Made by a program: the position numbers and the translations under genes. A DNA stretch of 64,000 nucleotides from an uncultured Candidatus Peregrinibacteria bacterium (lineage in GTDB: Bacteria; Patescibacteriota; Gracilibacteria; Peribacterales; Peribacteraceae). Shown in pieces: positions 1 through 64,000 of this stretch. The notes under the pieces were generated by a model. The model did no database searches and was not told the origin of the DNA. It saw only the letters and a program-made list of their open reading frames with translations. Each line of letters starts with the position of its first letter. Position 1 is the first letter of the stretch. The DNA is taken from contig CAINVY010000003.1 of assembly GCA_903854335.1 (NCBI GenBank), forward strand, positions 21,955 to 85,954, in the 5' to 3' direction.

Positions 1-1429
1 CATGCGGATCGATCATCGCCTTCACGCGGCCCATCGCCTCGCCACAGACGCAGATATCACCGACGCGCAGCGTGCCTGCATTGACGACGACCGTCGCGAG
101 AGATCCGAGCGACGAATCCAAGTGGCTCTCGATGACCGTCGCGACAGCCGAACGATTCGGATTCGCCCTCACATTATTGAGATCCGCGAGGAGGAGAATG
201 TGATCGAGCAACTCGGGAAGTCCCTGCTTCGTCTTCGCGGAAGTCAAAACAACCGGCGTCTGTCCTCCCCACTCCTCCGGCTGCAACCCCTGTGCGGAAA
301 GCTCTCCCTTCACGCGGTCGGGATCCGAACGCTCCTTGTCGGCTTTTGTGATGGCGACGATGATCGGCACTTCGGCGTCTTTGGCATGATTGATCGCTTC
401 AATCGTCGTGGTCTTCACACCCTCCTCCGCCGAAACGACCAGGATCACGATGTCCGTCACCTGCGCGCCACGCGCTCGCATGGCCGTAAACGCCTCATGC
501 CCGGGAGTATCGAGGAACGTGATCTTGCGCGGCGGGTTGCCGTGTTCGACCTGATACGCACCGATGTGCTGCGTAATGCCTCCCGCTTCCTGCCCCACGA
601 CATCCGTCTCACGGATCGCATCGAGCAAAGCCGTCTTCCCGTGATCGACGTGTCCCATCACGACAACGATGGGAGGACGTGGCTGGAGATTCTCCGGCTC
701 GTCCTTGAGGAGTTCTTTGAGGTTTTTGCTAAAGAGATCTTCCGCCTTCGCCGTGCGCTGCTCTCGCTGAACAACGATGCCAAACTCCGTCCCCACGATC
801 GCCGCGGTGTCGAAGTCAACCGACTGGGTGATCGTCGCCATGACGCCGTTGCTCATAAGCGTCGCAATCACCTTCGGGACCTGCACGCCGAGCTTCTCGG
901 CAAGCTCCTTCACCGTGATGGAATCCGGGAGCATTACTGTTCCCTCCTTCTTCTTAATCTGCACCTGCTGCTGCGTACCAGGCAAACGATTCAAACGGGC
1001 ATCGGAGAGAATCCTTTGCTCACGCAGATGCTCCTCCTTCTCTTCCTTCGTAAGCTTCTCGAGCTTCTTCTCCTCCTGACGAATCGCGGATTTCGGCACA
1101 TCGTCGAGCGTCAGCTTCCTCAGCACATTGAGTGACTCCGCATGGGTCGGCGACTGATCGAGCGTCATGACCGCAGGGGCGGCGGCTTCCTGTTCGGCGT
1201 GCTTCGGCGCTTCGCCTTCCCCTTCTTCCTCATCCACGACCAACTGGCCGATGGTATCGATATTGACGGTGAGTCCGTATTTGACGGCCAAGAAACGCAC
1301 GATGCCCTTCGCAAGGGAATCGGGAATTTCGCGGTCGGTTGCCTTCACGCCGAAATTTACCTGCAGAAGCTCCTTGCGGAGCTGCTGTCCGGTCATGCCC
1401 AATGCTTTTGCCACCTGTACAAGGCGCAT
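1..1429 (-). CDS. infB: Translation initiation factor IF-2 (5' part; runs off window)
   Basis: Manual minus-strand translation from ATG 1429: [21 protein letters not shown]...[16 protein letters not shown]...DTPGHEAF (IF-2 G1/G3 motifs). The + ORF 2..1135 is its antisense shadow. Confidence 0.96.
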
Positions 1430-1495
1430 GTGAAACAGGAAAAAAGCCAGACGCAGTCTATCAGACTTCCGGAAGCGACAAAGCGAAAAACCTCA

Positions 1496-2830
1496 TCATC
1501 CATGCACTACACCCGCATCCGTGTTCCCCGTCGTGAGATCGTGGATGATGTCGCGCTCCATCTGTGGAGCGTGGACAGGCGGCAAAGAAGCTGCAACTGG
1601 TTTAACCGAAGGCGTGACTGCCTGCGGCACCGAAGGTGCGATGGGCGAACTCTGTGTTTGCTCTTGGGTCTGTCGCTGACGCGCCATCCCCTCTTTCAAT
1701 TTCTGGACGCACTCCAGTACCTGAAGCTGGAAGTTCCCGTAGGAACGGACGCGAAATCCCGCTGCGCGCGCATGACCGCCGCCACCGTACGTCTGCGCGG
1801 CGAGCAGAGACGAATCGATGGATGCGGATGACCGCAGACTCGCCTTGAGCCCGCCACCCTCCACCTCCGTGAAGAGCACGTGGATATCAGCGTTGGGCAC
1901 CGTCGAAATGAGTTCATCGAGAATGCCGTGTGTCTCCTGCGATGCGGCTCCCATCTCCTGCAAATCCTCCTTCCCGACCGACGACCACACAATGCCGGCC
2001 GCCTCATCCATCTGGATACGATTGAGCGCCCTGCCCCAGATCTTCAGCGTCGAGAGCGGCTTCGTCTTGTACACGAACTGAACGATCTCCTGCTGGCGCG
2101 CGCCATGATCGACGAGCTCCGCGGCGATTTCGAGTGAACGGGGCGTCGTATTTGGATTCTGGAAACTGCGTGTGTCGGTGATGATCCCGGTGAGGAGCAA
2201 GGTGGCCATGTCCGGCGTCAATTTCTCGCGCCACTCAGGCACCTGCGTAAACCACGAATAGAGGACTTCCGTTGCACTCGAAGCGTTGGGGTCGATGAGC
2301 TGCAACTGACCGTAGCGCTGATTGCTGATGTGGTGATCGATATTGAGGATCGGCACTTCATTGAAGAGATCGACATGATCGGTGTAGAGGGATCCGAGAA
2401 GCGCGAGATCCGCGGTGTCCACGACGACGATCAGATCAAATGCCTTCTCCCCTTCCCCAAACGAGATGTCGCTCGCCTTCACCTTCCCCCTCCTCGGAAC
2501 CACGATAATGTTCACGCGCCGTTCCTCCACGGTGTAGCGCAGCTTGTCGATCTCCACGCCGTCCTCGACATTCACCGTGATGACGAAATTCTGACTCTCG
2601 GCAATCCCCCGCTCCAACTTCTCAAATCCCGGGAGAAACTTCAGCGATTCTGGGGGCGTATCCGGACAGACGACCGTCACATCTTTGCCAAGCGCAGTGA
2701 AAAGCTCGTAGCAAGCCAGTGCGCTCGAAAGTCCATCCGGATCCACATTCGCATGCGGGATCACGAGAATGCGTTGGCGCTCTTGGATCGCCTGGAGTGC
2801 GGCCGCGATGTCGGGAGAGGAGAGACTCAT
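1496..2830 (-). CDS. DHH/DHHA1 phosphoesterase (NrnA-like oligoribonuclease/pAp phosphatase)
   Basis: Motifs HANVDPDG, VVVD, NIDHH, TDT, GGGGHARAAG; upstream of infB. Confidence 0.9.
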   Translation of the reverse strand: MSLSSPDIAAALQAIQERQRILVIPHANVDPDGLSSALACYELFTALGKDVTVVCPDTPPESLKFLPGFEKLERGIAESQNFVITVNVEDGVEIDKLRYTVEERRVNIIVVPRRGKVKASDISFGEGEKAFDLIVVVDTADLALLGSLYTDHVDLFNEVPILNIDHHISNQRYGQLQLIDPNASSATEVLYSWFTQVPEWREKLTPDMATLLLTGIITDTRSFQNPNTTPRSLEIAAELVDHGARQQEIVQFVYKTKPLSTLKIWGRALNRIQMDEAAGIVWSSVGKEDLQEMGAASQETHGILDELISTVPNADIHVLFTEVEGGGLKASLRSSASIDSSLLAAQTYGGGGHARAAGFRVRSYGNFQLQVLECVQKLKEGMARQRQTQEQTQSSPIAPSVPQAVTPSVKPVAASLPPVHAPQMERDIIHDLTTGNTDAGVVHG

Positions 2831-2847
2831 AGGATTCTTGAACTTCT

Positions 2848-2876
2848 ATTGTAACATAATCTTGACATATTATCAA
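2848..2876 (-). promoter_or_regulatory. Sigma70-type promoter for DHH-infB operon
   Basis: Minus strand TTGATA-17 nt-TACAAT with TGn extension, 17 nt above ATG 2830. Confidence 0.65.
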
Positions 2877-3086
2877 TACATGATATTTCGATGGATACTT
2901 ACAAAGAAGGGGTTATGGAAGCACAAGAAGATCGCGCCGTCCACTACTCCACATACGATAAATGGACTGATGCAAGCGTGTCATGGTGAGGTGCTCGCGC
3001 CTAAGCCTTCGTGGCTTTTTGCTAAACAAAAAGCACCTCAGGCTGACACGGAAAGAAACTGAAGGAGGATACGAGCCACAGCCTGC

Positions 3087-3150
3087 CCTGAGCCTGACGA
3101 AGGGAACCATAACGCTTGCTGCAGCGTGTCGACCCTTCGACAGGCTCAGG
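3087..3150. repeat. REP-like inverted repeat pair
   Basis: CCTGAGCCTGACGAAGGG (3087-3104) and CCCTTCGACAGGCTCAGG (3133-3150), 17/18 complementary, enclosing a small inner hairpin. Confidence 0.75.
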
Positions 3151-3236
3151 AAACACGCTTTTTCCAAAACCTCTTCCCCGTCAGCTGACGCAAGCATATC
3201 TCAATGGAGATACAGATATCCCATCAATCTACGATG

Positions 3237-4238
3237 CTACTTCCCAAGCAATGCAGCAATCGTCCGCTCGCCGATCATTGCCATCTCGCGCAGACGGCGA
3301 AGAGTGAAGATGTGTGAAGGCGACTGCCATGATCCCGTCATCGTCGTCACCGCGGCGGTGAATCCGGCTTTACGCACGATGGACAGTGTATCGGACGTGT
3401 AGCGTCCGGAAGGATAAGCGAAAGACGTCACGTTGACACCGAACCTGCGCTCCAAGTCTGTCTTACTCCCGACAATCTGTCGTGTCTGCTCCTTAATGGA
3501 TAGCGTGCGCAAATCGAGATGATCGAGTGTGTGTGCGCCAATTTCCACGAGTCCGGTCGCAACCATTTCCTGAATCTGCGCCTCGGTCAGGTAATCGCTC
3601 TTCCCAATGAAATCATTAATCACAAACAACGTCGCATGCACCTGGTACTTCATCAGCAGAGGATACGCATCAGTGTAGAAATCCTCGTACCCGTCGTCGA
3701 ACGTAAGAACGAGCGGCCTGGAAACCTTGAGAGAACCGGTGAGCATCGCAGGGATGTCGCGAACAAAGAGCGTGTGAAAACCGTTCTTCTGCAATGTCAC
3801 CAATTGTTCTTCGAAGATCGTCGGCGTGACGGCCAGACGCACACGCAATGCATCCTTGGGATTTCGCACCACTTCCAGGTAGTGATACATGAAAATGGGA
3901 ATACGAACAGAACCGGGTTCCGGGCGTGCGGAAGAGAGTGACGCGTGCTCGTAAGGATAATTGATAAGAATGCCGCTTGCTGCGGAAACATGCGAAGCGC
4001 TGCTTGCCAAGAGGGTAACGACACTCTGAGCGCTTGAGGAGAGAGACGAGCCGGAGGAGATAGCAGGCAAAGAAGGTACGGCAACAAGGGAGCCCGTGGC
4101 GGCATTCCAATTTTGGAGAGACGCTTGCGAATGTCCGCTTTTCGGGAAAAAGAAGAACACCGTAAGACACAGTGCAACGGCAAGGACAAGCAAACCGGTG
4201 AGCACTCTGCGCGTCGAAAAATGACTACCTCCTTTCAT
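3237..4238 (-). CDS. Polysaccharide deacetylase (NodB/CE4), membrane-anchored
   Basis: IFMYH, LTFDDGY, GAHTLDH, FAYPSG motifs; N-terminal TM segment and Ser-rich linker. Confidence 0.9.
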   Translation of the reverse strand: MKGGSHFSTRRVLTGLLVLAVALCLTVFFFFPKSGHSQASLQNWNAATGSLVAVPSLPAISSGSSLSSSAQSVVTLLASSASHVSAASGILINYPYEHASLSSARPEPGSVRIPIFMYHYLEVVRNPKDALRVRLAVTPTIFEEQLVTLQKNGFHTLFVRDIPAMLTGSLKVSRPLVLTFDDGYEDFYTDAYPLLMKYQVHATLFVINDFIGKSDYLTEAQIQEMVATGLVEIGAHTLDHLDLRTLSIKEQTRQIVGSKTDLERRFGVNVTSFAYPSGRYTSDTLSIVRKAGFTAAVTTMTGSWQSPSHIFTLRRLREMAMIGERTIAALLGK

Positions 4239-4348
4239 TGCGCATACTCAATCAGTTCGCCTCGAGAACCGCAAGTAAGGAAGGTTCGCAAATTGGCTTA
4301 ACCGATGCCCTCGATACAAGACGCACATGTGTGTAGAATCTCTCCACT

Positions 4349-4425
4349 CGGGACGTAGCTCAGTTGGCTAGAGCGCTTGCATGGGGTGCAAGAGGTCGCA
4401 GGTTCAAGTCCTGTCGTCCCGACCA
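4349..4425 (+). tRNA. tRNA-Pro(GGG)
   Basis: CGGGACG...CGTCCCG-ACCA cloverleaf, anticodon loop ATGGGGT, GGTTCAAGTCC T arm. Confidence 0.95.
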
Positions 4426-4444
4426 AACATCTCAATCTCGCAGA

Positions 4445-5737
4445 CTAAAACGGCGACACATACGCCGCCCTCTCCCCCAATTCTTCCTCGATCCTCAGGA
4501 GCTGATTGTATTTACAAACCCGATCGGTGCGGCTCGTTGCACCCGTTTTGATCTGACCTGTCCCAAGACCAACAACTAAATCGGCAATCGAAGAATCCTC
4601 CGTCTCTCCAGAACGATGGGAAACCACCGCAGAGAAACCCGCATCGTGCGCCATTTCCACCGCGTCAACGGTTTCCGAGACCGTCCCGATCTGATTGAGT
4701 TTGATGAGAATGGAATTCGCAGATTTCTCGGCAATGCCTCGCTTCAGACGCTCGACATTCGTGACGAAAAGATCATCGCCAACAATCTGAATCTTCTTCC
4801 CAAGCCTCTCCGTGAGGTTCATCCATCCATCCCAATCGTCCTCAGACATGCCATCCTCAAGCGAAACAAGAGGATATTTGTCAGCCCAATGTTCGTAGAA
4901 TTCCACAAGCTCCGTGCTCGTGTAAGACTTCTTCTCTCTACTAAGCACATACGACCCCTGATCAAAGAACTCACTCGCTGCACTGTCGATGGCGATGGAA
5001 ACATCCTTGCCCGGCCGATACCCCGCTGATTCGATGCCGGCAATGATGACATCCATCACCTTCGCGTTGCTTTCAAGATTCGGTCCAAAAGCCCCTTCAA
5101 ATCCCACATTGATATTGAATCCCTCCTTCTTGAGCACCTGTGAAACGGAATGGTAGATTTCATCTCCCCAGCGAAGCGCTTCAGAGAACGTCGGCGCTCC
5201 GATCGGCATTACCATGAACTCCTGGAAGTCCGCGCTATCGTCGGCATGCTTACCTCCTTCCAGGACAAGCACCATAGGCACAGGCATGGAGAGTGCGCGC
5301 TTCTTTGATAGGAGATTGTGGAAATACATGTAAAGCGGCTGGCTCTGGCTTTCAGAAACTGCGCGAGCAAAAGCAAGAGAGACGCCGAGTGTCGCGTTCG
5401 CACCCAGCTGTGCCTTGTTAGTCGTCCCATCGAGCTTGATGAGCGCTGCGTCCAGAGAACGCTGGTCGAATTCCTTTCCAATCAAGGCTTCAGCAATGAC
5501 AACATTGACGTTTCCAACAGCCTTCGTGACACCCTTCCCAAAGAACTTCTTCGGATCGCCGTCGCGCAATTCCACAGCTTCATACTTCCCTGTCGAAGCT
5601 CCGGAAGGAACTGCCGCTCTGCCTAAGGAGCCGTCGGAAAGAACGCAGTCGACTTCGACCGTGGGCGTTCCGCGAGAATCGAGGATCTGTCGGGCGTGGA
5701 GTGTTTGGATGGTGGTCATGGAAAATGAGGAAGCCAC
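4445..5737 (-). CDS. eno: Enolase
   Basis: [58 protein letters not shown]. Confidence 0.98.
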
Positions 5738-5769
5738 CGCATCATAGCAGACTTCATCGATTCCAAGAT

Positions 5770-6846
5770 TTACGCGTTCGCCTTACGTCTCTTCGCCCGC
5801 TGGTGCAGCACGCCCACGTAGAGACCGACGAGCGAGAGCAGAAGAACATCCGTCTCAGACCCTGCGGATGGGAGTCTCGTAGGTTTGGAACTCGAAGAGG
5901 AAGACACAAAGATCGAAGACGCAGAGGAAGAGGAAGAGGAAACGATCCGAAGCGACGAGGAAGAAGATGAGACGACTGCAGGCGCGGAGGAAGAAGAGGA
6001 TGAGACGACTGCAGGCGCGGAGGAAGAAGAGGATGAGACGCTCGAGTGCACAGAGGAAGGCAGAGATGAAACGATCAGGGGCACAGAAGAAGAGGAAGAT
6101 GAAACAATCGCATGCGAGGAGGAGGATAGAAACGAGACAATCAAGGGAGCCGCACTCGAGGAGACGGACGAAAGGGCGCTTCCCGTCTGCGTCAGAGTCC
6201 CCTCCTCGAACTGACGGATCTTTTGGCGCCACAATTCCTCTTCGGGATTCGAAGAGTACGCGAGGTATTTTCCCGAAGACGATTCCTGCCCCGGCGTAAC
6301 GCCCGTGATATTCCACCACGTACCGTGCCAGACGACCGCTGCGATCTTCCGATCCTCATGGAACGCGGTGGCCGCGACGGCGAGAGCGAGGTAGGGAACG
6401 AAGATGAGGAGAAGGAACACGATTCTCGGCACAACGCGGCGCACGACGCTGAAGCAGAAGAGGATGATCAAAAGGAAAGAAACGAAGACGAAGGGAAGCG
6501 ACCACGCGAAGGTCAGCACGGCTAGCACCACAGACAGGAACGCAAAACGCAACGTCAACGATGCCAGCAGGAGCCAGAGGACAGCGACGACGGCGGGGAG
6601 AAAGTGTAAGGCGCGAAATTCATAATCGGCGCGATTGTTCTTGAGGAGCGGGTAGAGCACCGCCGGATAAATGAGTGTTATGACAAAGAGGATGAGCCAC
6701 GGGAGAATCCCGGGAGGAAGGTGCGGGAGCGTAGAAAGGACGAAGCCCGTCGCAACGGTGACAATCCCGAGAAGGACGATCAGAAGGGTCTCCGTCAAAT
6801 GCTTCAGCGGCATAGGAGGGGCATTGTTCTTCTTCGCCGCACGCAT
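5770..6846 (-). CDS. Multi-pass membrane protein with Ser-rich stalk and LPxxG-like C-terminal sorting signal
   Basis: About 5 N-terminal TM segments, poly-Ser repeats, then LPSAG + hydrophobic stretch + RAKRRK tail. Confidence 0.75.
5957..6040. repeat. 33-bp tandem repeat encoding [11 protein letters not shown]
   Basis: GAGGAAGAAGAGGATGAGACGACTGCAGGCGCG-type unit, about 2.5 copies, with degenerate copies on both sides. Confidence 0.85.
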
Positions 6847-6886
6847 GTCAACTTAACTTTAGCATCCGAATACAGGATGGATTCGC

Positions 6887-7318
6887 TCAATGCGCACGCT
6901 TCTTGGGAAGGTAGCGCTCACGGGGGTCATGGGAGTGTTCCTTGGGCAACACACGATAGTGCCGCGCGCGGAATTGTTGCACTTGGAAGAACAGGTACAG
7001 TGCGGCTCCAAGGCCCCAGAGCACCCAGAAAAAACGCATGGCGAGAAATTGAATGCCTTCGACGCGACACACGATAAAGAGGAAACCGATGATCGCAAAC
7101 CAGAACGCCGTCGAGCTCCAGGAACGGCTCAATTTCTTCGTCACGGCATTCGTAATGCGCCTCCTCCAGAAGCGAATCACGAAAGAGAAAACGAACAGCG
7201 CACCGCACAGCACAAGCAAACCTGTCATCGTGCCGTATGTAGCACCGCCGGGATTCACGGCGAAGAAATATCGGAGATAGGGACGAATCGTACGGAGGAA
7301 TTGGAGGAAAATGCGCAT
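6887..7318 (-). CDS. Hypothetical membrane protein
   Basis: Three TM segments, ends DPRERYLPKKR; operonic spacing. Confidence 0.75.
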   Translation of the reverse strand: MRIFLQFLRTIRPYLRYFFAVNPGGATYGTMTGLLVLCGALFVFSFVIRFWRRRITNAVTKKLSRSWSSTAFWFAIIGFLFIVCRVEGIQFLAMRFFWVLWGLGAALYLFFQVQQFRARHYRVLPKEHSHDPRERYLPKKRAH

Positions 7319-7332
7319 AAAAGTGAGTGGAA

Positions 7333-7728
7333 CTACAGATTGGGAACGGAGACGGGAACAGATGTTTCTTCGGTAGTTGGAGGAAGAACGATAGGATCTT
7401 CCTCATCATCCTCTTCATCAGCGAGCAATACCTCATCGTTGAGGATTTTGAGGATTTCCTCAGCCGTGTTCTGGAGAGAGCGCTGCTTGATCGTTTGTGA
7501 GGGGCGGATGAGGAGGTAGAGGAAGAAACCGACCACGGGAAGACACGCGACGAGGAGGATGGAAGCGAGTTGGTACAAGAAGGAGCGAGTGCGAAGGATG
7601 ATGTCTCGCGTCACAAAGCAGACCAGATAGACGGCGATCACACCGAAGAAAAGGAGCGAGCCCTGAATCAGACGTAAAATGGGATCTGCGGAGAAGAAGG
7701 AAAGCCACTGTTGGAAGAGGGGTGTCAT
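7333..7728 (-). CDS. Hypothetical membrane protein (PLDc_N-like hairpin, acidic tail)
   Basis: TRDIILRT...LPVVGFFLYLLIRP pattern; overlaps lgt stop by 4 nt. Confidence 0.75.
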   Translation of the reverse strand: MTPLFQQWLSFFSADPILRLIQGSLLFFGVIAVYLVCFVTRDIILRTRSFLYQLASILLVACLPVVGFFLYLLIRPSQTIKQRSLQNTAEEILKILNDEVLLADEEDDEEDPIVLPPTTEETSVPVSVPNL

Positions 7729-8684
7729 AGATAGGGGTAACGGCGTCGGTGATCGACAATGTAAACGATTGTCCCGAGGAGCGCGAGGAGGGCGAGGAGT
7801 TGGCTGAAGCGGAACTCAAACGTCTCGAGATTGAGGAACGGACGAGCGATCAAATACCCGCCTGCCAGCAGAAGAACGCTGAATTCGTAGAGAAAGGAGA
7901 ACTTCTTTGATAGTTTCTGCTCGAACGCGGCGAAGAATCCCAAGCTGAGAAACAAGCCCACGAGCAAGACGAAATCCATGTCATTCGCAAAGACGGGAAT
8001 GCCGAAATCGCCACGGTAGTTCTCCAGGAAAAATGTCGCAAGTGTGGCACAGACGATTCCCGCGAGTGTCTCCGTCCCGACCCTCTTCGCTTTCTTACGA
8101 ATAATGAGGAGAACAAAGGTGAGGAAGAAATAGAACAGCGCGTAGTAGAGCTGAACCGGATGGATCGGAACCGAGTAGCGCACGTTCATGGCGTCGAACG
8201 TAACGCCCCAGAAGACGTTGGTCGGCCTGCCGTAGGCATGCCCGGAAAAGAACGCGCCAACCCAATCGAAGACAAGACCAAGAGTGGTCGCCGGCAGCAG
8301 CGCATCCAGCCATTGCAGGAACGTCGATCGATGACCGCGTGTGGCGAAAAAGAGCACGACGGCAATGCCCAGAGCGCCTCCGATAAAGCTAAATCCCCCG
8401 TCGGACAGGACGATGATGCGGAAAGGATCTTTGAGGTACGCCTGGTAATCAATGAGCATCGCGCTGAGCCGTCCGCCCAAGAAGAACGCAAGGATGTACC
8501 ACACACCGTGCTCACGAAAATGCTGGAGAGAGAGATTCGCGCTCGCGGCAAGCCGGAAGAAGAGATCCGTCGAAAACCAGAGCCCCAGAAGCACGAACAG
8601 GAGTCGCGTCCAGAGGATGAGAGAACCGATCTGGAAAGCTTGAAACATCCTGGAGATCCTAGCAGAGACCGCCACCTCCCCCAA
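7725..8684 (-). CDS. lgt: Prolipoprotein diacylglyceryl transferase family protein
   Basis: GGRL, GGFSFIGG, WLDALLP, YGRPT, HPVQLY motifs; start uncertain. Confidence 0.8.
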   Translation of the reverse strand: MGEVAVSARISRMFQAFQIGSLILWTRLLFVLLGLWFSTDLFFRLAASANLSLQHFREHGVWYILAFFLGGRLSAMLIDYQAYLKDPFRIIVLSDGGFSFIGGALGIAVVLFFATRGHRSTFLQWLDALLPATTLGLVFDWVGAFFSGHAYGRPTNVFWGVTFDAMNVRYSVPIHPVQLYYALFYFFLTFVLLIIRKKAKRVGTETLAGIVCATLATFFLENYRGDFGIPVFANDMDFVLLVGLFLSLGFFAAFEQKLSKKFSFLYEFSVLLLAGGYLIARPFLNLETFEFRFSQLLALLALLGTIVYIVDHRRRYPYL

Positions 8685-8699
8685 CCCCTCCGCAACTGA

Positions 8700-10511
<1,812 letters not shown>

Positions 10512-10555
10512 GACAAAAGAGTATCAGACGGTGGCGCGACGGGAAAGCTCCCGCC

Positions 10556-12007
10556 TCAGACCACGCCCAATTCCTGCTCGATGGCACGCACCTCGCGCAG
10601 GAGTTGCGGATCGTTCTGCATCTTCTCATCGATCTTCTCGACGGCATTCATGACCGTCGTGTGGTCGCGGCCGGAGAAGAGCTCCCCAATACGCACGAAG
10701 CTCACACGCAGATGTTTCTTCCCGAGAAACATCGCGATCTGGCGCGGCAGGAGGATCTCGCGGACGCGCGAAGCCCCGATCATGTCCTGCACCGACACCG
10801 AGTAGTAGCGGCTGACGCATTCGATCACATCCTGAAACGTGGGCGCGCGCTTCGGCGTGGACTCGAAGCCGACGGGCGGCTCCTCGACCAGTGGGTCCTT
10901 ATTAAGCTTGCGCATGATCTCCGCGATCCCCCGCACCGTCGGCATGCGCTGCTCCAATTCGTAGAGCGCGACCGCCTGCATGAGGATGCCTTCGAGTTCG
11001 CGCACGCTGCGCGTCGCGTGCTCCGCAATGAATTGCAGCACGGTCATATCCAGGAAAATCTGGTACTCGCTCGCCTTCTCCGTGAGAATCGCGATCCTCG
11101 TCTCGTAGTCCGGCTCGGACACGTCCGCGATCATGCCGCGCTCGAAACGCGACACCAATCGATCCTCGAGCTTGAGCTCCTGCGGCGGTCGATCGGCGGA
11201 GATGATGATCTGCTTGCGGTCTTCATAGAGTGCATTGAACGTGTGAAAGAATTCTTCCTGGGTGCGTTCCGTGCGCGCAAGGAACTGGACATCGTCGATG
11301 ATGAGCACGTCGACAAGTCGGTAGCGACGTCGAAACTGCTCCATCTTCTGATGCTGAATCGCCTCAATCACCTGATTCGTGAAGTCCTCCGTCGTGGTGT
11401 AGACCACGGTCGCCTTGGGCATCTGCTTGAGGATCGCGTTGCCCGTCGCCTGGAGGAGATGCGTCTTGCCGAGTCCCACGCCTCCGTAGAGGAAGAGCGG
11501 GTTGTACTTCCCTCCCGGCTGCATCGCCACGGACTGGCTGGCCGCCTGCGCGAGACGGTTATTCGCCCCCACCACAAAATTATCGAACGAGTACCGAGGA
11601 TTGAGGACCTTGCTCACAATGCCCTCCGCGAGCATCACTTCTGCGCGTCCCGGTAACTTCCGGCGCCTCGGCTCGGGAAAAAGCGTGAGAATATCCACCG
11701 AACGCTCGTGATTGTCCTTCAGGCCGACATCGACTTTGTAGACGATCTGATGCACGGACGGATCGATATCCTGCACGACGGCAAGCGTGAGCGCTCTGTA
11801 GTGCTCCATGTGCCAGGAGAGAAACATCGGCAGCGGAAGACCGATGACGAGCGTCCCCGCATCCAACCCGAGAACCGCCGTATCCTTGAACCACGTGATG
11901 AACTGACTGCGTTGGAGCTTGGGCGCGATCGCGCTAAGGATCTCGATCCAAAGATCGCGAAGCTTCGTGTCCGTGGACGCGCCGGCAGCGAGTGCCATGG
12001 TCGGCAT
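10556..12007 (-). CDS. dnaA: Chromosomal replication initiator DnaA
   Basis: NPLFLYGGVGLGKTHLL, LIIDDVQF, QEEFFHTFN, GRDHTTV. Confidence 0.98.
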   Translation of the reverse strand: MPTMALAAGASTDTKLRDLWIEILSAIAPKLQRSQFITWFKDTAVLGLDAGTLVIGLPLPMFLSWHMEHYRALTLAVVQDIDPSVHQIVYKVDVGLKDNHERSVDILTLFPEPRRRKLPGRAEVMLAEGIVSKVLNPRYSFDNFVVGANNRLAQAASQSVAMQPGGKYNPLFLYGGVGLGKTHLLQATGNAILKQMPKATVVYTTTEDFTNQVIEAIQHQKMEQFRRRYRLVDVLIIDDVQFLARTERTQEEFFHTFNALYEDRKQIIISADRPPQELKLEDRLVSRFERGMIADVSEPDYETRIAILTEKASEYQIFLDMTVLQFIAEHATRSVRELEGILMQAVALYELEQRMPTVRGIAEIMRKLNKDPLVEEPPVGFESTPKRAPTFQDVIECVSRYYSVSVQDMIGASRVREILLPRQIAMFLGKKHLRVSFVRIGELFSGRDHTTVMNAVEKIDEKMQNDPQLLREVRAIEQELGVV

Positions 12008-12008
12008 G

Positions 12009-13124
12009 TCAGAAGAGTCGGAGAATATCGTGGTACGTCACGATAGTGATGAGGAGGAGGATGACGACGAAGCCGATGAGATTCGTGGTCATCTCCAATC
12101 GCTGATCCGCGGGCTTGCGACGAACGGCCTCAAGGAGAACGAAGAAGAGCCGTCCCCCATCGAGCGCGGGAATCGGCAAAATATTGAGGATGGCGATGCT
12201 GAGACTGAGTGTGGCGAGGAGGCGCAGATACGTCATGAAGCCAAGCTGGACGGAACGATGCGTGTACTCCGCGATCCCGATGATGCCGGTGATACCCTCG
12301 GGCACCCGACCCGACGTGAAGAGCGATTGCGCCAGCTGTCCAAGCCCCCACACGGTCTGAACCGTGAGCACCCAACCCTCGCGCAGCGCCAACACCGATC
12401 CGGTTAAAGGCGACCTCAAGGGAGCGGACAAATCGCGCGGATACGCCTGCAGTTCAACGCCGGTGCGTCCGTCAACGAGAGGAATCTGCACACTCACTTC
12501 CGTCTTGAGATCCTTTCCGCTGAGCACCGTGTAGGTCACGGCACTCTTCCCCGCCTGAAGGGGAGCGACGTCCTCCGGACTCGTCACCGCCTTGCCATCC
12601 ACCTTGAGCAACATGCTCGGCGTGGGAAGGTTTACCGCAGCCGCACCCTGCCCCGGCAGAGCCTTATCGATAATGATGCCAGGAATCATGTGCACTTCTC
12701 CGACCTTTGCCGCCGATTCCAAATCGGCATAGGAGAGGTAGGTCGGGATCCAATGCCCCAAGGAAAAACCAAACGTAAAGATGATGAATGCGAAGAGAAA
12801 GTTCATCGCGACTCCGGCAACGAGGATGACAACACGAGATGAAATGGGTGCTGCCATAAAGCTCCCGCGCGCATGGCGCTCCTTCTCCGTCTCGGCATTC
12901 TCCCCCTTCAAACGAACGAATCCTCCGAAGGGAATCCAATTAAGTGAGAATTTCGTCTTCTGCCAGACAAAGAGCTTCTTGGCACGGGGGGGCAATCCGA
13001 AACCAAATTCCTCCACCACCACTCCCGCCTGACGCGCCGCAAAGAAATGACCGCACTCGTGAATGAGGACGAGCACGGAAATCAGAACAAGAAACGCCAG
13101 CGCAGAGATCAAGATGCTGAGCAA
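12009..13124 (-). CDS. rseP: Site-2 protease RseP (M50) with PDZ-like region
   Basis: HECGH, AGVAMN, NILPIPALDGG; start placed at TTG 13124, 7 nt below TAACAT. Confidence 0.9.
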   Translation of the reverse strand: MLSILISALAFLVLISVLVLIHECGHFFAARQAGVVVEEFGFGLPPRAKKLFVWQKTKFSLNWIPFGGFVRLKGENAETEKERHARGSFMAAPISSRVVILVAGVAMNFLFAFIIFTFGFSLGHWIPTYLSYADLESAAKVGEVHMIPGIIIDKALPGQGAAAVNLPTPSMLLKVDGKAVTSPEDVAPLQAGKSAVTYTVLSGKDLKTEVSVQIPLVDGRTGVELQAYPRDLSAPLRSPLTGSVLALREGWVLTVQTVWGLGQLAQSLFTSGRVPEGITGIIGIAEYTHRSVQLGFMTYLRLLATLSLSIAILNILPIPALDGGRLFFVLLEAVRRKPADQRLEMTTNLIGFVVILLLITIVTYHDILRLF

Positions 13125-13131
13125 GGGTGTG

Positions 13132-13170
13132 ATGTTAGCGTGGCGGTGGATAACTAAAAAGTTTTCCACA
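13132..13170 (-). promoter_or_regulatory. rseP-dnaA promoter with two DnaA-box-like sites
   Basis: -10 TAACAT (13132-13137); TTATCCACC (minus, 13145-13153) and TTTTCCACA (plus, 13162-13170), each 8/9 to TTATCCACA. Confidence 0.55.
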
Positions 13171-13263
13171 CGCATAATCTATTGCGCCCCGATGGGAAAA
13201 AGTTCGATTTGCACGGACGTGAAACGTCCACGACTTTTGTCAGAAATCTTTCACCTTCCCCAC

Positions 13264-13908
13264 TCAACCGTGAGCCAAAACCAACCCCTGCACCACCCGG
13301 ACTCCTGCTTTCTTCAAGGTCATCGCACACTCTTCGAGTGTCGCACCGGTGGTCGAAACATCGTCGACGAGAATGACGGATGCAGGAAGCTGTACACCGG
13401 AGTGGACACGGAAACTGCCACGCAGAGCCGCTAGCCGATCCTGTCGCTTCCTCCTCACTTGCGAGCCCGTCGGACACACGCGACGGAGGAGTTCCACCGC
13501 CTTCCATCCCCTCTCCCTCGCGACGAATGCCGCGAGCATCTGCGACTGATTGAACCCCCGCGAAAACTTCCGCGACCAGTGGAGCGGAACCGGGCAGAGG
13601 ACGGGCTCGTCCTTCGTATCGAGCAATGTCGATGCGCCGATCAGCACCGCCGCAAGCTCCTCCCCCATTGCGCGAATGCGACGATACTTAAACGTTGCGA
13701 TGGCGCGACGCAGCAGCGGGCTCTCGCGGTAATTCGTCCCCGCGACGATACGATCGAGAAAACGCAATCCGAGCTGTCGCAGCACCTGTGTGTCCAGGAT
13801 CTCCGGTTGTGATACGAGCCCAAGCCGCTCCGAGGCGGTCATCCATTCCCCCTCCGTGCCTCTCAAAGACCGCCTGGGGAAAAGATAGTCGAGAAGTGCA
13901 TTCCACAT
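13264..13908 (-). CDS. comF: ComF family phosphoribosyltransferase
   Basis: PVPLH..RGFNQS, ILVDDVSTTGATL. Confidence 0.9.
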   Translation of the reverse strand: MWNALLDYLFPRRSLRGTEGEWMTASERLGLVSQPEILDTQVLRQLGLRFLDRIVAGTNYRESPLLRRAIATFKYRRIRAMGEELAAVLIGASTLLDTKDEPVLCPVPLHWSRKFSRGFNQSQMLAAFVARERGWKAVELLRRVCPTGSQVRRKRQDRLAALRGSFRVHSGVQLPASVILVDDVSTTGATLEECAMTLKKAGVRVVQGLVLAHG

Positions 13909-14103
13909 GAGTACAGTCTACCGCTTCCCAAGAACAGGCAGAGTTGATAAACTCTCGCGGCTTTCGGGCAATGAGCTTCCGACTTCGCTCCACATTGCGG
14001 AGCTACGCCGGACAGGCAGCTGGAAGTGCAGTCGCTTAGCGAATGCACAGAATAGCCGCCACTGTGGCGCGTTGCCCCTCGCTCCTTCAACCCCCAATAA
14101 CCC

Positions 14104-14180
14104 GGGCAATTAGCTCAGCTGGCTAGAGCGCCACATTGACATTGTGGAGGTCACTGGTTCAAGTCCAGTATTGCCCACCA
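14104..14180 (+). tRNA. tRNA-Val(GAC), integration target of element 1
   Basis: GGGCAAT...ATTGCCC-ACCA, anticodon loop TTGACAT. Confidence 0.95.
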
Positions 14181-15847
14181 GATCTCTTCTTCTTTCCGAA
14201 GACATCCTCAATATCCTCTTTGGTTAGCCCCTTTGTGGTTCTACCCTTTTTCGGTAGGCTCGCGAACTTCTCAGGTACAAATCGGAAATAATACTGCACG
14301 GTGATATCCCACTTCGTTCGCTTCCCACCTGTTTCCCTTGGAGTTCGATCGAGTTCGACGCGGTCAATAAACAGATCAATCAGAATCTTCTTCTGTTTTC
14401 GACCTAGCTTGTCCAAATTGTATTTCACCGTCTTCGCTGCGCTCCTCAGTCCTTCGATCTCCTGTTCTTGTAGACCTGCCACTAGAAGCTCCTTCCCGAT
14501 ATCCTCGATTCGCCCTTCGATACGGTCAACCTCCTGCTGAACCGCCGCAGTCTTCTCGCTCGCCCTCTCGGCTCCATAAACACCATTGTCATATCCTTCC
14601 TCAATACGCTCCATTTTCAACTCCAGATTTGCCTTCTTTTCTCTCAATTTCAGCAATTCCTCATCCATATCCTCCAAGCGGCTTTTTCCGTAGCGCTCAT
14701 AATTGAAATACTCGCGGATGAACACTTCCGGATTCTTCAACGCCAATTTCACCCGCCCCCATGCAGCTTCTTCAAGAGGTTCGGTTGGAACCTCGAAAAC
14801 GGGATACTGCTTTCCATCCTTCTCAAACTGCTTCCTTCGGTAACTCCTCCCCCCCTTCATGCGGGGCTTGCCGGAGAACTTGGGGTGATGTGGCAAGGAA
14901 ACATCATAGATCTTCCCTGAGAGCAGATACGTATGATCCGTCGCTGTCTTTGCCTTTCGGGTAGTGCGCTTCTCCTGAGCCAGATTCCATGTCATTTCCG
15001 TGATGCAGGGAGGTATGGCAACGATCGTCCATTCCTCTTCCGGCAACGCGTTTCCTTCCTCATCTTTCGTTACCGCCGCAAACTCTCCTCGATAAAGAGA
15101 GTTTTGGATCATGTCTTCAATATGATGCACCGTCCATTTCCCTGCCCCCTTGCGTTTGTAGTACGCACTCTGTGGTACCCCCATATCGTTGAGCCGTGTC
15201 GCGATCTGTCCATATCCCATGTCCTCATATACGTACCAATGAAAGATCTTCTGAACCCGCTCCCTCTCTTTTGGGATGATCTCTAACTGCGTCCCTTTCC
15301 CGGAAGGATTCTTGATAGGCTTATACCCGTAAGGGATGCGCGTGCCGGTGTAGTTGCCCATCTCTGCGGATGCCACAATTCCCGAACGTGTTCGGCTCTT
15401 GATGAGTTCTCGCTCAAATTGAGCAATGGCACCGAAAATCTGAAAAATGAGATTCCCAATGGCTCCATTGAAGTTGATATTCTCCTGGAGAGATATGAAG
15501 CTGCATCCCGCCTTCTGCATACGCTCGAAAACCTCCAGCAAGTGCTTCAAGCTGCGCGAGAGACGGTCAATCTTCCACACGAGTACCGCGTCGAACTTCT
15601 TCTCGTCTACGGCCTTCAAAAGTTTTTGCAAACCAGCCCTCTCAACCTCCGATCCCGTGTGCACGTCCTCAAAGATCCACTCCTGTTTTGTCTCAAGATT
15701 GAGGGCTTTGTTTTGCTCCACATACTCTAAAAGGCGCTTCCGCTGCGATTCCAGACCATAACCGTCCATTTTCTGTTCCTGAGTAGAAACACGAATGTAA
15801 ATGGCAACGCGCCGCTTCCTAGCCATGTCTTGTGATTGAATCTCCAT
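14159..15847 (-). CDS. Large serine recombinase (integrase) 1
   Basis: VAIYIRVST catalytic Ser, VWKIDRLSRS, AQFERELIKSR, IPYGY, coiled coil; stop codon lies in the tRNA-Val T-loop. Confidence 0.95.
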   Translation of the reverse strand: MEIQSQDMARKRRVAIYIRVSTQEQKMDGYGLESQRKRLLEYVEQNKALNLETKQEWIFEDVHTGSEVERAGLQKLLKAVDEKKFDAVLVWKIDRLSRSLKHLLEVFERMQKAGCSFISLQENINFNGAIGNLIFQIFGAIAQFERELIKSRTRSGIVASAEMGNYTGTRIPYGYKPIKNPSGKGTQLEIIPKERERVQKIFHWYVYEDMGYGQIATRLNDMGVPQSAYYKRKGAGKWTVHHIEDMIQNSLYRGEFAAVTKDEEGNALPEEEWTIVAIPPCITEMTWNLAQEKRTTRKAKTATDHTYLLSGKIYDVSLPHHPKFSGKPRMKGGRSYRRKQFEKDGKQYPVFEVPTEPLEEAAWGRVKLALKNPEVFIREYFNYERYGKSRLEDMDEELLKLREKKANLELKMERIEEGYDNGVYGAERASEKTAAVQQEVDRIEGRIEDIGKELLVAGLQEQEIEGLRSAAKTVKYNLDKLGRKQKKILIDLFIDRVELDRTPRETGGKRTKWDITVQYYFRFVPEKFASLPKKGRTTKGLTKEDIEDVFGKKKRSGGQYWT

Positions 15848-16386
15848 GACTAGATTCTACCCTTCGTACATGAGTAATCCAATTAGGCATGTTATGCCTT
15901 TGTTTTCTTCAATCCATTGAATAAACCTACATATTGCATTGCCTGCGCAATCTCAAAAAGATACCCTTTAGGATTCTCCTCTGGGTAGAGATATTCAAAA
16001 CGAAATATGTTTCCGTGCGAGGTCGTATATGATCCCCCATTTTGCTCATCGAAGGCTTCTTCTTTGGCGAACCCCTTGTTGCGCTGATCGTGAGTCTTCT
16101 GGATAACAGAAGCTCCGTTCCGACGCCGAGGATGAAGCAGCCTGCTTGAAATCCCCTATTATAGAGCGGAACTTGCATTTTATGTAAATAGTGTCCCCAG
16201 TGTACTCTGAGGATAGAGGAGCACTGTTTTTTGCTGTGCGTAGAACAAAAAGTCGAAATGAAGAACGTGTTGACGGAGATGCCTTCTGACTTGGATCATT
16301 TTTTCATAAAAATGAAAAGGACGAAAAGTAACATGCCAAATACGATCGACAACGCCGCCGCGCCTGCGATCAAAGTTGAAACAAGA

Positions 16387-16597
16387 ACCGCTGACCTTTC
16401 GTTTCGGAGAAAGGGCGGTATGCTTTCCTCGATCCCATCGTTGTAGGCGTATTCGCTTACGACCCGGCTTACCCGCAAATCAGAGCAAAAAGGGGCATCC
16501 TGCCTCTGGTCATCGCTCTGATAGGCGGGAAACCGCTTACAACGATGGGATCGCCATGCGGGGTGTCCCTTCTTGTGCGATTTCTTCTCTCATCGTT
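16387..16597 (+). ncRNA. Candidate structured leader/antisense RNA
   Basis: Several hairpins, a 14-bp closing stem and a competing 20-bp inverted repeat (16430-16449 / 16534-16553). Confidence 0.5.
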
Positions 16598-17578
16598 ATG
16601 AAAAATATGCGATTCCTCTCATGGATACTGATCCCAACATTCTGCTTTTCTATCTTTGAGGCAACTGCCGCGCAGCCGCAAAATATGACCAAACTGACGC
16701 CTCAACAGAGAGTTGCCCTTCGTAAGTCCTTGCGACTACAAAGGCACTCAGGCTCACCTGTAACTCAACAATCATCGGCATCCTCCGTTTCCAGTTCTTC
16801 ATCGTCTTCGGTGCAGTCCATGTTTCTTCCCTACTGTAAGAAATCAAGTGATGCACAGTGGAACTGCAACGATTGGTCTGCGTGTTCTTATCACGAAGGT
16901 GATGAACTAGCATGGCCTCCCACACAACCGACATGGACGCAGACTGGCTACTGCTATCCCGCCGACGGCAGCACATGTCGTGGTCGCATTAGCCCCAATG
17001 TCCGAAACTGCACGCCAACTACCGATGAACAACAAGCTCAAGATGCTCAGCAGCAACAACAGACACAGCAATACAATCAACAACAAGCAGCGCAGCAACT
17101 GCAACAGTTACAGCTCGATACACAGCACAATTACAAGACCATGACAGACAATCTCACGAAGATGAACAGCCAGCTTCCTTCGTTCGAGGGGGCAACTTCA
17201 TTGGAGCTATTTTCCGTTGTCAACAAGTACACGGATGAAGTATCGAAAATGAAAGTGTACGTCGATGCCATCTACCAGTTGCAACTGTCAGACCAACCTG
17301 CGATCAACAGCATCGTCGATGCTACCAATACACTCGTCGATCAGTTCAATACCATTGCCGGATCCGCAGCCGATCTCCAATTACAACAAGTCCAGGAAGA
17401 GAATCAGCAACTAGAGCAGCAGCAACCGCAACAGCAGCAATCGCAAATTGACCAGCAGCTACAGGCGCAGAAGCACAAGCAGGATTGCGCCAACCTACGA
17501 ACATTTCTTTTCGCTCGTTATGGTGCCTTTGGATCGTCAGAAACAATGGATCGTTACCACCAGGCTGGTTGTCCATAG
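16598..17578 (+). CDS. Secreted protein with Cys-rich TSP1-like motif and Gln-rich coiled coil
   Basis: Signal peptide from ATG 16598; WNCNDWSAC..TQTGYC..RNC; poly-Q tracts. Confidence 0.7.
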   Translation: MKNMRFLSWILIPTFCFSIFEATAAQPQNMTKLTPQQRVALRKSLRLQRHSGSPVTQQSSASSVSSSSSSSVQSMFLPYCKKSSDAQWNCNDWSACSYHEGDELAWPPTQPTWTQTGYCYPADGSTCRGRISPNVRNCTPTTDEQQAQDAQQQQQTQQYNQQQAAQQLQQLQLDTQHNYKTMTDNLTKMNSQLPSFEGATSLELFSVVNKYTDEVSKMKVYVDAIYQLQLSDQPAINSIVDATNTLVDQFNTIAGSAADLQLQQVQEENQQLEQQQPQQQQSQIDQQLQAQKHKQDCANLRTFLFARYGAFGSSETMDRYHQAGCP

Positions 17579-17605
17579 GGATGTCTCAACTCCGATCTCG
17601 GCACT

Positions 17606-19198
17606 ATGCTATCTGGACAAAACCAAAGGCTGAGACCGAGCGACATTCGTCAGATGTTGGAAGAAATACAGCGACGATTGCCCGAGAGACCCACGGCAGT
17701 CGATGAGCCTTTCGTCGTACCGGAACGTTTGATGAAATCATCATGGGTCAGTTCCTCCAATATCTCGTTGCCATCGAAATCGCTACAAGAAATCGCGAAC
17801 CTCATGGCTGCATATCTTGGAATCATCACGCCGGTAGAGGTTAGATACGTGAACACATCCTTCGGAACAGCAGGAACATATCGCGTCTTGGGTCACTCGT
17901 ACCGAGTCATAGAAGTGGCAGCAACGAACTCGGATTTCAATGTCGATCAGATCCTCGCAACACTCGCGCACGAATCGACTCACCACTACCTTCATGAGCA
18001 CAAAGTACAAGTTACTGAGATCATGACGGATCTCACCGCTGTGTATCTCGGATTCGGTGAACTGTTGTATCGAGGTTACAAGACAGTTGAGCGGTACAGA
18101 TCACGAACGAAGGTGGGCTACATTCAATGGCAAGATGTCAAACTCGCAGTACAGATGGCGGTGGAAATGAGGGGATGGAATATCCCTTTGCGACCATGCC
18201 CATTCTGCAAGAGTCACATTCGCCATAACATAGAGCAGTGTCCTCACTGTCATCGTATTCTACGAGAACATGTAGAGCGGAAGGAAACGGTACCGCAAGC
18301 ACCGCCGCATCGACAGAAGCGCCGACACATCACGTTCCTGAAAGACAACTTTGCGTACTGGTTATCGAAAATATGGGATCATTTTTTATACATCGAACTT
18401 GCGGCAATGGGGCTGCTCGTTCTCCTCGGTTTGTATTTGGCTCACAACCAGTCACTTCGCCAATCCTCCGATGTTCCTCTTCCTGTGGTCACGGAAGCCG
18501 TGAAGCAAAGTGAAGATGGGTTCGGTTCTCAGCCAAGAGAATATGGAAACATATTTCAGTCCGTTGGCTCTGCTCTCGCAAGCAATGTGCAGAGCGTCGC
18601 GACATTTCAGGGTACGAAACTCGACTACTTGGGAAGAACCGTAAACGAATACAAATACGACAATGCGGATCTGGACATAGCTCTGTTCCAACAAAAATGG
18701 GATGCACTCAAGAGCGAATACGACCTGCTCCGAGTAGACCTTGAGAATGGGAATGTGCAGGATCGAACGAATGTCCTCAACTCCTTCAAGACCGATCTCT
18801 TCTTTTGCGCCAACGAACTTTGGGACAGAGCCTATGAAAACGACCAGATCGAAACGATCTCACAATTACAAACGGATCTCTCCACAATCATCCATAGCCC
18901 TCCTTTCGCTCGGTATTTGCAGGAATCACAGCTCTCACAACCCGCTTTCGATGTGCTCAGTGGCATGACTGATTCCATTGGATTCCTGAGAACAAAGTAT
19001 TCCCTGAATCTTCTGGAACGTAATTTACAAACGTGCCGCTCCAATCCAGATTGTTCCGATGAGAAGCAACTCGTGGATCATTTCAATCAGCTCCTGCCTG
19101 ACTACAACTCGAACATCAACGATGCTTCTACGATGTTCTCCCAGTTCATGAAATTGGTGGATGTGTATCTCCTCTTCCCCGGGCAAAATACTCTTTAG
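17606..19198 (+). CDS. Membrane protein with HEXXH metallopeptidase domain and Zn ribbon
   Basis: LAHESTHH..E..TD..AVYLGFG; CPFC..CPHC; single TM; helical C-terminal domain. Confidence 0.75.
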   Translation: MLSGQNQRLRPSDIRQMLEEIQRRLPERPTAVDEPFVVPERLMKSSWVSSSNISLPSKSLQEIANLMAAYLGIITPVEVRYVNTSFGTAGTYRVLGHSYRVIEVAATNSDFNVDQILATLAHESTHHYLHEHKVQVTEIMTDLTAVYLGFGELLYRGYKTVERYRSRTKVGYIQWQDVKLAVQMAVEMRGWNIPLRPCPFCKSHIRHNIEQCPHCHRILREHVERKETVPQAPPHRQKRRHITFLKDNFAYWLSKIWDHFLYIELAAMGLLVLLGLYLAHNQSLRQSSDVPLPVVTEAVKQSEDGFGSQPREYGNIFQSVGSALASNVQSVATFQGTKLDYLGRTVNEYKYDNADLDIALFQQKWDALKSEYDLLRVDLENGNVQDRTNVLNSFKTDLFFCANELWDRAYENDQIETISQLQTDLSTIIHSPPFARYLQESQLSQPAFDVLSGMTDSIGFLRTKYSLNLLERNLQTCRSNPDCSDEKQLVDHFNQLLPDYNSNINDASTMFSQFMKLVDVYLLFPGQNTL

Positions 19199-19478
19199 AC
19201 AACGAACGAACCGGATGTTCGCTTGAATAGCAACAACTCACTGGCCGGACAGTGACTTTCTCATCGCCAATCCAACGACTTGACCGAACTAGGACTATAG
19301 AAATCAACTACCAAACGGCCAGCAGAAGGCAAATGCTCCACGCAATCCTGCCTTTCAAATTAGCACTCATCAACTACCGAGATGCTCTTCTGAGAATGAA
19401 AGACATGCTCGAATGTAAAGCGGAGATGGATTCGCAGAAAAGTTTGCAGATGTCGTTGTTCGAGTGATAGTGTGAGGC

Positions 19479-20243
19479 ATGAAAGCCAACTCACTCACCC
19501 CTCGTCTCCGCGACGCGCTAGCAATGGCGACGCGGGTTCATGCTGACATGAAACGAAAGGTTGATGGGCAACCGTATATCGTCCATCCTCTCGCGGTCTT
19601 CAAATGGCTCCAGGAGCGGGACGCAGATGAGGACACACAGATCGCAGGCCTCCTGCACGACGTGCTGGAAGACGCACCGTCAGAGAAGAGAGAGACATAC
19701 CGTAAGGAAATCGAGGAAACGTTCGGCTCCGGCGTTCTTGCGCTTGTGGAGAGCGTTACAGAGGAGGACAAGAGTCTTTCGTGGCGGGAACGGAAGGAGC
19801 GCTATCTTGAACGCCTCAAGGGCGCTGAACGCCCGTCTCTCCTTATCGCGTGCGCCGATCTCATTCACAACACCCAGAGCCTCCAGACGAGCCTTGCGAC
19901 GGAAGGAGAAGCCGTCTGGAGCAAGCTGAACGCGCCGAAGCAACAGCAACTCTGGGTCATTGTCCAGACTATGGAATTGCTAACCGAGAAGTTGGGAGGA
20001 AGGTACACACTTCCACTCCGTCCGTGTATTCCTGCTATCTCGATGCACCCTCCACGAACAGAGTGCCTCTGGTTCAATTATGACGACCCCTGGGACGGCA
20101 CAGAAGTGACATGTCCGGTGTGCGAATGGAAAGGCGTCGTCCGGGACGGAGACATGTCCACCTACGACACGCTGCTCGATTTCTCCTGCCCCGTCTGTGA
20201 GGAGATCCTTGTTATCGTGCGATTCCCTAATCGAGAGGTATGA
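19479..20243 (+). CDS. RelA/SpoT-type HD hydrolase (Mesh1/SAH-like) with C-terminal Zn finger
   Basis: H..RK..G.PYIVHP, AGLLHDVLED, ADLIHN; CPVC..CPVC. Confidence 0.85.
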   Translation: MKANSLTPRLRDALAMATRVHADMKRKVDGQPYIVHPLAVFKWLQERDADEDTQIAGLLHDVLEDAPSEKRETYRKEIEETFGSGVLALVESVTEEDKSLSWRERKERYLERLKGAERPSLLIACADLIHNTQSLQTSLATEGEAVWSKLNAPKQQQLWVIVQTMELLTEKLGGRYTLPLRPCIPAISMHPPRTECLWFNYDDPWDGTEVTCPVCEWKGVVRDGDMSTYDTLLDFSCPVCEEILVIVRFPNREV

Positions 20244-20250
20244 TTCCATC

Positions 20251-20586
20251 ATGCAAAATACTGACGACCAAGTTTCGGTATCGAGAGAGGGAAACAATAT
20301 TTTCATTCGCATTGACGAAACAATTACCCTTCACGAGATGGTTGGTATGAAGAAAGTTGATCCCCATCGAAAGGGACGCAAGAAGGTATTGCAAGAACAG
20401 AAGATTGGTGACGACTTTCACCGTAAATCAAAATCTTGGCGAAAACTTGAACGTGTCATCGACCGAGAGAATAACAGGTACAAGGAAACGGTGACCGACT
20501 CCTCAGGAAAGGTCCTACTTTCCTGCGACGAGCCTCTCAGCGAACACAGAGAGCATGGTAATGCGAAGAATATACATTCTCAGTAA
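20251..20586 (+). CDS. Hypothetical basic protein
   Basis: ATG 7 nt after the HD gene stop; ends EPLSEHREHGNAK. Confidence 0.65.
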   Translation: MQNTDDQVSVSREGNNIFIRIDETITLHEMVGMKKVDPHRKGRKKVLQEQKIGDDFHRKSKSWRKLERVIDRENNRYKETVTDSSGKVLLSCDEPLSEHREHGNAKNIHSQ

Positions 20587-20678
20587 GAGGATCATTTCCA
20601 CGAGGTCGTTGTTCCAATTCGGTTCTGGGTGTAATTTGACAACTGCCTTTGGCACTATACTTTCTTACGGGCTGGCAC

Positions 20679-22145
20679 ATGATTGGACAAACAATCAAAG
20701 GTGAACGTGGCCTCACGGTAACCATTGAACGAGAGATCGGTAACGGTAGCTTCGGCACAGTCTTTCTTGCTGAGGGAAAGGACAAACAGAACTACGCCGT
20801 AAAAGTCATTGCACCCGTAACAGACAATGCGGTGCGGCTATCTTTCCGTAAGGAGATTGAAAGTACCTTCGGATTGAAACACGAGAATCTCCTCATTCCT
20901 CTCGATGTTGGAGTTTGCTCAGTTGGATCAAATGAGGGACTCTTCATGATCAGCGAGTATTGCGCCGGAGGAGATTTCCGCGCAGAAGTGTCGAGCTACG
21001 CTGTGGCACCACCAGCCACGGAGATAATTTCAGGAAAGTTCATGCAGATTCTTTCCGGTCTTTCAGCGCTGCATACGCGAGCGATACACAGAGACATCAA
21101 ACCAGAGAACGTGCTAATCAGCGGAGGAGGAATCTTGAAACTATGCGATTGTGGGCTAGCAAAGTTTGTGGACGAGGCCACTAGAACGCTAACGTTCAAG
21201 GGAGGGGGCACGCGCGATTACATGGCACCCGAGGTATGGAAGGTGGAATCCGTGAGCCCTGCAACTGATCTATATGCAGTAGGGGTTATGATCTTCGAGG
21301 CCTTCACGGGACAAAGACCTTTCCCTACGTCAGATGTCACCCTTCTTCGTGAGATGCACATCAGTAAGACTGCGCCGAGAGCCCGTAACCTCAATGCGAA
21401 GGTGCCGATGCACATTGATGGAGTAATTGCCAAACTGCTCTTGAAGAACCCACGAGACCGCTTTCAGACCGCTCAAGAAGTCATGGATGCTATGCGCGAG
21501 CCTCCTCCTGCGACTACTCAGGCCTCCTCCCTTGCTGAGCGGATGCGCCGCCATAAAGATGCAGAAGAGCAAAAACGCACGGAACGTGAACGTGCTACGG
21601 AAGAGCGGCAAAGAGAAGAGGCTCGTAGCGTCGATCATGAGCAAGGAGTAATCAATCTCATTGATGGTGTGGTTGAGCAGGTCAACGCGCAATCACCAGA
21701 CGTTCGCATCACGAAGCAGGTTTCCCATGGAGGAGGTGCAATCTATGGTTTTGGCAATCGCTCGCTACACGTCGAGTTTTTTGCCAAGGGCGCAATGTTG
21801 AAGCCAGACCCACGAGCGCCTGGGCTTGCCGAGGAATTGAAGAAGCGCCACGTCACGCACGGTGGGAACCTGAGCATTGTGGAGAATGGCGAATTACGGG
21901 AAGGATGGAACATAGCTCTCATAACGCCTCCTGATACACCTGCCGAGTGGAAGATCGTTGAGACCCGTATGTCTCCATTTACTGGCCGAAGGTATAACTA
22001 CGAACCTACACCAACAGATGCCCCCACGTTCGCAAAGAACCTCGCCTATCACTTTATGAAATCGATGCACACCCATAACTTGAAAGACCAACCTCTGACA
22101 AGAGAAGAAGTAGAAATGGTGCTGACTCACCTGATTCCTGAATAA
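20679..22145 (+). CDS. Hanks-type Ser/Thr protein kinase with coiled coil and unknown C-terminal domain
   Basis: GNGSFG, AVK, HRDIKPEN, DCG (at the DFG position), YMAPE, DLYAVG. Confidence 0.92.
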   Translation: MIGQTIKGERGLTVTIEREIGNGSFGTVFLAEGKDKQNYAVKVIAPVTDNAVRLSFRKEIESTFGLKHENLLIPLDVGVCSVGSNEGLFMISEYCAGGDFRAEVSSYAVAPPATEIISGKFMQILSGLSALHTRAIHRDIKPENVLISGGGILKLCDCGLAKFVDEATRTLTFKGGGTRDYMAPEVWKVESVSPATDLYAVGVMIFEAFTGQRPFPTSDVTLLREMHISKTAPRARNLNAKVPMHIDGVIAKLLLKNPRDRFQTAQEVMDAMREPPPATTQASSLAERMRRHKDAEEQKRTERERATEERQREEARSVDHEQGVINLIDGVVEQVNAQSPDVRITKQVSHGGGAIYGFGNRSLHVEFFAKGAMLKPDPRAPGLAEELKKRHVTHGGNLSIVENGELREGWNIALITPPDTPAEWKIVETRMSPFTGRRYNYEPTPTDAPTFAKNLAYHFMKSMHTHNLKDQPLTREEVEMVLTHLIPE

Positions 22146-22178
22146 GTACGATTCAGCGAGTGGCTCTATGAAGATGGT

Positions 22179-22760
22179 TCATCGATGTTGTCTGAGATAC
22201 CGAAGGATTTGCTCATGGGCTTCTTTGATTGGGAGCTTCTCATTGAAACGAAACTGTTGATTGAGTTGCTGTGACTTCTGCTCAGATAGTCCAACAAAAT
22301 CAGCAAGTACCCGCAGTGCTGCGATTTTGTCCCACAATTTGATTTCATGAACCTCAATCTCTTCCTCCCCGGCAACGCGACGTACTTTGATGGACGCTAT
22401 CGCACGTCTAGTACGTTCGGGAAGTGCGCTCACCGGCTTCATTCGAGGAGTCGCTCCATCGAAGTCCATAATGTCACCAATATCGCTGAATCCGACACTG
22501 GCAAGTTCTGCAACAACATGTGCTAGATCCACCTTCGCTTTCTCCAGTTCCGGCTTCCGTAGCTCCTCGATTTTCGCCAAAACCTCAGCATTTCTCAGCA
22601 ACCTACTTGCTTGCACCTCCAACGAATGGTCTTCACCGTGATAACCCGCCGCCCTTGCTGCTCCCTTTCCATTCGCAGATTTGGCGTATTCACAAGCGAA
22701 GCGAAGCTGCCGCATCGTAAGTGTATGTTTGTTGCCTCCAGAGTTCTTGGACTTACTCAT
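22179..22760 (-). CDS. Phage terminase small subunit
   Basis: LTMRQLRFACEY..NGKGAARAAGY..QASRLLRN..V..IE and KLWDKIAAL pattern of the Terminase_2 family. Confidence 0.85.
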   Translation of the reverse strand: MSKSKNSGGNKHTLTMRQLRFACEYAKSANGKGAARAAGYHGEDHSLEVQASRLLRNAEVLAKIEELRKPELEKAKVDLAHVVAELASVGFSDIGDIMDFDGATPRMKPVSALPERTRRAIASIKVRRVAGEEEIEVHEIKLWDKIAALRVLADFVGLSEQKSQQLNQQFRFNEKLPIKEAHEQILRYLRQHR

Positions 22761-22947
22761 AGACTCAATACGAAACAGGGATTTCTACCCCTCCACTCGC
22801 CCTAGTAATTCCGGAAAGAGTCAGTGGCTTCCTGATCTCCTTCGCTACGACCCGAAAACTGCCTCCCGTTTTTGCCTTTTCCTCAGGCGAAAGACGCTCG
22901 TGCACCAGGGAGAGCGAACAAAGGAAGAAATTGTACCCGCCGTACGG

Positions 22948-22957
22948 TTGCCCACCA
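22948..22957 (+). repeat. attR core of element 1
   Basis: TTGCCCACCA identical to tRNA-Val 14171-14180. Confidence 0.85.
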
Positions 22958-22992
22958 AATTGGAATCGCGAGGTCGAGAATGGTGCGCGACC

Positions 22993-24288
22993 TTAAGAGC
23001 CAAGCACGGAAGCGGCAGCGTCGGTTTTTTGTCCGAACGCCTCGGAGACGAGCGCTGCGTGCGCATCCATATCACCGAAATCATCCTCACACTGGCTCAT
23101 AAGGAACGGATCCTGCTTCGCCAATTCAACGACGGTTGGAAGCTGAGCGGGAGGCCACAATTCAACGCTCGCGGTATTCGCAAACCATTCGGCAACCTGC
23201 TGCCTCGCTTTTTCCACCTCATCTTTATTAAATCCCTCCGTATCAAAATTATCGATGAACGCGTTGACGACGCGCTTCCCCTCGTCGAAATCCATCTGTT
23301 CCACCTGATCAAGCTTACCGGCGTCATATTTGGCGGGACGATAGGACAGAAGCAGCTTGATCGCCTTCGCATCGGAAGAGAGCGCGGGCTGGAGGTGCGG
23401 AGAGATGAGTTTTCCGTCTTTCATGCGAAGCATGATGGTTTTCGCACCGGTGCGGCCGTGAGTTACCAAGCGTTCCTTTGTATAGCGAATGGCATCTTCG
23501 TCTGAAGCCTGACCAATGAATTCCGATTCGAGAATCGTTCCCGCGTGGCCTCCGGGTCGATCAAGAGTATTCTTTGCGTTTTCTTCGGCCTGTTTCGCCA
23601 TCGCGGCATACAGCAATGTCATGATGCCGTGGCCTCTGTACCCAAACGCTTTGCCGTAATTATCTTGCATGAACTTATCGTCGGCACTTCCAGTGTACTG
23701 CAAGTAGGTGATGGCTTTATCGCTGCCCTTGAGGGGGATGGTGGAAAAGTGATGGATTCCGACCACATTGCGATCTTTTTCCAATCCATAAATCACATCG
23801 AAACATCCTTTTGGTCCGCGGCGTTGAGCCTGGTCTCCCAATCTTTCTCGAACGAGAGCATTCGGCTCTCTTTCGTTGGGATCCGGAAAGAGATGCTTGA
23901 AGAGTTCGAGACCTTGTCCGAGTACACCCGGAGCCTGCTCCTCGGGATCATTGCCAACGAGAACGACTTCATGAACAAAGCGACGTGCTTCCTCTATGCG
24001 CCTCCGTTCTTTCTCATGGCCGATGTGTTCGTCGCCAACATTCAACGTGTAGAGACCCTCCTTGAAAGTTGATGGCGGAGCGTCAGTCACCTTCCAATCT
24101 TTATTTGGTTCATCTTCGGATTCCGGTTGCGTCGCGGTAGCCTCGAAATTTGTATGAATATATGATTTCCCACCGACAAGCGCTCTGCGTAGGGCAGCAC
24201 GGCTCTGCATGCGCTCCTGTGATAAACCCGATCCTTTAATCGGACGCGGTGAGACATCAGGACTGGTGGGTATATTTGTATTTGTCAT
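22993..24288 (-). CDS. Hypothetical protein with possible GNAT-like domain
   Basis: Long ORF; YRGHGIMTLL resembles the GNAT acetyl-CoA-binding motif A; start at ATG 24288. Confidence 0.7.
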   Translation of the reverse strand: MTNTNIPTSPDVSPRPIKGSGLSQERMQSRAALRRALVGGKSYIHTNFEATATQPESEDEPNKDWKVTDAPPSTFKEGLYTLNVGDEHIGHEKERRRIEEARRFVHEVVLVGNDPEEQAPGVLGQGLELFKHLFPDPNEREPNALVRERLGDQAQRRGPKGCFDVIYGLEKDRNVVGIHHFSTIPLKGSDKAITYLQYTGSADDKFMQDNYGKAFGYRGHGIMTLLYAAMAKQAEENAKNTLDRPGGHAGTILESEFIGQASDEDAIRYTKERLVTHGRTGAKTIMLRMKDGKLISPHLQPALSSDAKAIKLLLSYRPAKYDAGKLDQVEQMDFDEGKRVVNAFIDNFDTEGFNKDEVEKARQQVAEWFANTASVELWPPAQLPTVVELAKQDPFLMSQCEDDFGDMDAHAALVSEAFGQKTDAAASVLGS

Positions 24289-24317
24289 AAATATTTTGGT
24301 ATGTGAATAATATACAC

Positions 24318-24382
24318 ATTGTACATGTTTTTTGTTAATAGTCAATGTTAATAATTGCATAGTATGTATTTTATGTTATAAT
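24318..24382. promoter_or_regulatory. Divergent sigma70 promoters in AT-rich spacer
   Basis: Plus: TTGCAT-16-TATAAT (24355-24382); minus: TTGACT-16-TACAAT (24345-24318). Confidence 0.55.
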
Positions 24383-24388
24383 GACATT

Positions 24389-25261
24389 ATGAAACAAAAT
24401 GAGGTTCCGCCCAATAATGAGCAACCTGCGGACAAAAAGGATGTCGGAATCGAATCCTTTGTCCCACAGGACAGTATAAAGGGGAAACTCCGACATCTTC
24501 TTTCACATACAACAGAAATGCACGAGACCACTCAAGCTCATGGAGAAGCGCATCGCAATACCCCTCCTCCGATGGCTGAAGCTCTGCAGAAGCCAAGGAG
24601 CATTGCCGACATGCCTTCGCCAAAACATGTATCAGAGGAAGTTTTGGTGGAGAGCTTCGGGAAACAGATGCTCACTCAATTCAAAGAAGTGGGAGGTTTG
24701 TACAAACAAATATGGGAGAATCCTTCATTGCTGAAGAATGCGCTGTTCGAGCTCGCTCGCGATTGTGTCTTGTTCCCACGAAGCTTGTACAGAGCGTGGC
24801 GCTCGAAGAAGACGAATGTTGACCCTGCAGAGACACTGAAAGAGAGCGCATCGCTTGCGTTGACCACAAGTGAATTTACATCGATACCCGGAACATACGC
24901 AGGAGTATGTCTGCTCAGCGGAGTATGTTCCATTCCTCAGGTCGTCGGGACAGTCGGCTCGGCTCTGGGCAATTACTTTGGTGCAGTGATCGGCTACGCC
25001 CTTTCCTATCTCCTCCTCTCGAGACGCGTAAAAGGGTATTCGAATAAACAATCATTCATTGATTCTACGAAGGTTTTTCGAGACTGTCTTCCTCCCGCGC
25101 TTGCACTCTACGTCGCAGATGCCCCCTTGATCCTAGCTCTTACGAGTCTTGGACTGCCTGCGATGGCAGCAGCGGCCGTTGTCCAGGTATTGGGAATGAT
25201 TCTCTTCCTTGGTGTGGCAAAGGTATCCTCAAACAAAGCGGCTGATGCGGCAGTGAAATAA
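24389..25261 (+). CDS. Hypothetical membrane protein
   Basis: Disordered N-terminus, about 4 C-terminal TM segments. Confidence 0.7.
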   Translation: MKQNEVPPNNEQPADKKDVGIESFVPQDSIKGKLRHLLSHTTEMHETTQAHGEAHRNTPPPMAEALQKPRSIADMPSPKHVSEEVLVESFGKQMLTQFKEVGGLYKQIWENPSLLKNALFELARDCVLFPRSLYRAWRSKKTNVDPAETLKESASLALTTSEFTSIPGTYAGVCLLSGVCSIPQVVGTVGSALGNYFGAVIGYALSYLLLSRRVKGYSNKQSFIDSTKVFRDCLPPALALYVADAPLILALTSLGLPAMAAAAVVQVLGMILFLGVAKVSSNKAADAAVK

Positions 25262-25326
25262 GAGGAATTTGCGAGTCAGGGTTCTCAGGTATAGCATTCG
25301 CCGCTCATTCGATTCCACCAATCTCT

Positions 25327-25581
25327 ATGGGCAACGGTCGATATATCCTTGATCAAGCAGATCTTATTTCCGACACTCCGGATCTCCTTGCAGTGATGAA
25401 CCGAAGAGCGGAAGAAGAGGGATCCTTCAATGTTACAGTGAGAGAAAGTGGACCATTTGCTGATCTTGAAAGTGTGCGCAAGGCCATCACTCTCCGTTGC
25501 TACAGAGTGCTTGATGTAGCTGAGGGTAGATATCTTTCCATCGAAGAGATTGGGAAAGAAGAAGAGCGAAACCCAAATTAG
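25327..25581 (+). CDS. Small hypothetical protein
   Basis: 84-aa ATG ORF with protein-like composition. Confidence 0.5.
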   Translation: MGNGRYILDQADLISDTPDLLAVMNRRAEEEGSFNVTVRESGPFADLESVRKAITLRCYRVLDVAEGRYLSIEEIGKEEERNPN

Positions 25582-25925
25582 TACTAGCACGCTCCAGGAC
25601 GGCCAGCATTTAAACAACACGAAGGATTCTTGTCCATAGCATGTGCATTCCTGCCCTTTCCACCGGAAAGGGACCGTCGAAATTCTGGTTTCCCTCTTTC
25701 GCGCTTCCACAACGAGAGAAATAACAAGTTTGATTTTCCGCAAAGTAAGTCATCTGTGCGCCCAAGCTCGAAGATGTATTTCTTGATACAACTGGCCTTT
25801 CAATTAATGAAGATGAAAGATGAGAGATTCTCGTGGTCCAGAGAACAACAACTCGGTCCGATCGAACCAGATTATTCCGCTTATATCCGTGCAAAATACG
25901 GTCGTACCTGTTACCGTGACATGAC

Positions 25926-26669
25926 ATGCATCACACAAGCTTCACCAAAATCGCATCCTTCTCCTGCTTGGTTCTCCTCGCGGCATGTTCACCGAAGTTC
26001 CAAGTCGTCTTTCCGCTATCGGCTCAATCGTCGAGTAGCACGATGAAAGCCTCTTCATCTTCCGCACATACTGCATCATCAGCTTTCTCTTCGGCCTCCT
26101 CTCTCCCGGCAAGCGTCCTCATCAATGTTCCGTTTCAAGACCAAGCCCCCCTCAATAATTGGGATGCAGTTCATGAGCAATCGTGCGAAGAGGCCTCGAT
26201 GATCCTCGTCGATTATTTCCTCAACGGCAAAACGATTACGCCGAATCAGATGGAAGTACAGATCTCCGGTGCCATCAGCTTCGAGACACAGCATGGATAC
26301 AAGCAGGACGTAACCGTCGAGCAGCTGAAGCAAATCGCGGCGGATGTATACGGCTTGCAGGGAACAGTACTAAGTGATGTCAGTATCCTCTCGCTCAAGC
26401 AGCAACTCGCGAAAGGGCATCCCGTCATCCTTCCGCTCGCGGGGAGAATGCTGAAGAATCCCTACTTCAGCGGAGACGGACCTTGGTATCACATGCTCGT
26501 CGTGATCGGTTATGACGGGACATCCTTCATCACCAATGACGTGGGAACGAAGCGTGGCGCGCAGTACCACTATCCCTACGACACACTCATCACCGCGATT
26601 CACGATTGGGTCGGCGCAGATGACATGATTGCGACGGGCCCCAAGAGAATGCTTGTCCTCTCGAAGTAA
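25926..26669 (+). CDS. Peptidase C39-like lipoprotein
   Basis: Lipobox LAAC; VPFQDQAP, CEEAS, HMLVVIGYD, FITND. Confidence 0.85.
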   Translation: MHHTSFTKIASFSCLVLLAACSPKFQVVFPLSAQSSSSTMKASSSSAHTASSAFSSASSLPASVLINVPFQDQAPLNNWDAVHEQSCEEASMILVDYFLNGKTITPNQMEVQISGAISFETQHGYKQDVTVEQLKQIAADVYGLQGTVLSDVSILSLKQQLAKGHPVILPLAGRMLKNPYFSGDGPWYHMLVVIGYDGTSFITNDVGTKRGAQYHYPYDTLITAIHDWVGADDMIATGPKRMLVLSK

Positions 26670-26948
26670 AAGGGCTGAAGGGATCAACATGGACATCCTA
26701 AAAAAATGTTAGATATTTATTGACATCATATTTCAATGCACGCAAAGTCCGCGAAAGTCTCATTTTGAGACTCCTACGTTCCCCCTCGATCCATAGACTG
26801 GACGAGTGAAATCAGGGGCTACGAAGGAAAGGGCAACGCTCCGGGATATGTGCTGCTCTGCACGATATGTAATTTCGACAACATTCTTCTGTTATTTGCA
26901 ACTTTCAAGAGGAGCGGAACTCTCGAATTTCTGCTACAATATACGGAT

Positions 26949-27425
26949 TTGAACACACAAACTCCAACACCTCGGCTCCAATGGGAAGCACCGACGTTCA
27001 CACCGCACGAACGTTCCACGCGCTGGTATGTGATCGCGCTGATCTTCGCCGCACTCCTTGCCGGCTACGGCATCTGGGCGGGAGATTGGACATTCGTCGT
27101 CGCCATCATCCTCATCGCGTGCTCGTACTTCATCACACGCAAGAGCACGGCCCGCCTACATCGCATTCTCCTCCAAGACGACGGCATCGATTTCGATGGA
27201 ACGTTCACATCCTGGAAAGACTGCGAGGACTTCTGGCTCATGCAGTTCCCGACCTACACGGAACTCACGATTCGTAAGAAGAAAGGGCTGGATCGAGAAC
27301 TCCTCATACAGACCGCGGATCTCGACCCGCAAATCATCCGCGAAACAATCAAAGCGTTTCTGCCAGAGCGTTCCGACGGCAACGAGCGATTCATCGATAT
27401 GTTGATTCGTTTACTGAAGATCTGA
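26949..27425 (+). CDS. Conserved CPR-type membrane protein (two TM + PH-like beta domain)
   Basis: LQWEAPTF..HERSTRWY pattern; TTG start 8 nt after TGCTACAAT. Confidence 0.7.
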   Translation: MNTQTPTPRLQWEAPTFTPHERSTRWYVIALIFAALLAGYGIWAGDWTFVVAIILIACSYFITRKSTARLHRILLQDDGIDFDGTFTSWKDCEDFWLMQFPTYTELTIRKKKGLDRELLIQTADLDPQIIRETIKAFLPERSDGNERFIDMLIRLLKI

Positions 27426-27426
27426 C

Positions 27427-30400
27427 ATGGACACCATCCTCTCCCCTTTCGGCTTTGCGCGATCGCTGCCCGAGCGCGAGCGTCGGGAACTCTTCGTGAG
27501 CAATCCCGGCTCTGCGAGCTCCTCCGGTGATCCAGAGAAAAAAGCAGAGCGGCAACGAGGACGTGATAGAAAGAACACCATCGTGAGGGAAATGGCCGAC
27601 GCGTACGGCGAGATTTTGAAAGCGGCAGTCCCCGAATCCACTCCGCAGATGAGCGCACTGATCGCCGATACCGACCTCGCGGAGAGAGTGGGATTCGACC
27701 AAGACGACGCGGCCAGAGAAGCTGCTCGCTTGCTGAACATTCCGATGGGAAGCGACGGGCCATGGCGCAGTGCCGTTACGAGTAAAATTACGCCGTGGGA
27801 AACGCAAAGCATTGAGAGAGAGATCCGCACGAGGAGCGAGGATTACATGCGCTCGACCCTCGCCGATCCCACACAGGCGTGCAACGTCGAACGGGAACTG
27901 CGCGAGCAAATCAATCGCGGGACATTTCTCGGGGAAGCATTGGAGCGTCGCGTGATGCTCAAGGTGGGGGCAGAGGAACGTCTTTTGTCCCAGGACGATC
28001 AACGAGCGCTCGAGACAACCTTCGGCGAACTGCAGAAAACGGCTGATCAGATCAATAGAGGGAACGTCGCCTTGCTCCTCTCGGGAACGAAAGAAAGTAT
28101 CGCAAGCCTGACTGAAAAAATTGAACCTCAGGATCTCCGTGAGAAAGTCGCACACATTCTCGAGACAAATCCCACGGACGGATGGGCAATCTCCATCGCA
28201 CTGAATCTCGAGGAATCCATCGCGGATCCTCTGCAGCGGTTGCGCATGCAACAGTTGCTTGTCGAGACGATGAACGCTCTCACAAAATCAGAGAATTTCG
28301 GAGCGACGAAGCGTGACGAATCATCGAGAAGCTGGAGCGAATGGCGACGCAAATACATCGCCACGCTTGAAGAGCGAAGCACGACGCTGCGCGAGCACAT
28401 CGAGACCGCCCTCGAACAGCGCTCCATTAAATTCCTCCAAGCCGATAACGACCGGCTCAAGACGTTCGTGACCACACTTGGGATTGACCCCTCGCAGTGG
28501 GATACGGGGAAGTCCGCAAGCACAGCCCCTCTGGCGGAAGAAGCGTGTTTCAAGAGATACGGCGTGAGCCTGAGCGGGGTCGGGAAGTTCTTTACGGATC
28601 GCACGCAAGCAATCGAGGACGCTGCGTCGGACCTCGATCCCAGAGACACATCGACCTTCGCCGACCGTGCGCAATCGCTTGGCAAACTCCTCGCCGATCT
28701 CGAGAAGGAAAACAACTGTTTCGATCCGTCCGACGCCGAACACTTCCTCGTGGAACAGCGACAGGAACAGGAAGATACGGAACAGTGGGCCTATCGCATC
28801 GGCACCCGCCTCAACGAAGCGCTCTCCACCGATCAGGCGCAGCGCGCGGCCATCACTCCCCTGCTCAAGCAGATCCACGGCAACGAAGATCCCTGGCAAG
28901 ACCTCACGCTGCTGCGCGCGCATCTGGGAAAGTATGCCGCGACCAAGGGAGACAAGGCGAGACTCGCCGCACTCAGAAAAGATTTCCCTCAATGCATCAC
29001 ACCCTCGCAATTCAGCGAAACGGAGCGCGATCAATTGGAAGCGATGCTCAGCCTCATCGCGGAGCGACGCAGCAGCGCGATCCGATCGGGAACCAAACTC
29101 GTCGATGCATACGAGAAGACGAGACAGTCATCCCCCGAAATGGATGCCATCAGCAGAGGGCAGGAAGAGACGAAGCTGCGTATCCAGAGTCTCCTCGGCA
29201 CGATCATCGAAGACACCAAAGACACACCCGTCTTCCACACGCTGAAGCTCAAACATCGTCTCACGCAGAGGGTGGGAGTTATCGAGGGCAATGTCATTCG
29301 CGCGTCGGCTGCCGCAGACATGTCCGCAAGGGAGCCGGAAGAAAGCAGGCGCGCGCAATTCGAAGCGGAAGCGAAGGACTGTTGGGCCAAGGCTCAGACG
29401 GAATCGCAATCGCTCCAGAGTGTGGCCGACGGCATCCGCGAAACGTCCAAGAACATCCTGGAAGAGGAAATCCCAAGCGATAGGGACGGATTCTACAGTT
29501 ACGAGGATCGGAGGATTCACATCCGCAGGAGCCTAGATCCCGCAATGCGCGCATCCGTCATCAAGCACGAGAAGGGCCACGCCGTCCTGCATCAGCTGCG
29601 CCGATCCGGCCTCCTCCCCTTCCTGCTCATTTCCGAAGAGAAGGAACTGTCGGACGCGGGCGGCAAGGGCGACGAACACTTCTGGGAGATGCTGGAGAGT
29701 CTCTCCGGCTACTACCAGATCTCGCGATGCGAGGAGAAGTTCCGCGCCGCGGCGGTGCGTGAATACGGACAGGATGCTGCAGCCGTGGAGGCGCGCACGA
29801 GAGACCTGCGCAGGGAATTCCTCCTCGAAGAATTCGAAATCCACTTCGCCGAGTGGCAAGAATCGAAGACAAGACCCGCTCCCCGCACAGCCGAGGAGCA
29901 GACGGAACGAGATCTCTTCGCGATGAAGGAAGCTGCGCATGGCTCGCGCAAGCCAAATCAAACGACCGACGTGCCAGACGACCTCGGTATCGAACTCGCG
30001 AGTGCATCGAACCCACTCATCGATCCCGAGGATGCGGAAGAGGGATCAGAACCTGAACACGTAGCCACATCAGAGCAAGAAGGCATACCAAACATCAAAC
30101 AAGAAATCATTGATACGCAGCGCATGATGAAAATCATCACATCGTTTCAATCCGCGTATCATGACGACCCCGAATCGCAAACATTCCTCTCAAACATCGC
30201 TCCAGACGTACATATTTGTGAAGGAAAGCTCAGTGATCTAGAGAAGCGTTTGTACGAAAAAGGAGGAGATCCTGAGGCAGATCAGAAGTACACCTCTGAT
30301 GTAAGAAAACTCTCGGGAGCCGTAACTATACTCCATGATCGCGTTAAGAAGCGGGATAATAACTATATGGATATCTCCGGCCGCGCACGGAAGACGAAGG

Positions 30401-32199
30401 CGCCGGGATTCTTCGATCGCATCCGTTTCATGAGCATTCGCGACATCATGAAGCTCTACAAGGATACGGTGGAAGACTTCAAGACGATCTGGGGACGAAA
30501 CCAGGAACGACTGCTCCAAGACGTGGGCGGCGTGCTCAATGATGCCCTAACGAAAGCAGGTGGCAAACTGCCTGTGGTCGGCAATCGCTACTTCGCAAAA
30601 CTGCGCGGCTACCACGAGCGACGCTACGCCGGTGCAGAATTGGACTCGGTCGAGAAGTGGAAGAAATCCATGGAACGCTGGGACAGCCACGAAATCCTCG
30701 ATACCATCTCTCATTCCGGAAACCTCGATCAAATCCGCGGCGCCATCGAAATGCTCTGCGACCGCGGAGAAATGGATTGGAATGATCGCGGCGTCTGGAA
30801 CACGCTTCGCAGAATCTCAAACTTCAACATGCCCTTCGAAGCGTGCGAGAGAGACGACGTGCTGAGGGATATCTGGCTTCGACGCATCGTGTCGGATATC
30901 TGGAAGGATAAAGAACTCTTCTACAAGTGGCGCACGAATAACGACTCCCAGACAAACAGCCATAAGCAGAAATTCATCCAAACCGTCGACCAATTCAGCA
31001 ACGTGAACGGGGGTCTCTCCGGCAGTCTCGAGAGACAATTGACACTCTATTCGGACTGGAAGGACGCATCGGACAGGGCCGGCCATCACCTCCCCTTCCC
31101 CGACGAAGTGAAACCGCACCTCTACGAGCAAATCATCGAGTACTCCATCAAGAACGGAAAAATGACCATGGAACAGAAGATGTACTACCTCGTGCAAGGC
31201 GTCGCGTCGGGCCTGCTCTCCGTCGAGCGTCTGCGCGCTCTCGCCGGACAGAACGGCGGCATCATCAACTACTTCCCGTACATCGAATACTTTTACTGCA
31301 AGAACAACACCCTGCCCGAGATCAAGAAAATCGCGGCTTCCCTCAAAGAGAAGAAAACAGCGGACAACCCCAATGCCGAATTCAAACCAGGCCTAAAAAC
31401 AACCTTGTGGCTCCACTACAAAGTGGCACGCGAGGAGGCCGTTCGCGCCCGTCTCTCCAAGGGTTCTGCACGCTCCTCGGACTCGGGTGTCACCATGGAC
31501 CACGAGGATATCCCCTTCTTCATCACGCAAATGGACTACAAGGAAATGGATAACATGGCGGGCATCGTTTCTGGAAAACGGCAAAAAGTTACACCGGAAG
31601 GGTGGAAGAACGCCTACGTCGGATTCAACTCGAAATTCAGAGTGTTTGCGAACTGCGCGCTCCTCGAAAAACAAGGACTGGAACGTCTCTCTCGCTCCGA
31701 TACGCGCATGCTCGCTCAGAACCTCGGCGCGTACATCTACATGGACAATATTCTGACGGGAACCGTGCAGGATAATGATTCAAGACCTGGACTCAGCGAA
31801 TACCAGATGAGCACACGATCTCCATCAGGAGCAAAAAACACGGTGACGAGGGAATACCGCGACAAGATGTGCGATTTCATCAAGAATCTTTACGATTCCG
31901 GAATACTCAAAGACATCAACTGGAAAGCTCTCGGCGTTGGACCTGAGGAGCTCCTCCCGCTTTACTCAACAGAATATCGTCGTAATCTTGCCAAAGATGA
32001 TGATAAATACCATAAGCTCATCACCCAAAGGATCTTTCCCAAATTTGCCGTAGAACTCGAAAGAGTCATTTTGGAGCATAGCGACACGTTCAAAGACGTT
32101 CTGATGAACAATGAAAATAAATTCCTGAACGAAGGCGGAAGTGAATCTCTCAACCGTGATACCGTGCAGGAGCTCGTGAAAGAAGGAAACCTGAATTAA
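27427..32199 (+). CDS. Giant 1590-aa helical protein with internal HEXXH metallopeptidase-like motif
   Basis: Uninterrupted ORF; DGFY..RRIHI..VIKHEKGHAVLH. Confidence 0.8.
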   Translation: MDTILSPFGFARSLPERERRELFVSNPGSASSSGDPEKKAERQRGRDRKNTIVREMADAYGEILKAAVPESTPQMSALIADTDLAERVGFDQDDAAREAARLLNIPMGSDGPWRSAVTSKITPWETQSIEREIRTRSEDYMRSTLADPTQACNVERELREQINRGTFLGEALERRVMLKVGAEERLLSQDDQRALETTFGELQKTADQINRGNVALLLSGTKESIASLTEKIEPQDLREKVAHILETNPTDGWAISIALNLEESIADPLQRLRMQQLLVETMNALTKSENFGATKRDESSRSWSEWRRKYIATLEERSTTLREHIETALEQRSIKFLQADNDRLKTFVTTLGIDPSQWDTGKSASTAPLAEEACFKRYGVSLSGVGKFFTDRTQAIEDAASDLDPRDTSTFADRAQSLGKLLADLEKENNCFDPSDAEHFLVEQRQEQEDTEQWAYRIGTRLNEALSTDQAQRAAITPLLKQIHGNEDPWQDLTLLRAHLGKYAATKGDKARLAALRKDFPQCITPSQFSETERDQLEAMLSLIAERRSSAIRSGTKLVDAYEKTRQSSPEMDAISRGQEETKLRIQSLLGTIIEDTKDTPVFHTLKLKHRLTQRVGVIEGNVIRASAAADMSAREPEESRRAQFEAEAKDCWAKAQTESQSLQSVADGIRETSKNILEEEIPSDRDGFYSYEDRRIHIRRSLDPAMRASVIKHEKGHAVLHQLRRSGLLPFLLISEEKELSDAGGKGDEHFWEMLESLSGYYQISRCEEKFRAAAVREYGQDAAAVEARTRDLRREFLLEEFEIHFAEWQESKTRPAPRTAEEQTERDLFAMKEAAHGSRKPNQTTDVPDDLGIELASASNPLIDPEDAEEGSEPEHVATSEQEGIPNIKQEIIDTQRMMKIITSFQSAYHDDPESQTFLSNIAPDVHICEGKLSDLEKRLYEKGGDPEADQKYTSDVRKLSGAVTILHDRVKKRDNNYMDISGRARKTKAPGFFDRIRFMSIRDIMKLYKDTVEDFKTIWGRNQERLLQDVGGVLNDALTKAGGKLPVVGNRYFAKLRGYHERRYAGAELDSVEKWKKSMERWDSHEILDTISHSGNLDQIRGAIEMLCDRGEMDWNDRGVWNTLRRISNFNMPFEACERDDVLRDIWLRRIVSDIWKDKELFYKWRTNNDSQTNSHKQKFIQTVDQFSNVNGGLSGSLERQLTLYSDWKDASDRAGHHLPFPDEVKPHLYEQIIEYSIKNGKMTMEQKMYYLVQGVASGLLSVERLRALAGQNGGIINYFPYIEYFYCKNNTLPEIKKIAASLKEKKTADNPNAEFKPGLKTTLWLHYKVAREEAVRARLSKGSARSSDSGVTMDHEDIPFFITQMDYKEMDNMAGIVSGKRQKVTPEGWKNAYVGFNSKFRVFANCALLEKQGLERLSRSDTRMLAQNLGAYIYMDNILTGTVQDNDSRPGLSEYQMSTRSPSGAKNTVTREYRDKMCDFIKNLYDSGILKDINWKALGVGPEELLPLYSTEYRRNLAKDDDKYHKLITQRIFPKFAVELERVILEHSDTFKDVLMNNENKFLNEGGSESLNRDTVQELVKEGNLN

Positions 32200-32289
32200 T
32201 CTCACGCATTGCCGCAGAAGCAATTCCCAGGCATCCTCCAAGCGTGGACGTCTCCATTCAACGCATCGACGCTTCCCTTCCTCTCCCCC

Positions 32290-32315
32290 GCCACGGCGTT
32301 CGCGAACGCCGTGGC
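32290..32315. repeat. Perfect 26-bp palindrome
   Basis: GCCACGGCGTTCGCGAACGCCGTGGC is self-complementary. Confidence 0.8.
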
Positions 32316-32329
32316 CCGCTACTCTCCTT

Positions 32330-32758
32330 ATGAACATTCAGATTTCCCGCGTCGATAGTGCTCTCTCACTCCCCACCTACCAGACTTCGGGAGCCGTGGG
32401 CTTCGATTTGATCACGCGGCAAACGACCGTCGTCGAGCCCGGCAAGATCGCGCTCGTGCCCGGCAACGTCATCGTGAAGGTACCGGAAGGCTACGCGCTA
32501 CTCGTCCTGCCCCGCTCTTCACTGCCGCGCAAAAAGGCCCTCATCTGCCCGCACAGTGTCGGCGTCATCGATCAGGACTACCACGGCGACAAGGACGAAA
32601 TCCTCGTCCAGGTCCAGAATATCTCCGATGTCCCGGTAACGGTGGAGCGCGGTGAGCGAATCGCGCAGGGAATCTTCGTCAAGGTCGAGACGGCAAAGTG
32701 GCAGGAAGTGGAGACGCACGGTAAAGAGACGAGAGGAGGATTCGGGTCGACGGGATGA
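32330..32758 (+). CDS. dut: Trimeric dUTPase
   Basis: AVGFDL, PRSS, GVIDQDYHG, GERIAQ, RGGFGSTG. Confidence 0.95.
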   Translation: MNIQISRVDSALSLPTYQTSGAVGFDLITRQTTVVEPGKIALVPGNVIVKVPEGYALLVLPRSSLPRKKALICPHSVGVIDQDYHGDKDEILVQVQNISDVPVTVERGERIAQGIFVKVETAKWQEVETHGKETRGGFGSTG

Positions 32759-32795
32759 GGGCGTGATGAAGGACGCAGGACAGAGGAGAGAGGGA

Positions 32796-33161
32796 TTAGG
32801 AATCCTCAATGTTCATCTTCTTGATAAGTGCATTCAGCATTCGATGAATTTCCTGACAATTCGCGGTGAGGTCGTTCAACTGAGTTTGATCAAGATAGCC
32901 AACTCCCTGGCAGAAATAGAGATGTGACATGGCTTCGATAAGTTCTCCACGCGCCTGAACATATTTGTGCATCTTATCGGGATATGTGTAACGGCCATAC
33001 CCCTCGGCGATATTCGCCGCAACGGAGAGAGCGGCGCGACGTAGCTGAGAAGTCACTCCATACTGCTCCTCTTTCGGAAAACTCTTGGAGATCTGATGAA
33101 CCCTCAGAGCAAGATCCATCGCTTTTTTCCAGGGTCCGAACGTCGTGAAGTCCGAATGCAT
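32796..33161 (-). CDS. Four-helix-bundle protein (23S rRNA IVS/bAvd-like family)
   Basis: W.KAMDL..FPKEEQYG.TSQLRRAALSVAANIAEG..ARGEL.E. Confidence 0.92.
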   Translation of the reverse strand: MHSDFTTFGPWKKAMDLALRVHQISKSFPKEEQYGVTSQLRRAALSVAANIAEGYGRYTYPDKMHKYVQARGELIEAMSHLYFCQGVGYLDQTQLNDLTANCQEIHRMLNALIKKMNIEDS

Positions 33162-33192
33162 AATCTACGTCCTAAGTCCTCTGCCCTCCGTC

Positions 33193-34446
33193 CTACTTAC
33201 TTAGAGGCTTCCTCATGAACGCCGGGACCTCGAGCTCCTCTTCGTCGAATTGCGGGGCATTGGTCTTCACGTTGGGATCGATCGACATGCTCTGCTGCAT
33301 GCCACTGGTGCGCCCGTCGACTTTCTCCACGGAAGGCCTGGAGAACGTGTTCTTCATGAGCCTCTGCGCAGGATTCGCCATGGCAGGCGTCGCGATGTTC
33401 TCCTTCTCCACGAACCCCGTCGCCACGACCGTCACCTTCACCTGTCCGGTGAAGGCCTCATCGATGACCGCGCCGAAGATGATGTTCGCCTCGGGCGAGG
33501 ATGCCTCCGTGATGATGCGCGCGGCCTCGTCGACTTCGAACATCGAGAGGTCGTTGCCACCCGTAATATTGAAAAGGATGCCCTGCGCTCCATGGATACT
33601 CGTCTCGAGAAGGGGGCTGTCGATGGCGGCTCGTGCTGCCTCGGAGGCGCGGCTGTCTCCCGTGCCGTACCCGATGCCCATGAGCGCCGTACCCGCGTCC
33701 TGCATGATCGCCTTCACGTCTGCGAAGTCGACGTTCACGAGTCCGTGCACCGTGATGATGCTGGAAATACCGTCGATCGCGTGCTTGAGGACCTCATCGA
33801 CGACCTGGAACGCCTCGGTGAGGGGGGTGGTCTTGTCGATCAGGGAGAGAATCTTGTCGTTGGGAATCGTGATGAGCGTGTCCACCTTGCCCTTGAGCGC
33901 CTCCAGCGCCTCATCAGCCTGTTTGCGGCGCTTGAAGCCCTCGAAACTGAACGGCTTCGTGACAACGGCAACCGTGAGAATGCCCATGGAACGAGCCGCC
34001 TCCGCGATGATCGGCGTCGCTCCGCTCCCCGTGCCGCCTCCGAGTCCCGCAGTGATGAAGAGCATGTCCGTACCTTCGAGCGTGTCCTTGATCTCCTCCA
34101 AGCTCTCCTCGGCAGCCCTCTTCCCAATGTCGGGATTCGCTCCCGCACCGAGCCCCTTCGTGGTGCCGCGCCCGATCGTGATCTTCTTCGGAGCCGGATT
34201 GTGGTAGAGCGCCTGAATATCGGTATTGACTGCGATGAACTCCACGCCCTGCACCTTCTCATGAATCATCCTCGCGACGGCGTTGCCGCCTGATCCGCCA
34301 GCACCGAGAACGCGAATGGACGCGCCGGGCAACATCTCGGGACGCACTTCGCGCGTTCCGGTGTCGTCATCCGGTCTGGGTATGCCACTATTTCCGGCAG
34401 AGCCGGAAGACCTGGGGCCGAAAATGGAGCGGAACGCGTCTGACAT
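33193..34446 (-). CDS. ftsZ: Cell division protein FtsZ
   Basis: GGSGGNA, GLGGGTGSG tubulin signature, NVDFAD, C-terminal VPAFMRK. Confidence 0.98.
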   Translation of the reverse strand: MSDAFRSIFGPRSSGSAGNSGIPRPDDDTGTREVRPEMLPGASIRVLGAGGSGGNAVARMIHEKVQGVEFIAVNTDIQALYHNPAPKKITIGRGTTKGLGAGANPDIGKRAAEESLEEIKDTLEGTDMLFITAGLGGGTGSGATPIIAEAARSMGILTVAVVTKPFSFEGFKRRKQADEALEALKGKVDTLITIPNDKILSLIDKTTPLTEAFQVVDEVLKHAIDGISSIITVHGLVNVDFADVKAIMQDAGTALMGIGYGTGDSRASEAARAAIDSPLLETSIHGAQGILFNITGGNDLSMFEVDEAARIITEASSPEANIIFGAVIDEAFTGQVKVTVVATGFVEKENIATPAMANPAQRLMKNTFSRPSVEKVDGRTSGMQQSMSIDPNVKTNAPQFDEEELEVPAFMRKPLSK

Positions 34447-34482
34447 GGGAGAGGAGGGAAAAAGCGGGGGAAGAAAAAGGGA

Positions 34483-35715
34483 TCAGGGGAAGAGGCTCTT
34501 GATCCACGAGCCGACCTGTTTGACTGCACGTTTCATTTGGAAATTTCCGTGTGACACATGGTCCTCTTCGCGCATGCCCCAGACGAGCGTGCCGAGAGCC
34601 GTTGCGTACGCGGGATCGTCGACTTTCTCGATGACGCCACCGATGTCCACGGGAAAGCCCATCTGCACGGGGAGGCCGAGGACATCGCGGGCCAAGTCGA
34701 GGACGCCCGGCGCCTTCACCGCTCCTCCCGTGAGGAGGGCTCCGGCCGGGAGCATTCCGCTGCGACCGATACGCGCGAGTTCGGCTTTCACAAGCGAGAA
34801 AATCTCGTAGTAGCGCGCCTGCATGATCTCCGCCATGTACTTCTTCGAAACCGTTTGCGTGTCGACCTTGGACACCGTCGAGAGATCGATCATCTCGCGC
34901 TCGCTCATCTCCCCCGGCAATACCGATCCGAATTCGATCTTGATCTTCTCCGCCGTGTCGATGGATGTGCGAAGTCCGATCGCGATGTCGCTCGTTACGC
35001 TCTCGCCTCCCACCGGCAGACACACCGAGTGGAGAATCGTCCCCTCTTCAAACACCGCCAAGCTCGTGCAGCCCGCGCCGACATCGATGATGAGAACGCC
35101 GAGCTCCTTCTGTCGCTTCGTGAGCGTCGCCTCCGCGGCGGCGATCGTCGACGGCACGAGCGCGTCGATATCCACGCCCGCCTGGTCGATGCACTTCTCG
35201 ATATTCTTCACATGCTGAATGTGTCCCGTGACGATGTGCGCCTCCACCTCCAACCGAATGCCCGTCATGCCGAGAGGGTTCTTGATGCCGCGCTGCTCGT
35301 CGACGGCGTAGGCCTTCGGTTCGATGTGAAGAATGCGACGGTTAGCCGGAATGGAGATCGCCTGCGCGGCATCGAGCACACGCGCGATGTCCTCGAGGGT
35401 GATCTCGGCACCGGAAATGGCGATGACGCCTCGCGAATCGAAAGACTCGATATGCGAACCGCTCATGCCCACGAACACATGGTTCACCGGCACCCCCGCC
35501 ATGCGCTCCGCGTCCTCCAGGGAGGAGATGATATTGTGGATGAGCTCCTCGACATCGATCACGTGCCCCTTGCGCATGCCGAGCGACGGCGAAAGCCCGA
35601 CACCGATGACACTGGGCAAACGCTGATCGGAGTCGGCTCCGTCTACGACGGCAATAACGGTACGGATTTTGGCACTTCCGATGTCAAGACTTGCGAGTAC
35701 ACGTTCTTTGGGCAT
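34483..35715 (-). CDS. ftsA: Cell division protein FtsA
   Basis: LDIGSAKI, IDVGAGCT, GGESVTSDI, AEKIK, LTGG; start at ATG 35715. Confidence 0.96.
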   Translation of the reverse strand: MPKERVLASLDIGSAKIRTVIAVVDGADSDQRLPSVIGVGLSPSLGMRKGHVIDVEELIHNIISSLEDAERMAGVPVNHVFVGMSGSHIESFDSRGVIAISGAEITLEDIARVLDAAQAISIPANRRILHIEPKAYAVDEQRGIKNPLGMTGIRLEVEAHIVTGHIQHVKNIEKCIDQAGVDIDALVPSTIAAAEATLTKRQKELGVLIIDVGAGCTSLAVFEEGTILHSVCLPVGGESVTSDIAIGLRTSIDTAEKIKIEFGSVLPGEMSEREMIDLSTVSKVDTQTVSKKYMAEIMQARYYEIFSLVKAELARIGRSGMLPAGALLTGGAVKAPGVLDLARDVLGLPVQMGFPVDIGGVIEKVDDPAYATALGTLVWGMREEDHVSHGNFQMKRAVKQVGSWIKSLFP

Positions 35716-35999
35716 GGATCGAGAGGGGTAACGGCAGAGATGCTCCGTCCAAAAACCCAAGGGCGGAAACGGCACCAAGTCTAAACTGGCGGAGAGAAGC
35801 CACGCAAGCCATTCATGTATATCTTTGGTGTTCAGAACGGCACGTGCTGAGCACAATTTCTATGCGAATGTTTTCCCATGTGCTCGTGATAACCCACAAT
35901 ATTTATTCAGAAATTATTGCACGCTTTTTAACATGAATACGTTTTGTGCACAGAAATTTTCCATTTTTAATCAGCACACGAACTGATCTCTCATCTCAA

Positions 36000-36953
36000 T
36001 TAGAACAACGCCAGCTGTTTCTCTTCCTGAGCATTCCCCTCCTCCTTTTGTACCTCCTGTTTGAAATGCGCTTTGCCGTACGGTGTGCCAAGAATCTGAT
36101 CGAGACGCTTCCCGAGAGCCGGCGATTCTATTTCATTGAAGAAATCCTTCGCAGCCTGCGTCTCGACTTCATGTAGAGCCGTCTCAGCAAGAGAAATCGG
36201 CAGTGGGATATCGCACACGAGGATAGCCATGTGCTCGCAGAAGAATGCCTGCTCCCGATCGCGCTCAAGCTTCTCCCTGATCACGGGCTTAATGTCTGAA
36301 AGATGCTCGTAAATGTTTGCGAGCGATCCAAATTGCTGGAGCAGCGTCGCGGCCCCTTTGGGCCCGATCCCATTCACGCCCGGAAGGTTGTCGGAGGCAT
36401 CTCCACAGAGTCCTTTAAAGGAGGGAATCTGATCCGGCCGAACGCCGTACTTCACCTCGATCTCCTTTGGCCCCAGATATTCGGTCTGTTGATAGCCCTT
36501 GTGGGGGATCGCGATACGCACATGCTCCGTGGCCAACTGAAACGCATCCCTGTCTCCAGTGACGATGCTCACGCGCATGCCCGCCCCCTCGGCCGCACGC
36601 GCATATGTTCCGAGAAAATCATCCGCCTCATACCGCGTATCGCTGACGTGTCGGATGCCAAATGCATCGATCATCCGGAGAATGAGAGGGATTTGGAGGT
36701 AAAACTCGTCGGGAGTCTCCGCCCTCCCCTCCTTATATGTCGCGTTCTCCTGATGACGAAATGTCTCTTCACCGGCATCGAAACAGAAGAGGAGGTTCTG
36801 CGGCTCCTCGATCTTGAGGAGTGAAAGAAGCATGGAACCGACGCCATACACGGCATTCGTCTGCACACCCTTCCTCGTTTGAAACGTACGCGGGATCGCA
36901 TAGTACGCCCTGTACATCAGATGGTGACCGTCAATGACGACGAAGTGTTCGAT
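36000..36953 (-). CDS. Stand-alone 5'-3' exonuclease/flap endonuclease (PolA N-terminal-like)
   Basis: IDGHHLMYRAYYA, YKEGR, YEADD, TGDRD, GDASDNLPGVNGIGPK; start codon unclear. Confidence 0.9.
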   Translation of the reverse strand: MEHFVVIDGHHLMYRAYYAIPRTFQTRKGVQTNAVYGVGSMLLSLLKIEEPQNLLFCFDAGEETFRHQENATYKEGRAETPDEFYLQIPLILRMIDAFGIRHVSDTRYEADDFLGTYARAAEGAGMRVSIVTGDRDAFQLATEHVRIAIPHKGYQQTEYLGPKEIEVKYGVRPDQIPSFKGLCGDASDNLPGVNGIGPKGAATLLQQFGSLANIYEHLSDIKPVIREKLERDREQAFFCEHMAILVCDIPLPISLAETALHEVETQAAKDFFNEIESPALGKRLDQILGTPYGKAHFKQEVQKEEGNAQEEKQLALF

Positions 36954-37124
36954 GACGTAAGGGTGCCACGAAGAGGAGAAGATGGATAGTGAGAGGGGGA
37001 AGGCTATCTTTCTGTTATCCAATTTCGGGATTTCTATCTCCCAATAATTCAAATACATGTCAATGATTACGCCCTTCAAAAAAGCTCACTTTTGCGCTAT
37101 ACTAACCGGATACATCAAACAACC

Positions 37125-37763
37125 ATGTCAGCATTTCTTCCCGCCTTCGACGACCTGATTGAGAGCAAATTCTCGATAGGATCAATCGAGCAGAAGATTC
37201 AGAATAAAACGGCGCTTCAAAAGGAACTCGGATGGCCGGTGGAACCCAAGCGACCGATGCTTTGTCTCCCCGCAGGAATGACGGAAAAGCTCGGCGGACC
37301 GCTCCTCACCGAAGTCCTTCCGGGAATCCTCTCACAGCAGATGGAACTCCTGGTGCTTGGAAAAGGTTCGTCGACGTACGGATCAATCTTCATGCACCTC
37401 GCGCAGGAGCAGCGCTACCGCGTCCACATCATCTCGGAAAGCGAAGAGGATATGCATCGGATGTTCGCCGCCGCCGACATGGCGCTCTTCCTCAGCGATC
37501 CCACGCACATGGAGGAGCTGGAGCACTGTCTCGCCTACGGCGTCGTGCCTCTCTCCCCGACTACTCCCCTGCTCGAGGACTACAATCCGATCCAGGAAAC
37601 CGGCAACGCCTTCGTCTTCGGCACACCATCGAAATGGACGGCCTTCGCGGCCATCGTCCGCGCCGTGGAAACCTACAAATTTCCGTTCGACTGGCGCACC
37701 ATCGTCCGACATTGCATGGAAACCATGTTCAAGGGCGAACGCGCGACGCTTCGCAAGAAGTGA
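37125..37763 (+). CDS. Glycogen-synthase C-terminal-domain-like protein
   Basis: NKTALQKELG, HRMFAAADM, YGVVP, GNAFVF, W..IVRHCM resemble the GlgA C-lobe; N-lobe absent. Confidence 0.7.
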   Translation: MSAFLPAFDDLIESKFSIGSIEQKIQNKTALQKELGWPVEPKRPMLCLPAGMTEKLGGPLLTEVLPGILSQQMELLVLGKGSSTYGSIFMHLAQEQRYRVHIISESEEDMHRMFAAADMALFLSDPTHMEELEHCLAYGVVPLSPTTPLLEDYNPIQETGNAFVFGTPSKWTAFAAIVRAVETYKFPFDWRTIVRHCMETMFKGERATLRKK

Positions 37764-37770
37764 AACGCTC

Positions 37771-38031
37771 TCACTTCTCGATGTATCCCTCTTTCAACAT
37801 GCACGCGGTGAACTTCGGCTTTGCAGTCGTATCGTAACTAGCGATTTTCATCCGCATCGCGCACTCCCTCGTCGCAGACATGTGCTGCCAGACGGGCTGG
37901 AGACGGAAGACATTCGAAATGATCACCCAGAGGAGAGCGGTGACGCAGAGCAACAGCGTGATCGAGAACGGCTGGTGAAGTTTTTCATGAAGGTGCAACA
38001 TGTTCAAAACATACGCTTCTTGTTCGTTCAC
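37771..38031 (-). CDS. Small membrane protein
   Basis: One TM segment plus two Cys; 86 aa. Confidence 0.5.
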   Translation of the reverse strand: MNEQEAYVLNMLHLHEKLHQPFSITLLLCVTALLWVIISNVFRLQPVWQHMSATRECAMRMKIASYDTTAKPKFTACMLKEGYIEK

Positions 38032-38386
38032 TCAAGTTGAGATTTCCCGGACAATGTGCGAAGTAGTTAAAAGGACACACCGATCACTGTTCGTTGCCGA
38101 TGAGTCCAATTTTATAGAGCTTAGCCTGCCAGTGCTTGCACAGCGCTGCGGGAACCGTCACAACAACTCTGTTCCCCTCCACTCTCAAATTGTGTTGCTC
38201 ACCCTCACCGAGTCTTCGAATACCGTGCAGGCATCGAGCAGCCTCTTCGGGGGTACCGCGTTCATGAGTGGAAAGTTCGACGAGTTCCAAAGATGTCGAT
38301 GGCATAGTGAGATCGGGGAAATTGAAGACGCGGCACTATCCCACTCGGGAAAGCCGTTGTCAAAATATGACTCGATGGAATCAAGC

Positions 38387-38953
38387 TCAACCTACGAACC
38401 AGTCCTTTCGAAAGAAGAGCGTGGCAAGAATCGTGAGGACGTACGTCCCCAAGAGAGAGAGCAGCAACACCGATCCCACTTCGACATTCAAGTCGTCGAC
38501 ACGTTTCTCGACTTCACGAAGCGATCTCCCCGCAAGGACCACACTGCCGCCTTTGGCCCGCACGAGAACCGCCGCGATCCGCACGGAAGGAGTCGGCTGC
38601 CAGGTGATGCGATCCTCGCCGTGTTCTGTGACGAACTGTACGACCCCATGCGGAACCACGGGAATGCTGTCGCCGAGAAGTCCCGACGATACGAGGGGAG
38701 CGCCGCTGCCGTCATACACAATCAGAAATGGAGAGAGACTTGCCCCGACATCGACGGTATCGGTCGGAAGAATGGATTTGTAACTCGCACCTTTCCCGAT
38801 CTTCAAAGCCGCGTCTGCCGCCAACTGAATCTGCGGATCATTCGCCCCGATACGCAAATCATGCTGCATCACGACGTATACGAGACCCGCCATGGCACAG
38901 AGACCCGCGGCAAGCGGGACCCAGGCGATGAAAGATGAACGCAAAGAGGACAT
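38387..38953 (-). CDS. Membrane protein, sensor-like periplasmic domain between two TMs
   Basis: QHDLRIGANDPQIQLA, TWQP..VRIA, AGRSLREVE. Confidence 0.7.
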   Translation of the reverse strand: MSSLRSSFIAWVPLAAGLCAMAGLVYVVMQHDLRIGANDPQIQLAADAALKIGKGASYKSILPTDTVDVGASLSPFLIVYDGSGAPLVSSGLLGDSIPVVPHGVVQFVTEHGEDRITWQPTPSVRIAAVLVRAKGGSVVLAGRSLREVEKRVDDLNVEVGSVLLLSLLGTYVLTILATLFFRKDWFVG

Positions 38954-39000
38954 GGCGAATGGGGAAGGATCAAAACACCTCGTTCTCTCTTCCTCGATTC

Positions 39001-39255
39001 TCAAAGAGGAACGGCCTTGCTTCCACTGCCAACCTTGCCTACCCCCTTATTCACATCACTACCACTCCCTCCCCTCTGCGTATCCGAAAATTGGTAGCGA
39101 GGTCTGCCATTGCTCCACCTCATCATGCCGCCTCTTGCACCGCGTTCGAAACGGTGATGCATGCCAACAATAAAGATGCATCCGACAGCGAGGGCGACGA
39201 GGACCACGCCCGAGACGAGACCGAACAAAAAGGAAGAGGTGTGAAAATCTTTCAT
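39001..39255 (-). CDS. Small membrane protein
   Basis: N-terminal TM, Gly-rich tail. Confidence 0.5.
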   Translation of the reverse strand: MKDFHTSSFLFGLVSGVVLVALAVGCIFIVGMHHRFERGARGGMMRWSNGRPRYQFSDTQRGGSGSDVNKGVGKVGSGSKAVPL

Positions 39256-39312
39256 GAAGATTGGGGAAGGGATTTGATGGAAGGATACACTGCGGCCTGC
39301 AGGATTTCCAGG

Positions 39313-39389
39313 TGGTGGGTCAGGTGGGATTTGAACCCACGGCCAATTGCTTAAGAGGCAACTGCTCTACCAGGCTGAGCTACTGACCC
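39313..39389 (-). tRNA. tRNA-Lys(CTT)
   Basis: GGGTCAG...CTGACCC-ACCA, anticodon loop CTCTTAA. Confidence 0.95.
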
Positions 39390-39467
39390 AAAGGGAACGA
39401 TGAGAGAAAAATCAGGGAGAAGGATCGAGCAAGCATATTGTATTTCGCCTCGCTTTGCTCGGCGTGG

Positions 39468-39488
39468 CAGGCTGAGCTACTGACCCAA
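39468..39488 (-). repeat. 21-bp duplicate of tRNA-Lys 5' end
   Basis: CAGGCTGAGCTACTGACCCAA at 39371-39391 and 39468-39488. Confidence 0.85.
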
Positions 39489-39581
39489 CGGGGGCACTGT
39501 ACCAAGCTCGGAGTTTTATGACAATGAAGAGGATGGGATGGAATCCTCGGCATCGTCGGACTCAACGGAATCTTCAAGCCA

Positions 39582-40433
39582 TCACAGCACTTTCCTCGCA
39601 TGCACCATTGCGTTCTTCATTTCGAGGAGCGCCACCGGCAAGTCATCAAACCATCCGATCGCGGGATACGTCACCTCCCCCGCAATATCCCTCCCGCAAG
39701 AAAGATGAGCAAACTCCTCCTGCGACAACTCGCACTTCGCGAAGGTACGGAGAATTTCTTTGAGAGGAATCACCTGCGCCCAGGAAACTCGATCAAGCGA
39801 AACAGCATCCTCAACCGACCACGCCCCCACGGAAGTCCGACGCAGTGCCTCCAGATACCCACCGCACTTGAGGAGATCTCCGAGATCGTGCGCGAGCGAA
39901 CGGATGTACGTACCCGATCCACACGCGACGCGCAGGGCAAGTTTCGGATAAGAATAGGAGAGAATGTCGCACGACGTGATCTCCACTTCACGCGGCGGAA
40001 TATTCACGCCCCTTCCCTGCCGCGCCTTGTGGTAGGCACGTTCGCCCCCGATGTGAATTGCGGAGTACGCGGGCGGCACCTGCTGGATCTTGCCCACGAA
40101 CCGATCGGCGATCATGCACTGAATAATGATTTCATCCGGCACCATCCATCCCTTCGGAGGTTCACGTCGCTCGATCGTGCCTTCGGCGTCGTACGTCGTG
40201 CTCACCGCACCGAACAACACGCTCGCATCGTACGTCTTCGAAAGATCGGAGAAAAGTTCCACAACCTTCAGCGCCTTCTTCCCGACCGCGAGCACCAAGA
40301 GTCCGGTCGCGAGAGGATCGAGCGTCCCCAGATGACCGATATCCTTCTCGGAAAGTTGCCGACGAACCGCCGCGACCACGTCATGGCTTGTCAGCCCCTT
40401 TGGCTTATCAACGAGGAGGAATCCGTGTCGCAT
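39582..40433 (-). CDS. truB: tRNA pseudouridine(55) synthase
   Basis: VDKPKG.TSHD, GHLGTLDPLATG, QVPPAYSA, GTYIRSLA. Confidence 0.97.
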   Translation of the reverse strand: MRHGFLLVDKPKGLTSHDVVAAVRRQLSEKDIGHLGTLDPLATGLLVLAVGKKALKVVELFSDLSKTYDASVLFGAVSTTYDAEGTIERREPPKGWMVPDEIIIQCMIADRFVGKIQQVPPAYSAIHIGGERAYHKARQGRGVNIPPREVEITSCDILSYSYPKLALRVACGSGTYIRSLAHDLGDLLKCGGYLEALRRTSVGAWSVEDAVSLDRVSWAQVIPLKEILRTFAKCELSQEEFAHLSCGRDIAGEVTYPAIGWFDDLPVALLEMKNAMVHARKVL

Positions 40434-40546
40434 GGGCGCCACCGTATCATGAAGAAGGCAGTGGTGCATGGTCATTCATAGAAAACTCCTTTGGCAAAAG
40501 AGACAATGGCGGCGTTTCCACCGTAACGGTACACTTCCCATCAACC

Positions 40547-41116
40547 ATGCCGCCCATGAACCTCACCTTGAGCTGGGATCTGTTCATCATCGTCTTCTTC
40601 GCCATCGTCATCACATACACATTCATCATCGGAAAAAATCAGTCGGTGCGCGTGATCATCGCCACGTACATCGCGATCGTGGGCGTGCAAGGCATCGGCA
40701 ATCTCCTGCAACGCGTCGTGGGAGATACGGGAGCATCGACCATGCAGATGCTCGGCATCTCTGCAGGCTTCCCCGTCCTCTCGACAACCAAGCTCCTCCT
40801 CTTCGTCATCCTCATGATCCTGCTCACGATCCACGGAGGATTCGACGTCCACTACGCGAAGGAATCGATCTGGGTGAACATCATCATCACGGCTCTTTGT
40901 GGATTCGCCACCGCCGGTCTGCTCCTCTGCGCGATCCTCACATACGCCGTCAATCTCCCGCTCCTCGATATCAACATGCCGCACGTCGCCACGCTCTCGC
41001 CTCTGATTATTCAAAGTCCGCTGATGCAACTGATGGTGCTCAATCAAGATCTCTGGTTCTCTCTCCCGGCACTGGTACTGATCGGCGCGGGGTTTGCGGG
41101 AAACTCTAAAGGATAA
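40547..41116 (+). CDS. Membrane protein (CvpA-like)
   Basis: About 5 TM segments; WDLFIIVFFA start pattern. Confidence 0.7.
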   Translation: MPPMNLTLSWDLFIIVFFAIVITYTFIIGKNQSVRVIIATYIAIVGVQGIGNLLQRVVGDTGASTMQMLGISAGFPVLSTTKLLLFVILMILLTIHGGFDVHYAKESIWVNIIITALCGFATAGLLLCAILTYAVNLPLLDINMPHVATLSPLIIQSPLMQLMVLNQDLWFSLPALVLIGAGFAGNSKG

Positions 41117-41216
41117 GAGGTGAGATATTCGTCAAGGTGTTTCCCCTCTTCATCGAACACGAAACTTGCTCCTGAGCAAGGAGCGGAGTAACAATACGCG
41201 TAATTACCCCCCGCCT

Positions 41217-41606
41217 ATGTCTCTCTTCGATCGTCTCTCGCTCAAGATCTGGACACTTATTTCCAGCGCAACTGTAGGCATTTCGGCCGCGTACGCCGAC
41301 GGCCTCGGTCCTCCGCCCCCCATTCAGGGCTTACCGAGCAGCTCGCCGACGTCCTCCGATCAAATCGTGACGATCTTGGTGAACATCGTCGTCTGGGTTC
41401 TCAACTTCCTCGCCATCCTCGCCGTGATCTTCATTATCATCGGCGGCATCCGACTCATCGTCTCGCAGGGAGAAGAGCAGGCAAAGGAGAAAGCGAAGAA
41501 GACCATCCTCTACGTCGTCATCGGCTTGATCGTCGTGCTCCTCGCACGCGTCATCGTCGGATTCTTCACGGGAGGAGCCTTCACGCAGGCATTGGGAAGC
41601 GTCTGA
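41217..41606 (+). CDS. CPR-type pilin (TrbC/VirB2-like)
   Basis: Signal peptide ending AYA, then TM-IIGG..IVSQG.E..KAK..I.Y..IGL-TM. Confidence 0.8.
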   Translation: MSLFDRLSLKIWTLISSATVGISAAYADGLGPPPPIQGLPSSSPTSSDQIVTILVNIVVWVLNFLAILAVIFIIIGGIRLIVSQGEEQAKEKAKKTILYVVIGLIVVLLARVIVGFFTGGAFTQALGSV

Positions 41607-41624
41607 GCATAGTCCAAGCAATGC

Positions 41625-41650
41625 AAAAGCGCGCCTCGGGCGCGCTTTTT
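41625..41650. terminator. Bidirectional intrinsic terminator
   Basis: AAAAGCGCGCC-TCG-GGCGCGCTTTTT between convergent genes. Confidence 0.85.
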
Positions 41651-41672
41651 CGTACGACATTTCACTATCCTC

Positions 41673-42206
41673 TCACGCCACCTCCGGCATCGATTGAAGA
41701 ATCGGCACTTCCTCTTCGACTTTTTCCGTATGCGTCACATCCGTATCTTTGATGATGATCGCATCGCTGCGCACTTCGAGAATCTGCGACACGGGGATCG
41801 GCGTCCCCCATCGAAAGAACCCCTTCGGCCAAATCCACTCCACCATGAAGAACTGCGTATCGAACTGCACGTCTCTGCACGCGCCGACCTTCTTCCCGCT
41901 CTCGGTAATGATGGGCTGCCCGAGAAATAATCGCTTCTCCTCAAGGAGAGGAAGCAGGCGGATCCGCTCCTCGAGCGGCGCGAGGACGCTGGCATCTCGT
42001 ACGATCACCCGAAGCCCCCACCGAAGAATATCCATGGTCGAGAGGAAGAGCTCAAAACTGCGAAGGAACGCGGGAATGCGCACGAAGAATCCTTCAACTC
42101 TGCCAGTATCGGGATGAATGAGAATCCCCGAAATCGAGCCGAACTGTTCCGTCATCTCATCATCGACGACCGGAAGGCCGAGCGCTGTGGTGAACCGAAC
42201 CTGCAT
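41673..42206 (-). CDS. Tandem PRC-barrel protein
   Basis: LGLPVV..G.I..ILIHPDTGRV and LGQPIITESGKKVG..DVQFD repeats. Confidence 0.8.
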   Translation of the reverse strand: MQVRFTTALGLPVVDDEMTEQFGSISGILIHPDTGRVEGFFVRIPAFLRSFELFLSTMDILRWGLRVIVRDASVLAPLEERIRLLPLLEEKRLFLGQPIITESGKKVGACRDVQFDTQFFMVEWIWPKGFFRWGTPIPVSQILEVRSDAIIIKDTDVTHTEKVEEEVPILQSMPEVA

Positions 42207-42242
42207 CTGATAGAATCATAGCAGCAACTTCCCGTCGCTCCC

Positions 42243-43172
42243 ATGCACCTCTTCAGCGGATCCTCCCACCCCTCGCTCGCCGCCGCACTCGCGAAAGAGC
42301 TCGGCATTCCGCTTGGGAAGATCACACTCAAGAAGTTCAGCTGCGGTGAGAACTACGTAAAATTTGATCAATCGCTCCGTGGTCAGGACGTCTACCTCCT
42401 CCAAACATCCACGCTCAGCCCCAACGAGGACGTCATGGAACTCCTCCTCATGTGTCAGGCCGCGAAACTCAGTTTCGCCAGCAGAGTCCACGTCATCATT
42501 CCGCACTTCCCGTACGCAAGGCAGGATCGCGTGAGCGACCCGCGAGAGCCCATCTCCGCCAAGCTCATCGCGGATCTTCTGGAAGTCGCAGGCGCGGATC
42601 ACGTCATCTTCCTGGACCTTCACAGCGACCAGATTCAGGGATTTTTCTCGGTGCCTGCTGATTCCCTCGCCGCGCGTCCGATCTTCCGCAATTACCTCCA
42701 CGGAAAGAAGTTGAAAGATCCGATCGTCGTCGCGCCCGATGCCGGAGGCGCAAAGCGGGCGAAGAAGTTCGCGGATCTCATCGATGCGGATCTCGCGATT
42801 CTCCACAAAACCCGCCCCGCTCACCACGAAGCGGAAATCCATGAGGTTGTCGGAGAGATCGAGGGAAAGACGTGCATCCTGTTCGACGATCTCATCGACA
42901 CGGCCGGCACGCTCGTTTCGGCGAAGGAGGCGCTGCTGAAAGCAGGCGCAAACGCAGAGATGTACGCTATTGCGACACACGCGGTATTCTCCGGAAAGGC
43001 CAAGGAGAATCTCCGCCGCGCCGCCTTCACGGAAGTCATCGTCACCGACAGCATGCCCGTCGACCCCGCTGCAATCCCCCATCTCACGATTCTCCCCATC
43101 GCTCCACTACTCGCCGAAGTCATCCGCCACATCGAAAGCGGCACGAGCGTCACGGATATCTACAAACATTGA
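42243..43172 (+). CDS. prs: Ribose-phosphate pyrophosphokinase
   Basis: FSCGE, PYARQDR, DLHSDQIQGFF, APDAGG, DDLIDTAGT. Confidence 0.97.
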   Translation: MHLFSGSSHPSLAAALAKELGIPLGKITLKKFSCGENYVKFDQSLRGQDVYLLQTSTLSPNEDVMELLLMCQAAKLSFASRVHVIIPHFPYARQDRVSDPREPISAKLIADLLEVAGADHVIFLDLHSDQIQGFFSVPADSLAARPIFRNYLHGKKLKDPIVVAPDAGGAKRAKKFADLIDADLAILHKTRPAHHEAEIHEVVGEIEGKTCILFDDLIDTAGTLVSAKEALLKAGANAEMYAIATHAVFSGKAKENLRRAAFTEVIVTDSMPVDPAAIPHLTILPIAPLLAEVIRHIESGTSVTDIYKH

Positions 43173-43232
43173 TCCCGCCGCGACGCGGGGAATATTGACG
43201 GCAGCGCCGCTGCTCCGTACCCTAGCCTTCGC

Positions 43233-43308
43233 GGGCGATTAGCTCAGTGGTTAGAGCGCGACACTGATAATGTCGAGGCCGATGGTTCAAGTCCATCATC
43301 GCCCACCA
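43233..43308 (+). tRNA. tRNA-Ile(GAT)
   Basis: GGGCGAT...ATCGCCC-ACCA, anticodon loop CTGATAA. Confidence 0.95.
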
Positions 43309-43381
43309 CACACATTCATGAAGAGCTCAGTGGATCGAGGATCCGCTTGCGGATCCGAGTAAGAAACAATCGCGACACAAC

Positions 43382-43469
43382 GCGCGACACTGATAATGTC
43401 GAGGCCGAGGTTGCTGTCCATCATCGCCCACCACACACATTCATGAAGAGCTTAGTGGATCGAGGATCC
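43382..43469 (+). repeat. Degenerate duplicate of tRNA-Ile 3' two-thirds plus downstream flank
   Basis: Matches 43256-43344 except for a disrupted T arm (TGGTTCAA to GGTTGCT) and one substitution. Confidence 0.9.
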
Positions 43470-43748
43470 AGACAAAGCAGCGACAGCATCCCGCAGCTGC
43501 TGTTGTAGTTGTGCGATTTGGGGATATTGCCTCGCATTATCTGGGCATAACGTGAAACGCCTCTTCTCATCGATTTTGCCGACGAACGGCGTCGTTGTCG
43601 TCTGCCCCATGGGGACAACCTCGAACAACGGTTTTTTGAAACCATGTTTCGTGGATTTGAAACCAACACGATCTGATCTCAAGCCAAACTTCTCAAGAAA
43701 TTCATGCTGATCATCATAGGAGTCAAATGTATGGATATGCTCAGTCAT
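43452..43748 (-). CDS. Hypothetical protein
   Basis: 98-aa ATG ORF ending inside the duplicated segment. Confidence 0.6.
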   Translation of the reverse strand: MTEHIHTFDSYDDQHEFLEKFGLRSDRVGFKSTKHGFKKPLFEVVPMGQTTTTPFVGKIDEKRRFTLCPDNARQYPQIAQLQQQLRDAVAALSGSSIH

Positions 43749-43830
43749 GCGCTAAAAATAATGGGCGCGCATACTCTGCTGCCTCTTCACGTATGTCAAA
43801 CGGCTTGCCACACACCCACAGGCTTGTCCG

Positions 43831-43923
43831 TCACACCACGAAGATGCGAAAAGCCAAAAACCCGAGAAGACAGAGAATGAAAATTCCCACGACGACTCCG
43901 GTGATCACATCATCTGTTTTCAT
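43831..43923 (-). CDS. 30-aa single-TM small protein
   Basis: MKTDDVITGVVVGIFILCLLGFLAFRIFVV; TATTAT 6 nt above ATG. Confidence 0.55.
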   Translation of the reverse strand: MKTDDVITGVVVGIFILCLLGFLAFRIFVV

Positions 43924-43966
43924 GGTTCGATAATACGCATTTTCCGATCGAAATCGAGAGGACATC

Positions 43967-44317
43967 TCACCAAGAACGATAGGCATTCGGGTAATAGGAA
44001 TTCACGAAGTTGTACCTCGGGTAGGAAGAATTCCTGAAAGAACTGTTAACGTACGAGTTATTGGGATAGGAGTAATTCACATAGTTGTAATGCGCGAAAT
44101 TATTGCTCGCATCATTATACGCTGGCAGACTCCAGTACTGCTGGCGCCATGACGGATGCCAGGTCGGACGGTAGACGGTGTTGCGATAACAATTGCAGTT
44201 GTAAGTGCTCGCAGCGTTCCCGTACCAAGGACAAGCGGATGCGACCGTCGGCGCTGCAAAGGATATCGCGGCGGCAAGACAGATGAGTGAGGAAACGGAT
44301 CGCAGATGGTTCTTCAT
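43967..44317 (-). CDS. Small secreted Asn/Tyr-rich protein
   Basis: Signal peptide ending ASA; Y(F)VNS..P repeats. Confidence 0.6.
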   Translation of the reverse strand: MKNHLRSVSSLICLAAAISFAAPTVASACPWYGNAASTYNCNCYRNTVYRPTWHPSWRQQYWSLPAYNDASNNFAHYNYVNYSYPNNSYVNSSFRNSSYPRYNFVNSYYPNAYRSW

Positions 44318-44419
44318 AGCGCGGGGAGAAAGATGACTAAATCGAGGTTTTGAAGTATAATGTTACTTCATAAACTCCGCAAGAGATCTTTTTGGCTTCC
44401 ATGCGTCCATTCCTCTCAA

Positions 44420-45979
44420 TCACTTCGATGCTTCGGTCTTCGCCCATGCCGAGAATTTTTCGAGGGGCATCGGAAACGGAAGAGATTTCCCATCTTCAGA
44501 AATGGAACTCACTTCCGCGCTCGCGGTATCGTACGTAAATTCGAATATCCGTGCCCCAAAGAGCATTCCCAGAACTCGGACGCTGTGATCGGAGTAGGGT
44601 GTGAGCGACGCGTCAACCGAGAACGTTCCCCCTGCCTCCGTAAGCGCTTGGGTCGTCTTTGCAATCGCATCGGACCTGGAGAACGCCCCATCGTCTACTC
44701 CGATACTGAGCGTCTGAAGCGTGAAAAGAAGCGCCTGATGATCCGGTGAAGCACTGGCTTCGAGCGGAGAAAGAAGTGAGAAGAAATCTCCCGCATACTG
44801 TGACGTGCGATCGGGATAAGCCAAATTCTGCATCAGTGCGATCATCTCCTCTGCCAAAGCCCATGCTTCCTGATCGATCGATGGCGTCTTCTCCTGGGAA
44901 AGGACATCCGCAAAAGAGGACTTCCACAGATTTCTGAGGGCTACAGGCGCGGGAAGAGATAATGTGTCGCTTTGTGGGAACGCGAAGAGACGCAGGGCCT
45001 GCGCTTCGTCCGAGACATGCGGAGGAAGCGGCAGTGCCCACTGCAAGGAACGCAGCTGAGGATGGATGGAGGCGAGAAGCCAGCAATCCTCATCATCCTG
45101 AAGAAGACGTAGCAGATCACGTTGCATCGCCTCCTTCGAAGAGGCCGTGAGAAGGACGGACGCCATCCAAGTTTTCAGAGGAGAAGCATTGAGCAGAGAA
45201 AAAGTTGCCGGATCTGAAAGAAGTGTATGGACACCATCCGCATCGCCAGCTTCCACGAGCGAGCGAAGGTAACCGAACATCTGCTCCTCACACTGTGCCA
45301 TCACCCGGGCGTGTGACTGGGAAAGAAAGACAAAGGAAAATCCTCCGCAGTCGGGTTTTGTGTCACGACTCACGGGCAAAACATCGTCGGTCGGTGCCAA
45401 CGTCGCTGCCTTCACCATTTGAGAAGCGAGAAAAACGGGCACGAGAGCTTTCAACGAGCGAGCGCTTCGCCAAGGAGTTACGCCGTCTGAGAGCGCGGGG
45501 AACACTTCCTGCACACTCCCCTGCCACTGCATGCCTGCGGGAACGAGCAATCCTCCTCCCTGCGCATCACGCAAGAGCGCGGGGCCGCTAATGCCTGCGA
45601 CGAGAAGCGTGTCATCTCGACGCGAGAGGTAGATCGTACCGGACAGACCTACCACCTCTCCGCTCCCCACGGAAATGCGTTCGATTCCACGAGACGAAAG
45701 AAGAACATCGCCATCTTGAAGCTCGGCAAGATCCCCAGCCCCTATGACCGCCCCCCTATCACCTGCCTGACCCACGACTCCGAGCGGAAGAGAAAAACCC
45801 GAACCCACATCCACCGAAAGAGGGGCACTCAACGATTGGTCTTCCTGAAGAAGTGACGCTCTGAACGCTCCCGTCTTCATCGAGAGAAAGAAAACGAGAG
45901 TGAGGAACGCAGCGAGAAGGGGCAAGGCAACGAAGTGCCGGTGCGCTTTCCCCGGAGAAGGAGGATTTTCTGTGTGCAT
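44420..45979 (-). CDS. Hypothetical membrane-anchored protein
   Basis: N-terminal TM after ATG 45979, beta-rich then helical; the upstream extension overlaps ruvC and is discarded. Confidence 0.7.
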   Translation of the reverse strand: MHTENPPSPGKAHRHFVALPLLAAFLTLVFFLSMKTGAFRASLLQEDQSLSAPLSVDVGSGFSLPLGVVGQAGDRGAVIGAGDLAELQDGDVLLSSRGIERISVGSGEVVGLSGTIYLSRRDDTLLVAGISGPALLRDAQGGGLLVPAGMQWQGSVQEVFPALSDGVTPWRSARSLKALVPVFLASQMVKAATLAPTDDVLPVSRDTKPDCGGFSFVFLSQSHARVMAQCEEQMFGYLRSLVEAGDADGVHTLLSDPATFSLLNASPLKTWMASVLLTASSKEAMQRDLLRLLQDDEDCWLLASIHPQLRSLQWALPLPPHVSDEAQALRLFAFPQSDTLSLPAPVALRNLWKSSFADVLSQEKTPSIDQEAWALAEEMIALMQNLAYPDRTSQYAGDFFSLLSPLEASASPDHQALLFTLQTLSIGVDDGAFSRSDAIAKTTQALTEAGGTFSVDASLTPYSDHSVRVLGMLFGARIFEFTYDTASAEVSSISEDGKSLPFPMPLEKFSAWAKTEASK

Positions 45980-46064
45980 TTTTCCTCTTAGAATAGCAGA
46001 AATCACCATTTTTATCAACGCAAAGGGTTTGCCAGAAAGGGGAGGTTGGCTGACGCTTACGGCC

Positions 46065-46562
46065 ATGCGAATTCTCGGAATTGATCCAGGCCTTGCCACA
46101 ATAGGATTAGGTGTTATTGATGCAACTTCTGCGCACGACATGTGCGTCCTCGAGTGGCTGACAATCACCACGACCCCCTCGTCTCTCGCGGACCGCTTGA
46201 TGGTGATCCACACCGACCTCTCGGCGTACATCGAGGAAGTGCATCCCGACCTCGCCGTCGTCGAAAAGCTCTTCTTCCAAACCAACGAGAAGACGGCCCT
46301 CGACGTCGCGCACGCGCGCGGCTGCATCCTCCTGACACTCGCCGAGCACGGCATTCCCTACATCGAACCAACACCCCTCCAGCTCAAATCCTCCATCACC
46401 GGAGACGGGAGAGCGGTGAAGAAGCAGATGCAAAATATGATCGTTTCCATGCTCAATCTGACCGAAATCCCCGAGCCCGATGATGCCGCCGACGCCCTGG
46501 CGCTCGCGGCCTACGGCGCGCTCCACGCCGCCAGAGAAGCGATGGTCATCGCGGCGACGTAA
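46065..46562 (+). CDS. ruvC: Holliday junction resolvase RuvC
   Basis: MRILGIDPG, VEKLFF, HARG, PDDAADALALA. Confidence 0.96.
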   Translation: MRILGIDPGLATIGLGVIDATSAHDMCVLEWLTITTTPSSLADRLMVIHTDLSAYIEEVHPDLAVVEKLFFQTNEKTALDVAHARGCILLTLAEHGIPYIEPTPLQLKSSITGDGRAVKKQMQNMIVSMLNLTEIPEPDDAADALALAAYGALHAAREAMVIAAT

Positions 46563-47649
46563 TCCCCTCCCGCACGTCCCACACCTGGGCACCGCGAAGC
46601 GTTTTTGGAAGATGCGTCGCGGTCACGAACATCTGGTGCCCCGCGAGTGTTCCGCGGATACGTTCCTGGTGCGCATCGTCCAGCTCCGAGAAGACATCAT
46701 CTAGCAGGATCACCGGCTTCTCACCCCGACGAATCTCGAGGTACGACGCCTCCATGAAAAGGAGCGAAAGCAGACACACGCGCCGCTGACCGCGCGAGGC
46801 GAATGCAGCAAGCGGACGACCCTCCGCTTCCACATGCCAGTCATCGCGATGGGGACCGACCGTCGTCGCCTGGACAAGCACATCCCGGGAACGAAAATGG
46901 CGCAGCAACTCACGATGCTCTTCTGCGAGTGAAGCAGCATCCCGCGCCTTGCCCGTCCGATCGTACTGCAGGCGGACATCCTTCCAATCCTTCTCGCCCA
47001 ACTCCTGAAGCTGGGATGCGAGCGACAGGCCGAAGGTCTCCGTGAGCTCCAAGCGCGCGAGCGTGAGCACGCCGCCCTCCTCGGCCACGCGATCGTCCCA
47101 CGGATCCAATTCGGATTCTTTGGCGCGCAGGGAAGCGATGGTACGAAGCAACGTATTGCGCTGCTTGAGCGAGCGTTGGTACTCGCGCAAAGCTTTCTCG
47201 TACGCGGGAGACGTCTGCATCAAGATCCGATCGAGGAAGGATCGACGCTCGGCAGGTGACCCGGTGAAAAGATCAAGATCGAAAGGAAGGAAGGCAACCA
47301 CGGGGAGTTTCCCGATCATGTTCTGCGACGTGAGACGGACATCATTGCGAAAATACGCGCGCTGATGCCTCGGTTGCACCTGGCTCACCACTTCCAAACG
47401 CTCGCGCAAACTTGCGTCCGATTGCACTTCCCCCTGGATGCGGTAGAAGTCCGTGCCCCACTGCCGCAGGCACTCATCTTCGACCCCGAGAAAAGAATGC
47501 AGGAGAGACAGCACGGAAATCGCCTCAAGAAGATTCGTTTTTCCGCTGCCGTTCTCTCCGATGAAGAGGTGAAGATCCGACGCGCCTAGATCAAGATCGA
47601 GTGAGGCGTACGTTCGATACTGCGAGAGCTGAAGTCGGAGAAGACGCAC
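46546..47649 (-). CDS. recF: DNA repair protein RecF
   Basis: GENGSGKTNLLEAI, GSPAERRSFLD, GPHRDD, SRGQ, LLDDVFSELD. Confidence 0.96.
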   Translation of the reverse strand: MRLLRLQLSQYRTYASLDLDLGASDLHLFIGENGSGKTNLLEAISVLSLLHSFLGVEDECLRQWGTDFYRIQGEVQSDASLRERLEVVSQVQPRHQRAYFRNDVRLTSQNMIGKLPVVAFLPFDLDLFTGSPAERRSFLDRILMQTSPAYEKALREYQRSLKQRNTLLRTIASLRAKESELDPWDDRVAEEGGVLTLARLELTETFGLSLASQLQELGEKDWKDVRLQYDRTGKARDAASLAEEHRELLRHFRSRDVLVQATTVGPHRDDWHVEAEGRPLAAFASRGQRRVCLLSLLFMEASYLEIRRGEKPVILLDDVFSELDDAHQERIRGTLAGHQMFVTATHLPKTLRGAQVWDVREGITSPR

Positions 47650-47673
47650 GGAGAGACGGGAAGTGAAGGACCC

Positions 47674-48150
47674 TTAGGTGGGAATTTTTTCGGCAAGGGG
47701 TACGGCCTCTGCGTAGAGAGCCGCAACAAGATCCGCATACTCCTTGCGTCGAACGTAGGTGGGGAACTCTCCAAGATGCACCCAGACGAACGCATCGATT
47801 TCGTTCTCATCGACGCGGACCTCCGCGTCTTTTCCTGCGAGTGCAAAAATGAAGGCAATTTTTTGGCCGCAGACATTGTCGGGGCGAAAACGTCGGAAGG
47901 AAGGCGGAAAATCGTACGTGTACATCCGCTGACTCGTGCCGATCACCGTGCAATCTCCAATCCCCGCCTCCTCCTTGAGCTCACGCATCGCCGCTTGCTC
48001 GATGGTCTCCCCCTGCTCCACGCCTCCCTGCGGAAGCTGCCACGCATCGCTTCGCCGCGGCTTGTGTAAAAGAAGAAATTGGAAAGACGCTGCGTCATTC
48101 AATCTCCGCAGAACCATCACAGAAGCCGCAGAACGATAGACATCAGGCAC
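47674..48150 (-). CDS. NUDIX hydrolase (RppH-like)
   Basis: WQLPQGGVEQGETIEQAAMRELKEEAG Nudix box; GTG start at 48150. Confidence 0.88.
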   Translation of the reverse strand: MPDVYRSAASVMVLRRLNDAASFQFLLLHKPRRSDAWQLPQGGVEQGETIEQAAMRELKEEAGIGDCTVIGTSQRMYTYDFPPSFRRFRPDNVCGQKIAFIFALAGKDAEVRVDENEIDAFVWVHLGEFPTYVRRKEYADLVAALYAEAVPLAEKIPT

Positions 48151-48257
48151 GGGGATACTATAGAGCGGTGGAAAGGAGAAGAAAAATGTCGGAAAAGGAT
48201 TCCAAAGACCATCAAAATTATCCTCTGAATCTCCGACACACGGACTCCTCGTAATTC

Positions 48258-48446
48258 TTACTTCGAATGCCTCTCCTCCTTCAACTTCATCGGCATGCGC
48301 TTGCGACACTTCGAGCAGAACTTCTGCACTTTGAAATCCTTCCAACCCACCCCCTTGCTGTTCTGCTTATGCAGACGAACGGTTCCGACGCGGTTGCCCG
48401 ACTCAGGACAGAACATGCCGAAGACTGTGCGCTTACCGCGTGGCAT
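48258..48446 (-). CDS. rpmG: 50S ribosomal protein L33
   Basis: CPESG..KFCSKCRKR..KE pattern. Confidence 0.8.
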   Translation of the reverse strand: MPRGKRTVFGMFCPESGNRVGTVRLHKQNSKGVGWKDFKVQKFCSKCRKRMPMKLKEERHSK

Positions 48447-48505
48447 AAAGCTCGCGTACTTTACTTATCAATCCTGGGGAATGCAAGTGGCTCTGGGGGA
48501 CGAAT

Positions 48506-49435
48506 CTATGCGTTCGCTCCCGCAGACTGGATGAATGAGAAGACGCCGTTGGCCGCCACCGCCCCCTCCCCCGCCGCCGTCACAAACTGCGCGAAGTGAT
48601 TGGAAGCGCTCGTCGCATCGCCCGCGCCGAAAACGCCCGCAACAGACGTCGCCATGCCGTCATCAACTTTCAAGAAACCGCGCTCATCGAGCGCACATCC
48701 GATCTGCACACCGAGATCCACGGAAGGATCCGAACCGATTTCGATGAAGACGCCATCAACGGCAAGTTGGTCTGACCCCTCGAAGGGCTTGTCGATTCGT
48801 ATCCCGGTCACCTTGGCATCGCCGAGGATCTCGACGAGATTGCGCTCGAGGACGAACATGACGTTCTTCATGCTCTTCAGGCGCTCCTCCCAGTAGGGTT
48901 CGGCACGAAATGCGCTGCGTCGATGGACCAGGTAGACCTTCGCCGCCACCTGCGCCGCAATCGCCGCGCCCTCCACGGCGCTGTCTCCTCCGCCGATCAC
49001 CGCGACCGTCTTGCCGCGGTAGAAGAACGCATCGCAAGTGGCGCAGTACGTCACACCCTTGCCGGAGAACTCCGTCTCGCCCTTCACACCGAGGTGCCGC
49101 TTTTGCGATCCCGTCGCGAGGATGAGCGTCTTACCCTCGGCGGTCTCGCCACTCTGGAACGTCAGTCGAAATCCGCCCGCGATCTTCTCCACCTTCTCCA
49201 CCCGCGCCACTTTCTGCGTCACTTCCTCAAAGCTCTGCGCGTGCTTCTTGAAGTTCTCCATGAGATCGGGACCTTTGATCTCAATCGTTCCCGGCCAATT
49301 ACCCACTTCCGCCGCCGTCAAACCCATGCCTCCATCCTCCAATCCGACAATGAGCGTCTTGAGCTTGTAGCGCGCCGCGTAAATCGCCGACGTGTAGCCA
49401 GCCGCACCCATCCCGATGATCAAGACGTCGAACAC
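48506..49435 (-). CDS. trxB: Thioredoxin reductase
   Basis: IIGMGAAG, CATCD, GGGDSA, VHRR, GAGD. Confidence 0.93.
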   Translation of the reverse strand: MFDVLIIGMGAAGYTSAIYAARYKLKTLIVGLEDGGMGLTAAEVGNWPGTIEIKGPDLMENFKKHAQSFEEVTQKVARVEKVEKIAGGFRLTFQSGETAEGKTLILATGSQKRHLGVKGETEFSGKGVTYCATCDAFFYRGKTVAVIGGGDSAVEGAAIAAQVAAKVYLVHRRSAFRAEPYWEERLKSMKNVMFVLERNLVEILGDAKVTGIRIDKPFEGSDQLAVDGVFIEIGSDPSVDLGVQIGCALDERGFLKVDDGMATSVAGVFGAGDATSASNHFAQFVTAAGEGAVAANGVFSFIQSAGANA

Positions 49436-49507
49436 GAAGGAATCTTAATGGAATGAGCGACGAACCGCAAAGATCCCGCAGAGCTTCTTGTGTGGCAGAG
49501 ATTTAAC

Positions 49508-49906
49508 TCACTTTTTCGAAAGATACATCATTTCGACGTTATCAAATACCACCTGTGCGGTTACCTGTCGAAAACGTTCTTGCATTTCACTCACGATCCT
49601 CAGCAACGAATCACGCCACTCTTTCTCGTCCGTACATTTCTCTGGATTACGAACGCCCTGGATGATTCCTACATGTTCTCCTCCCTCCGGGCATCCGCGA
49701 TCACATTCGTACGCAACAAACCCAGACGTCACTACAGCTGAAACATAGACTCCTGTTTCGCGACCGACCTGTTCCATGATTTCCTGCCAAGCCTTCGAAA
49801 CGGTTGTGACGACGTCGCCCCGAGCCCCTTCATTCGCATGACCGTATCCTGGAGTAACACCAATGGTCATCTTAAATCGTTCTGTCAGGTGTGTTGCTAT
49901 TCGCAT
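49508..49906 (-). CDS. Hypothetical protein
   Basis: 132-aa ORF, GVTPGYGH..GCPEGGE. Confidence 0.65.
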   Translation of the reverse strand: MRIATHLTERFKMTIGVTPGYGHANEGARGDVVTTVSKAWQEIMEQVGRETGVYVSAVVTSGFVAYECDRGCPEGGEHVGIIQGVRNPEKCTDEKEWRDSLLRIVSEMQERFRQVTAQVVFDNVEMMYLSKK

Positions 49907-49943
49907 AGCATCTCAGTCTATATTCACGGAATGTTGCTGTCTA

Positions 49944-50029
49944 TGGTGCCGGAGGAGGGAATCGAACCCTCAATGCCTTTCGGCACACGATTTTGAGTCG
50001 TGCGCGTCTACCAATTCCGCCACTCCGGC
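49944..50029 (-). tRNA. tRNA-Leu(CAA)
   Basis: GCCGGAG...CTCCGGC-ACCA, anticodon loop CTCAAAA, long variable arm. Confidence 0.95.
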
Positions 50030-50078
50030 ACAAAAGCATAATAATCCTCGACACTGAAAACGGGAAGGAACTTCCTGT

Positions 50079-51440
50079 ATGCTGGACTCTCACATGAAGC
50101 AATACGCCTCCTTCATTTTCGACTCGTGCAACTTCTCCCCGGAAACGGGGAAGATCTTCCTGAACTATTCGCTTGATGGCGAGATCCGCTTCACGGAGAC
50201 GCTGACGCTCCCCCATCCTCCTCCCACGTTCGACCCCTCTTCGCCATCGTTTCACGCCGCGCTTCGCGCCTTGCACCTGTGCGGCGGGGTCAGTTACTAC
50301 AAGACGTGCCTGCCAAAACAGATCGAAGTCCGCACGGAAGGACTGACACGAGAGCAGGCGGATTTCTGGAACGCCGTCTACGAGAACGGGCTCGGGGAAT
50401 TCTTCTACAGGAATGACATCGACTTCCGTGGCTTGCTCCAATTCCCCTCCGTCGACTCCCCTCCTCCTACTATCGAATCGACAATCGTGAAACCAAAAAG
50501 CGGAAGAGTGCTGATCCCGCTCGGGGGAGGCAAAGATTCCATCGTCACCGCCGAACTCCTGCGCAAGTCGGGCCACGACGTCACGCTGCTGCGCATGGGC
50601 GCCCACCCGATGATCGACGCCGAGGTGAAGGCGCTGGGACTCCCCGTCCTCACTGTCGAACGTCACCTCTCTCCGATCCTCTTCCGCCTGAACGCCGAAG
50701 GCGCGCTCAACGGTCACGTTCCCGTGTCAGCCTACCTCTCCTTCCTCGCCGTGGTGATCGCAGAAGTGTATGGATTCGATACCGTCGTGATGAGCAATGA
50801 ACGAAGCGCGAACGAAGGGAATGTCGAGTATCTCGGCAAAAAGATCAATCACCAATGGAGCAAGAGTCTGGAAGCGGAACGGATGATGCAGGAATACATC
50901 CGCGTCGGGATCGATCCTCTTCTTCAGTATTTCAGCCTCCTGCGCCCGCTCTCGGAGGTGGCCATCGCCAAGATCTTCGCGGAGTTTCCGCAATACTTCG
51001 GATGCGTCACGAGCTGCAACGCAAACTGGAAGATTCTCTCGAAGCCCCAAAGCGATGCGAGACCGCGCTGGTGCGGCCACTGTCCAAAGTGTGCGTTCGT
51101 ATTTGCGTGTCTCGCCGCCTTCCTCCCGAAGAACGCGATCCTCGAGATGTTCGGTGCCGACCTCTTTTCCTCGAGTGATCTCCTCCCGCTCTTTCGCGAG
51201 CTTCTGGGAGTTGAGAACTTCAAACCCTTCGAATGTGTGGGAACAGCGGACGAAACCAAGGCGGCCTTCCTCCTCATTCATGATCGCGGAGAATTCACCG
51301 ACACTCCTGCGATGAAAATGTTCCTTTCGGACATTCTCCCCGCCATCAAAAACCCGAAGAAGTTGATCGAAGATGCACGGAAACCATCGAACGACCACTG
51401 TATCCCGGTTCAATTTCAGAAACTTCTCACTGACCACTGA
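50079..51440 (+). CDS. murL: UDP-MurNAc-L-Ala-L-Glu epimerase MurL
   Basis: GVSYYK, GLGEFFYRN, GGGKDS, NGHVP, SNERSA..NHQWSKS, WCGHCPKC, KPFECVG; directly upstream of a murD. Start may be ATG 50094. Confidence 0.85.
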   Translation: MLDSHMKQYASFIFDSCNFSPETGKIFLNYSLDGEIRFTETLTLPHPPPTFDPSSPSFHAALRALHLCGGVSYYKTCLPKQIEVRTEGLTREQADFWNAVYENGLGEFFYRNDIDFRGLLQFPSVDSPPPTIESTIVKPKSGRVLIPLGGGKDSIVTAELLRKSGHDVTLLRMGAHPMIDAEVKALGLPVLTVERHLSPILFRLNAEGALNGHVPVSAYLSFLAVVIAEVYGFDTVVMSNERSANEGNVEYLGKKINHQWSKSLEAERMMQEYIRVGIDPLLQYFSLLRPLSEVAIAKIFAEFPQYFGCVTSCNANWKILSKPQSDARPRWCGHCPKCAFVFACLAAFLPKNAILEMFGADLFSSSDLLPLFRELLGVENFKPFECVGTADETKAAFLLIHDRGEFTDTPAMKMFLSDILPAIKNPKKLIEDARKPSNDHCIPVQFQKLLTDH

Positions 51441-51459
51441 TCACTTCTCACCCGCCTCC

Positions 51460-52767
51460 ATGCATATTCGCGATCTCGCCGGCAAACGCATCTGTGTTCT
51501 CGGATACGGGAAGGAGGGTCGGGCGACCGTAAAGGCCCTCGAACACTTCGCTCCCGGCTGCAACATCACGATCTCTGATCAGAATCCGTCCGCCATCGAT
51601 CAGAATGTAACGCACGCGCATCAGGTCGGATCCGACTGGCTGAAAGATCTTGAGACATTCGATGTCTTGATCAAATCACCGGGCATCAAACCGATTCCTG
51701 AAATCGAAAAACATCGAGACCGTATCACCTCCGCCACGCAGATCTTCCTCGACTCCGTTGCGGGAACAGGTGCGCTCACGATCGGCGTCACGGGTTCGAA
51801 GGGCAAGAGCACGACCGCTTCACTTATCTACGCGATTCTCGCAGCCGATGGCCGCAAGGTCTTCCTCATCGGCAATATCGGCTTCCCCGCGCTTGAGAAA
51901 CTTGCGGATGCTTCCAAAGAAACAATCTTCGTGATGGAGATGAGCAGTTTTCAACTCCTAAGTACCGCGCGCAGTCCGCACATCGCCGTCATCACGAGCT
52001 TCTTCCACGAACATATCGATTACCACGGCAGCACCGATGCGTATCTCGAAGCGAAAGGAAACATCGTGCGCTTCCAGACGGATCAAGACATTGTCGTCTA
52101 TAACGCCCTGAGCGACGGAGCCAAGGAGCTCGCCCTCAAGAGCCAGGGGAAGAAGATCTCCTTCCAGCCGAGCGATGCTCCTCTCCCCATCGAGAAGACC
52201 AATCTCCTGGGTGCCCACAACCTCGGCAACATCGCCGCCGCGTTCAAGATTGCAGAAATTCTCCGCGTCCCGAAGGAAACATGCCTGAAAGTCTTTGAGG
52301 AATTCCACGGACTTCCCCATCGTCTGCAGTCGCTCGGTGTGATCGACGGCATCGAATGGATCAATGATTCGATTTCCACGAACCCCAACGCCGCCATCGC
52401 CGCACTCGACGCGCTGGGCGACCAAGTGGCCGTCATGATGCTCGGAGGTTATGACCGCGGCACGTCCTTCGCAGCGCTCGGAGAGCGTGTCGCCGCCTCC
52501 CACGTGCGCACCGTCATTCTTCTCGGACAGACCGGAAAGCGCATTCGCGAAGCCATCGAAAAGGCCGGATCAACAGTACAATTCCTCGAGGCAACATCGA
52601 TGGAAGAGGCCGTGAAGTTCGCAAAGGAGAATGTAAAGAATCACTGTTCACTTCCCACTGTGCACTGTCCACTCGTCTTACTCTCCCCTGCCTCTCCCAG
52701 CTACGACATGTTCAAGAATTTCGAGGAACGCGGAAAGAAATTCTTAGACGCGATCAAGCACTCCTGA
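51460..52767 (+). CDS. murD: MurD-family ligase (probably the L-Glu-adding MurD2)
   Basis: GYGKEG, KSPG, GVTGSKGKSTT, EMSSFQL, HRLQ, NDSISTNP, LSPASPSYD. Confidence 0.92.
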   Translation: MHIRDLAGKRICVLGYGKEGRATVKALEHFAPGCNITISDQNPSAIDQNVTHAHQVGSDWLKDLETFDVLIKSPGIKPIPEIEKHRDRITSATQIFLDSVAGTGALTIGVTGSKGKSTTASLIYAILAADGRKVFLIGNIGFPALEKLADASKETIFVMEMSSFQLLSTARSPHIAVITSFFHEHIDYHGSTDAYLEAKGNIVRFQTDQDIVVYNALSDGAKELALKSQGKKISFQPSDAPLPIEKTNLLGAHNLGNIAAAFKIAEILRVPKETCLKVFEEFHGLPHRLQSLGVIDGIEWINDSISTNPNAAIAALDALGDQVAVMMLGGYDRGTSFAALGERVAASHVRTVILLGQTGKRIREAIEKAGSTVQFLEATSMEEAVKFAKENVKNHCSLPTVHCPLVLLSPASPSYDMFKNFEERGKKFLDAIKHS

Positions 52768-52772
52768 GACGA

Positions 52773-53318
52773 TCACAACTGCGGTGCGTCTGTTGTTCCG
52801 TCTCCGGCTTTCACTTTCGCGGGACGGATCACCCGACCGTGGAGTTCGTACCCATCCTCAAGGACTTCCGTGATCTTCCCCTTTGGCCCCGGCCCCTGCA
52901 GGAGCACCTCATGCCGCGAAGGATCGATATCTTCGCCGAGGGCATCCATTTTCTTCAAACCCAAAGCCTCAACCTGTGTGAGGAGCGTCTGTTCGATCGC
53001 CGCCACGCCCTTCACCCATTCGTTCGTTTGGAGTTCGACAGGAAGATGGAGAAATGCGCGCTGAAAGTTGTCAATGACGGGCAGGAGACGAAGCAACACG
53101 CCCTCGGAGGCATATTTGCGCAGATCTTCGGCATCCTTCGCCATGCGAATCCGCGCGTTCTGGAGGTCCGCCTGCGCCCGCGCGGCCATCTCCGTGAGAC
53201 TCGCCACCTGTTCGGTGAGCTCTTTCATCTTGGCTTCGAGTGCCTCATCGGTTTGCCCCAATCCTTGGACAGGGGGATCTTTGGGAGTTTTCCCGGAAGG
53301 TTTCTTAGCATCGTGCAT
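52773..53318 (-). CDS. grpE: Nucleotide exchange factor GrpE
   Basis: RAQADLQN, LLPVIDNF, DPSRHE, GYELHGRVIRPAKV. Confidence 0.95.
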   Translation of the reverse strand: MHDAKKPSGKTPKDPPVQGLGQTDEALEAKMKELTEQVASLTEMAARAQADLQNARIRMAKDAEDLRKYASEGVLLRLLPVIDNFQRAFLHLPVELQTNEWVKGVAAIEQTLLTQVEALGLKKMDALGEDIDPSRHEVLLQGPGPKGKITEVLEDGYELHGRVIRPAKVKAGDGTTDAPQL

Positions 53319-53429
53319 ACTCTGAGCATACCAAATCGCTTCAATACCCGCTTGGAACTCTTTCCAAAAATCCCTTCAACCCGATCGAGTTCTCAGACAT
53401 AATCCGTAAGGTTTTCTTTCATGCCTTGT

Positions 53430-53505
53430 GTCACGGTAGCTCAGTTGGTAGAGCACAGGACTCATAAGCCTGGGGTCGCCGGTTCAATCCCGGCCCGTGA
53501 CACCA
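53430..53505 (+). tRNA. tRNA with CAT anticodon (elongator Met or Ile2), target of element 2
   Basis: GTCACGG...CCGTGAC-ACCA, loop CTCATAA; the paired 1-72 position argues against an initiator tRNA. Confidence 0.9.
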
Positions 53506-55187
53506 TACGGGTCACCAGAGTGATTATCGCTCTCGGTGGCCTTTGCGTGCTTTGGGATCAGAAACTCAATTCTGATGCGCTCAGGGAAGATTTCTATGCG
53601 TTTTACGAGTTCTTGGACGATGCGCCGCTTGGTTTCAAAGTCCAAGCTCAAGAGGCTCTTGGCGTAGCGTTTTGCGATCTCCTGCGCTGACATCAGACGG
53701 TCCTTCTTCTCATCCTCGTCCATCAGCTCGCTACAAATGCGATCACGTTCGAGAATCACTTTTTCCTTCTCGCCACGAACTTCCCTTCCCTTTGCCTCGA
53801 TTTTCCCTTCCTCTTGATACTTGAGGCCCTTCTCGTAGAGATTACAGGCTCGCAGATACTCTTGGTCGAGTTCCACAATCATTTGATCGCAAGCGTCGCG
53901 CTCGGCCGTGAGCTTGGGAATATCCAATGATTTTTGCTGTTCGGCTTGGACGCGTTCGATGAACGAACGCGGGTCTGCCAGTAAACCTTCGATCTCACTC
54001 CACACTTTCGCTTCCAGCACTTGCCCTGAAATCTGACGATTGTTGCAACGCTGAATAGCTTTGTCTGCGGTCTTCTTGCAACGGTAATTGCAGTACTTAC
54101 CGACAAGAACTTTCGCACCTTTCACCCGTTTCCACTTTGGCTGCATGTAGCCGCCATACGCCGATTTGCAATCTTCTCGCCCGCACCACACCTTGCCCGA
54201 GAGCAAATATTCATTCTTCACATTTCGAGGCTCAATTTGGGCAAGAAGTACCTGAGCCTTCTCCCACAATGATCTGTTGATGATCTGTGAGCAAGGGATG
54301 GCCCTCCACTCCTCTCTTGGGTTCGGGACATCCTTTTTCTTTTTGGTTTTAGGATCGCGTTTTGTTGTCCGTTTGTTGAAGTAGTAAATGCCCGTGTACG
54401 CTTCTTGTCGAAGGATGCGGGTGATCGTTTTGATATGCCAATAGTTCGGAGGATTCTTTTTGCGAAAACTCTCAAGGTCAGCTTTTTTCTTTTTTAACTC
54501 CACATATTTCTTATCGGCTTTGGTGGGAGTCTTCATTGCGTTGAGCCGCCGCTGGATTTCATAGGCAGTCATTCTCCGCTTTACATACCAATTAAAAACC
54601 TTCTTCACGATTTCTTCCTCCTCATGGTTCACAGACATTTTTTGCGTCTCCTTATCAACGTCATACCCAAAGGGCGGATATTTCCCTCCAACCCACTTCC
54701 CTGCTTCCGCCGCGGCTTCTCTCCCAGAAAATGTACGCTCAAGAATCAGATCTCGCTCCATTTCGGCAATGATGCCAAGCAATCCGATCATAAACCTTCC
54801 CATGTGCGTCGTGGTGTTCACTTCGGTCTGGGTCGTGGCGATGAACCCAACGCCGATTTCCGTGAGGTATTCAATGGCATTGAGCAGAAGCCTTGTCTTG
54901 CGAAAGAAGCGGTCGAGTTTCCAGACCATCACAACATCAATCTCTCCCTCCCTTGCAGCCTCGAAGAGTTTCGGCATCTCTTCTCGTTCATTGATCTCCG
55001 AGGCTCCCGAGTATGCGAGGTCCTTGTAGAGATGTTTCGGGTCGAAATCGTATTCGTCACTGTGTGCTTCGAGCCACTTGAGCATTTGCGATTTTTGCAC
55101 ATCAGCACCGTACTTTTCCGCTTGTTCATCGGTGCTCACTCGAATGTAAAGCGCAACGCGCTTTTTGGCTTTCATTACATCCTTCAT
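53484..55187 (-). CDS. Large serine recombinase (integrase) 2
   Basis: VALYIRVST, VWKLDRFFR, AEMERDLILER, PPFGY, Zn ribbon (WCGREDC..YRC..RC), coiled coil; stop in the tRNA T-loop; ATG 55187 is 7 nt below TATAAT. Confidence 0.95.
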   Translation of the reverse strand: MKDVMKAKKRVALYIRVSTDEQAEKYGADVQKSQMLKWLEAHSDEYDFDPKHLYKDLAYSGASEINEREEMPKLFEAAREGEIDVVMVWKLDRFFRKTRLLLNAIEYLTEIGVGFIATTQTEVNTTTHMGRFMIGLLGIIAEMERDLILERTFSGREAAAEAGKWVGGKYPPFGYDVDKETQKMSVNHEEEEIVKKVFNWYVKRRMTAYEIQRRLNAMKTPTKADKKYVELKKKKADLESFRKKNPPNYWHIKTITRILRQEAYTGIYYFNKRTTKRDPKTKKKKDVPNPREEWRAIPCSQIINRSLWEKAQVLLAQIEPRNVKNEYLLSGKVWCGREDCKSAYGGYMQPKWKRVKGAKVLVGKYCNYRCKKTADKAIQRCNNRQISGQVLEAKVWSEIEGLLADPRSFIERVQAEQQKSLDIPKLTAERDACDQMIVELDQEYLRACNLYEKGLKYQEEGKIEAKGREVRGEKEKVILERDRICSELMDEDEKKDRLMSAQEIAKRYAKSLLSLDFETKRRIVQELVKRIEIFPERIRIEFLIPKHAKATESDNHSGDPYGVTGRD

Positions 55188-55320
55188 AACACCCATTATA
55201 CATAGCTTATTGCTGAATATAAGCCATTTCTTCAATATGAACTCCAAGCTCGTTCAGCAATTACTATAGAGCCTAGGCAAAGCTCGAAAAAACCCTTAAC
55301 CAAGGATATATTATCTTCCA

Positions 55321-56214
55321 ATGAAAAGAAGTAGTGAAATAACCTCGTTGGCAAATTCCATTATGTTGGATATTACAGACAAAAAATTGCCACTCCATTT
55401 AGTAGCACTAAAGGCTTCTCGTCTCACTCGATTGCTCGATGATCCTGAATGGACAAAGTGGTTTGTCGAAAGTGCGAAATTAGCTGAGATCGAAGAATTT
55501 ATGGTTGGGTCGTTTGAGTGCAGCATGGATGCTGCAAAGGATCGCGAAGTTTCAGTTTCAAGCGCAAACCCGACTCAACATGTATTTACTCCCATGGGTA
55601 ATGTGTTTGAAAGGTCCGCTGTGAAGAAAGATGCAGAACAGAGCATTGCACATCTTTCTGAGGTTAGATCTGCCGTTTATATATATGCATCGAGTGTGTA
55701 TGCAAAATGGCAATTTGGGAATGTTGCAGAATCGATCTTTGAAAAAAGGCGTTCTGCGACTGATCAAGCCCTAAAAAATATATTCCCCGATGCGAACGAA
55801 AGATTGAATTCAATCGAGCAAAATTTGCAGAATGATTCACCAGAGGATTGGAAAAATGCCATTAACTCTTGTAGGACACTATTGATGGATTTGGCAGATG
55901 TGTTAAATCCTGCCAAAACTCCTGAGGAAAAGGGAAAATATTTAAATCGTTTAAAAGATTTTATTTCACCAAAAATCGACAGTGAATCAGTAAGAAGTTT
56001 GCATGTCTCCTATTTAGAAGAATTGAAAAACATTCTTGAGCAGGTGATTAAATCTACACAAGGAGGGGCACATCAAGAAAGACATTCTAAAAACATTGCG
56101 GAAACAATCGTTCTTCACACATATCTGATAGTGGCAAATCTGATGGAAATCCATGCCCTCTCGGGGGATCGCTCTGCTGCAAAAAAGATAGAACCTCCAC
56201 AGCCAGAACGATAG
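55321..56214 (+). CDS. AbiTii-like domain protein (putative anti-phage)
   Basis: N-terminal L..VALKASRL.RLLDD..W.KW; C-terminal WKNAINSCR.LL..LAD helical domain; AT-rich. Confidence 0.55.
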   Translation: MKRSSEITSLANSIMLDITDKKLPLHLVALKASRLTRLLDDPEWTKWFVESAKLAEIEEFMVGSFECSMDAAKDREVSVSSANPTQHVFTPMGNVFERSAVKKDAEQSIAHLSEVRSAVYIYASSVYAKWQFGNVAESIFEKRRSATDQALKNIFPDANERLNSIEQNLQNDSPEDWKNAINSCRTLLMDLADVLNPAKTPEEKGKYLNRLKDFISPKIDSESVRSLHVSYLEELKNILEQVIKSTQGGAHQERHSKNIAETIVLHTYLIVANLMEIHALSGDRSAAKKIEPPQPER

Positions 56215-56237
56215 TTTGTGAGGTTCACCGCACCGTT

Positions 56238-56783
56238 TTAAGGTTCTATTGGGAATTTTCTGTAACATTCATCAATGATGTTGTTTGTGAAACTATCGAG
56301 TTGGACTTTATATATACCAGTCGGCGTACAGTCGGATAAACCATGAGCATCGACCAAATGTAAATCACAATATGTCGTATTGGACGACTTCATACAGTTG
56401 TTATAAGCATTCAGCGCATCCGCGTGCATTTGATCACAAAGCGAGTATCGCTCATTATTAACTTTTGCTTCATTATCATAAAGACATTGTTGCAGTGGAT
56501 CACTCTTTGGGAGAGTCAGTTGAGCGGGTTCTTTAGGTTGAGCGATAGAAGATTTGGCATGGTATATTTTTGCTTGCGTTGCCTGTGGATCTTTCTGTCC
56601 CTTCTCCTTATTCTGTTGCTCCAAAACATCAATTCTCCTTTTCAATGCTTCGATCTCAGAATTACTGGAGACTGCTTGCGAAGAAGTCCCGCTGCCCTGT
56701 TGAGGAGGTGGAACTGCCGTTTGCTGATTGCTGCATCCGACGAGCAGCAATAGAGACGCAATAACTAATAGTTGTCTTGCCAT
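56238..56783 (-). CDS. Cys-rich lipoprotein
   Basis: Lipobox LVGC, short coiled coil, six further Cys. Confidence 0.7.
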   Translation of the reverse strand: MARQLLVIASLLLLVGCSNQQTAVPPPQQGSGTSSQAVSSNSEIEALKRRIDVLEQQNKEKGQKDPQATQAKIYHAKSSIAQPKEPAQLTLPKSDPLQQCLYDNEAKVNNERYSLCDQMHADALNAYNNCMKSSNTTYCDLHLVDAHGLSDCTPTGIYKVQLDSFTNNIIDECYRKFPIEP

Positions 56784-56809
56784 CAGCAGAGGATCCTACA
56801 CCTGATGTC

Positions 56810-57481
56810 TTAATGCTGAAAGAACTTCTTGAAGGTGCCAAGCCAATCTGTGGCAATCTCCTTCTGGGCTTCTGACAGAGACATGGAGCCGCTGCAAACG
56901 ACCCTGTGCAGGTAATTTTCCAACCTGTCCTTATCATGGAATCCTGGGGTCGGTGATGCGGCCTCCGGCCAGAGGTTCTTGATATCATTGCTACCGCCGA
57001 TCTCCAAGGGAATGAGGTGATCCACCTCGTACGTCGCTCCGCTGTGGACAGTGATGCCGTACTCCGCAAATACTTTGTTCCAAAGGGATTGAGGAACGTC
57101 CCTAACGGTCGTCGAATACCCCGATACACATATCTGCGCCTTGGTTGCGGTGTTGAACACGGCTCCTGGGGTACAAGTCGGGTCGGGTAATGCGCCGCGC
57201 ACCCTACAAACGTTTCCGACGCTCACACTCGTCGACGCTGAGGATGTGGCTCGTACGGACGCCACAGGCACCGTTACATGCCCTGTGGGCTGCGTTACAG
57301 GCGCGGGAGCGCTACACGACGGATAATACGGGGTGCACGTCTCTGAGAGAGATGTGCCGTCGGCGCAGCGGCATCCCGAGACGCCACCGTGATGCGAGCA
57401 ACAGCCGCTGTGAGCGAGAGCTGTTCCATGAACGAGCAACACGATGACGGCAGTAACAACGCAGATGGGTCGGACTCGCAT
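56810..57481 (-). CDS. Secreted HNH-like nuclease with N-terminal CCSHHGG Cys motif
   Basis: Signal peptide ALA; GCCSHHGGVSGC; YEVDHLIPLEIGGSN..NLWPE. Confidence 0.75.
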   Translation of the reverse strand: MRVRPICVVTAVIVLLVHGTALAHSGCCSHHGGVSGCRCADGTSLSETCTPYYPSCSAPAPVTQPTGHVTVPVASVRATSSASTSVSVGNVCRVRGALPDPTCTPGAVFNTATKAQICVSGYSTTVRDVPQSLWNKVFAEYGITVHSGATYEVDHLIPLEIGGSNDIKNLWPEAASPTPGFHDKDRLENYLHRVVCSGSMSLSEAQKEIATDWLGTFKKFFQH

Positions 57482-57499
57482 GGTTATACAAGAAGGAGA

Positions 57500-57886
57500 T
57501 TATTGCCCTGCCTCTGCTTTCATGAGCATCGTGGCACAGTCAATTTCGCTGAGATTGGAAGGTCCAAAGTATTTGTCGAGGCAATCATTGTATGCATCCC
57601 CTTCTGCATTGTACCGCTCTGTTTTCTTACAAATTGGATTGTTGGGGTTTTGGATGCAATCGATGCCATCGGTGTATCCCTTCACTGCAAGCTTATCCTT
57701 TATGCATTTTTTATCCCCCTCCTCGTTTGCTTTTACTTTCGCGATACAAGCGTTGTACCCCGAGCTTTCCCTGAGCGCGGCTTTCTGATCTTCCAATTGC
57801 TTCACCTTGTCTGCGGGTGAACTGCCGCAACCAGTGAGTGAAAGAAGAAGGAGTGGAAGAGTGATAAAAGTGAGGAAGCGATTCAT
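57500..57886 (-). CDS. Cys-rich lipoprotein
   Basis: Lipobox LTGC, six further Cys. Confidence 0.7.
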   Translation of the reverse strand: MNRFLTFITLPLLLLSLTGCGSSPADKVKQLEDQKAALRESSGYNACIAKVKANEEGDKKCIKDKLAVKGYTDGIDCIQNPNNPICKKTERYNAEGDAYNDCLDKYFGPSNLSEIDCATMLMKAEAGQ

Positions 57887-57940
57887 GGGAGAGGGGGAAA
57901 ATGAACTTCAAAAATGAAACGAATAAGAAAAGGATAATTT

Positions 57941-58585
57941 TCAAGATGCTCCTTTCCCACTAGACTTTTTTGTCGCAATCGAATTCATTTGATCAATAAA
58001 TGAATATGCATTTGGCAACTCTGCAACCTGCCAATAGCCATCCATCTGTCGCATACTGACATCAAGTATTAATACAGATTTAGTTTGAGGTTGGAAAAAG
58101 CCTAGTGTGACAATTGTGATTTTTCCGTCCGTCTTCGTACTAACAATGCCCTGAGGAAGTATCCCATCTTTACTAAAGAAATTAGCAAGATTGATACTTG
58201 TATCACCAGCGTCCAATTCGCTACCAGTTCCCGATCCTTTTTCAACAAACTGTTTTATTTTCTCCTCGATCATAGAATCAAGCTTTGGTTTCATTAACTG
58301 AATGAAGCTTTGTGCCAGACTATTCGCAAACTCATTTCCACCACTCTCTGCTTGTTGTTTCGCCATTGATTTAGATATTAATTGATCAACAAAGTGTGAG
58401 ATAGTGCTATCTAAATCTACGTATTTCTCAAATTTCGTAAGATCGTGCGCTTCAATAGCGCTGCGGACTTGTAAGAGTGAATAGCTGGGCGATTTTGTCC
58501 ATCGCAGGTAGAGAATGGATCCAACAATAACGATGCATACAGCGAGTATCGCAACACCGATATAGTGCGTTCGAGTAAGTTTCAT
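57941..58585 (-). CDS. DUF2939-like membrane-anchored protein
   Basis: TM followed by SPSYSL..AI..HD...FEKYVD. Confidence 0.65.
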   Translation of the reverse strand: MKLTRTHYIGVAILAVCIVIVGSILYLRWTKSPSYSLLQVRSAIEAHDLTKFEKYVDLDSTISHFVDQLISKSMAKQQAESGGNEFANSLAQSFIQLMKPKLDSMIEEKIKQFVEKGSGTGSELDAGDTSINLANFFSKDGILPQGIVSTKTDGKITIVTLGFFQPQTKSVLILDVSMRQMDGYWQVAELPNAYSFIDQMNSIATKKSSGKGAS

Positions 58586-58701
58586 AAATGCAGGGGGGAC
58601 AGCAATCGATTATACTCTAGCTAATGCCCTGTAAAGGCGTTCTATGCAACGATAGAACTATTGAAGGGCGGTCCATGGGAGAGGGAAAGTGACAGAATTT
58701 C

Positions 58702-59292
58702 TCAGAACGACTGCTTTGTCCCATCGGCAAAAATAATCTGTGATACGCGCCACGAAACTTTCATCGCAGAAAGGTCAATTGACGCAAGACGTTTGTCATC
58801 CTGATCAAACATATTAACACGAATAGTCCCGTTCCATTGTTTTGTCTCACCTACTTTTAAGCCTTCTTCAAATGTTGTATTAACTGACTTAATTGTACGA
58901 TCAAATAGATCACTGAAGGTGATCACGCCGATGAAGGCCTTGATATCCTTGTTTGCATTGTTTGTGTATTTGACTGAAGTATCAACGCTCTCTAGTTGAC
59001 CGATAGAATCACGCGTTGCATTCTTGCTAATAAAAGTCATCAATACGGGTGGATTCTCCTGCGGAGCTATTGGGACAACATTGTCTTGAGAACCTAGTTG
59101 CCCTGGATTATTGAAAGCATTTTGAAGCTGTGAAAGTCCCGTAGCAAAGGCTGATCGAATCTCGTACTTCACCTCCTCTCGACCAACAATAAATCCGAAA
59201 AAGAAGACGATCAGGAATGAGATTATGAGTGCTTCCCTTGGCTTCTCATGGGCAAATACTTTTGTTCGGTCAATCATCTGTTGAATCGTCAT
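58702..59292 (-). CDS. Membrane-anchored protein with Ig-like beta domain
   Basis: TM; N...KDIKAF.G...F.DLF pattern. Confidence 0.65.
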   Translation of the reverse strand: MTIQQMIDRTKVFAHEKPREALIISFLIVFFFGFIVGREEVKYEIRSAFATGLSQLQNAFNNPGQLGSQDNVVPIAPQENPPVLMTFISKNATRDSIGQLESVDTSVKYTNNANKDIKAFIGVITFSDLFDRTIKSVNTTFEEGLKVGETKQWNGTIRVNMFDQDDKRLASIDLSAMKVSWRVSQIIFADGTKQSF

Positions 59293-59398
59293 ATTATTAT
59301 GAAGGAAATAAGATTGAGGATAATTATCCTCGGCTCTCCTATTAAGCGCAATACATTGTGTTTTCGACGCAATAAGTCAAAACGGCTATAATATAGTC

Positions 59399-59872
59399 AT
59401 GTCGATTGCACTCTCAGAACATCGGCGGATCGCGAATAAAAACAACGCAAAGATCGAAGGTGTGGAGACGGCGGAAGGAAAGGAGGTCGTTCGATGGAAC
59501 ACACGCAAGCACCTGAGAAAGTATTCCAACCGTGGCAGACCCTCAAAACTCACACCCGCTGTTGTCAGAGAATTGGTGCGGTCTTTCAAGATTGGATTCA
59601 ATGTGACGGAAGCTTGTGAGGCTGCGGAAATCTCACGGGAGAGCTTCTATAAATATATGAGAGAAGATGAGGTTTTTTCTGACAAAATTACGCGTTCTCA
59701 GAATGATCTCGTCTTCAAAGCACACAAGGTCATCGCAGATGGCATTTACAAGAAAAAGGATTGGAGGCTCGCTTTGAAATTGTTGATAGTGCGCGACCCT
59801 GAGCATTACAGCCCGCGCTACATAATGAAGTTCGGCAAAAAATGTGAGTGTGGAAACTATCTCGGGGAATAA
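59399..59872 (+). CDS. HTH protein resembling a terminase small subunit
   Basis: RGRPSKLTP..V..L..G....EAC..A.ISRESFYKY...D..F; the assignment to TerS is inferred. Confidence 0.6.
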   Translation: MSIALSEHRRIANKNNAKIEGVETAEGKEVVRWNTRKHLRKYSNRGRPSKLTPAVVRELVRSFKIGFNVTEACEAAEISRESFYKYMREDEVFSDKITRSQNDLVFKAHKVIADGIYKKKDWRLALKLLIVRDPEHYSPRYIMKFGKKCECGNYLGE

Positions 59873-59875
59873 TCG

Positions 59876-60823
59876 GTGGGCTGCGTCGCTTGCTCAATAA
59901 AAGCCGTGTGTGATGGAGAGATAGAAGGTAATCTTAAAAGGCTTTCGATTGATGTAATGACCCGCTTTCTTCTACCAAGATGGCTGACGTCCTCTCGTCA
60001 AAAAATGAAATACTTTTGTTCAATACAAGAGGTACGCGATTTTATTTTGAATATGCGAACAAAATACAATTTGCCATACGACGGGGTGAGCACAGTGCGA
60101 GAAGGGAGAGACGCCGATGGTCATCGGTATGTAACGTTGCATACGCCAGAAACGTACTTCAATGAATTTGAAAAAGTTGCATTGTTTACTATGGAGTGCA
60201 TCGATTTTACAAAGCACTTTGATGGATTTCCTGCACCATTAAGTTATCCATTTGTCATGCACGTTCTCACAGGGAATTACGTTGGCAATGCAAGATATAA
60301 GGTGCGAGGAGCAATGATAATATCGGAAAGAGTCTGCCTACAGATAAGTGTTGGTGAGCCGTTGGACAAGAAGGACATGCACAAACTGAACACCCTTTTA
60401 GTAGAAGAACAGAAAAAAAATCCCACTCCCAAAATTGCTAATCAATCAAAGTACCACGTCCATGAGGGAATCTATCGAACACGGGAGTTGAAATTGAAGT
60501 CAATTCGCGTCGATGTTTTTTGTCAGCTAAACAACGATGATCGAAACGAATTGAACCGCATACTTGTGAGAAGAATCTCAGAAGCAGATTTTGAGAAGAA
60601 GCTCGAACCTTCTTTAGATGAGACGATAGAAATCTTACAAAAAAAGGCGAAGGACTCAAAGCTGACATTCTCTCAAATAGCTGCGGAAAAGTTGGCAACG
60701 AAAATGGGGAACGATTCGACAGAAGATTTTGATCGAAAAAGAGAAGCTGAGCTTGAGGATGAAGCTGGAAAACTGAGGACTCGCGCATCGCGGTTCCTAG
60801 CGAAACAAAAACAATTCAGATAA
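59876..60823 (+). CDS. Hypothetical protein (possible regulator)
   Basis: Long ORF with basic helical C-terminus; start uncertain. Confidence 0.65.
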   Translation: MGCVACSIKAVCDGEIEGNLKRLSIDVMTRFLLPRWLTSSRQKMKYFCSIQEVRDFILNMRTKYNLPYDGVSTVREGRDADGHRYVTLHTPETYFNEFEKVALFTMECIDFTKHFDGFPAPLSYPFVMHVLTGNYVGNARYKVRGAMIISERVCLQISVGEPLDKKDMHKLNTLLVEEQKKNPTPKIANQSKYHVHEGIYRTRELKLKSIRVDVFCQLNNDDRNELNRILVRRISEADFEKKLEPSLDETIEILQKKAKDSKLTFSQIAAEKLATKMGNDSTEDFDRKREAELEDEAGKLRTRASRFLAKQKQFR

Positions 60824-60889
60824 CAATCAAGGTGGATCAAGCCCTTTCAGCTATTTGTAACATTGCGCGTTTTCCGAATGGGACACTCA

Positions 60890-60913
60890 ACTTGACCCCG
60901 CGAGGGGTCAAGT
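60890..60913 (+). promoter_or_regulatory. 10-bp GNRA hairpin covering the ribosome-binding region
   Basis: ACTTGACCCC-GCGA-GGGGTCAAGT ends 1 nt before ATG 60915. Confidence 0.6.
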
Positions 60914-60914
60914 A

Positions 60915-61157
60915 ATGACCCAACTATTGAATCGATCACGGGCAAGGAGAACGTCCCCCATCACATCTGTTGACGATGTTGTTTGGGAGATCTTGTACAC
61001 CGAAGAATCGGAGGAGAGACAGCAAGCACTCGATGAGGTTTGCAGGATCATTTATGAACATGCCGTCACGCACGGCTTTTTCAAAGTGGAGGAGTCAATC
61101 GAGAAGCAGAACACCACACTCACTCCTTCATTTATTTCTTCCCCTCTGTGTCTATGA
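60915..61157 (+). CDS. Small hypothetical protein
   Basis: 80 aa; ATGA overlap with the SpoVG-like gene. Confidence 0.6.
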   Translation: MTQLLNRSRARRTSPITSVDDVVWEILYTEESEERQQALDEVCRIIYEHAVTHGFFKVEESIEKQNTTLTPSFISSPLCL

Positions 61158-61411
61158 AGGTATCCGAAGTTCAAATCGTTCCCGTGAAACCTGACGATGG
61201 TCTGGTCGCCTTCGCAGCGTGTGTCATCGATGACAGTTTCTATCTCGGTTCCATCGCCATCTTCACACGACTCGATGGTGGTTACCGTCTCGTCTACCCG
61301 ACGAAGAAGATCGGTAACCGTCATTTGCACTACCACCACCCGATTTCAAAGGAGGCAAGTAAAGCCATTGAGGACGCCATCCAAACGCGAGTCCAAGAAC
61401 TTTTTTCTTAA
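61154..61411 (+). CDS. SpoVG family nucleic-acid-binding protein
   Basis: MKVSEVQI..GLVAFA..VIDD.F....I.I..G..LVYP.KK..HPI. Confidence 0.8.
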   Translation: MKVSEVQIVPVKPDDGLVAFAACVIDDSFYLGSIAIFTRLDGGYRLVYPTKKIGNRHLHYHHPISKEASKAIEDAIQTRVQELFS

Positions 61412-61430
61412 CTTCCTTCCCACTCATGTT

Positions 61431-63446
61431 ATGACAAGTAATAACGAGAACGGTGCTCCTCTCTGGATACAGAAGTTCGTCCATCGGAACGAACCGCTTC
61501 AAGAAGACCCCGCCTTCCTAGAAGCCCAGAAGTTCCTTAACTATTTCACAGGGCATGTCATCCAGTACCTTCATGACGAAGACCCTGCGAAAAACCCAGA
61601 CAAGGCCTTCTGCACTCAACATTTCGATCCACAGGAGGCGACGCGGAAACAATTGGAAGGATGCGGGGTGTTCTTTACCCCAAACGCTTTCAAGGGAGCG
61701 CGGAGGACCGAATGTCTCGACAAGGTTCAGTCCGTTTTCGTCGACATCGATCTTGCGAAGGAAGGAGACGGGACTCCACGAGAAGAAATCGAAAAACGAA
61801 AGACTGAGGCACTTGTGAAGGTGATGTCTCTTCCGCTGAGGCCTCATGGGGCATGGTACACAAAGAACGGCCTTCAGGTCGTCTGGCTTCTGCAACCATC
61901 TGGAAAGGAAGCGAAGGAGCGTTTCGACGAAGTGGAGGCAATGCTGATCGCGATCTTGGACGCCGATCCCAATGCGAAGGATGTTACAAGGGTTCTTCGG
62001 CTCCCAAACTTCTTACACCTCAAAAATCCATTCGATCCCTACCTATGCCAACTCGTTTATAACGAGATGGACAGGGCGCGTTTTGATCTCGATGAGGTAC
62101 TGGGCACTCTGCGTACCATAGAAGTTTTTGGAGGGAAGACGACTGGTGCGACAAACGAGCACTCTCGGAAAGTTGAACTGAAAAAATGGCAGGAATCGAA
62201 AGACGGTGTTTCGCTTGGGAATCGTAATGCAGCCGCTACAACTGTTGTAGGCCGCATCCTCCACGATCTCGCCGAAGAACTATGGGAAACAGTTGGGTTC
62301 GGTGGCCTGAAGGCATGGAACGAACAAAACACACCTCCTCTGCCCGAAAAGGAGCTACGTAGCGTCTTTGACAGCATCTCTGAAAGCGAGAGACGAAGAA
62401 GGAAATCTATTCTCGATTCTCGATTACCCCTATATACGAATCGAGATAATCGGGAAACCGAGCAGCCTTCATTTGCTCTCCAATCCATCGGCGACTTCCT
62501 AGCCGAGCCAGAGGAGACTCTGGATTGGGTCGTGCAAGATTTATTACCTGCTGGCGGTTTCTCCCTATGTGTCGCGAAGCCCAAGGTGGGCAAGAGCACA
62601 GAGGCACGCAACCTCATTCGGTGCGTTGCGCGAGGGGAGCCGTATCTGGGACGAGCGACTACGCAAGGGAAAGTGCTATATCTCGCCTTCGAGGAGAAGC
62701 GAGGTGAAGTGCGAAAGCAATTCGCGCAGATGGGACTTTCATCCGATGATCCCATCCTATTGTTTGTCGATTCAGCCCTTGATGGAGGATTGAAAGCCTT
62801 GGGCAAGGCAATTACAGAGGAACACCCCATCCTCGTTGTTGTTGATCCCTTGTTTCTGCTCCTGCCTGTCAAAGACGTCAACGATTACGCAGACCTCATG
62901 AAGAAATTGGACCCGCTTCGTTCGCTGGCTCGCGAGAACGGATGTCATATTCAGTCTACGCATCATGCAAACAAGATGGGAGGGTCAGGAGGTGATAGCG
63001 TCCTCGGCAGCACAGCGATCTTTGGGACGGTCGATACATTGATCCAGATGCGAAAGAGAGATGACGGATCTCGAATCATCCACAGCCTCCAACGCTATGG
63101 GACAGACTTGCCAGAGACAGTGTTGTCCCTTGACCGAGAAACGGGTCTAACTGCCACTCTCGGCGATCTCGAAACAATTCAGACAAGGGATGTCGAGGGT
63201 GACGTCTTTGATGCCATGGGGGACGAGGAGCTTACGGAACCTCAGATTCGTGACAAAGTTGGTGGCAATCAAAGACTAACCTCGAAGGCGATCCGAACAC
63301 TTCATGATGCGGGAAAGCTCACGCGCACGGGGAATGGAACGCGTGGCAGTCCGTTCCGCTATCGCCTCGCAGGTAAGGATGTAGCGGCTCCTGTGGTCGT
63401 GCAGACTGGCGGTTCCGAACCACAGATATCGATACCGTCGTGTTGA
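61431..63446 (+). CDS. Primase-helicase fusion (RepB-like primase + PriCT-1 + AAA_25/RecA-like helicase + wHTH)
   Basis: FVDID, TKNGLQVVW, D..KDVTRVLRLP; GNRN..WN..PPLPEKEL; AKPKVGKS, VVDPL, HHANK, GSTAI. Confidence 0.85.
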   Translation: MTSNNENGAPLWIQKFVHRNEPLQEDPAFLEAQKFLNYFTGHVIQYLHDEDPAKNPDKAFCTQHFDPQEATRKQLEGCGVFFTPNAFKGARRTECLDKVQSVFVDIDLAKEGDGTPREEIEKRKTEALVKVMSLPLRPHGAWYTKNGLQVVWLLQPSGKEAKERFDEVEAMLIAILDADPNAKDVTRVLRLPNFLHLKNPFDPYLCQLVYNEMDRARFDLDEVLGTLRTIEVFGGKTTGATNEHSRKVELKKWQESKDGVSLGNRNAAATTVVGRILHDLAEELWETVGFGGLKAWNEQNTPPLPEKELRSVFDSISESERRRRKSILDSRLPLYTNRDNRETEQPSFALQSIGDFLAEPEETLDWVVQDLLPAGGFSLCVAKPKVGKSTEARNLIRCVARGEPYLGRATTQGKVLYLAFEEKRGEVRKQFAQMGLSSDDPILLFVDSALDGGLKALGKAITEEHPILVVVDPLFLLLPVKDVNDYADLMKKLDPLRSLARENGCHIQSTHHANKMGGSGGDSVLGSTAIFGTVDTLIQMRKRDDGSRIIHSLQRYGTDLPETVLSLDRETGLTATLGDLETIQTRDVEGDVFDAMGDEELTEPQIRDKVGGNQRLTSKAIRTLHDAGKLTRTGNGTRGSPFRYRLAGKDVAAPVVVQTGGSEPQISIPSC

Positions 63447-63527
63447 GGGCTTTGATGGTTTTTGCGTTGAACAAGCGTCATTTCCCTGACAGACCCTATA
63501 CTCAATTCAACGACTAAAAGATATGAT

Positions 63528-63549
63528 CTCTGGTGACCCATCCCACCAT
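63528..63549 (+). repeat. attR of element 2
   Basis: CTCTGGTGACCC-ATCC-CACCAT; the arm is inverted relative to 53509-53520 and the core matches 53501-53506. Confidence 0.9.
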
Positions 63550-63578
63550 CATTCGCTTCGCGAAAGGCGGGGCAACAC

Positions 63579-63917
63579 TCACGATTTACTCGAACGATAC
63601 GTAATGACATGCGCCCTCTCGAGTGTGACGAGCCCGTCTTTTACCATCGCATCCAAAGCAGGAAGGAAGGAATCAATTTTCTCTTCCGTATCCACAATTT
63701 CAATCACAATCGGAAGATCCGATGAAAGCTCCAGAATTTTTGACGAATGCAAATGACTGTTCGCCCCGAATCCCAGCATTCCCCGAAGAACCGTTGCCCC
63801 CGCAAGACCGCTCCTGCGCGCCTCGAGAACGATTGCTTCGTAGAGAGGACGTCCTTCGAATTTGTCTCCTTCGCCAATGAGAATCCGAAGGAGCTTTGAA
63901 TCGGCATCGAGTCGCAT
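63579..63917 (-). CDS. DUF190 family protein (PII-like, crcB-associated)
   Basis: LRI.IGEGDK..GRPLYE..GATVLRG..GFG..LS.DLPIVIEIVD. Confidence 0.9.
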   Translation of the reverse strand: MRLDADSKLLRILIGEGDKFEGRPLYEAIVLEARRSGLAGATVLRGMLGFGANSHLHSSKILELSSDLPIVIEIVDTEEKIDSFLPALDAMVKDGLVTLERAHVITYRSSKS

Positions 63918-63934
63918 GGGATGAGTATACCCTC

Positions 63935-64000
63935 TCAGAGAATCCTCCCAATACCCAAGCCCGCAATCATCAACACAATACCGAGTACCGTCTGTCCTGC
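63935..64000 (-). CDS. crcB: Probable fluoride channel CrcB/Fluc, C-terminal end (partial)
   Basis: AGQTVLGIVLMIAGLGIGRIL* TM helix directly upstream of DUF190; the call rests on context. Confidence 0.6.
   Translation of the reverse strand, partial: AGQTVLGIVLMIAGLGIGRIL

What the first reader, a model, noticed from the sequence alone, without database searches (positions are those of the whole stretch)
14104..63549. tRNA-CCA-targeting serine-integrase elements whose integrase C-terminus is swapped by recombination
Seen in sequence: two separate elements (14171-22957 and 53501-63549) share one layout. A large serine recombinase points at a tRNA 3' end, reads through the att core containing the tRNA ACCA (a Gly codon in both), and stops at the TGA complementary to the T-loop TTCA. 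Joining the ends by hand to make attP keeps the frame open in both. Int1 swaps YWT* for 60 aa (562 to 619 aa). Int2 swaps VTGRD* for 61 aa (567 to 623 aa from ATG 55187). The tails have similar segments at the same distance from the core: GG-QPYGGYNFFLCSLSL and GG-MGHQRSYLLVVELSI. A 60-codon open frame has roughly a 6% chance each at uniform base composition. Established: attP inside the integrase gene at tRNA targets is known for tyrosine integrases (Myxococcus phage Mx8, SSV1 type). Serine integrases normally need a separate directionality factor and are not typical tRNA integrators. Inference: this is a CPR element family with state-specific integrase isoforms that may set directionality or activity. 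I recognised no RDF gene.
Basis: partly seen in the sequence, partly recalled or inferred. Interest (0 to 1): 0.92.

Follow-up and report, generated by a model that had tools for sequence, protein, structure and literature searches.

The report
Serine integrase gene rewritten by integration
Two small mobile elements sit at the ends of tRNA genes, and their integrase gene crosses its own recombination site, so the enzyme loses a conserved 30-60 residue tail when the element integrates and should regain it on excision.

Summary
Both large serine recombinase (LSR) genes run into a convergent tRNA gene (Val, Met), place a Gly codon on the tRNA's CCA end and stop in the T-loop.

The tails are real coding sequence. 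Natural long-form homologs carry homologous tails. In 27 of 27 integrated family loci the frame puts Gly on the CCA. All 18 separate tail copies in 14 loci are in frame. Pooled pN/pS is 0.36 in the tail frame against 1.09 and 1.37 in shifted frames.

A complex model docks the tail on the last beta-hairpin and the base of the coiled coil, which is where directionality factors act in solved LSRs.

Not shown: excision in this sample, the activities of the two isoforms, and any role in directionality. A conserved small ORF upstream of int is an untested RDF candidate. I rate it a new variant of a known kind: an Mx8-like attP-in-int logic in a serine integrase.

The parts
14104..14180 (+). tRNA-Val(gac). 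Its last 10 nt (14171-14180, TTGCCCACCA) form the left copy of the att core.
14159..15847 (-). Int1, prophage (short) form, 562 aa. It ends GGQYWT*, with the last residues encoded by the reverse complement of the tRNA 3' end.
15895..16065 (-). Window copy of a conserved ~50-aa ORF (motif YPEENP...G-[VLI]-F-[DN]-G) found just upstream of int in the Int1 family. It is a candidate cofactor or RDF. This copy has no ATG/GTG/TTG start.
14181..22957 (.). Element 1, about 8.8 kb: int, two unknown ORFs (400 and 530 aa), an HD-domain protein, a Ser/Thr kinase, and a small terminase. No capsid or tail genes were recognised.
22179..22760 (-). Terminase small subunit gene. It starts 5 nt after the stop of the rebuilt long Int1.
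22768..22956 (-). Tail 1: 63 codons (GGQ plus 60 aa), in frame with Int1 across the core. It is the only significant hit of the natural-long-form tail profile in the whole genome.
22948..22957 (+). Right copy of the att core of element 1 (TTGCCCACCA).
53430..53505 (+). tRNA-Met(cat). The core CACCAT lies at 53501-53506.
53484..55187 (-). Int2, prophage (short) form, 567 aa from ATG 55187 (587 aa from TTG 55247). It ends YGVTGRD*.
53511..53521 (+). P' arm of attP2. It is a perfect 11-nt inverted repeat of 63530-63540.
59399..59872 (+). terS-like gene of element 2 (phrog_4102).
61197..63446 (+). Primase/helicase of element 2 (PriCT_1 + AAA_25).
63530..63540 (+). P arm of attP2 (the inverted-repeat partner).
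63362..63547 (-). Tail 2: 62 codons (G plus 61 aa). The first ~30 aa are conserved with G002 (P0123) and G089. The last ~29 codons overlap the primase 3' end and are not conserved.
63544..63549 (+). Right copy of the att core of element 2 (CACCAT).

Best explanation
Shown. Both loci are small integrative elements (8.8 and 10 kb) with satellite-like content: terS, primase/helicase, and no recognised virion genes. Each was inserted by its own large serine recombinase at the CCA end of a tRNA gene. The recombination core lies inside the integrase ORF, in a predicted disordered linker, and is read as a Gly codon (GGT or GGA, the complement of the discriminator plus CC).

Integration therefore replaces the last 30-60 residues with 3-5 residues read off the tRNA, ending at a T-loop TGA. 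Excision would restore the tail. The tail is a conserved protein segment under purifying selection. In a homolog it is predicted to form a beta-hairpin that pairs with the last strand of the integrase body and packs on the helices at the base of the coiled coil.

Inferred. The tail acts as a cis latch on the coiled-coil hinge, the place where directionality factors act in SPbeta and phiC31 integrases. On this reading the excised (long) form is the integration-competent enzyme. The prophage (short) form is a differently tuned enzyme: less active, excision-prone, or open to an RDF. The reaction then rewrites the enzyme's own gene each time it runs.
For: Layout and frame:
- The layout in the window is as described.
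- Three of the 4 LSR genes in this genome run into a tRNA.
- In 27 of 27 integrated Int1-family loci, across at least 7 tRNA types, the int frame puts GGN on the CCA end.

Tail is real and found independently:
- Homolog lengths are bimodal. Natural long forms carry tails homologous to the rebuilt ones: P0002 for Int1 and P0123 for Int2.
- A profile of 18 natural long-form tails gives a single significant hit in the six-frame translation of the genome, at window 22768-22992, E 1.1e-7.
- The same profile, iterated, finds 18 separate tail copies in 14 integrated loci. All are on the int strand, 4.6-11 kb upstream. All 18 have an in-frame TGGW, and the rebuilt proteins are 584-630 aa.
- The reverse profile, built only from the 18 tails of A4 (the window's tail 1 plus 17 attR copies), detects tails in 8 of 120 listed natural proteins.

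Selection:
- pS exceeds pN in 13 of 13 tail pairs. omega is 0.09-0.36 in the 8 pairs where dS is not saturated.
- Pooled pN/pS is 0.36 in frame against 1.09 and 1.37 when shifted. Median open codons after the core are 54 against 22 and 5.

Structure:
- AF2 of the long form P0017 gives mean pLDDT 79, a disordered linker at 535-564 and a tail hairpin at 569-594.
- The complex model scores ipSAE 0.75 in three runs, with best control 0.02, at least 84% of contacts shared between runs and partner pLDDT at least 70. The calibration mark was reached by 58 of 80 solved complexes and 2 of 110 mismatched pairs, and holds only roughly here because my own alignment was used.
- Tail residues 566-575 pair with 516-525 and touch helices 355-382 and 461-469. 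The two chains are parts of one natural protein, so this is an intramolecular contact prediction.

Literature (passages read):
- In SPbeta the RDF packs between DBD2 and the CC inter-hinge and flanks Int F532 near the C-terminus, a residue said to matter for directionality.
Against: - No attP or attB junction was seen in this sample. The four runs hold the locus only as 3-5x contigs.
- No empty site could be recovered in relatives for either tRNA.
- The short form keeps every canonical LSR domain, so the tail may be dispensable for catalysis.
- A conserved small ORF upstream of int could be a conventional RDF, which would make a built-in switch unnecessary.
- Long forms also occur inside chromosomes, apparently as int_A + tail_B junctions of tandem arrays (L023 and G002:C60). 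The long form is therefore not strictly a marker of the excised state.
- For the Int2 family the evidence is thinner. There are three tails in all: the window's, P0123 (from G002:C60) and G089. Only 1 of the 10 further loci fetched and searched gave a tail with a weak two-sequence profile. The AF2 model of P0123 gives the tail low confidence, with pLDDT 56 or less.
- attP1 shows no clear arm symmetry (read by eye).
Confidence: 0.6

Rival explanations
1. The tail is a selected part of the integrase, but it only tunes stability, folding or attP binding of the integrating enzyme. The truncated prophage form is a weaker version of the same enzyme, as reported for Mx8 IntX. Directionality is set by a separate RDF, possibly the small upstream ORF.
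For: - A conserved ~50-aa ORF sits 25-100 nt upstream of int in at least 35 of the Int1-family loci.
- The short form retains all LSR domains.
Against: - The modelled docking site is the coiled-coil base rather than a DNA-facing surface.
- The window's copy of the small ORF has no canonical start.
- No such conserved ORF was found for the Int2 family with a crude search.
Confidence: 0.3
2. Neutral by-product. attP happens to lie near the 3' end of int, and the open frame beyond it has no function.
For: A 60-codon open frame has a chance of a few percent. Tail 2's last ~29 codons are indeed unconserved read-through.
Against: - Tails are recognisable by a protein profile across loci whose integrases are about 50% identical to the query.
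- Pooled pN/pS is 0.36 only in the tail frame.
- 18 of 18 copies are in frame.
Confidence: 0.04
3. The tail is made as a separate small protein from the attR end in the integrated state and complements the short integrase in trans, as a split protein.
For: - Gene callers annotate the tail as small ORFs. 72 of 73 representative hits to the tail profile are 43-188 aa.
- The tail docks as a separate chain in the model.
Against: - The N-terminal extensions of these ORFs are variable in length and unrelated in sequence, as expected from chance starts in host flanks.
- In the window no ORF of 60 aa or more is listed in the tail frame.
Confidence: 0.05
4. The conservation is at the DNA level only, reflecting an attP arm or a promoter.
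For: The first ~25 nt after the core must serve as the attP half-site.
Against: Conservation extends more than 100 nt beyond the core. Synonymous change is far in excess of non-synonymous change in one frame only.
Confidence: 0.01

Closest known systems
Myxococcus phage Mx8 integrase (IntP/IntX)
   Same: attP lies inside the int coding sequence. Integration at tRNA-associated attB sites creates a recombinant gene with a new 3' end and changed enzyme properties (review passage read).
   Different: Mx8 Int is a tyrosine recombinase, while these are large serine recombinases. Here the exchanged part is a conserved beta-hairpin modelled at the coiled-coil base, and the layout is shared by a family of hundreds of proteins.
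Characterised large serine integrases (SPbeta SprA, phiC31, Bxb1, LI/A118)
   Same: Same domain order. Foldseek's best matches are the full-length cryo-EM structures, with E from 1e-22 to 1e-16. Att cores are short. In element 2 the attP arms are inverted repeats.
   Different: As I recall, in those systems attP lies outside the int ORF, and they do not target tRNA 3' ends. The extreme C-termini of SPbeta (28 residues) and phiC31 (residues 590-605) were not built in the maps. No reaction-dependent isoforms are described in the passages I read.
Engineered integrase-RDF fusions (flexible linker at the Int C-terminus)
   Same: A module tethered by a ~30-residue flexible linker to the integrase C-terminus acts at the ZD and coiled-coil hinge. 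The natural long form has a ~30-residue disordered linker followed by a hairpin modelled at that region.
   Different: The fusions are synthetic and carry a whole RDF. The tail here is 30-60 aa and its effect is unknown. It is present in the excised state, where an RDF-like effect would oppose integration.
Tycheposons and PICI-like satellites at tRNA genes
   Same: Small tRNA-site elements with an integrase, a primase/helicase and terS. 27 of 937 carry an LSR (passage read).
   Different: That preprint's passages do not mention att cores inside the integrase gene. The supplements could not be seen.
SSV1-type archaeal integrases
   Same: attP lies within int, so the integration event alters the gene.
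   Different: These are tyrosine recombinases and the gene is split into two halves (recalled). Here the whole catalytic and DNA-binding body stays intact.

Membership tests
Large serine recombinase (serine integrase) | N-terminal resolvase catalytic domain with the catalytic serine motif | tested here: met
   PF00239 scores E 4.5e-39 for Int1 and 9.3e-34 for Int2. The motif Y-I-R-V-S-T is aligned in both.
Large serine recombinase (serine integrase) | Recombinase domain (DBD1) | tested here: met
   PF07508 is present in both proteins.
Large serine recombinase (serine integrase) | Zinc-ribbon domain with an inserted coiled coil | tested here: inconclusive
   Int2 matches PF13408. Int1 has no Pfam hit, but the model of its homolog P0017 has a beta-rich region followed by two long helices (390-422 and 428-475) and matches full-length LSR structures. 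Zinc ligands were not checked.
Large serine recombinase (serine integrase) | Short att sites with a small common core and imperfect inverted-repeat arms | tested here: met
   Cores are 4-15 bp across loci. attP2 has perfect 11-bp inverted arms 12 bp apart. attP1's symmetry is not evident.
Large serine recombinase (serine integrase) | Separate recombination directionality factor | not testable with these tools
   There is a candidate small ORF upstream of int in the Int1 family. It has no family assignment.
attP-within-int elements (Mx8 type) | The recombination core lies inside the int ORF, so integration changes the C-terminus | tested here: met
attP-within-int elements (Mx8 type) | Tyrosine recombinase chemistry | tested here: not met
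   Both integrases are serine recombinases. The elements work like this type but are not members.
PICI- or tycheposon-like satellite | Integrase plus replication gene plus terS, with no virion structural genes, at a tRNA site | tested here: inconclusive
   Element 2 has a primase/helicase and a terS-like gene. Element 1 has terS but no recognised replication gene. Several ORFs have no family. Helper dependence is not testable.

The most novel reading that the evidence does not exclude
The recombinase toggles its own directionality by editing its gene. The tail is a cis-acting latch on the coiled-coil hinge. The long form, made only from attP, integrates. The tail-less form, made only from the prophage, can synapse attL x attR, either with no RDF or only with a small cofactor. 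Each reaction would then install the isoform that catalyses the reverse one. That would be a natural, self-resetting two-state switch in a serine integrase family spread over many tRNA and tmRNA targets.
Probability: 0.3. Interest if true: 0.92.

Novelty: new variant of a known kind. Interest (0 to 1): 0.78.

Why it matters
Serine integrases are prized as one-way switches, and their reversal normally needs a separate factor. A natural family in which the reaction exchanges a selected C-terminal module, modelled at the coiled-coil hinge, offers a direct test of how that hinge sets direction. It may also provide compact, self-resetting recombinases.

The finding has practical consequences for annotation. 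In Peribacteria-like and related genomes, integrase C-termini and small 'hypothetical' ORFs at element ends are two halves of one gene. The family also provides precise boundaries for mobile elements in CPR genomes, which are otherwise hard to delimit.

Tried and rejected
Reads. One study of four lake-water runs holds the locus only as 3-5x Logan contigs. Contigs bridge the right junction of element 1 but show no joints, so nothing can be said about excision.

Empty sites:
- Relatives share tRNA-Val but have unrelated downstream DNA. The conserved downstream gene maps to window 26779-27426, which shows a larger accessory region rather than an empty site.
- In G002 the tRNA-Met sits at a contig end.
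- The right flank of element 2 was not found in 5 same-genus genomes.

Collection scans for excised circular forms:
- The metagenome scan and the first viral scan used generic catalytic-motif patterns and returned almost only distant LSRs.
- Two single-protein viral scans matched nothing.
- None of 8 whole-contig loci has terminal overlaps.
- It therefore remains unverified whether the long forms on short contigs are circles.

Third LSR. Its right end, at tRNA-Asn on contig C5, was not found.

Int2 family. A two-sequence tail profile found a tail in only 1 of 10 further loci. The AF2 model of P0123 gives the tail low confidence.

Small upstream ORF. It has no Pfam family, and the Atlas hits scored below 0.9.

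Generic repeat finding was uninformative.

Literature. Searches, and passages of Durrant 2022, gave no description of an LSR whose attP lies in its own ORF. This covers only the held library, and supplements are closed. One search returned nothing. Abe 2021 was seen only in a reference list and is not held.

Full report
**1. What is in the window.**
ARAGORN finds tRNA-Val(gac) at 14104-14180 and tRNA-Met(cat) at 53430-53505, both on the + strand. Converging on each is a long ORF. The first is 14159-15847(-), 562 aa. The second is 53484-55247(-), 587 aa from TTG or 567 aa from ATG 55187. Both have Resolvase and Recombinase domains, and Int2 also has the recombinase zinc ribbon. They are only 27% identical. 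Each ORF overlaps the tRNA by 22 nt, reads the complement of the ACC of the ACCA end as GGT (Gly), and stops at the TGA opposite the T-loop TTCA.

The window is G000:C3:21955-85954 of a 1.17 Mb, 13-contig genome. That genome has four LSR genes. A third one, on contig C5, also runs 42 nt into a tRNA (Asn).

**2. The other ends.**
The 10-mer TTGCCCACCA that ends tRNA-Val recurs exactly once in the window, at 22948-22957. For element 2 only CACCAT is shared (53501-53506 and 63544-63549). However, the sequence just inside the two ends is a perfect 11-nt inverted repeat (53511-53521 and 63530-63540). In the joined form this repeat flanks the core symmetrically with 12 nt between the arms. Its centre falls on the discriminator-C74 dinucleotide (AC) of the tRNA end. 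That this is the crossover dinucleotide is an inference.

Joining the ends by coordinates in a script gives 619 aa for Int1 (stop at 22765-22767, 5 nt before the terS start at 22760). For Int2 it gives 643 aa from TTG or 623 aa from ATG (stop at 63359-63361).

**3. The tails are homologous to natural proteins.**
A search with Int1 gave 347 proteins at E<=1e-20, of which 120 were listed at 46-70% identity. Their lengths are bimodal.
- About 552-565 aa: the C-termini are reverse-complement readings of tRNA ends (...GG then RWKT*, GATCRI*, GAQERT*, or long read-throughs).
- About 582-615 aa: I judged 18 by eye to carry a common tail, with the pattern G-x(3-5)-G-[GS]-Y-x-[FL]-F-x-[CF]-x-F, a loop, then ...V-[YV]-[LI]-x-E.

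The closest long form, P0002 (68% identical, 615 aa), has a tail clearly alignable with the translation of window 22768-22956(-).

A profile built only from those 18 natural tails was run against the six-frame translation of the whole genome. It gave one significant hit, C3 44722-44946, which is window 22768-22992(-), at E 1.1e-7. The next hit had E 0.36.

For Int2 there were 98 proteins at E<=1e-20. The short forms end Y-G-[VA]-T-G-[RQ]-[DN]*. One natural long form, P0123 (81% identical, 599 aa), has a tail alignable with the first ~30 residues of tail 2. A third tail of this type lies 8.9 kb upstream of the int of G089. It is in frame, behind a 12-bp core identical to the tRNA-Met end.

**4. 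Family-wide test.**
A scan of one genome per species returned 44 family loci, L013-L056. In 27 of them the int ORF runs into a convergent tRNA (Leu, Ala, Phe, Ile, Thr, Met or Val). Most are MAGs labelled Peribacteria, Peregrinibacteria, Gracilibacteria or similar. In 27 of 27 the int frame places GGN on the complement of N-CC (T|GGT or T|GGA).

The tail profile, iterated, found tail-coding pieces in 15 of these 27 loci, always on the int strand.
- 14 loci hold 18 separate copies, 4.6-11 kb upstream of int. Four of these loci have two copies.
- In L023 the tail is fused to a second, upstream LSR ORF.
- Of the 12 loci without a tail, 9 have less than 5 kb of upstream sequence. Three have more: L029, L031 and L046.

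All 18 separate copies have an in-frame TGGW. The identity blocks with the tRNA end are 4-15 nt. Rebuilt proteins are 584-630 aa against 549-570 aa for the short forms.

The reverse test also works. A profile of the 18 tails in A4 (the window's tail 1 plus 17 attR copies) detects C-terminal tails in 8 of the 120 listed natural proteins at E<=1e-3. Against 1.84 billion representatives the same profile finds 73 proteins, of which 72 are 43-188 aa. Those printed (24 of 73) have variable, unrelated N-terminal extensions. I read them as gene-caller ORFs at attR ends.

**5. Selection.**
Nei-Gojobori counts on 13 tail pairs give pS > pN in all of them. In the 8 pairs where dS is not saturated, omega is 0.09-0.36. 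The pair of the window tail and L020 gives 0.36.

Pooling seven pairs gives pN/pS of 0.36 in the tail frame, against 1.09 and 1.37 when the same aligned DNA is read one or two bases out of frame. The median run of open codons after the core is 54 in frame, against 22 and 5. The conservation is therefore at the protein level, not only at an attP arm.

Two caveats apply. Three pairs are copies within one locus. The tails were also ascertained as open pieces of at least 25 codons.

**6. Structure.**
AF2 of the natural long form P0017, with a 24-sequence alignment, gives mean pLDDT 79. After two long helices (390-422 and 428-475) come a helix, a hairpin (496-506 and 514-523), a disordered stretch (535-564) that contains the core Gly, and a tail hairpin (569-582 and 585-594; block pLDDT 83, 68 and 66). 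Foldseek's best matches are full-length LSR cryo-EM structures: an SPbeta-type integrase, phiC31 and Bxb1.

A complex job with residues 300-535 and 562-598 as two chains scored ipSAE 0.75 in three runs, against 0.02 for the best of three controls. At least 84% of contacts agreed between runs and the partner's pLDDT was at least 70. The calibration mark was reached by 58 of 80 solved complexes and by 2 of 110 mismatched pairs. It holds only roughly here because my own alignment was used. Tail residues 566-575 pair with 516-525. They also touch 355-382 and 461-469, which are the helices leading into and out of the long helical pair.

These are two parts of one protein, so this is an intramolecular packing prediction, not evidence of binding in a cell. 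In the solved structures the extreme C-termini were not built.

In phiC31 the RDF's hairpins contact the ZD tip and the CC hinge. [quoted passage not shown] The tail is thus modelled at the place where direction is controlled. That it controls direction is my inference.

**7. What argues for caution.**
- No excision product was seen, and the reads are too thin to tell.
- No empty site was recovered.
- Long forms also occur in chromosomes. In L023 a long-form LSR lies upstream of a short-form int at tRNA-Ile. In G002:C60 the long Int2 homolog is followed by a co-directional gene and the contig end, while the tRNA-Met sits at another contig's end. In L033 the long form is separated from a tmRNA by a tail plus ~700 bp, flanked by a 12-13-nt repeat of the tmRNA end. 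I read these as tandem arrays in which int of an outer element is fused to the tail of an inner one. This was not tested further.
- Long forms in MAGs labelled Bacteroidota or Saprospiraceae lie 2-4 kb from a tRNA or from a second tail copy. Their status is open.
- A conserved ~50-aa ORF lies 25-100 nt upstream of int in at least 35 of the Int1-family loci. It is an obvious RDF or cofactor candidate. The window's copy (15895-16065, -) has no ATG/GTG/TTG start.

**8. The surroundings of element 1.**
Low GC continues to about 26.5 kb. The 455-aa ORF at 22993-24360(-) was found in 1 of 30 relatives. In four relatives the DNA downstream of tRNA-Val matches window 26779-27426. So 22958 to about 26780 is further accessory DNA, perhaps a relic of earlier insertions. 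It holds no tail copy.

**9. Comparison and novelty.**
An attP inside int, with a changed C-terminus, is known for the tyrosine integrase of Mx8. LSR-bearing elements at tRNA sites are in print. I found no description of an LSR whose core lies in its own ORF with a conserved, reaction-dependent tail (searches; passages). This covers the held library only, and supplements are closed.

I rate it a new variant of a known kind. It is well supported as anatomy and as a selected protein segment. Its function is open.

Noticed in passing
window 22958-26780: Accessory, low-GC DNA lies between the right end of element 1 and the gene that follows tRNA-Val in relatives. It holds a 455-aa ORF found in 1 of 30 relatives and a Peptidase_C39_2 protein. 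It may be a relic of older insertions. No tail copy is present.
   Followed up: partly
window 43233-43470: The 3' half of tRNA-Ile plus about 40 nt of its downstream flank is repeated 125 nt downstream, with a degenerate T-arm. This is a partial tandem duplication or the scar of another element.
   Followed up: partly
G000:C5:164673-166319 (outside the window): A third LSR (537 aa, a different subfamily) reads 42 nt into tRNA-Asn in another frame (TGG read as Trp). Low GC extends about 18 kb. Its far end was not found.
   Followed up: partly
window 15895-16065 (-); L013-L056 upstream of int: A conserved ~50-aa ORF (YPEENP...GxFxG) lies directly upstream of int across the Int1 family. It has no known family. 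The window's copy lacks a canonical start codon and overlaps a longer unconserved 83-aa ORF in another frame.
   Followed up: partly
L020, L026, L037, L052 (two tail copies each); L023; L033; G002:C60: Arrays of tail-plus-core modules occur next to one integrase, and long-form integrases occur inside chromosomes. This suggests tandem accretion, in which the int of one element is fused to the tail of the next. L033 holds a ~0.9 kb int-less unit with a RelE-like small ORF between int and a tmRNA.
   Followed up: partly
L103, L104, L106 (Int2-related loci): Short forms ending HGGDAG[SNT]* have no tRNA called by ARAGORN in tRNA-only mode. From recalled knowledge, the ending looks like a tmRNA 3' end. 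tmRNA targets were seen in L033 and L042.
   Followed up: no
L024, L027, L039, L047: These loci are from MAGs labelled Gracilibacteria. From recalled knowledge, that group reads TGA as Gly (code 25). If so, the T-loop TGA would not stop the short form there, and some tail ends would shift. All my translations used table 11.
   Followed up: no
window 63359-63446: The unconserved end of the tail-2 frame overlaps the 3' end of the primase/helicase ORF on the opposite strand by 88 nt.
   Followed up: yes
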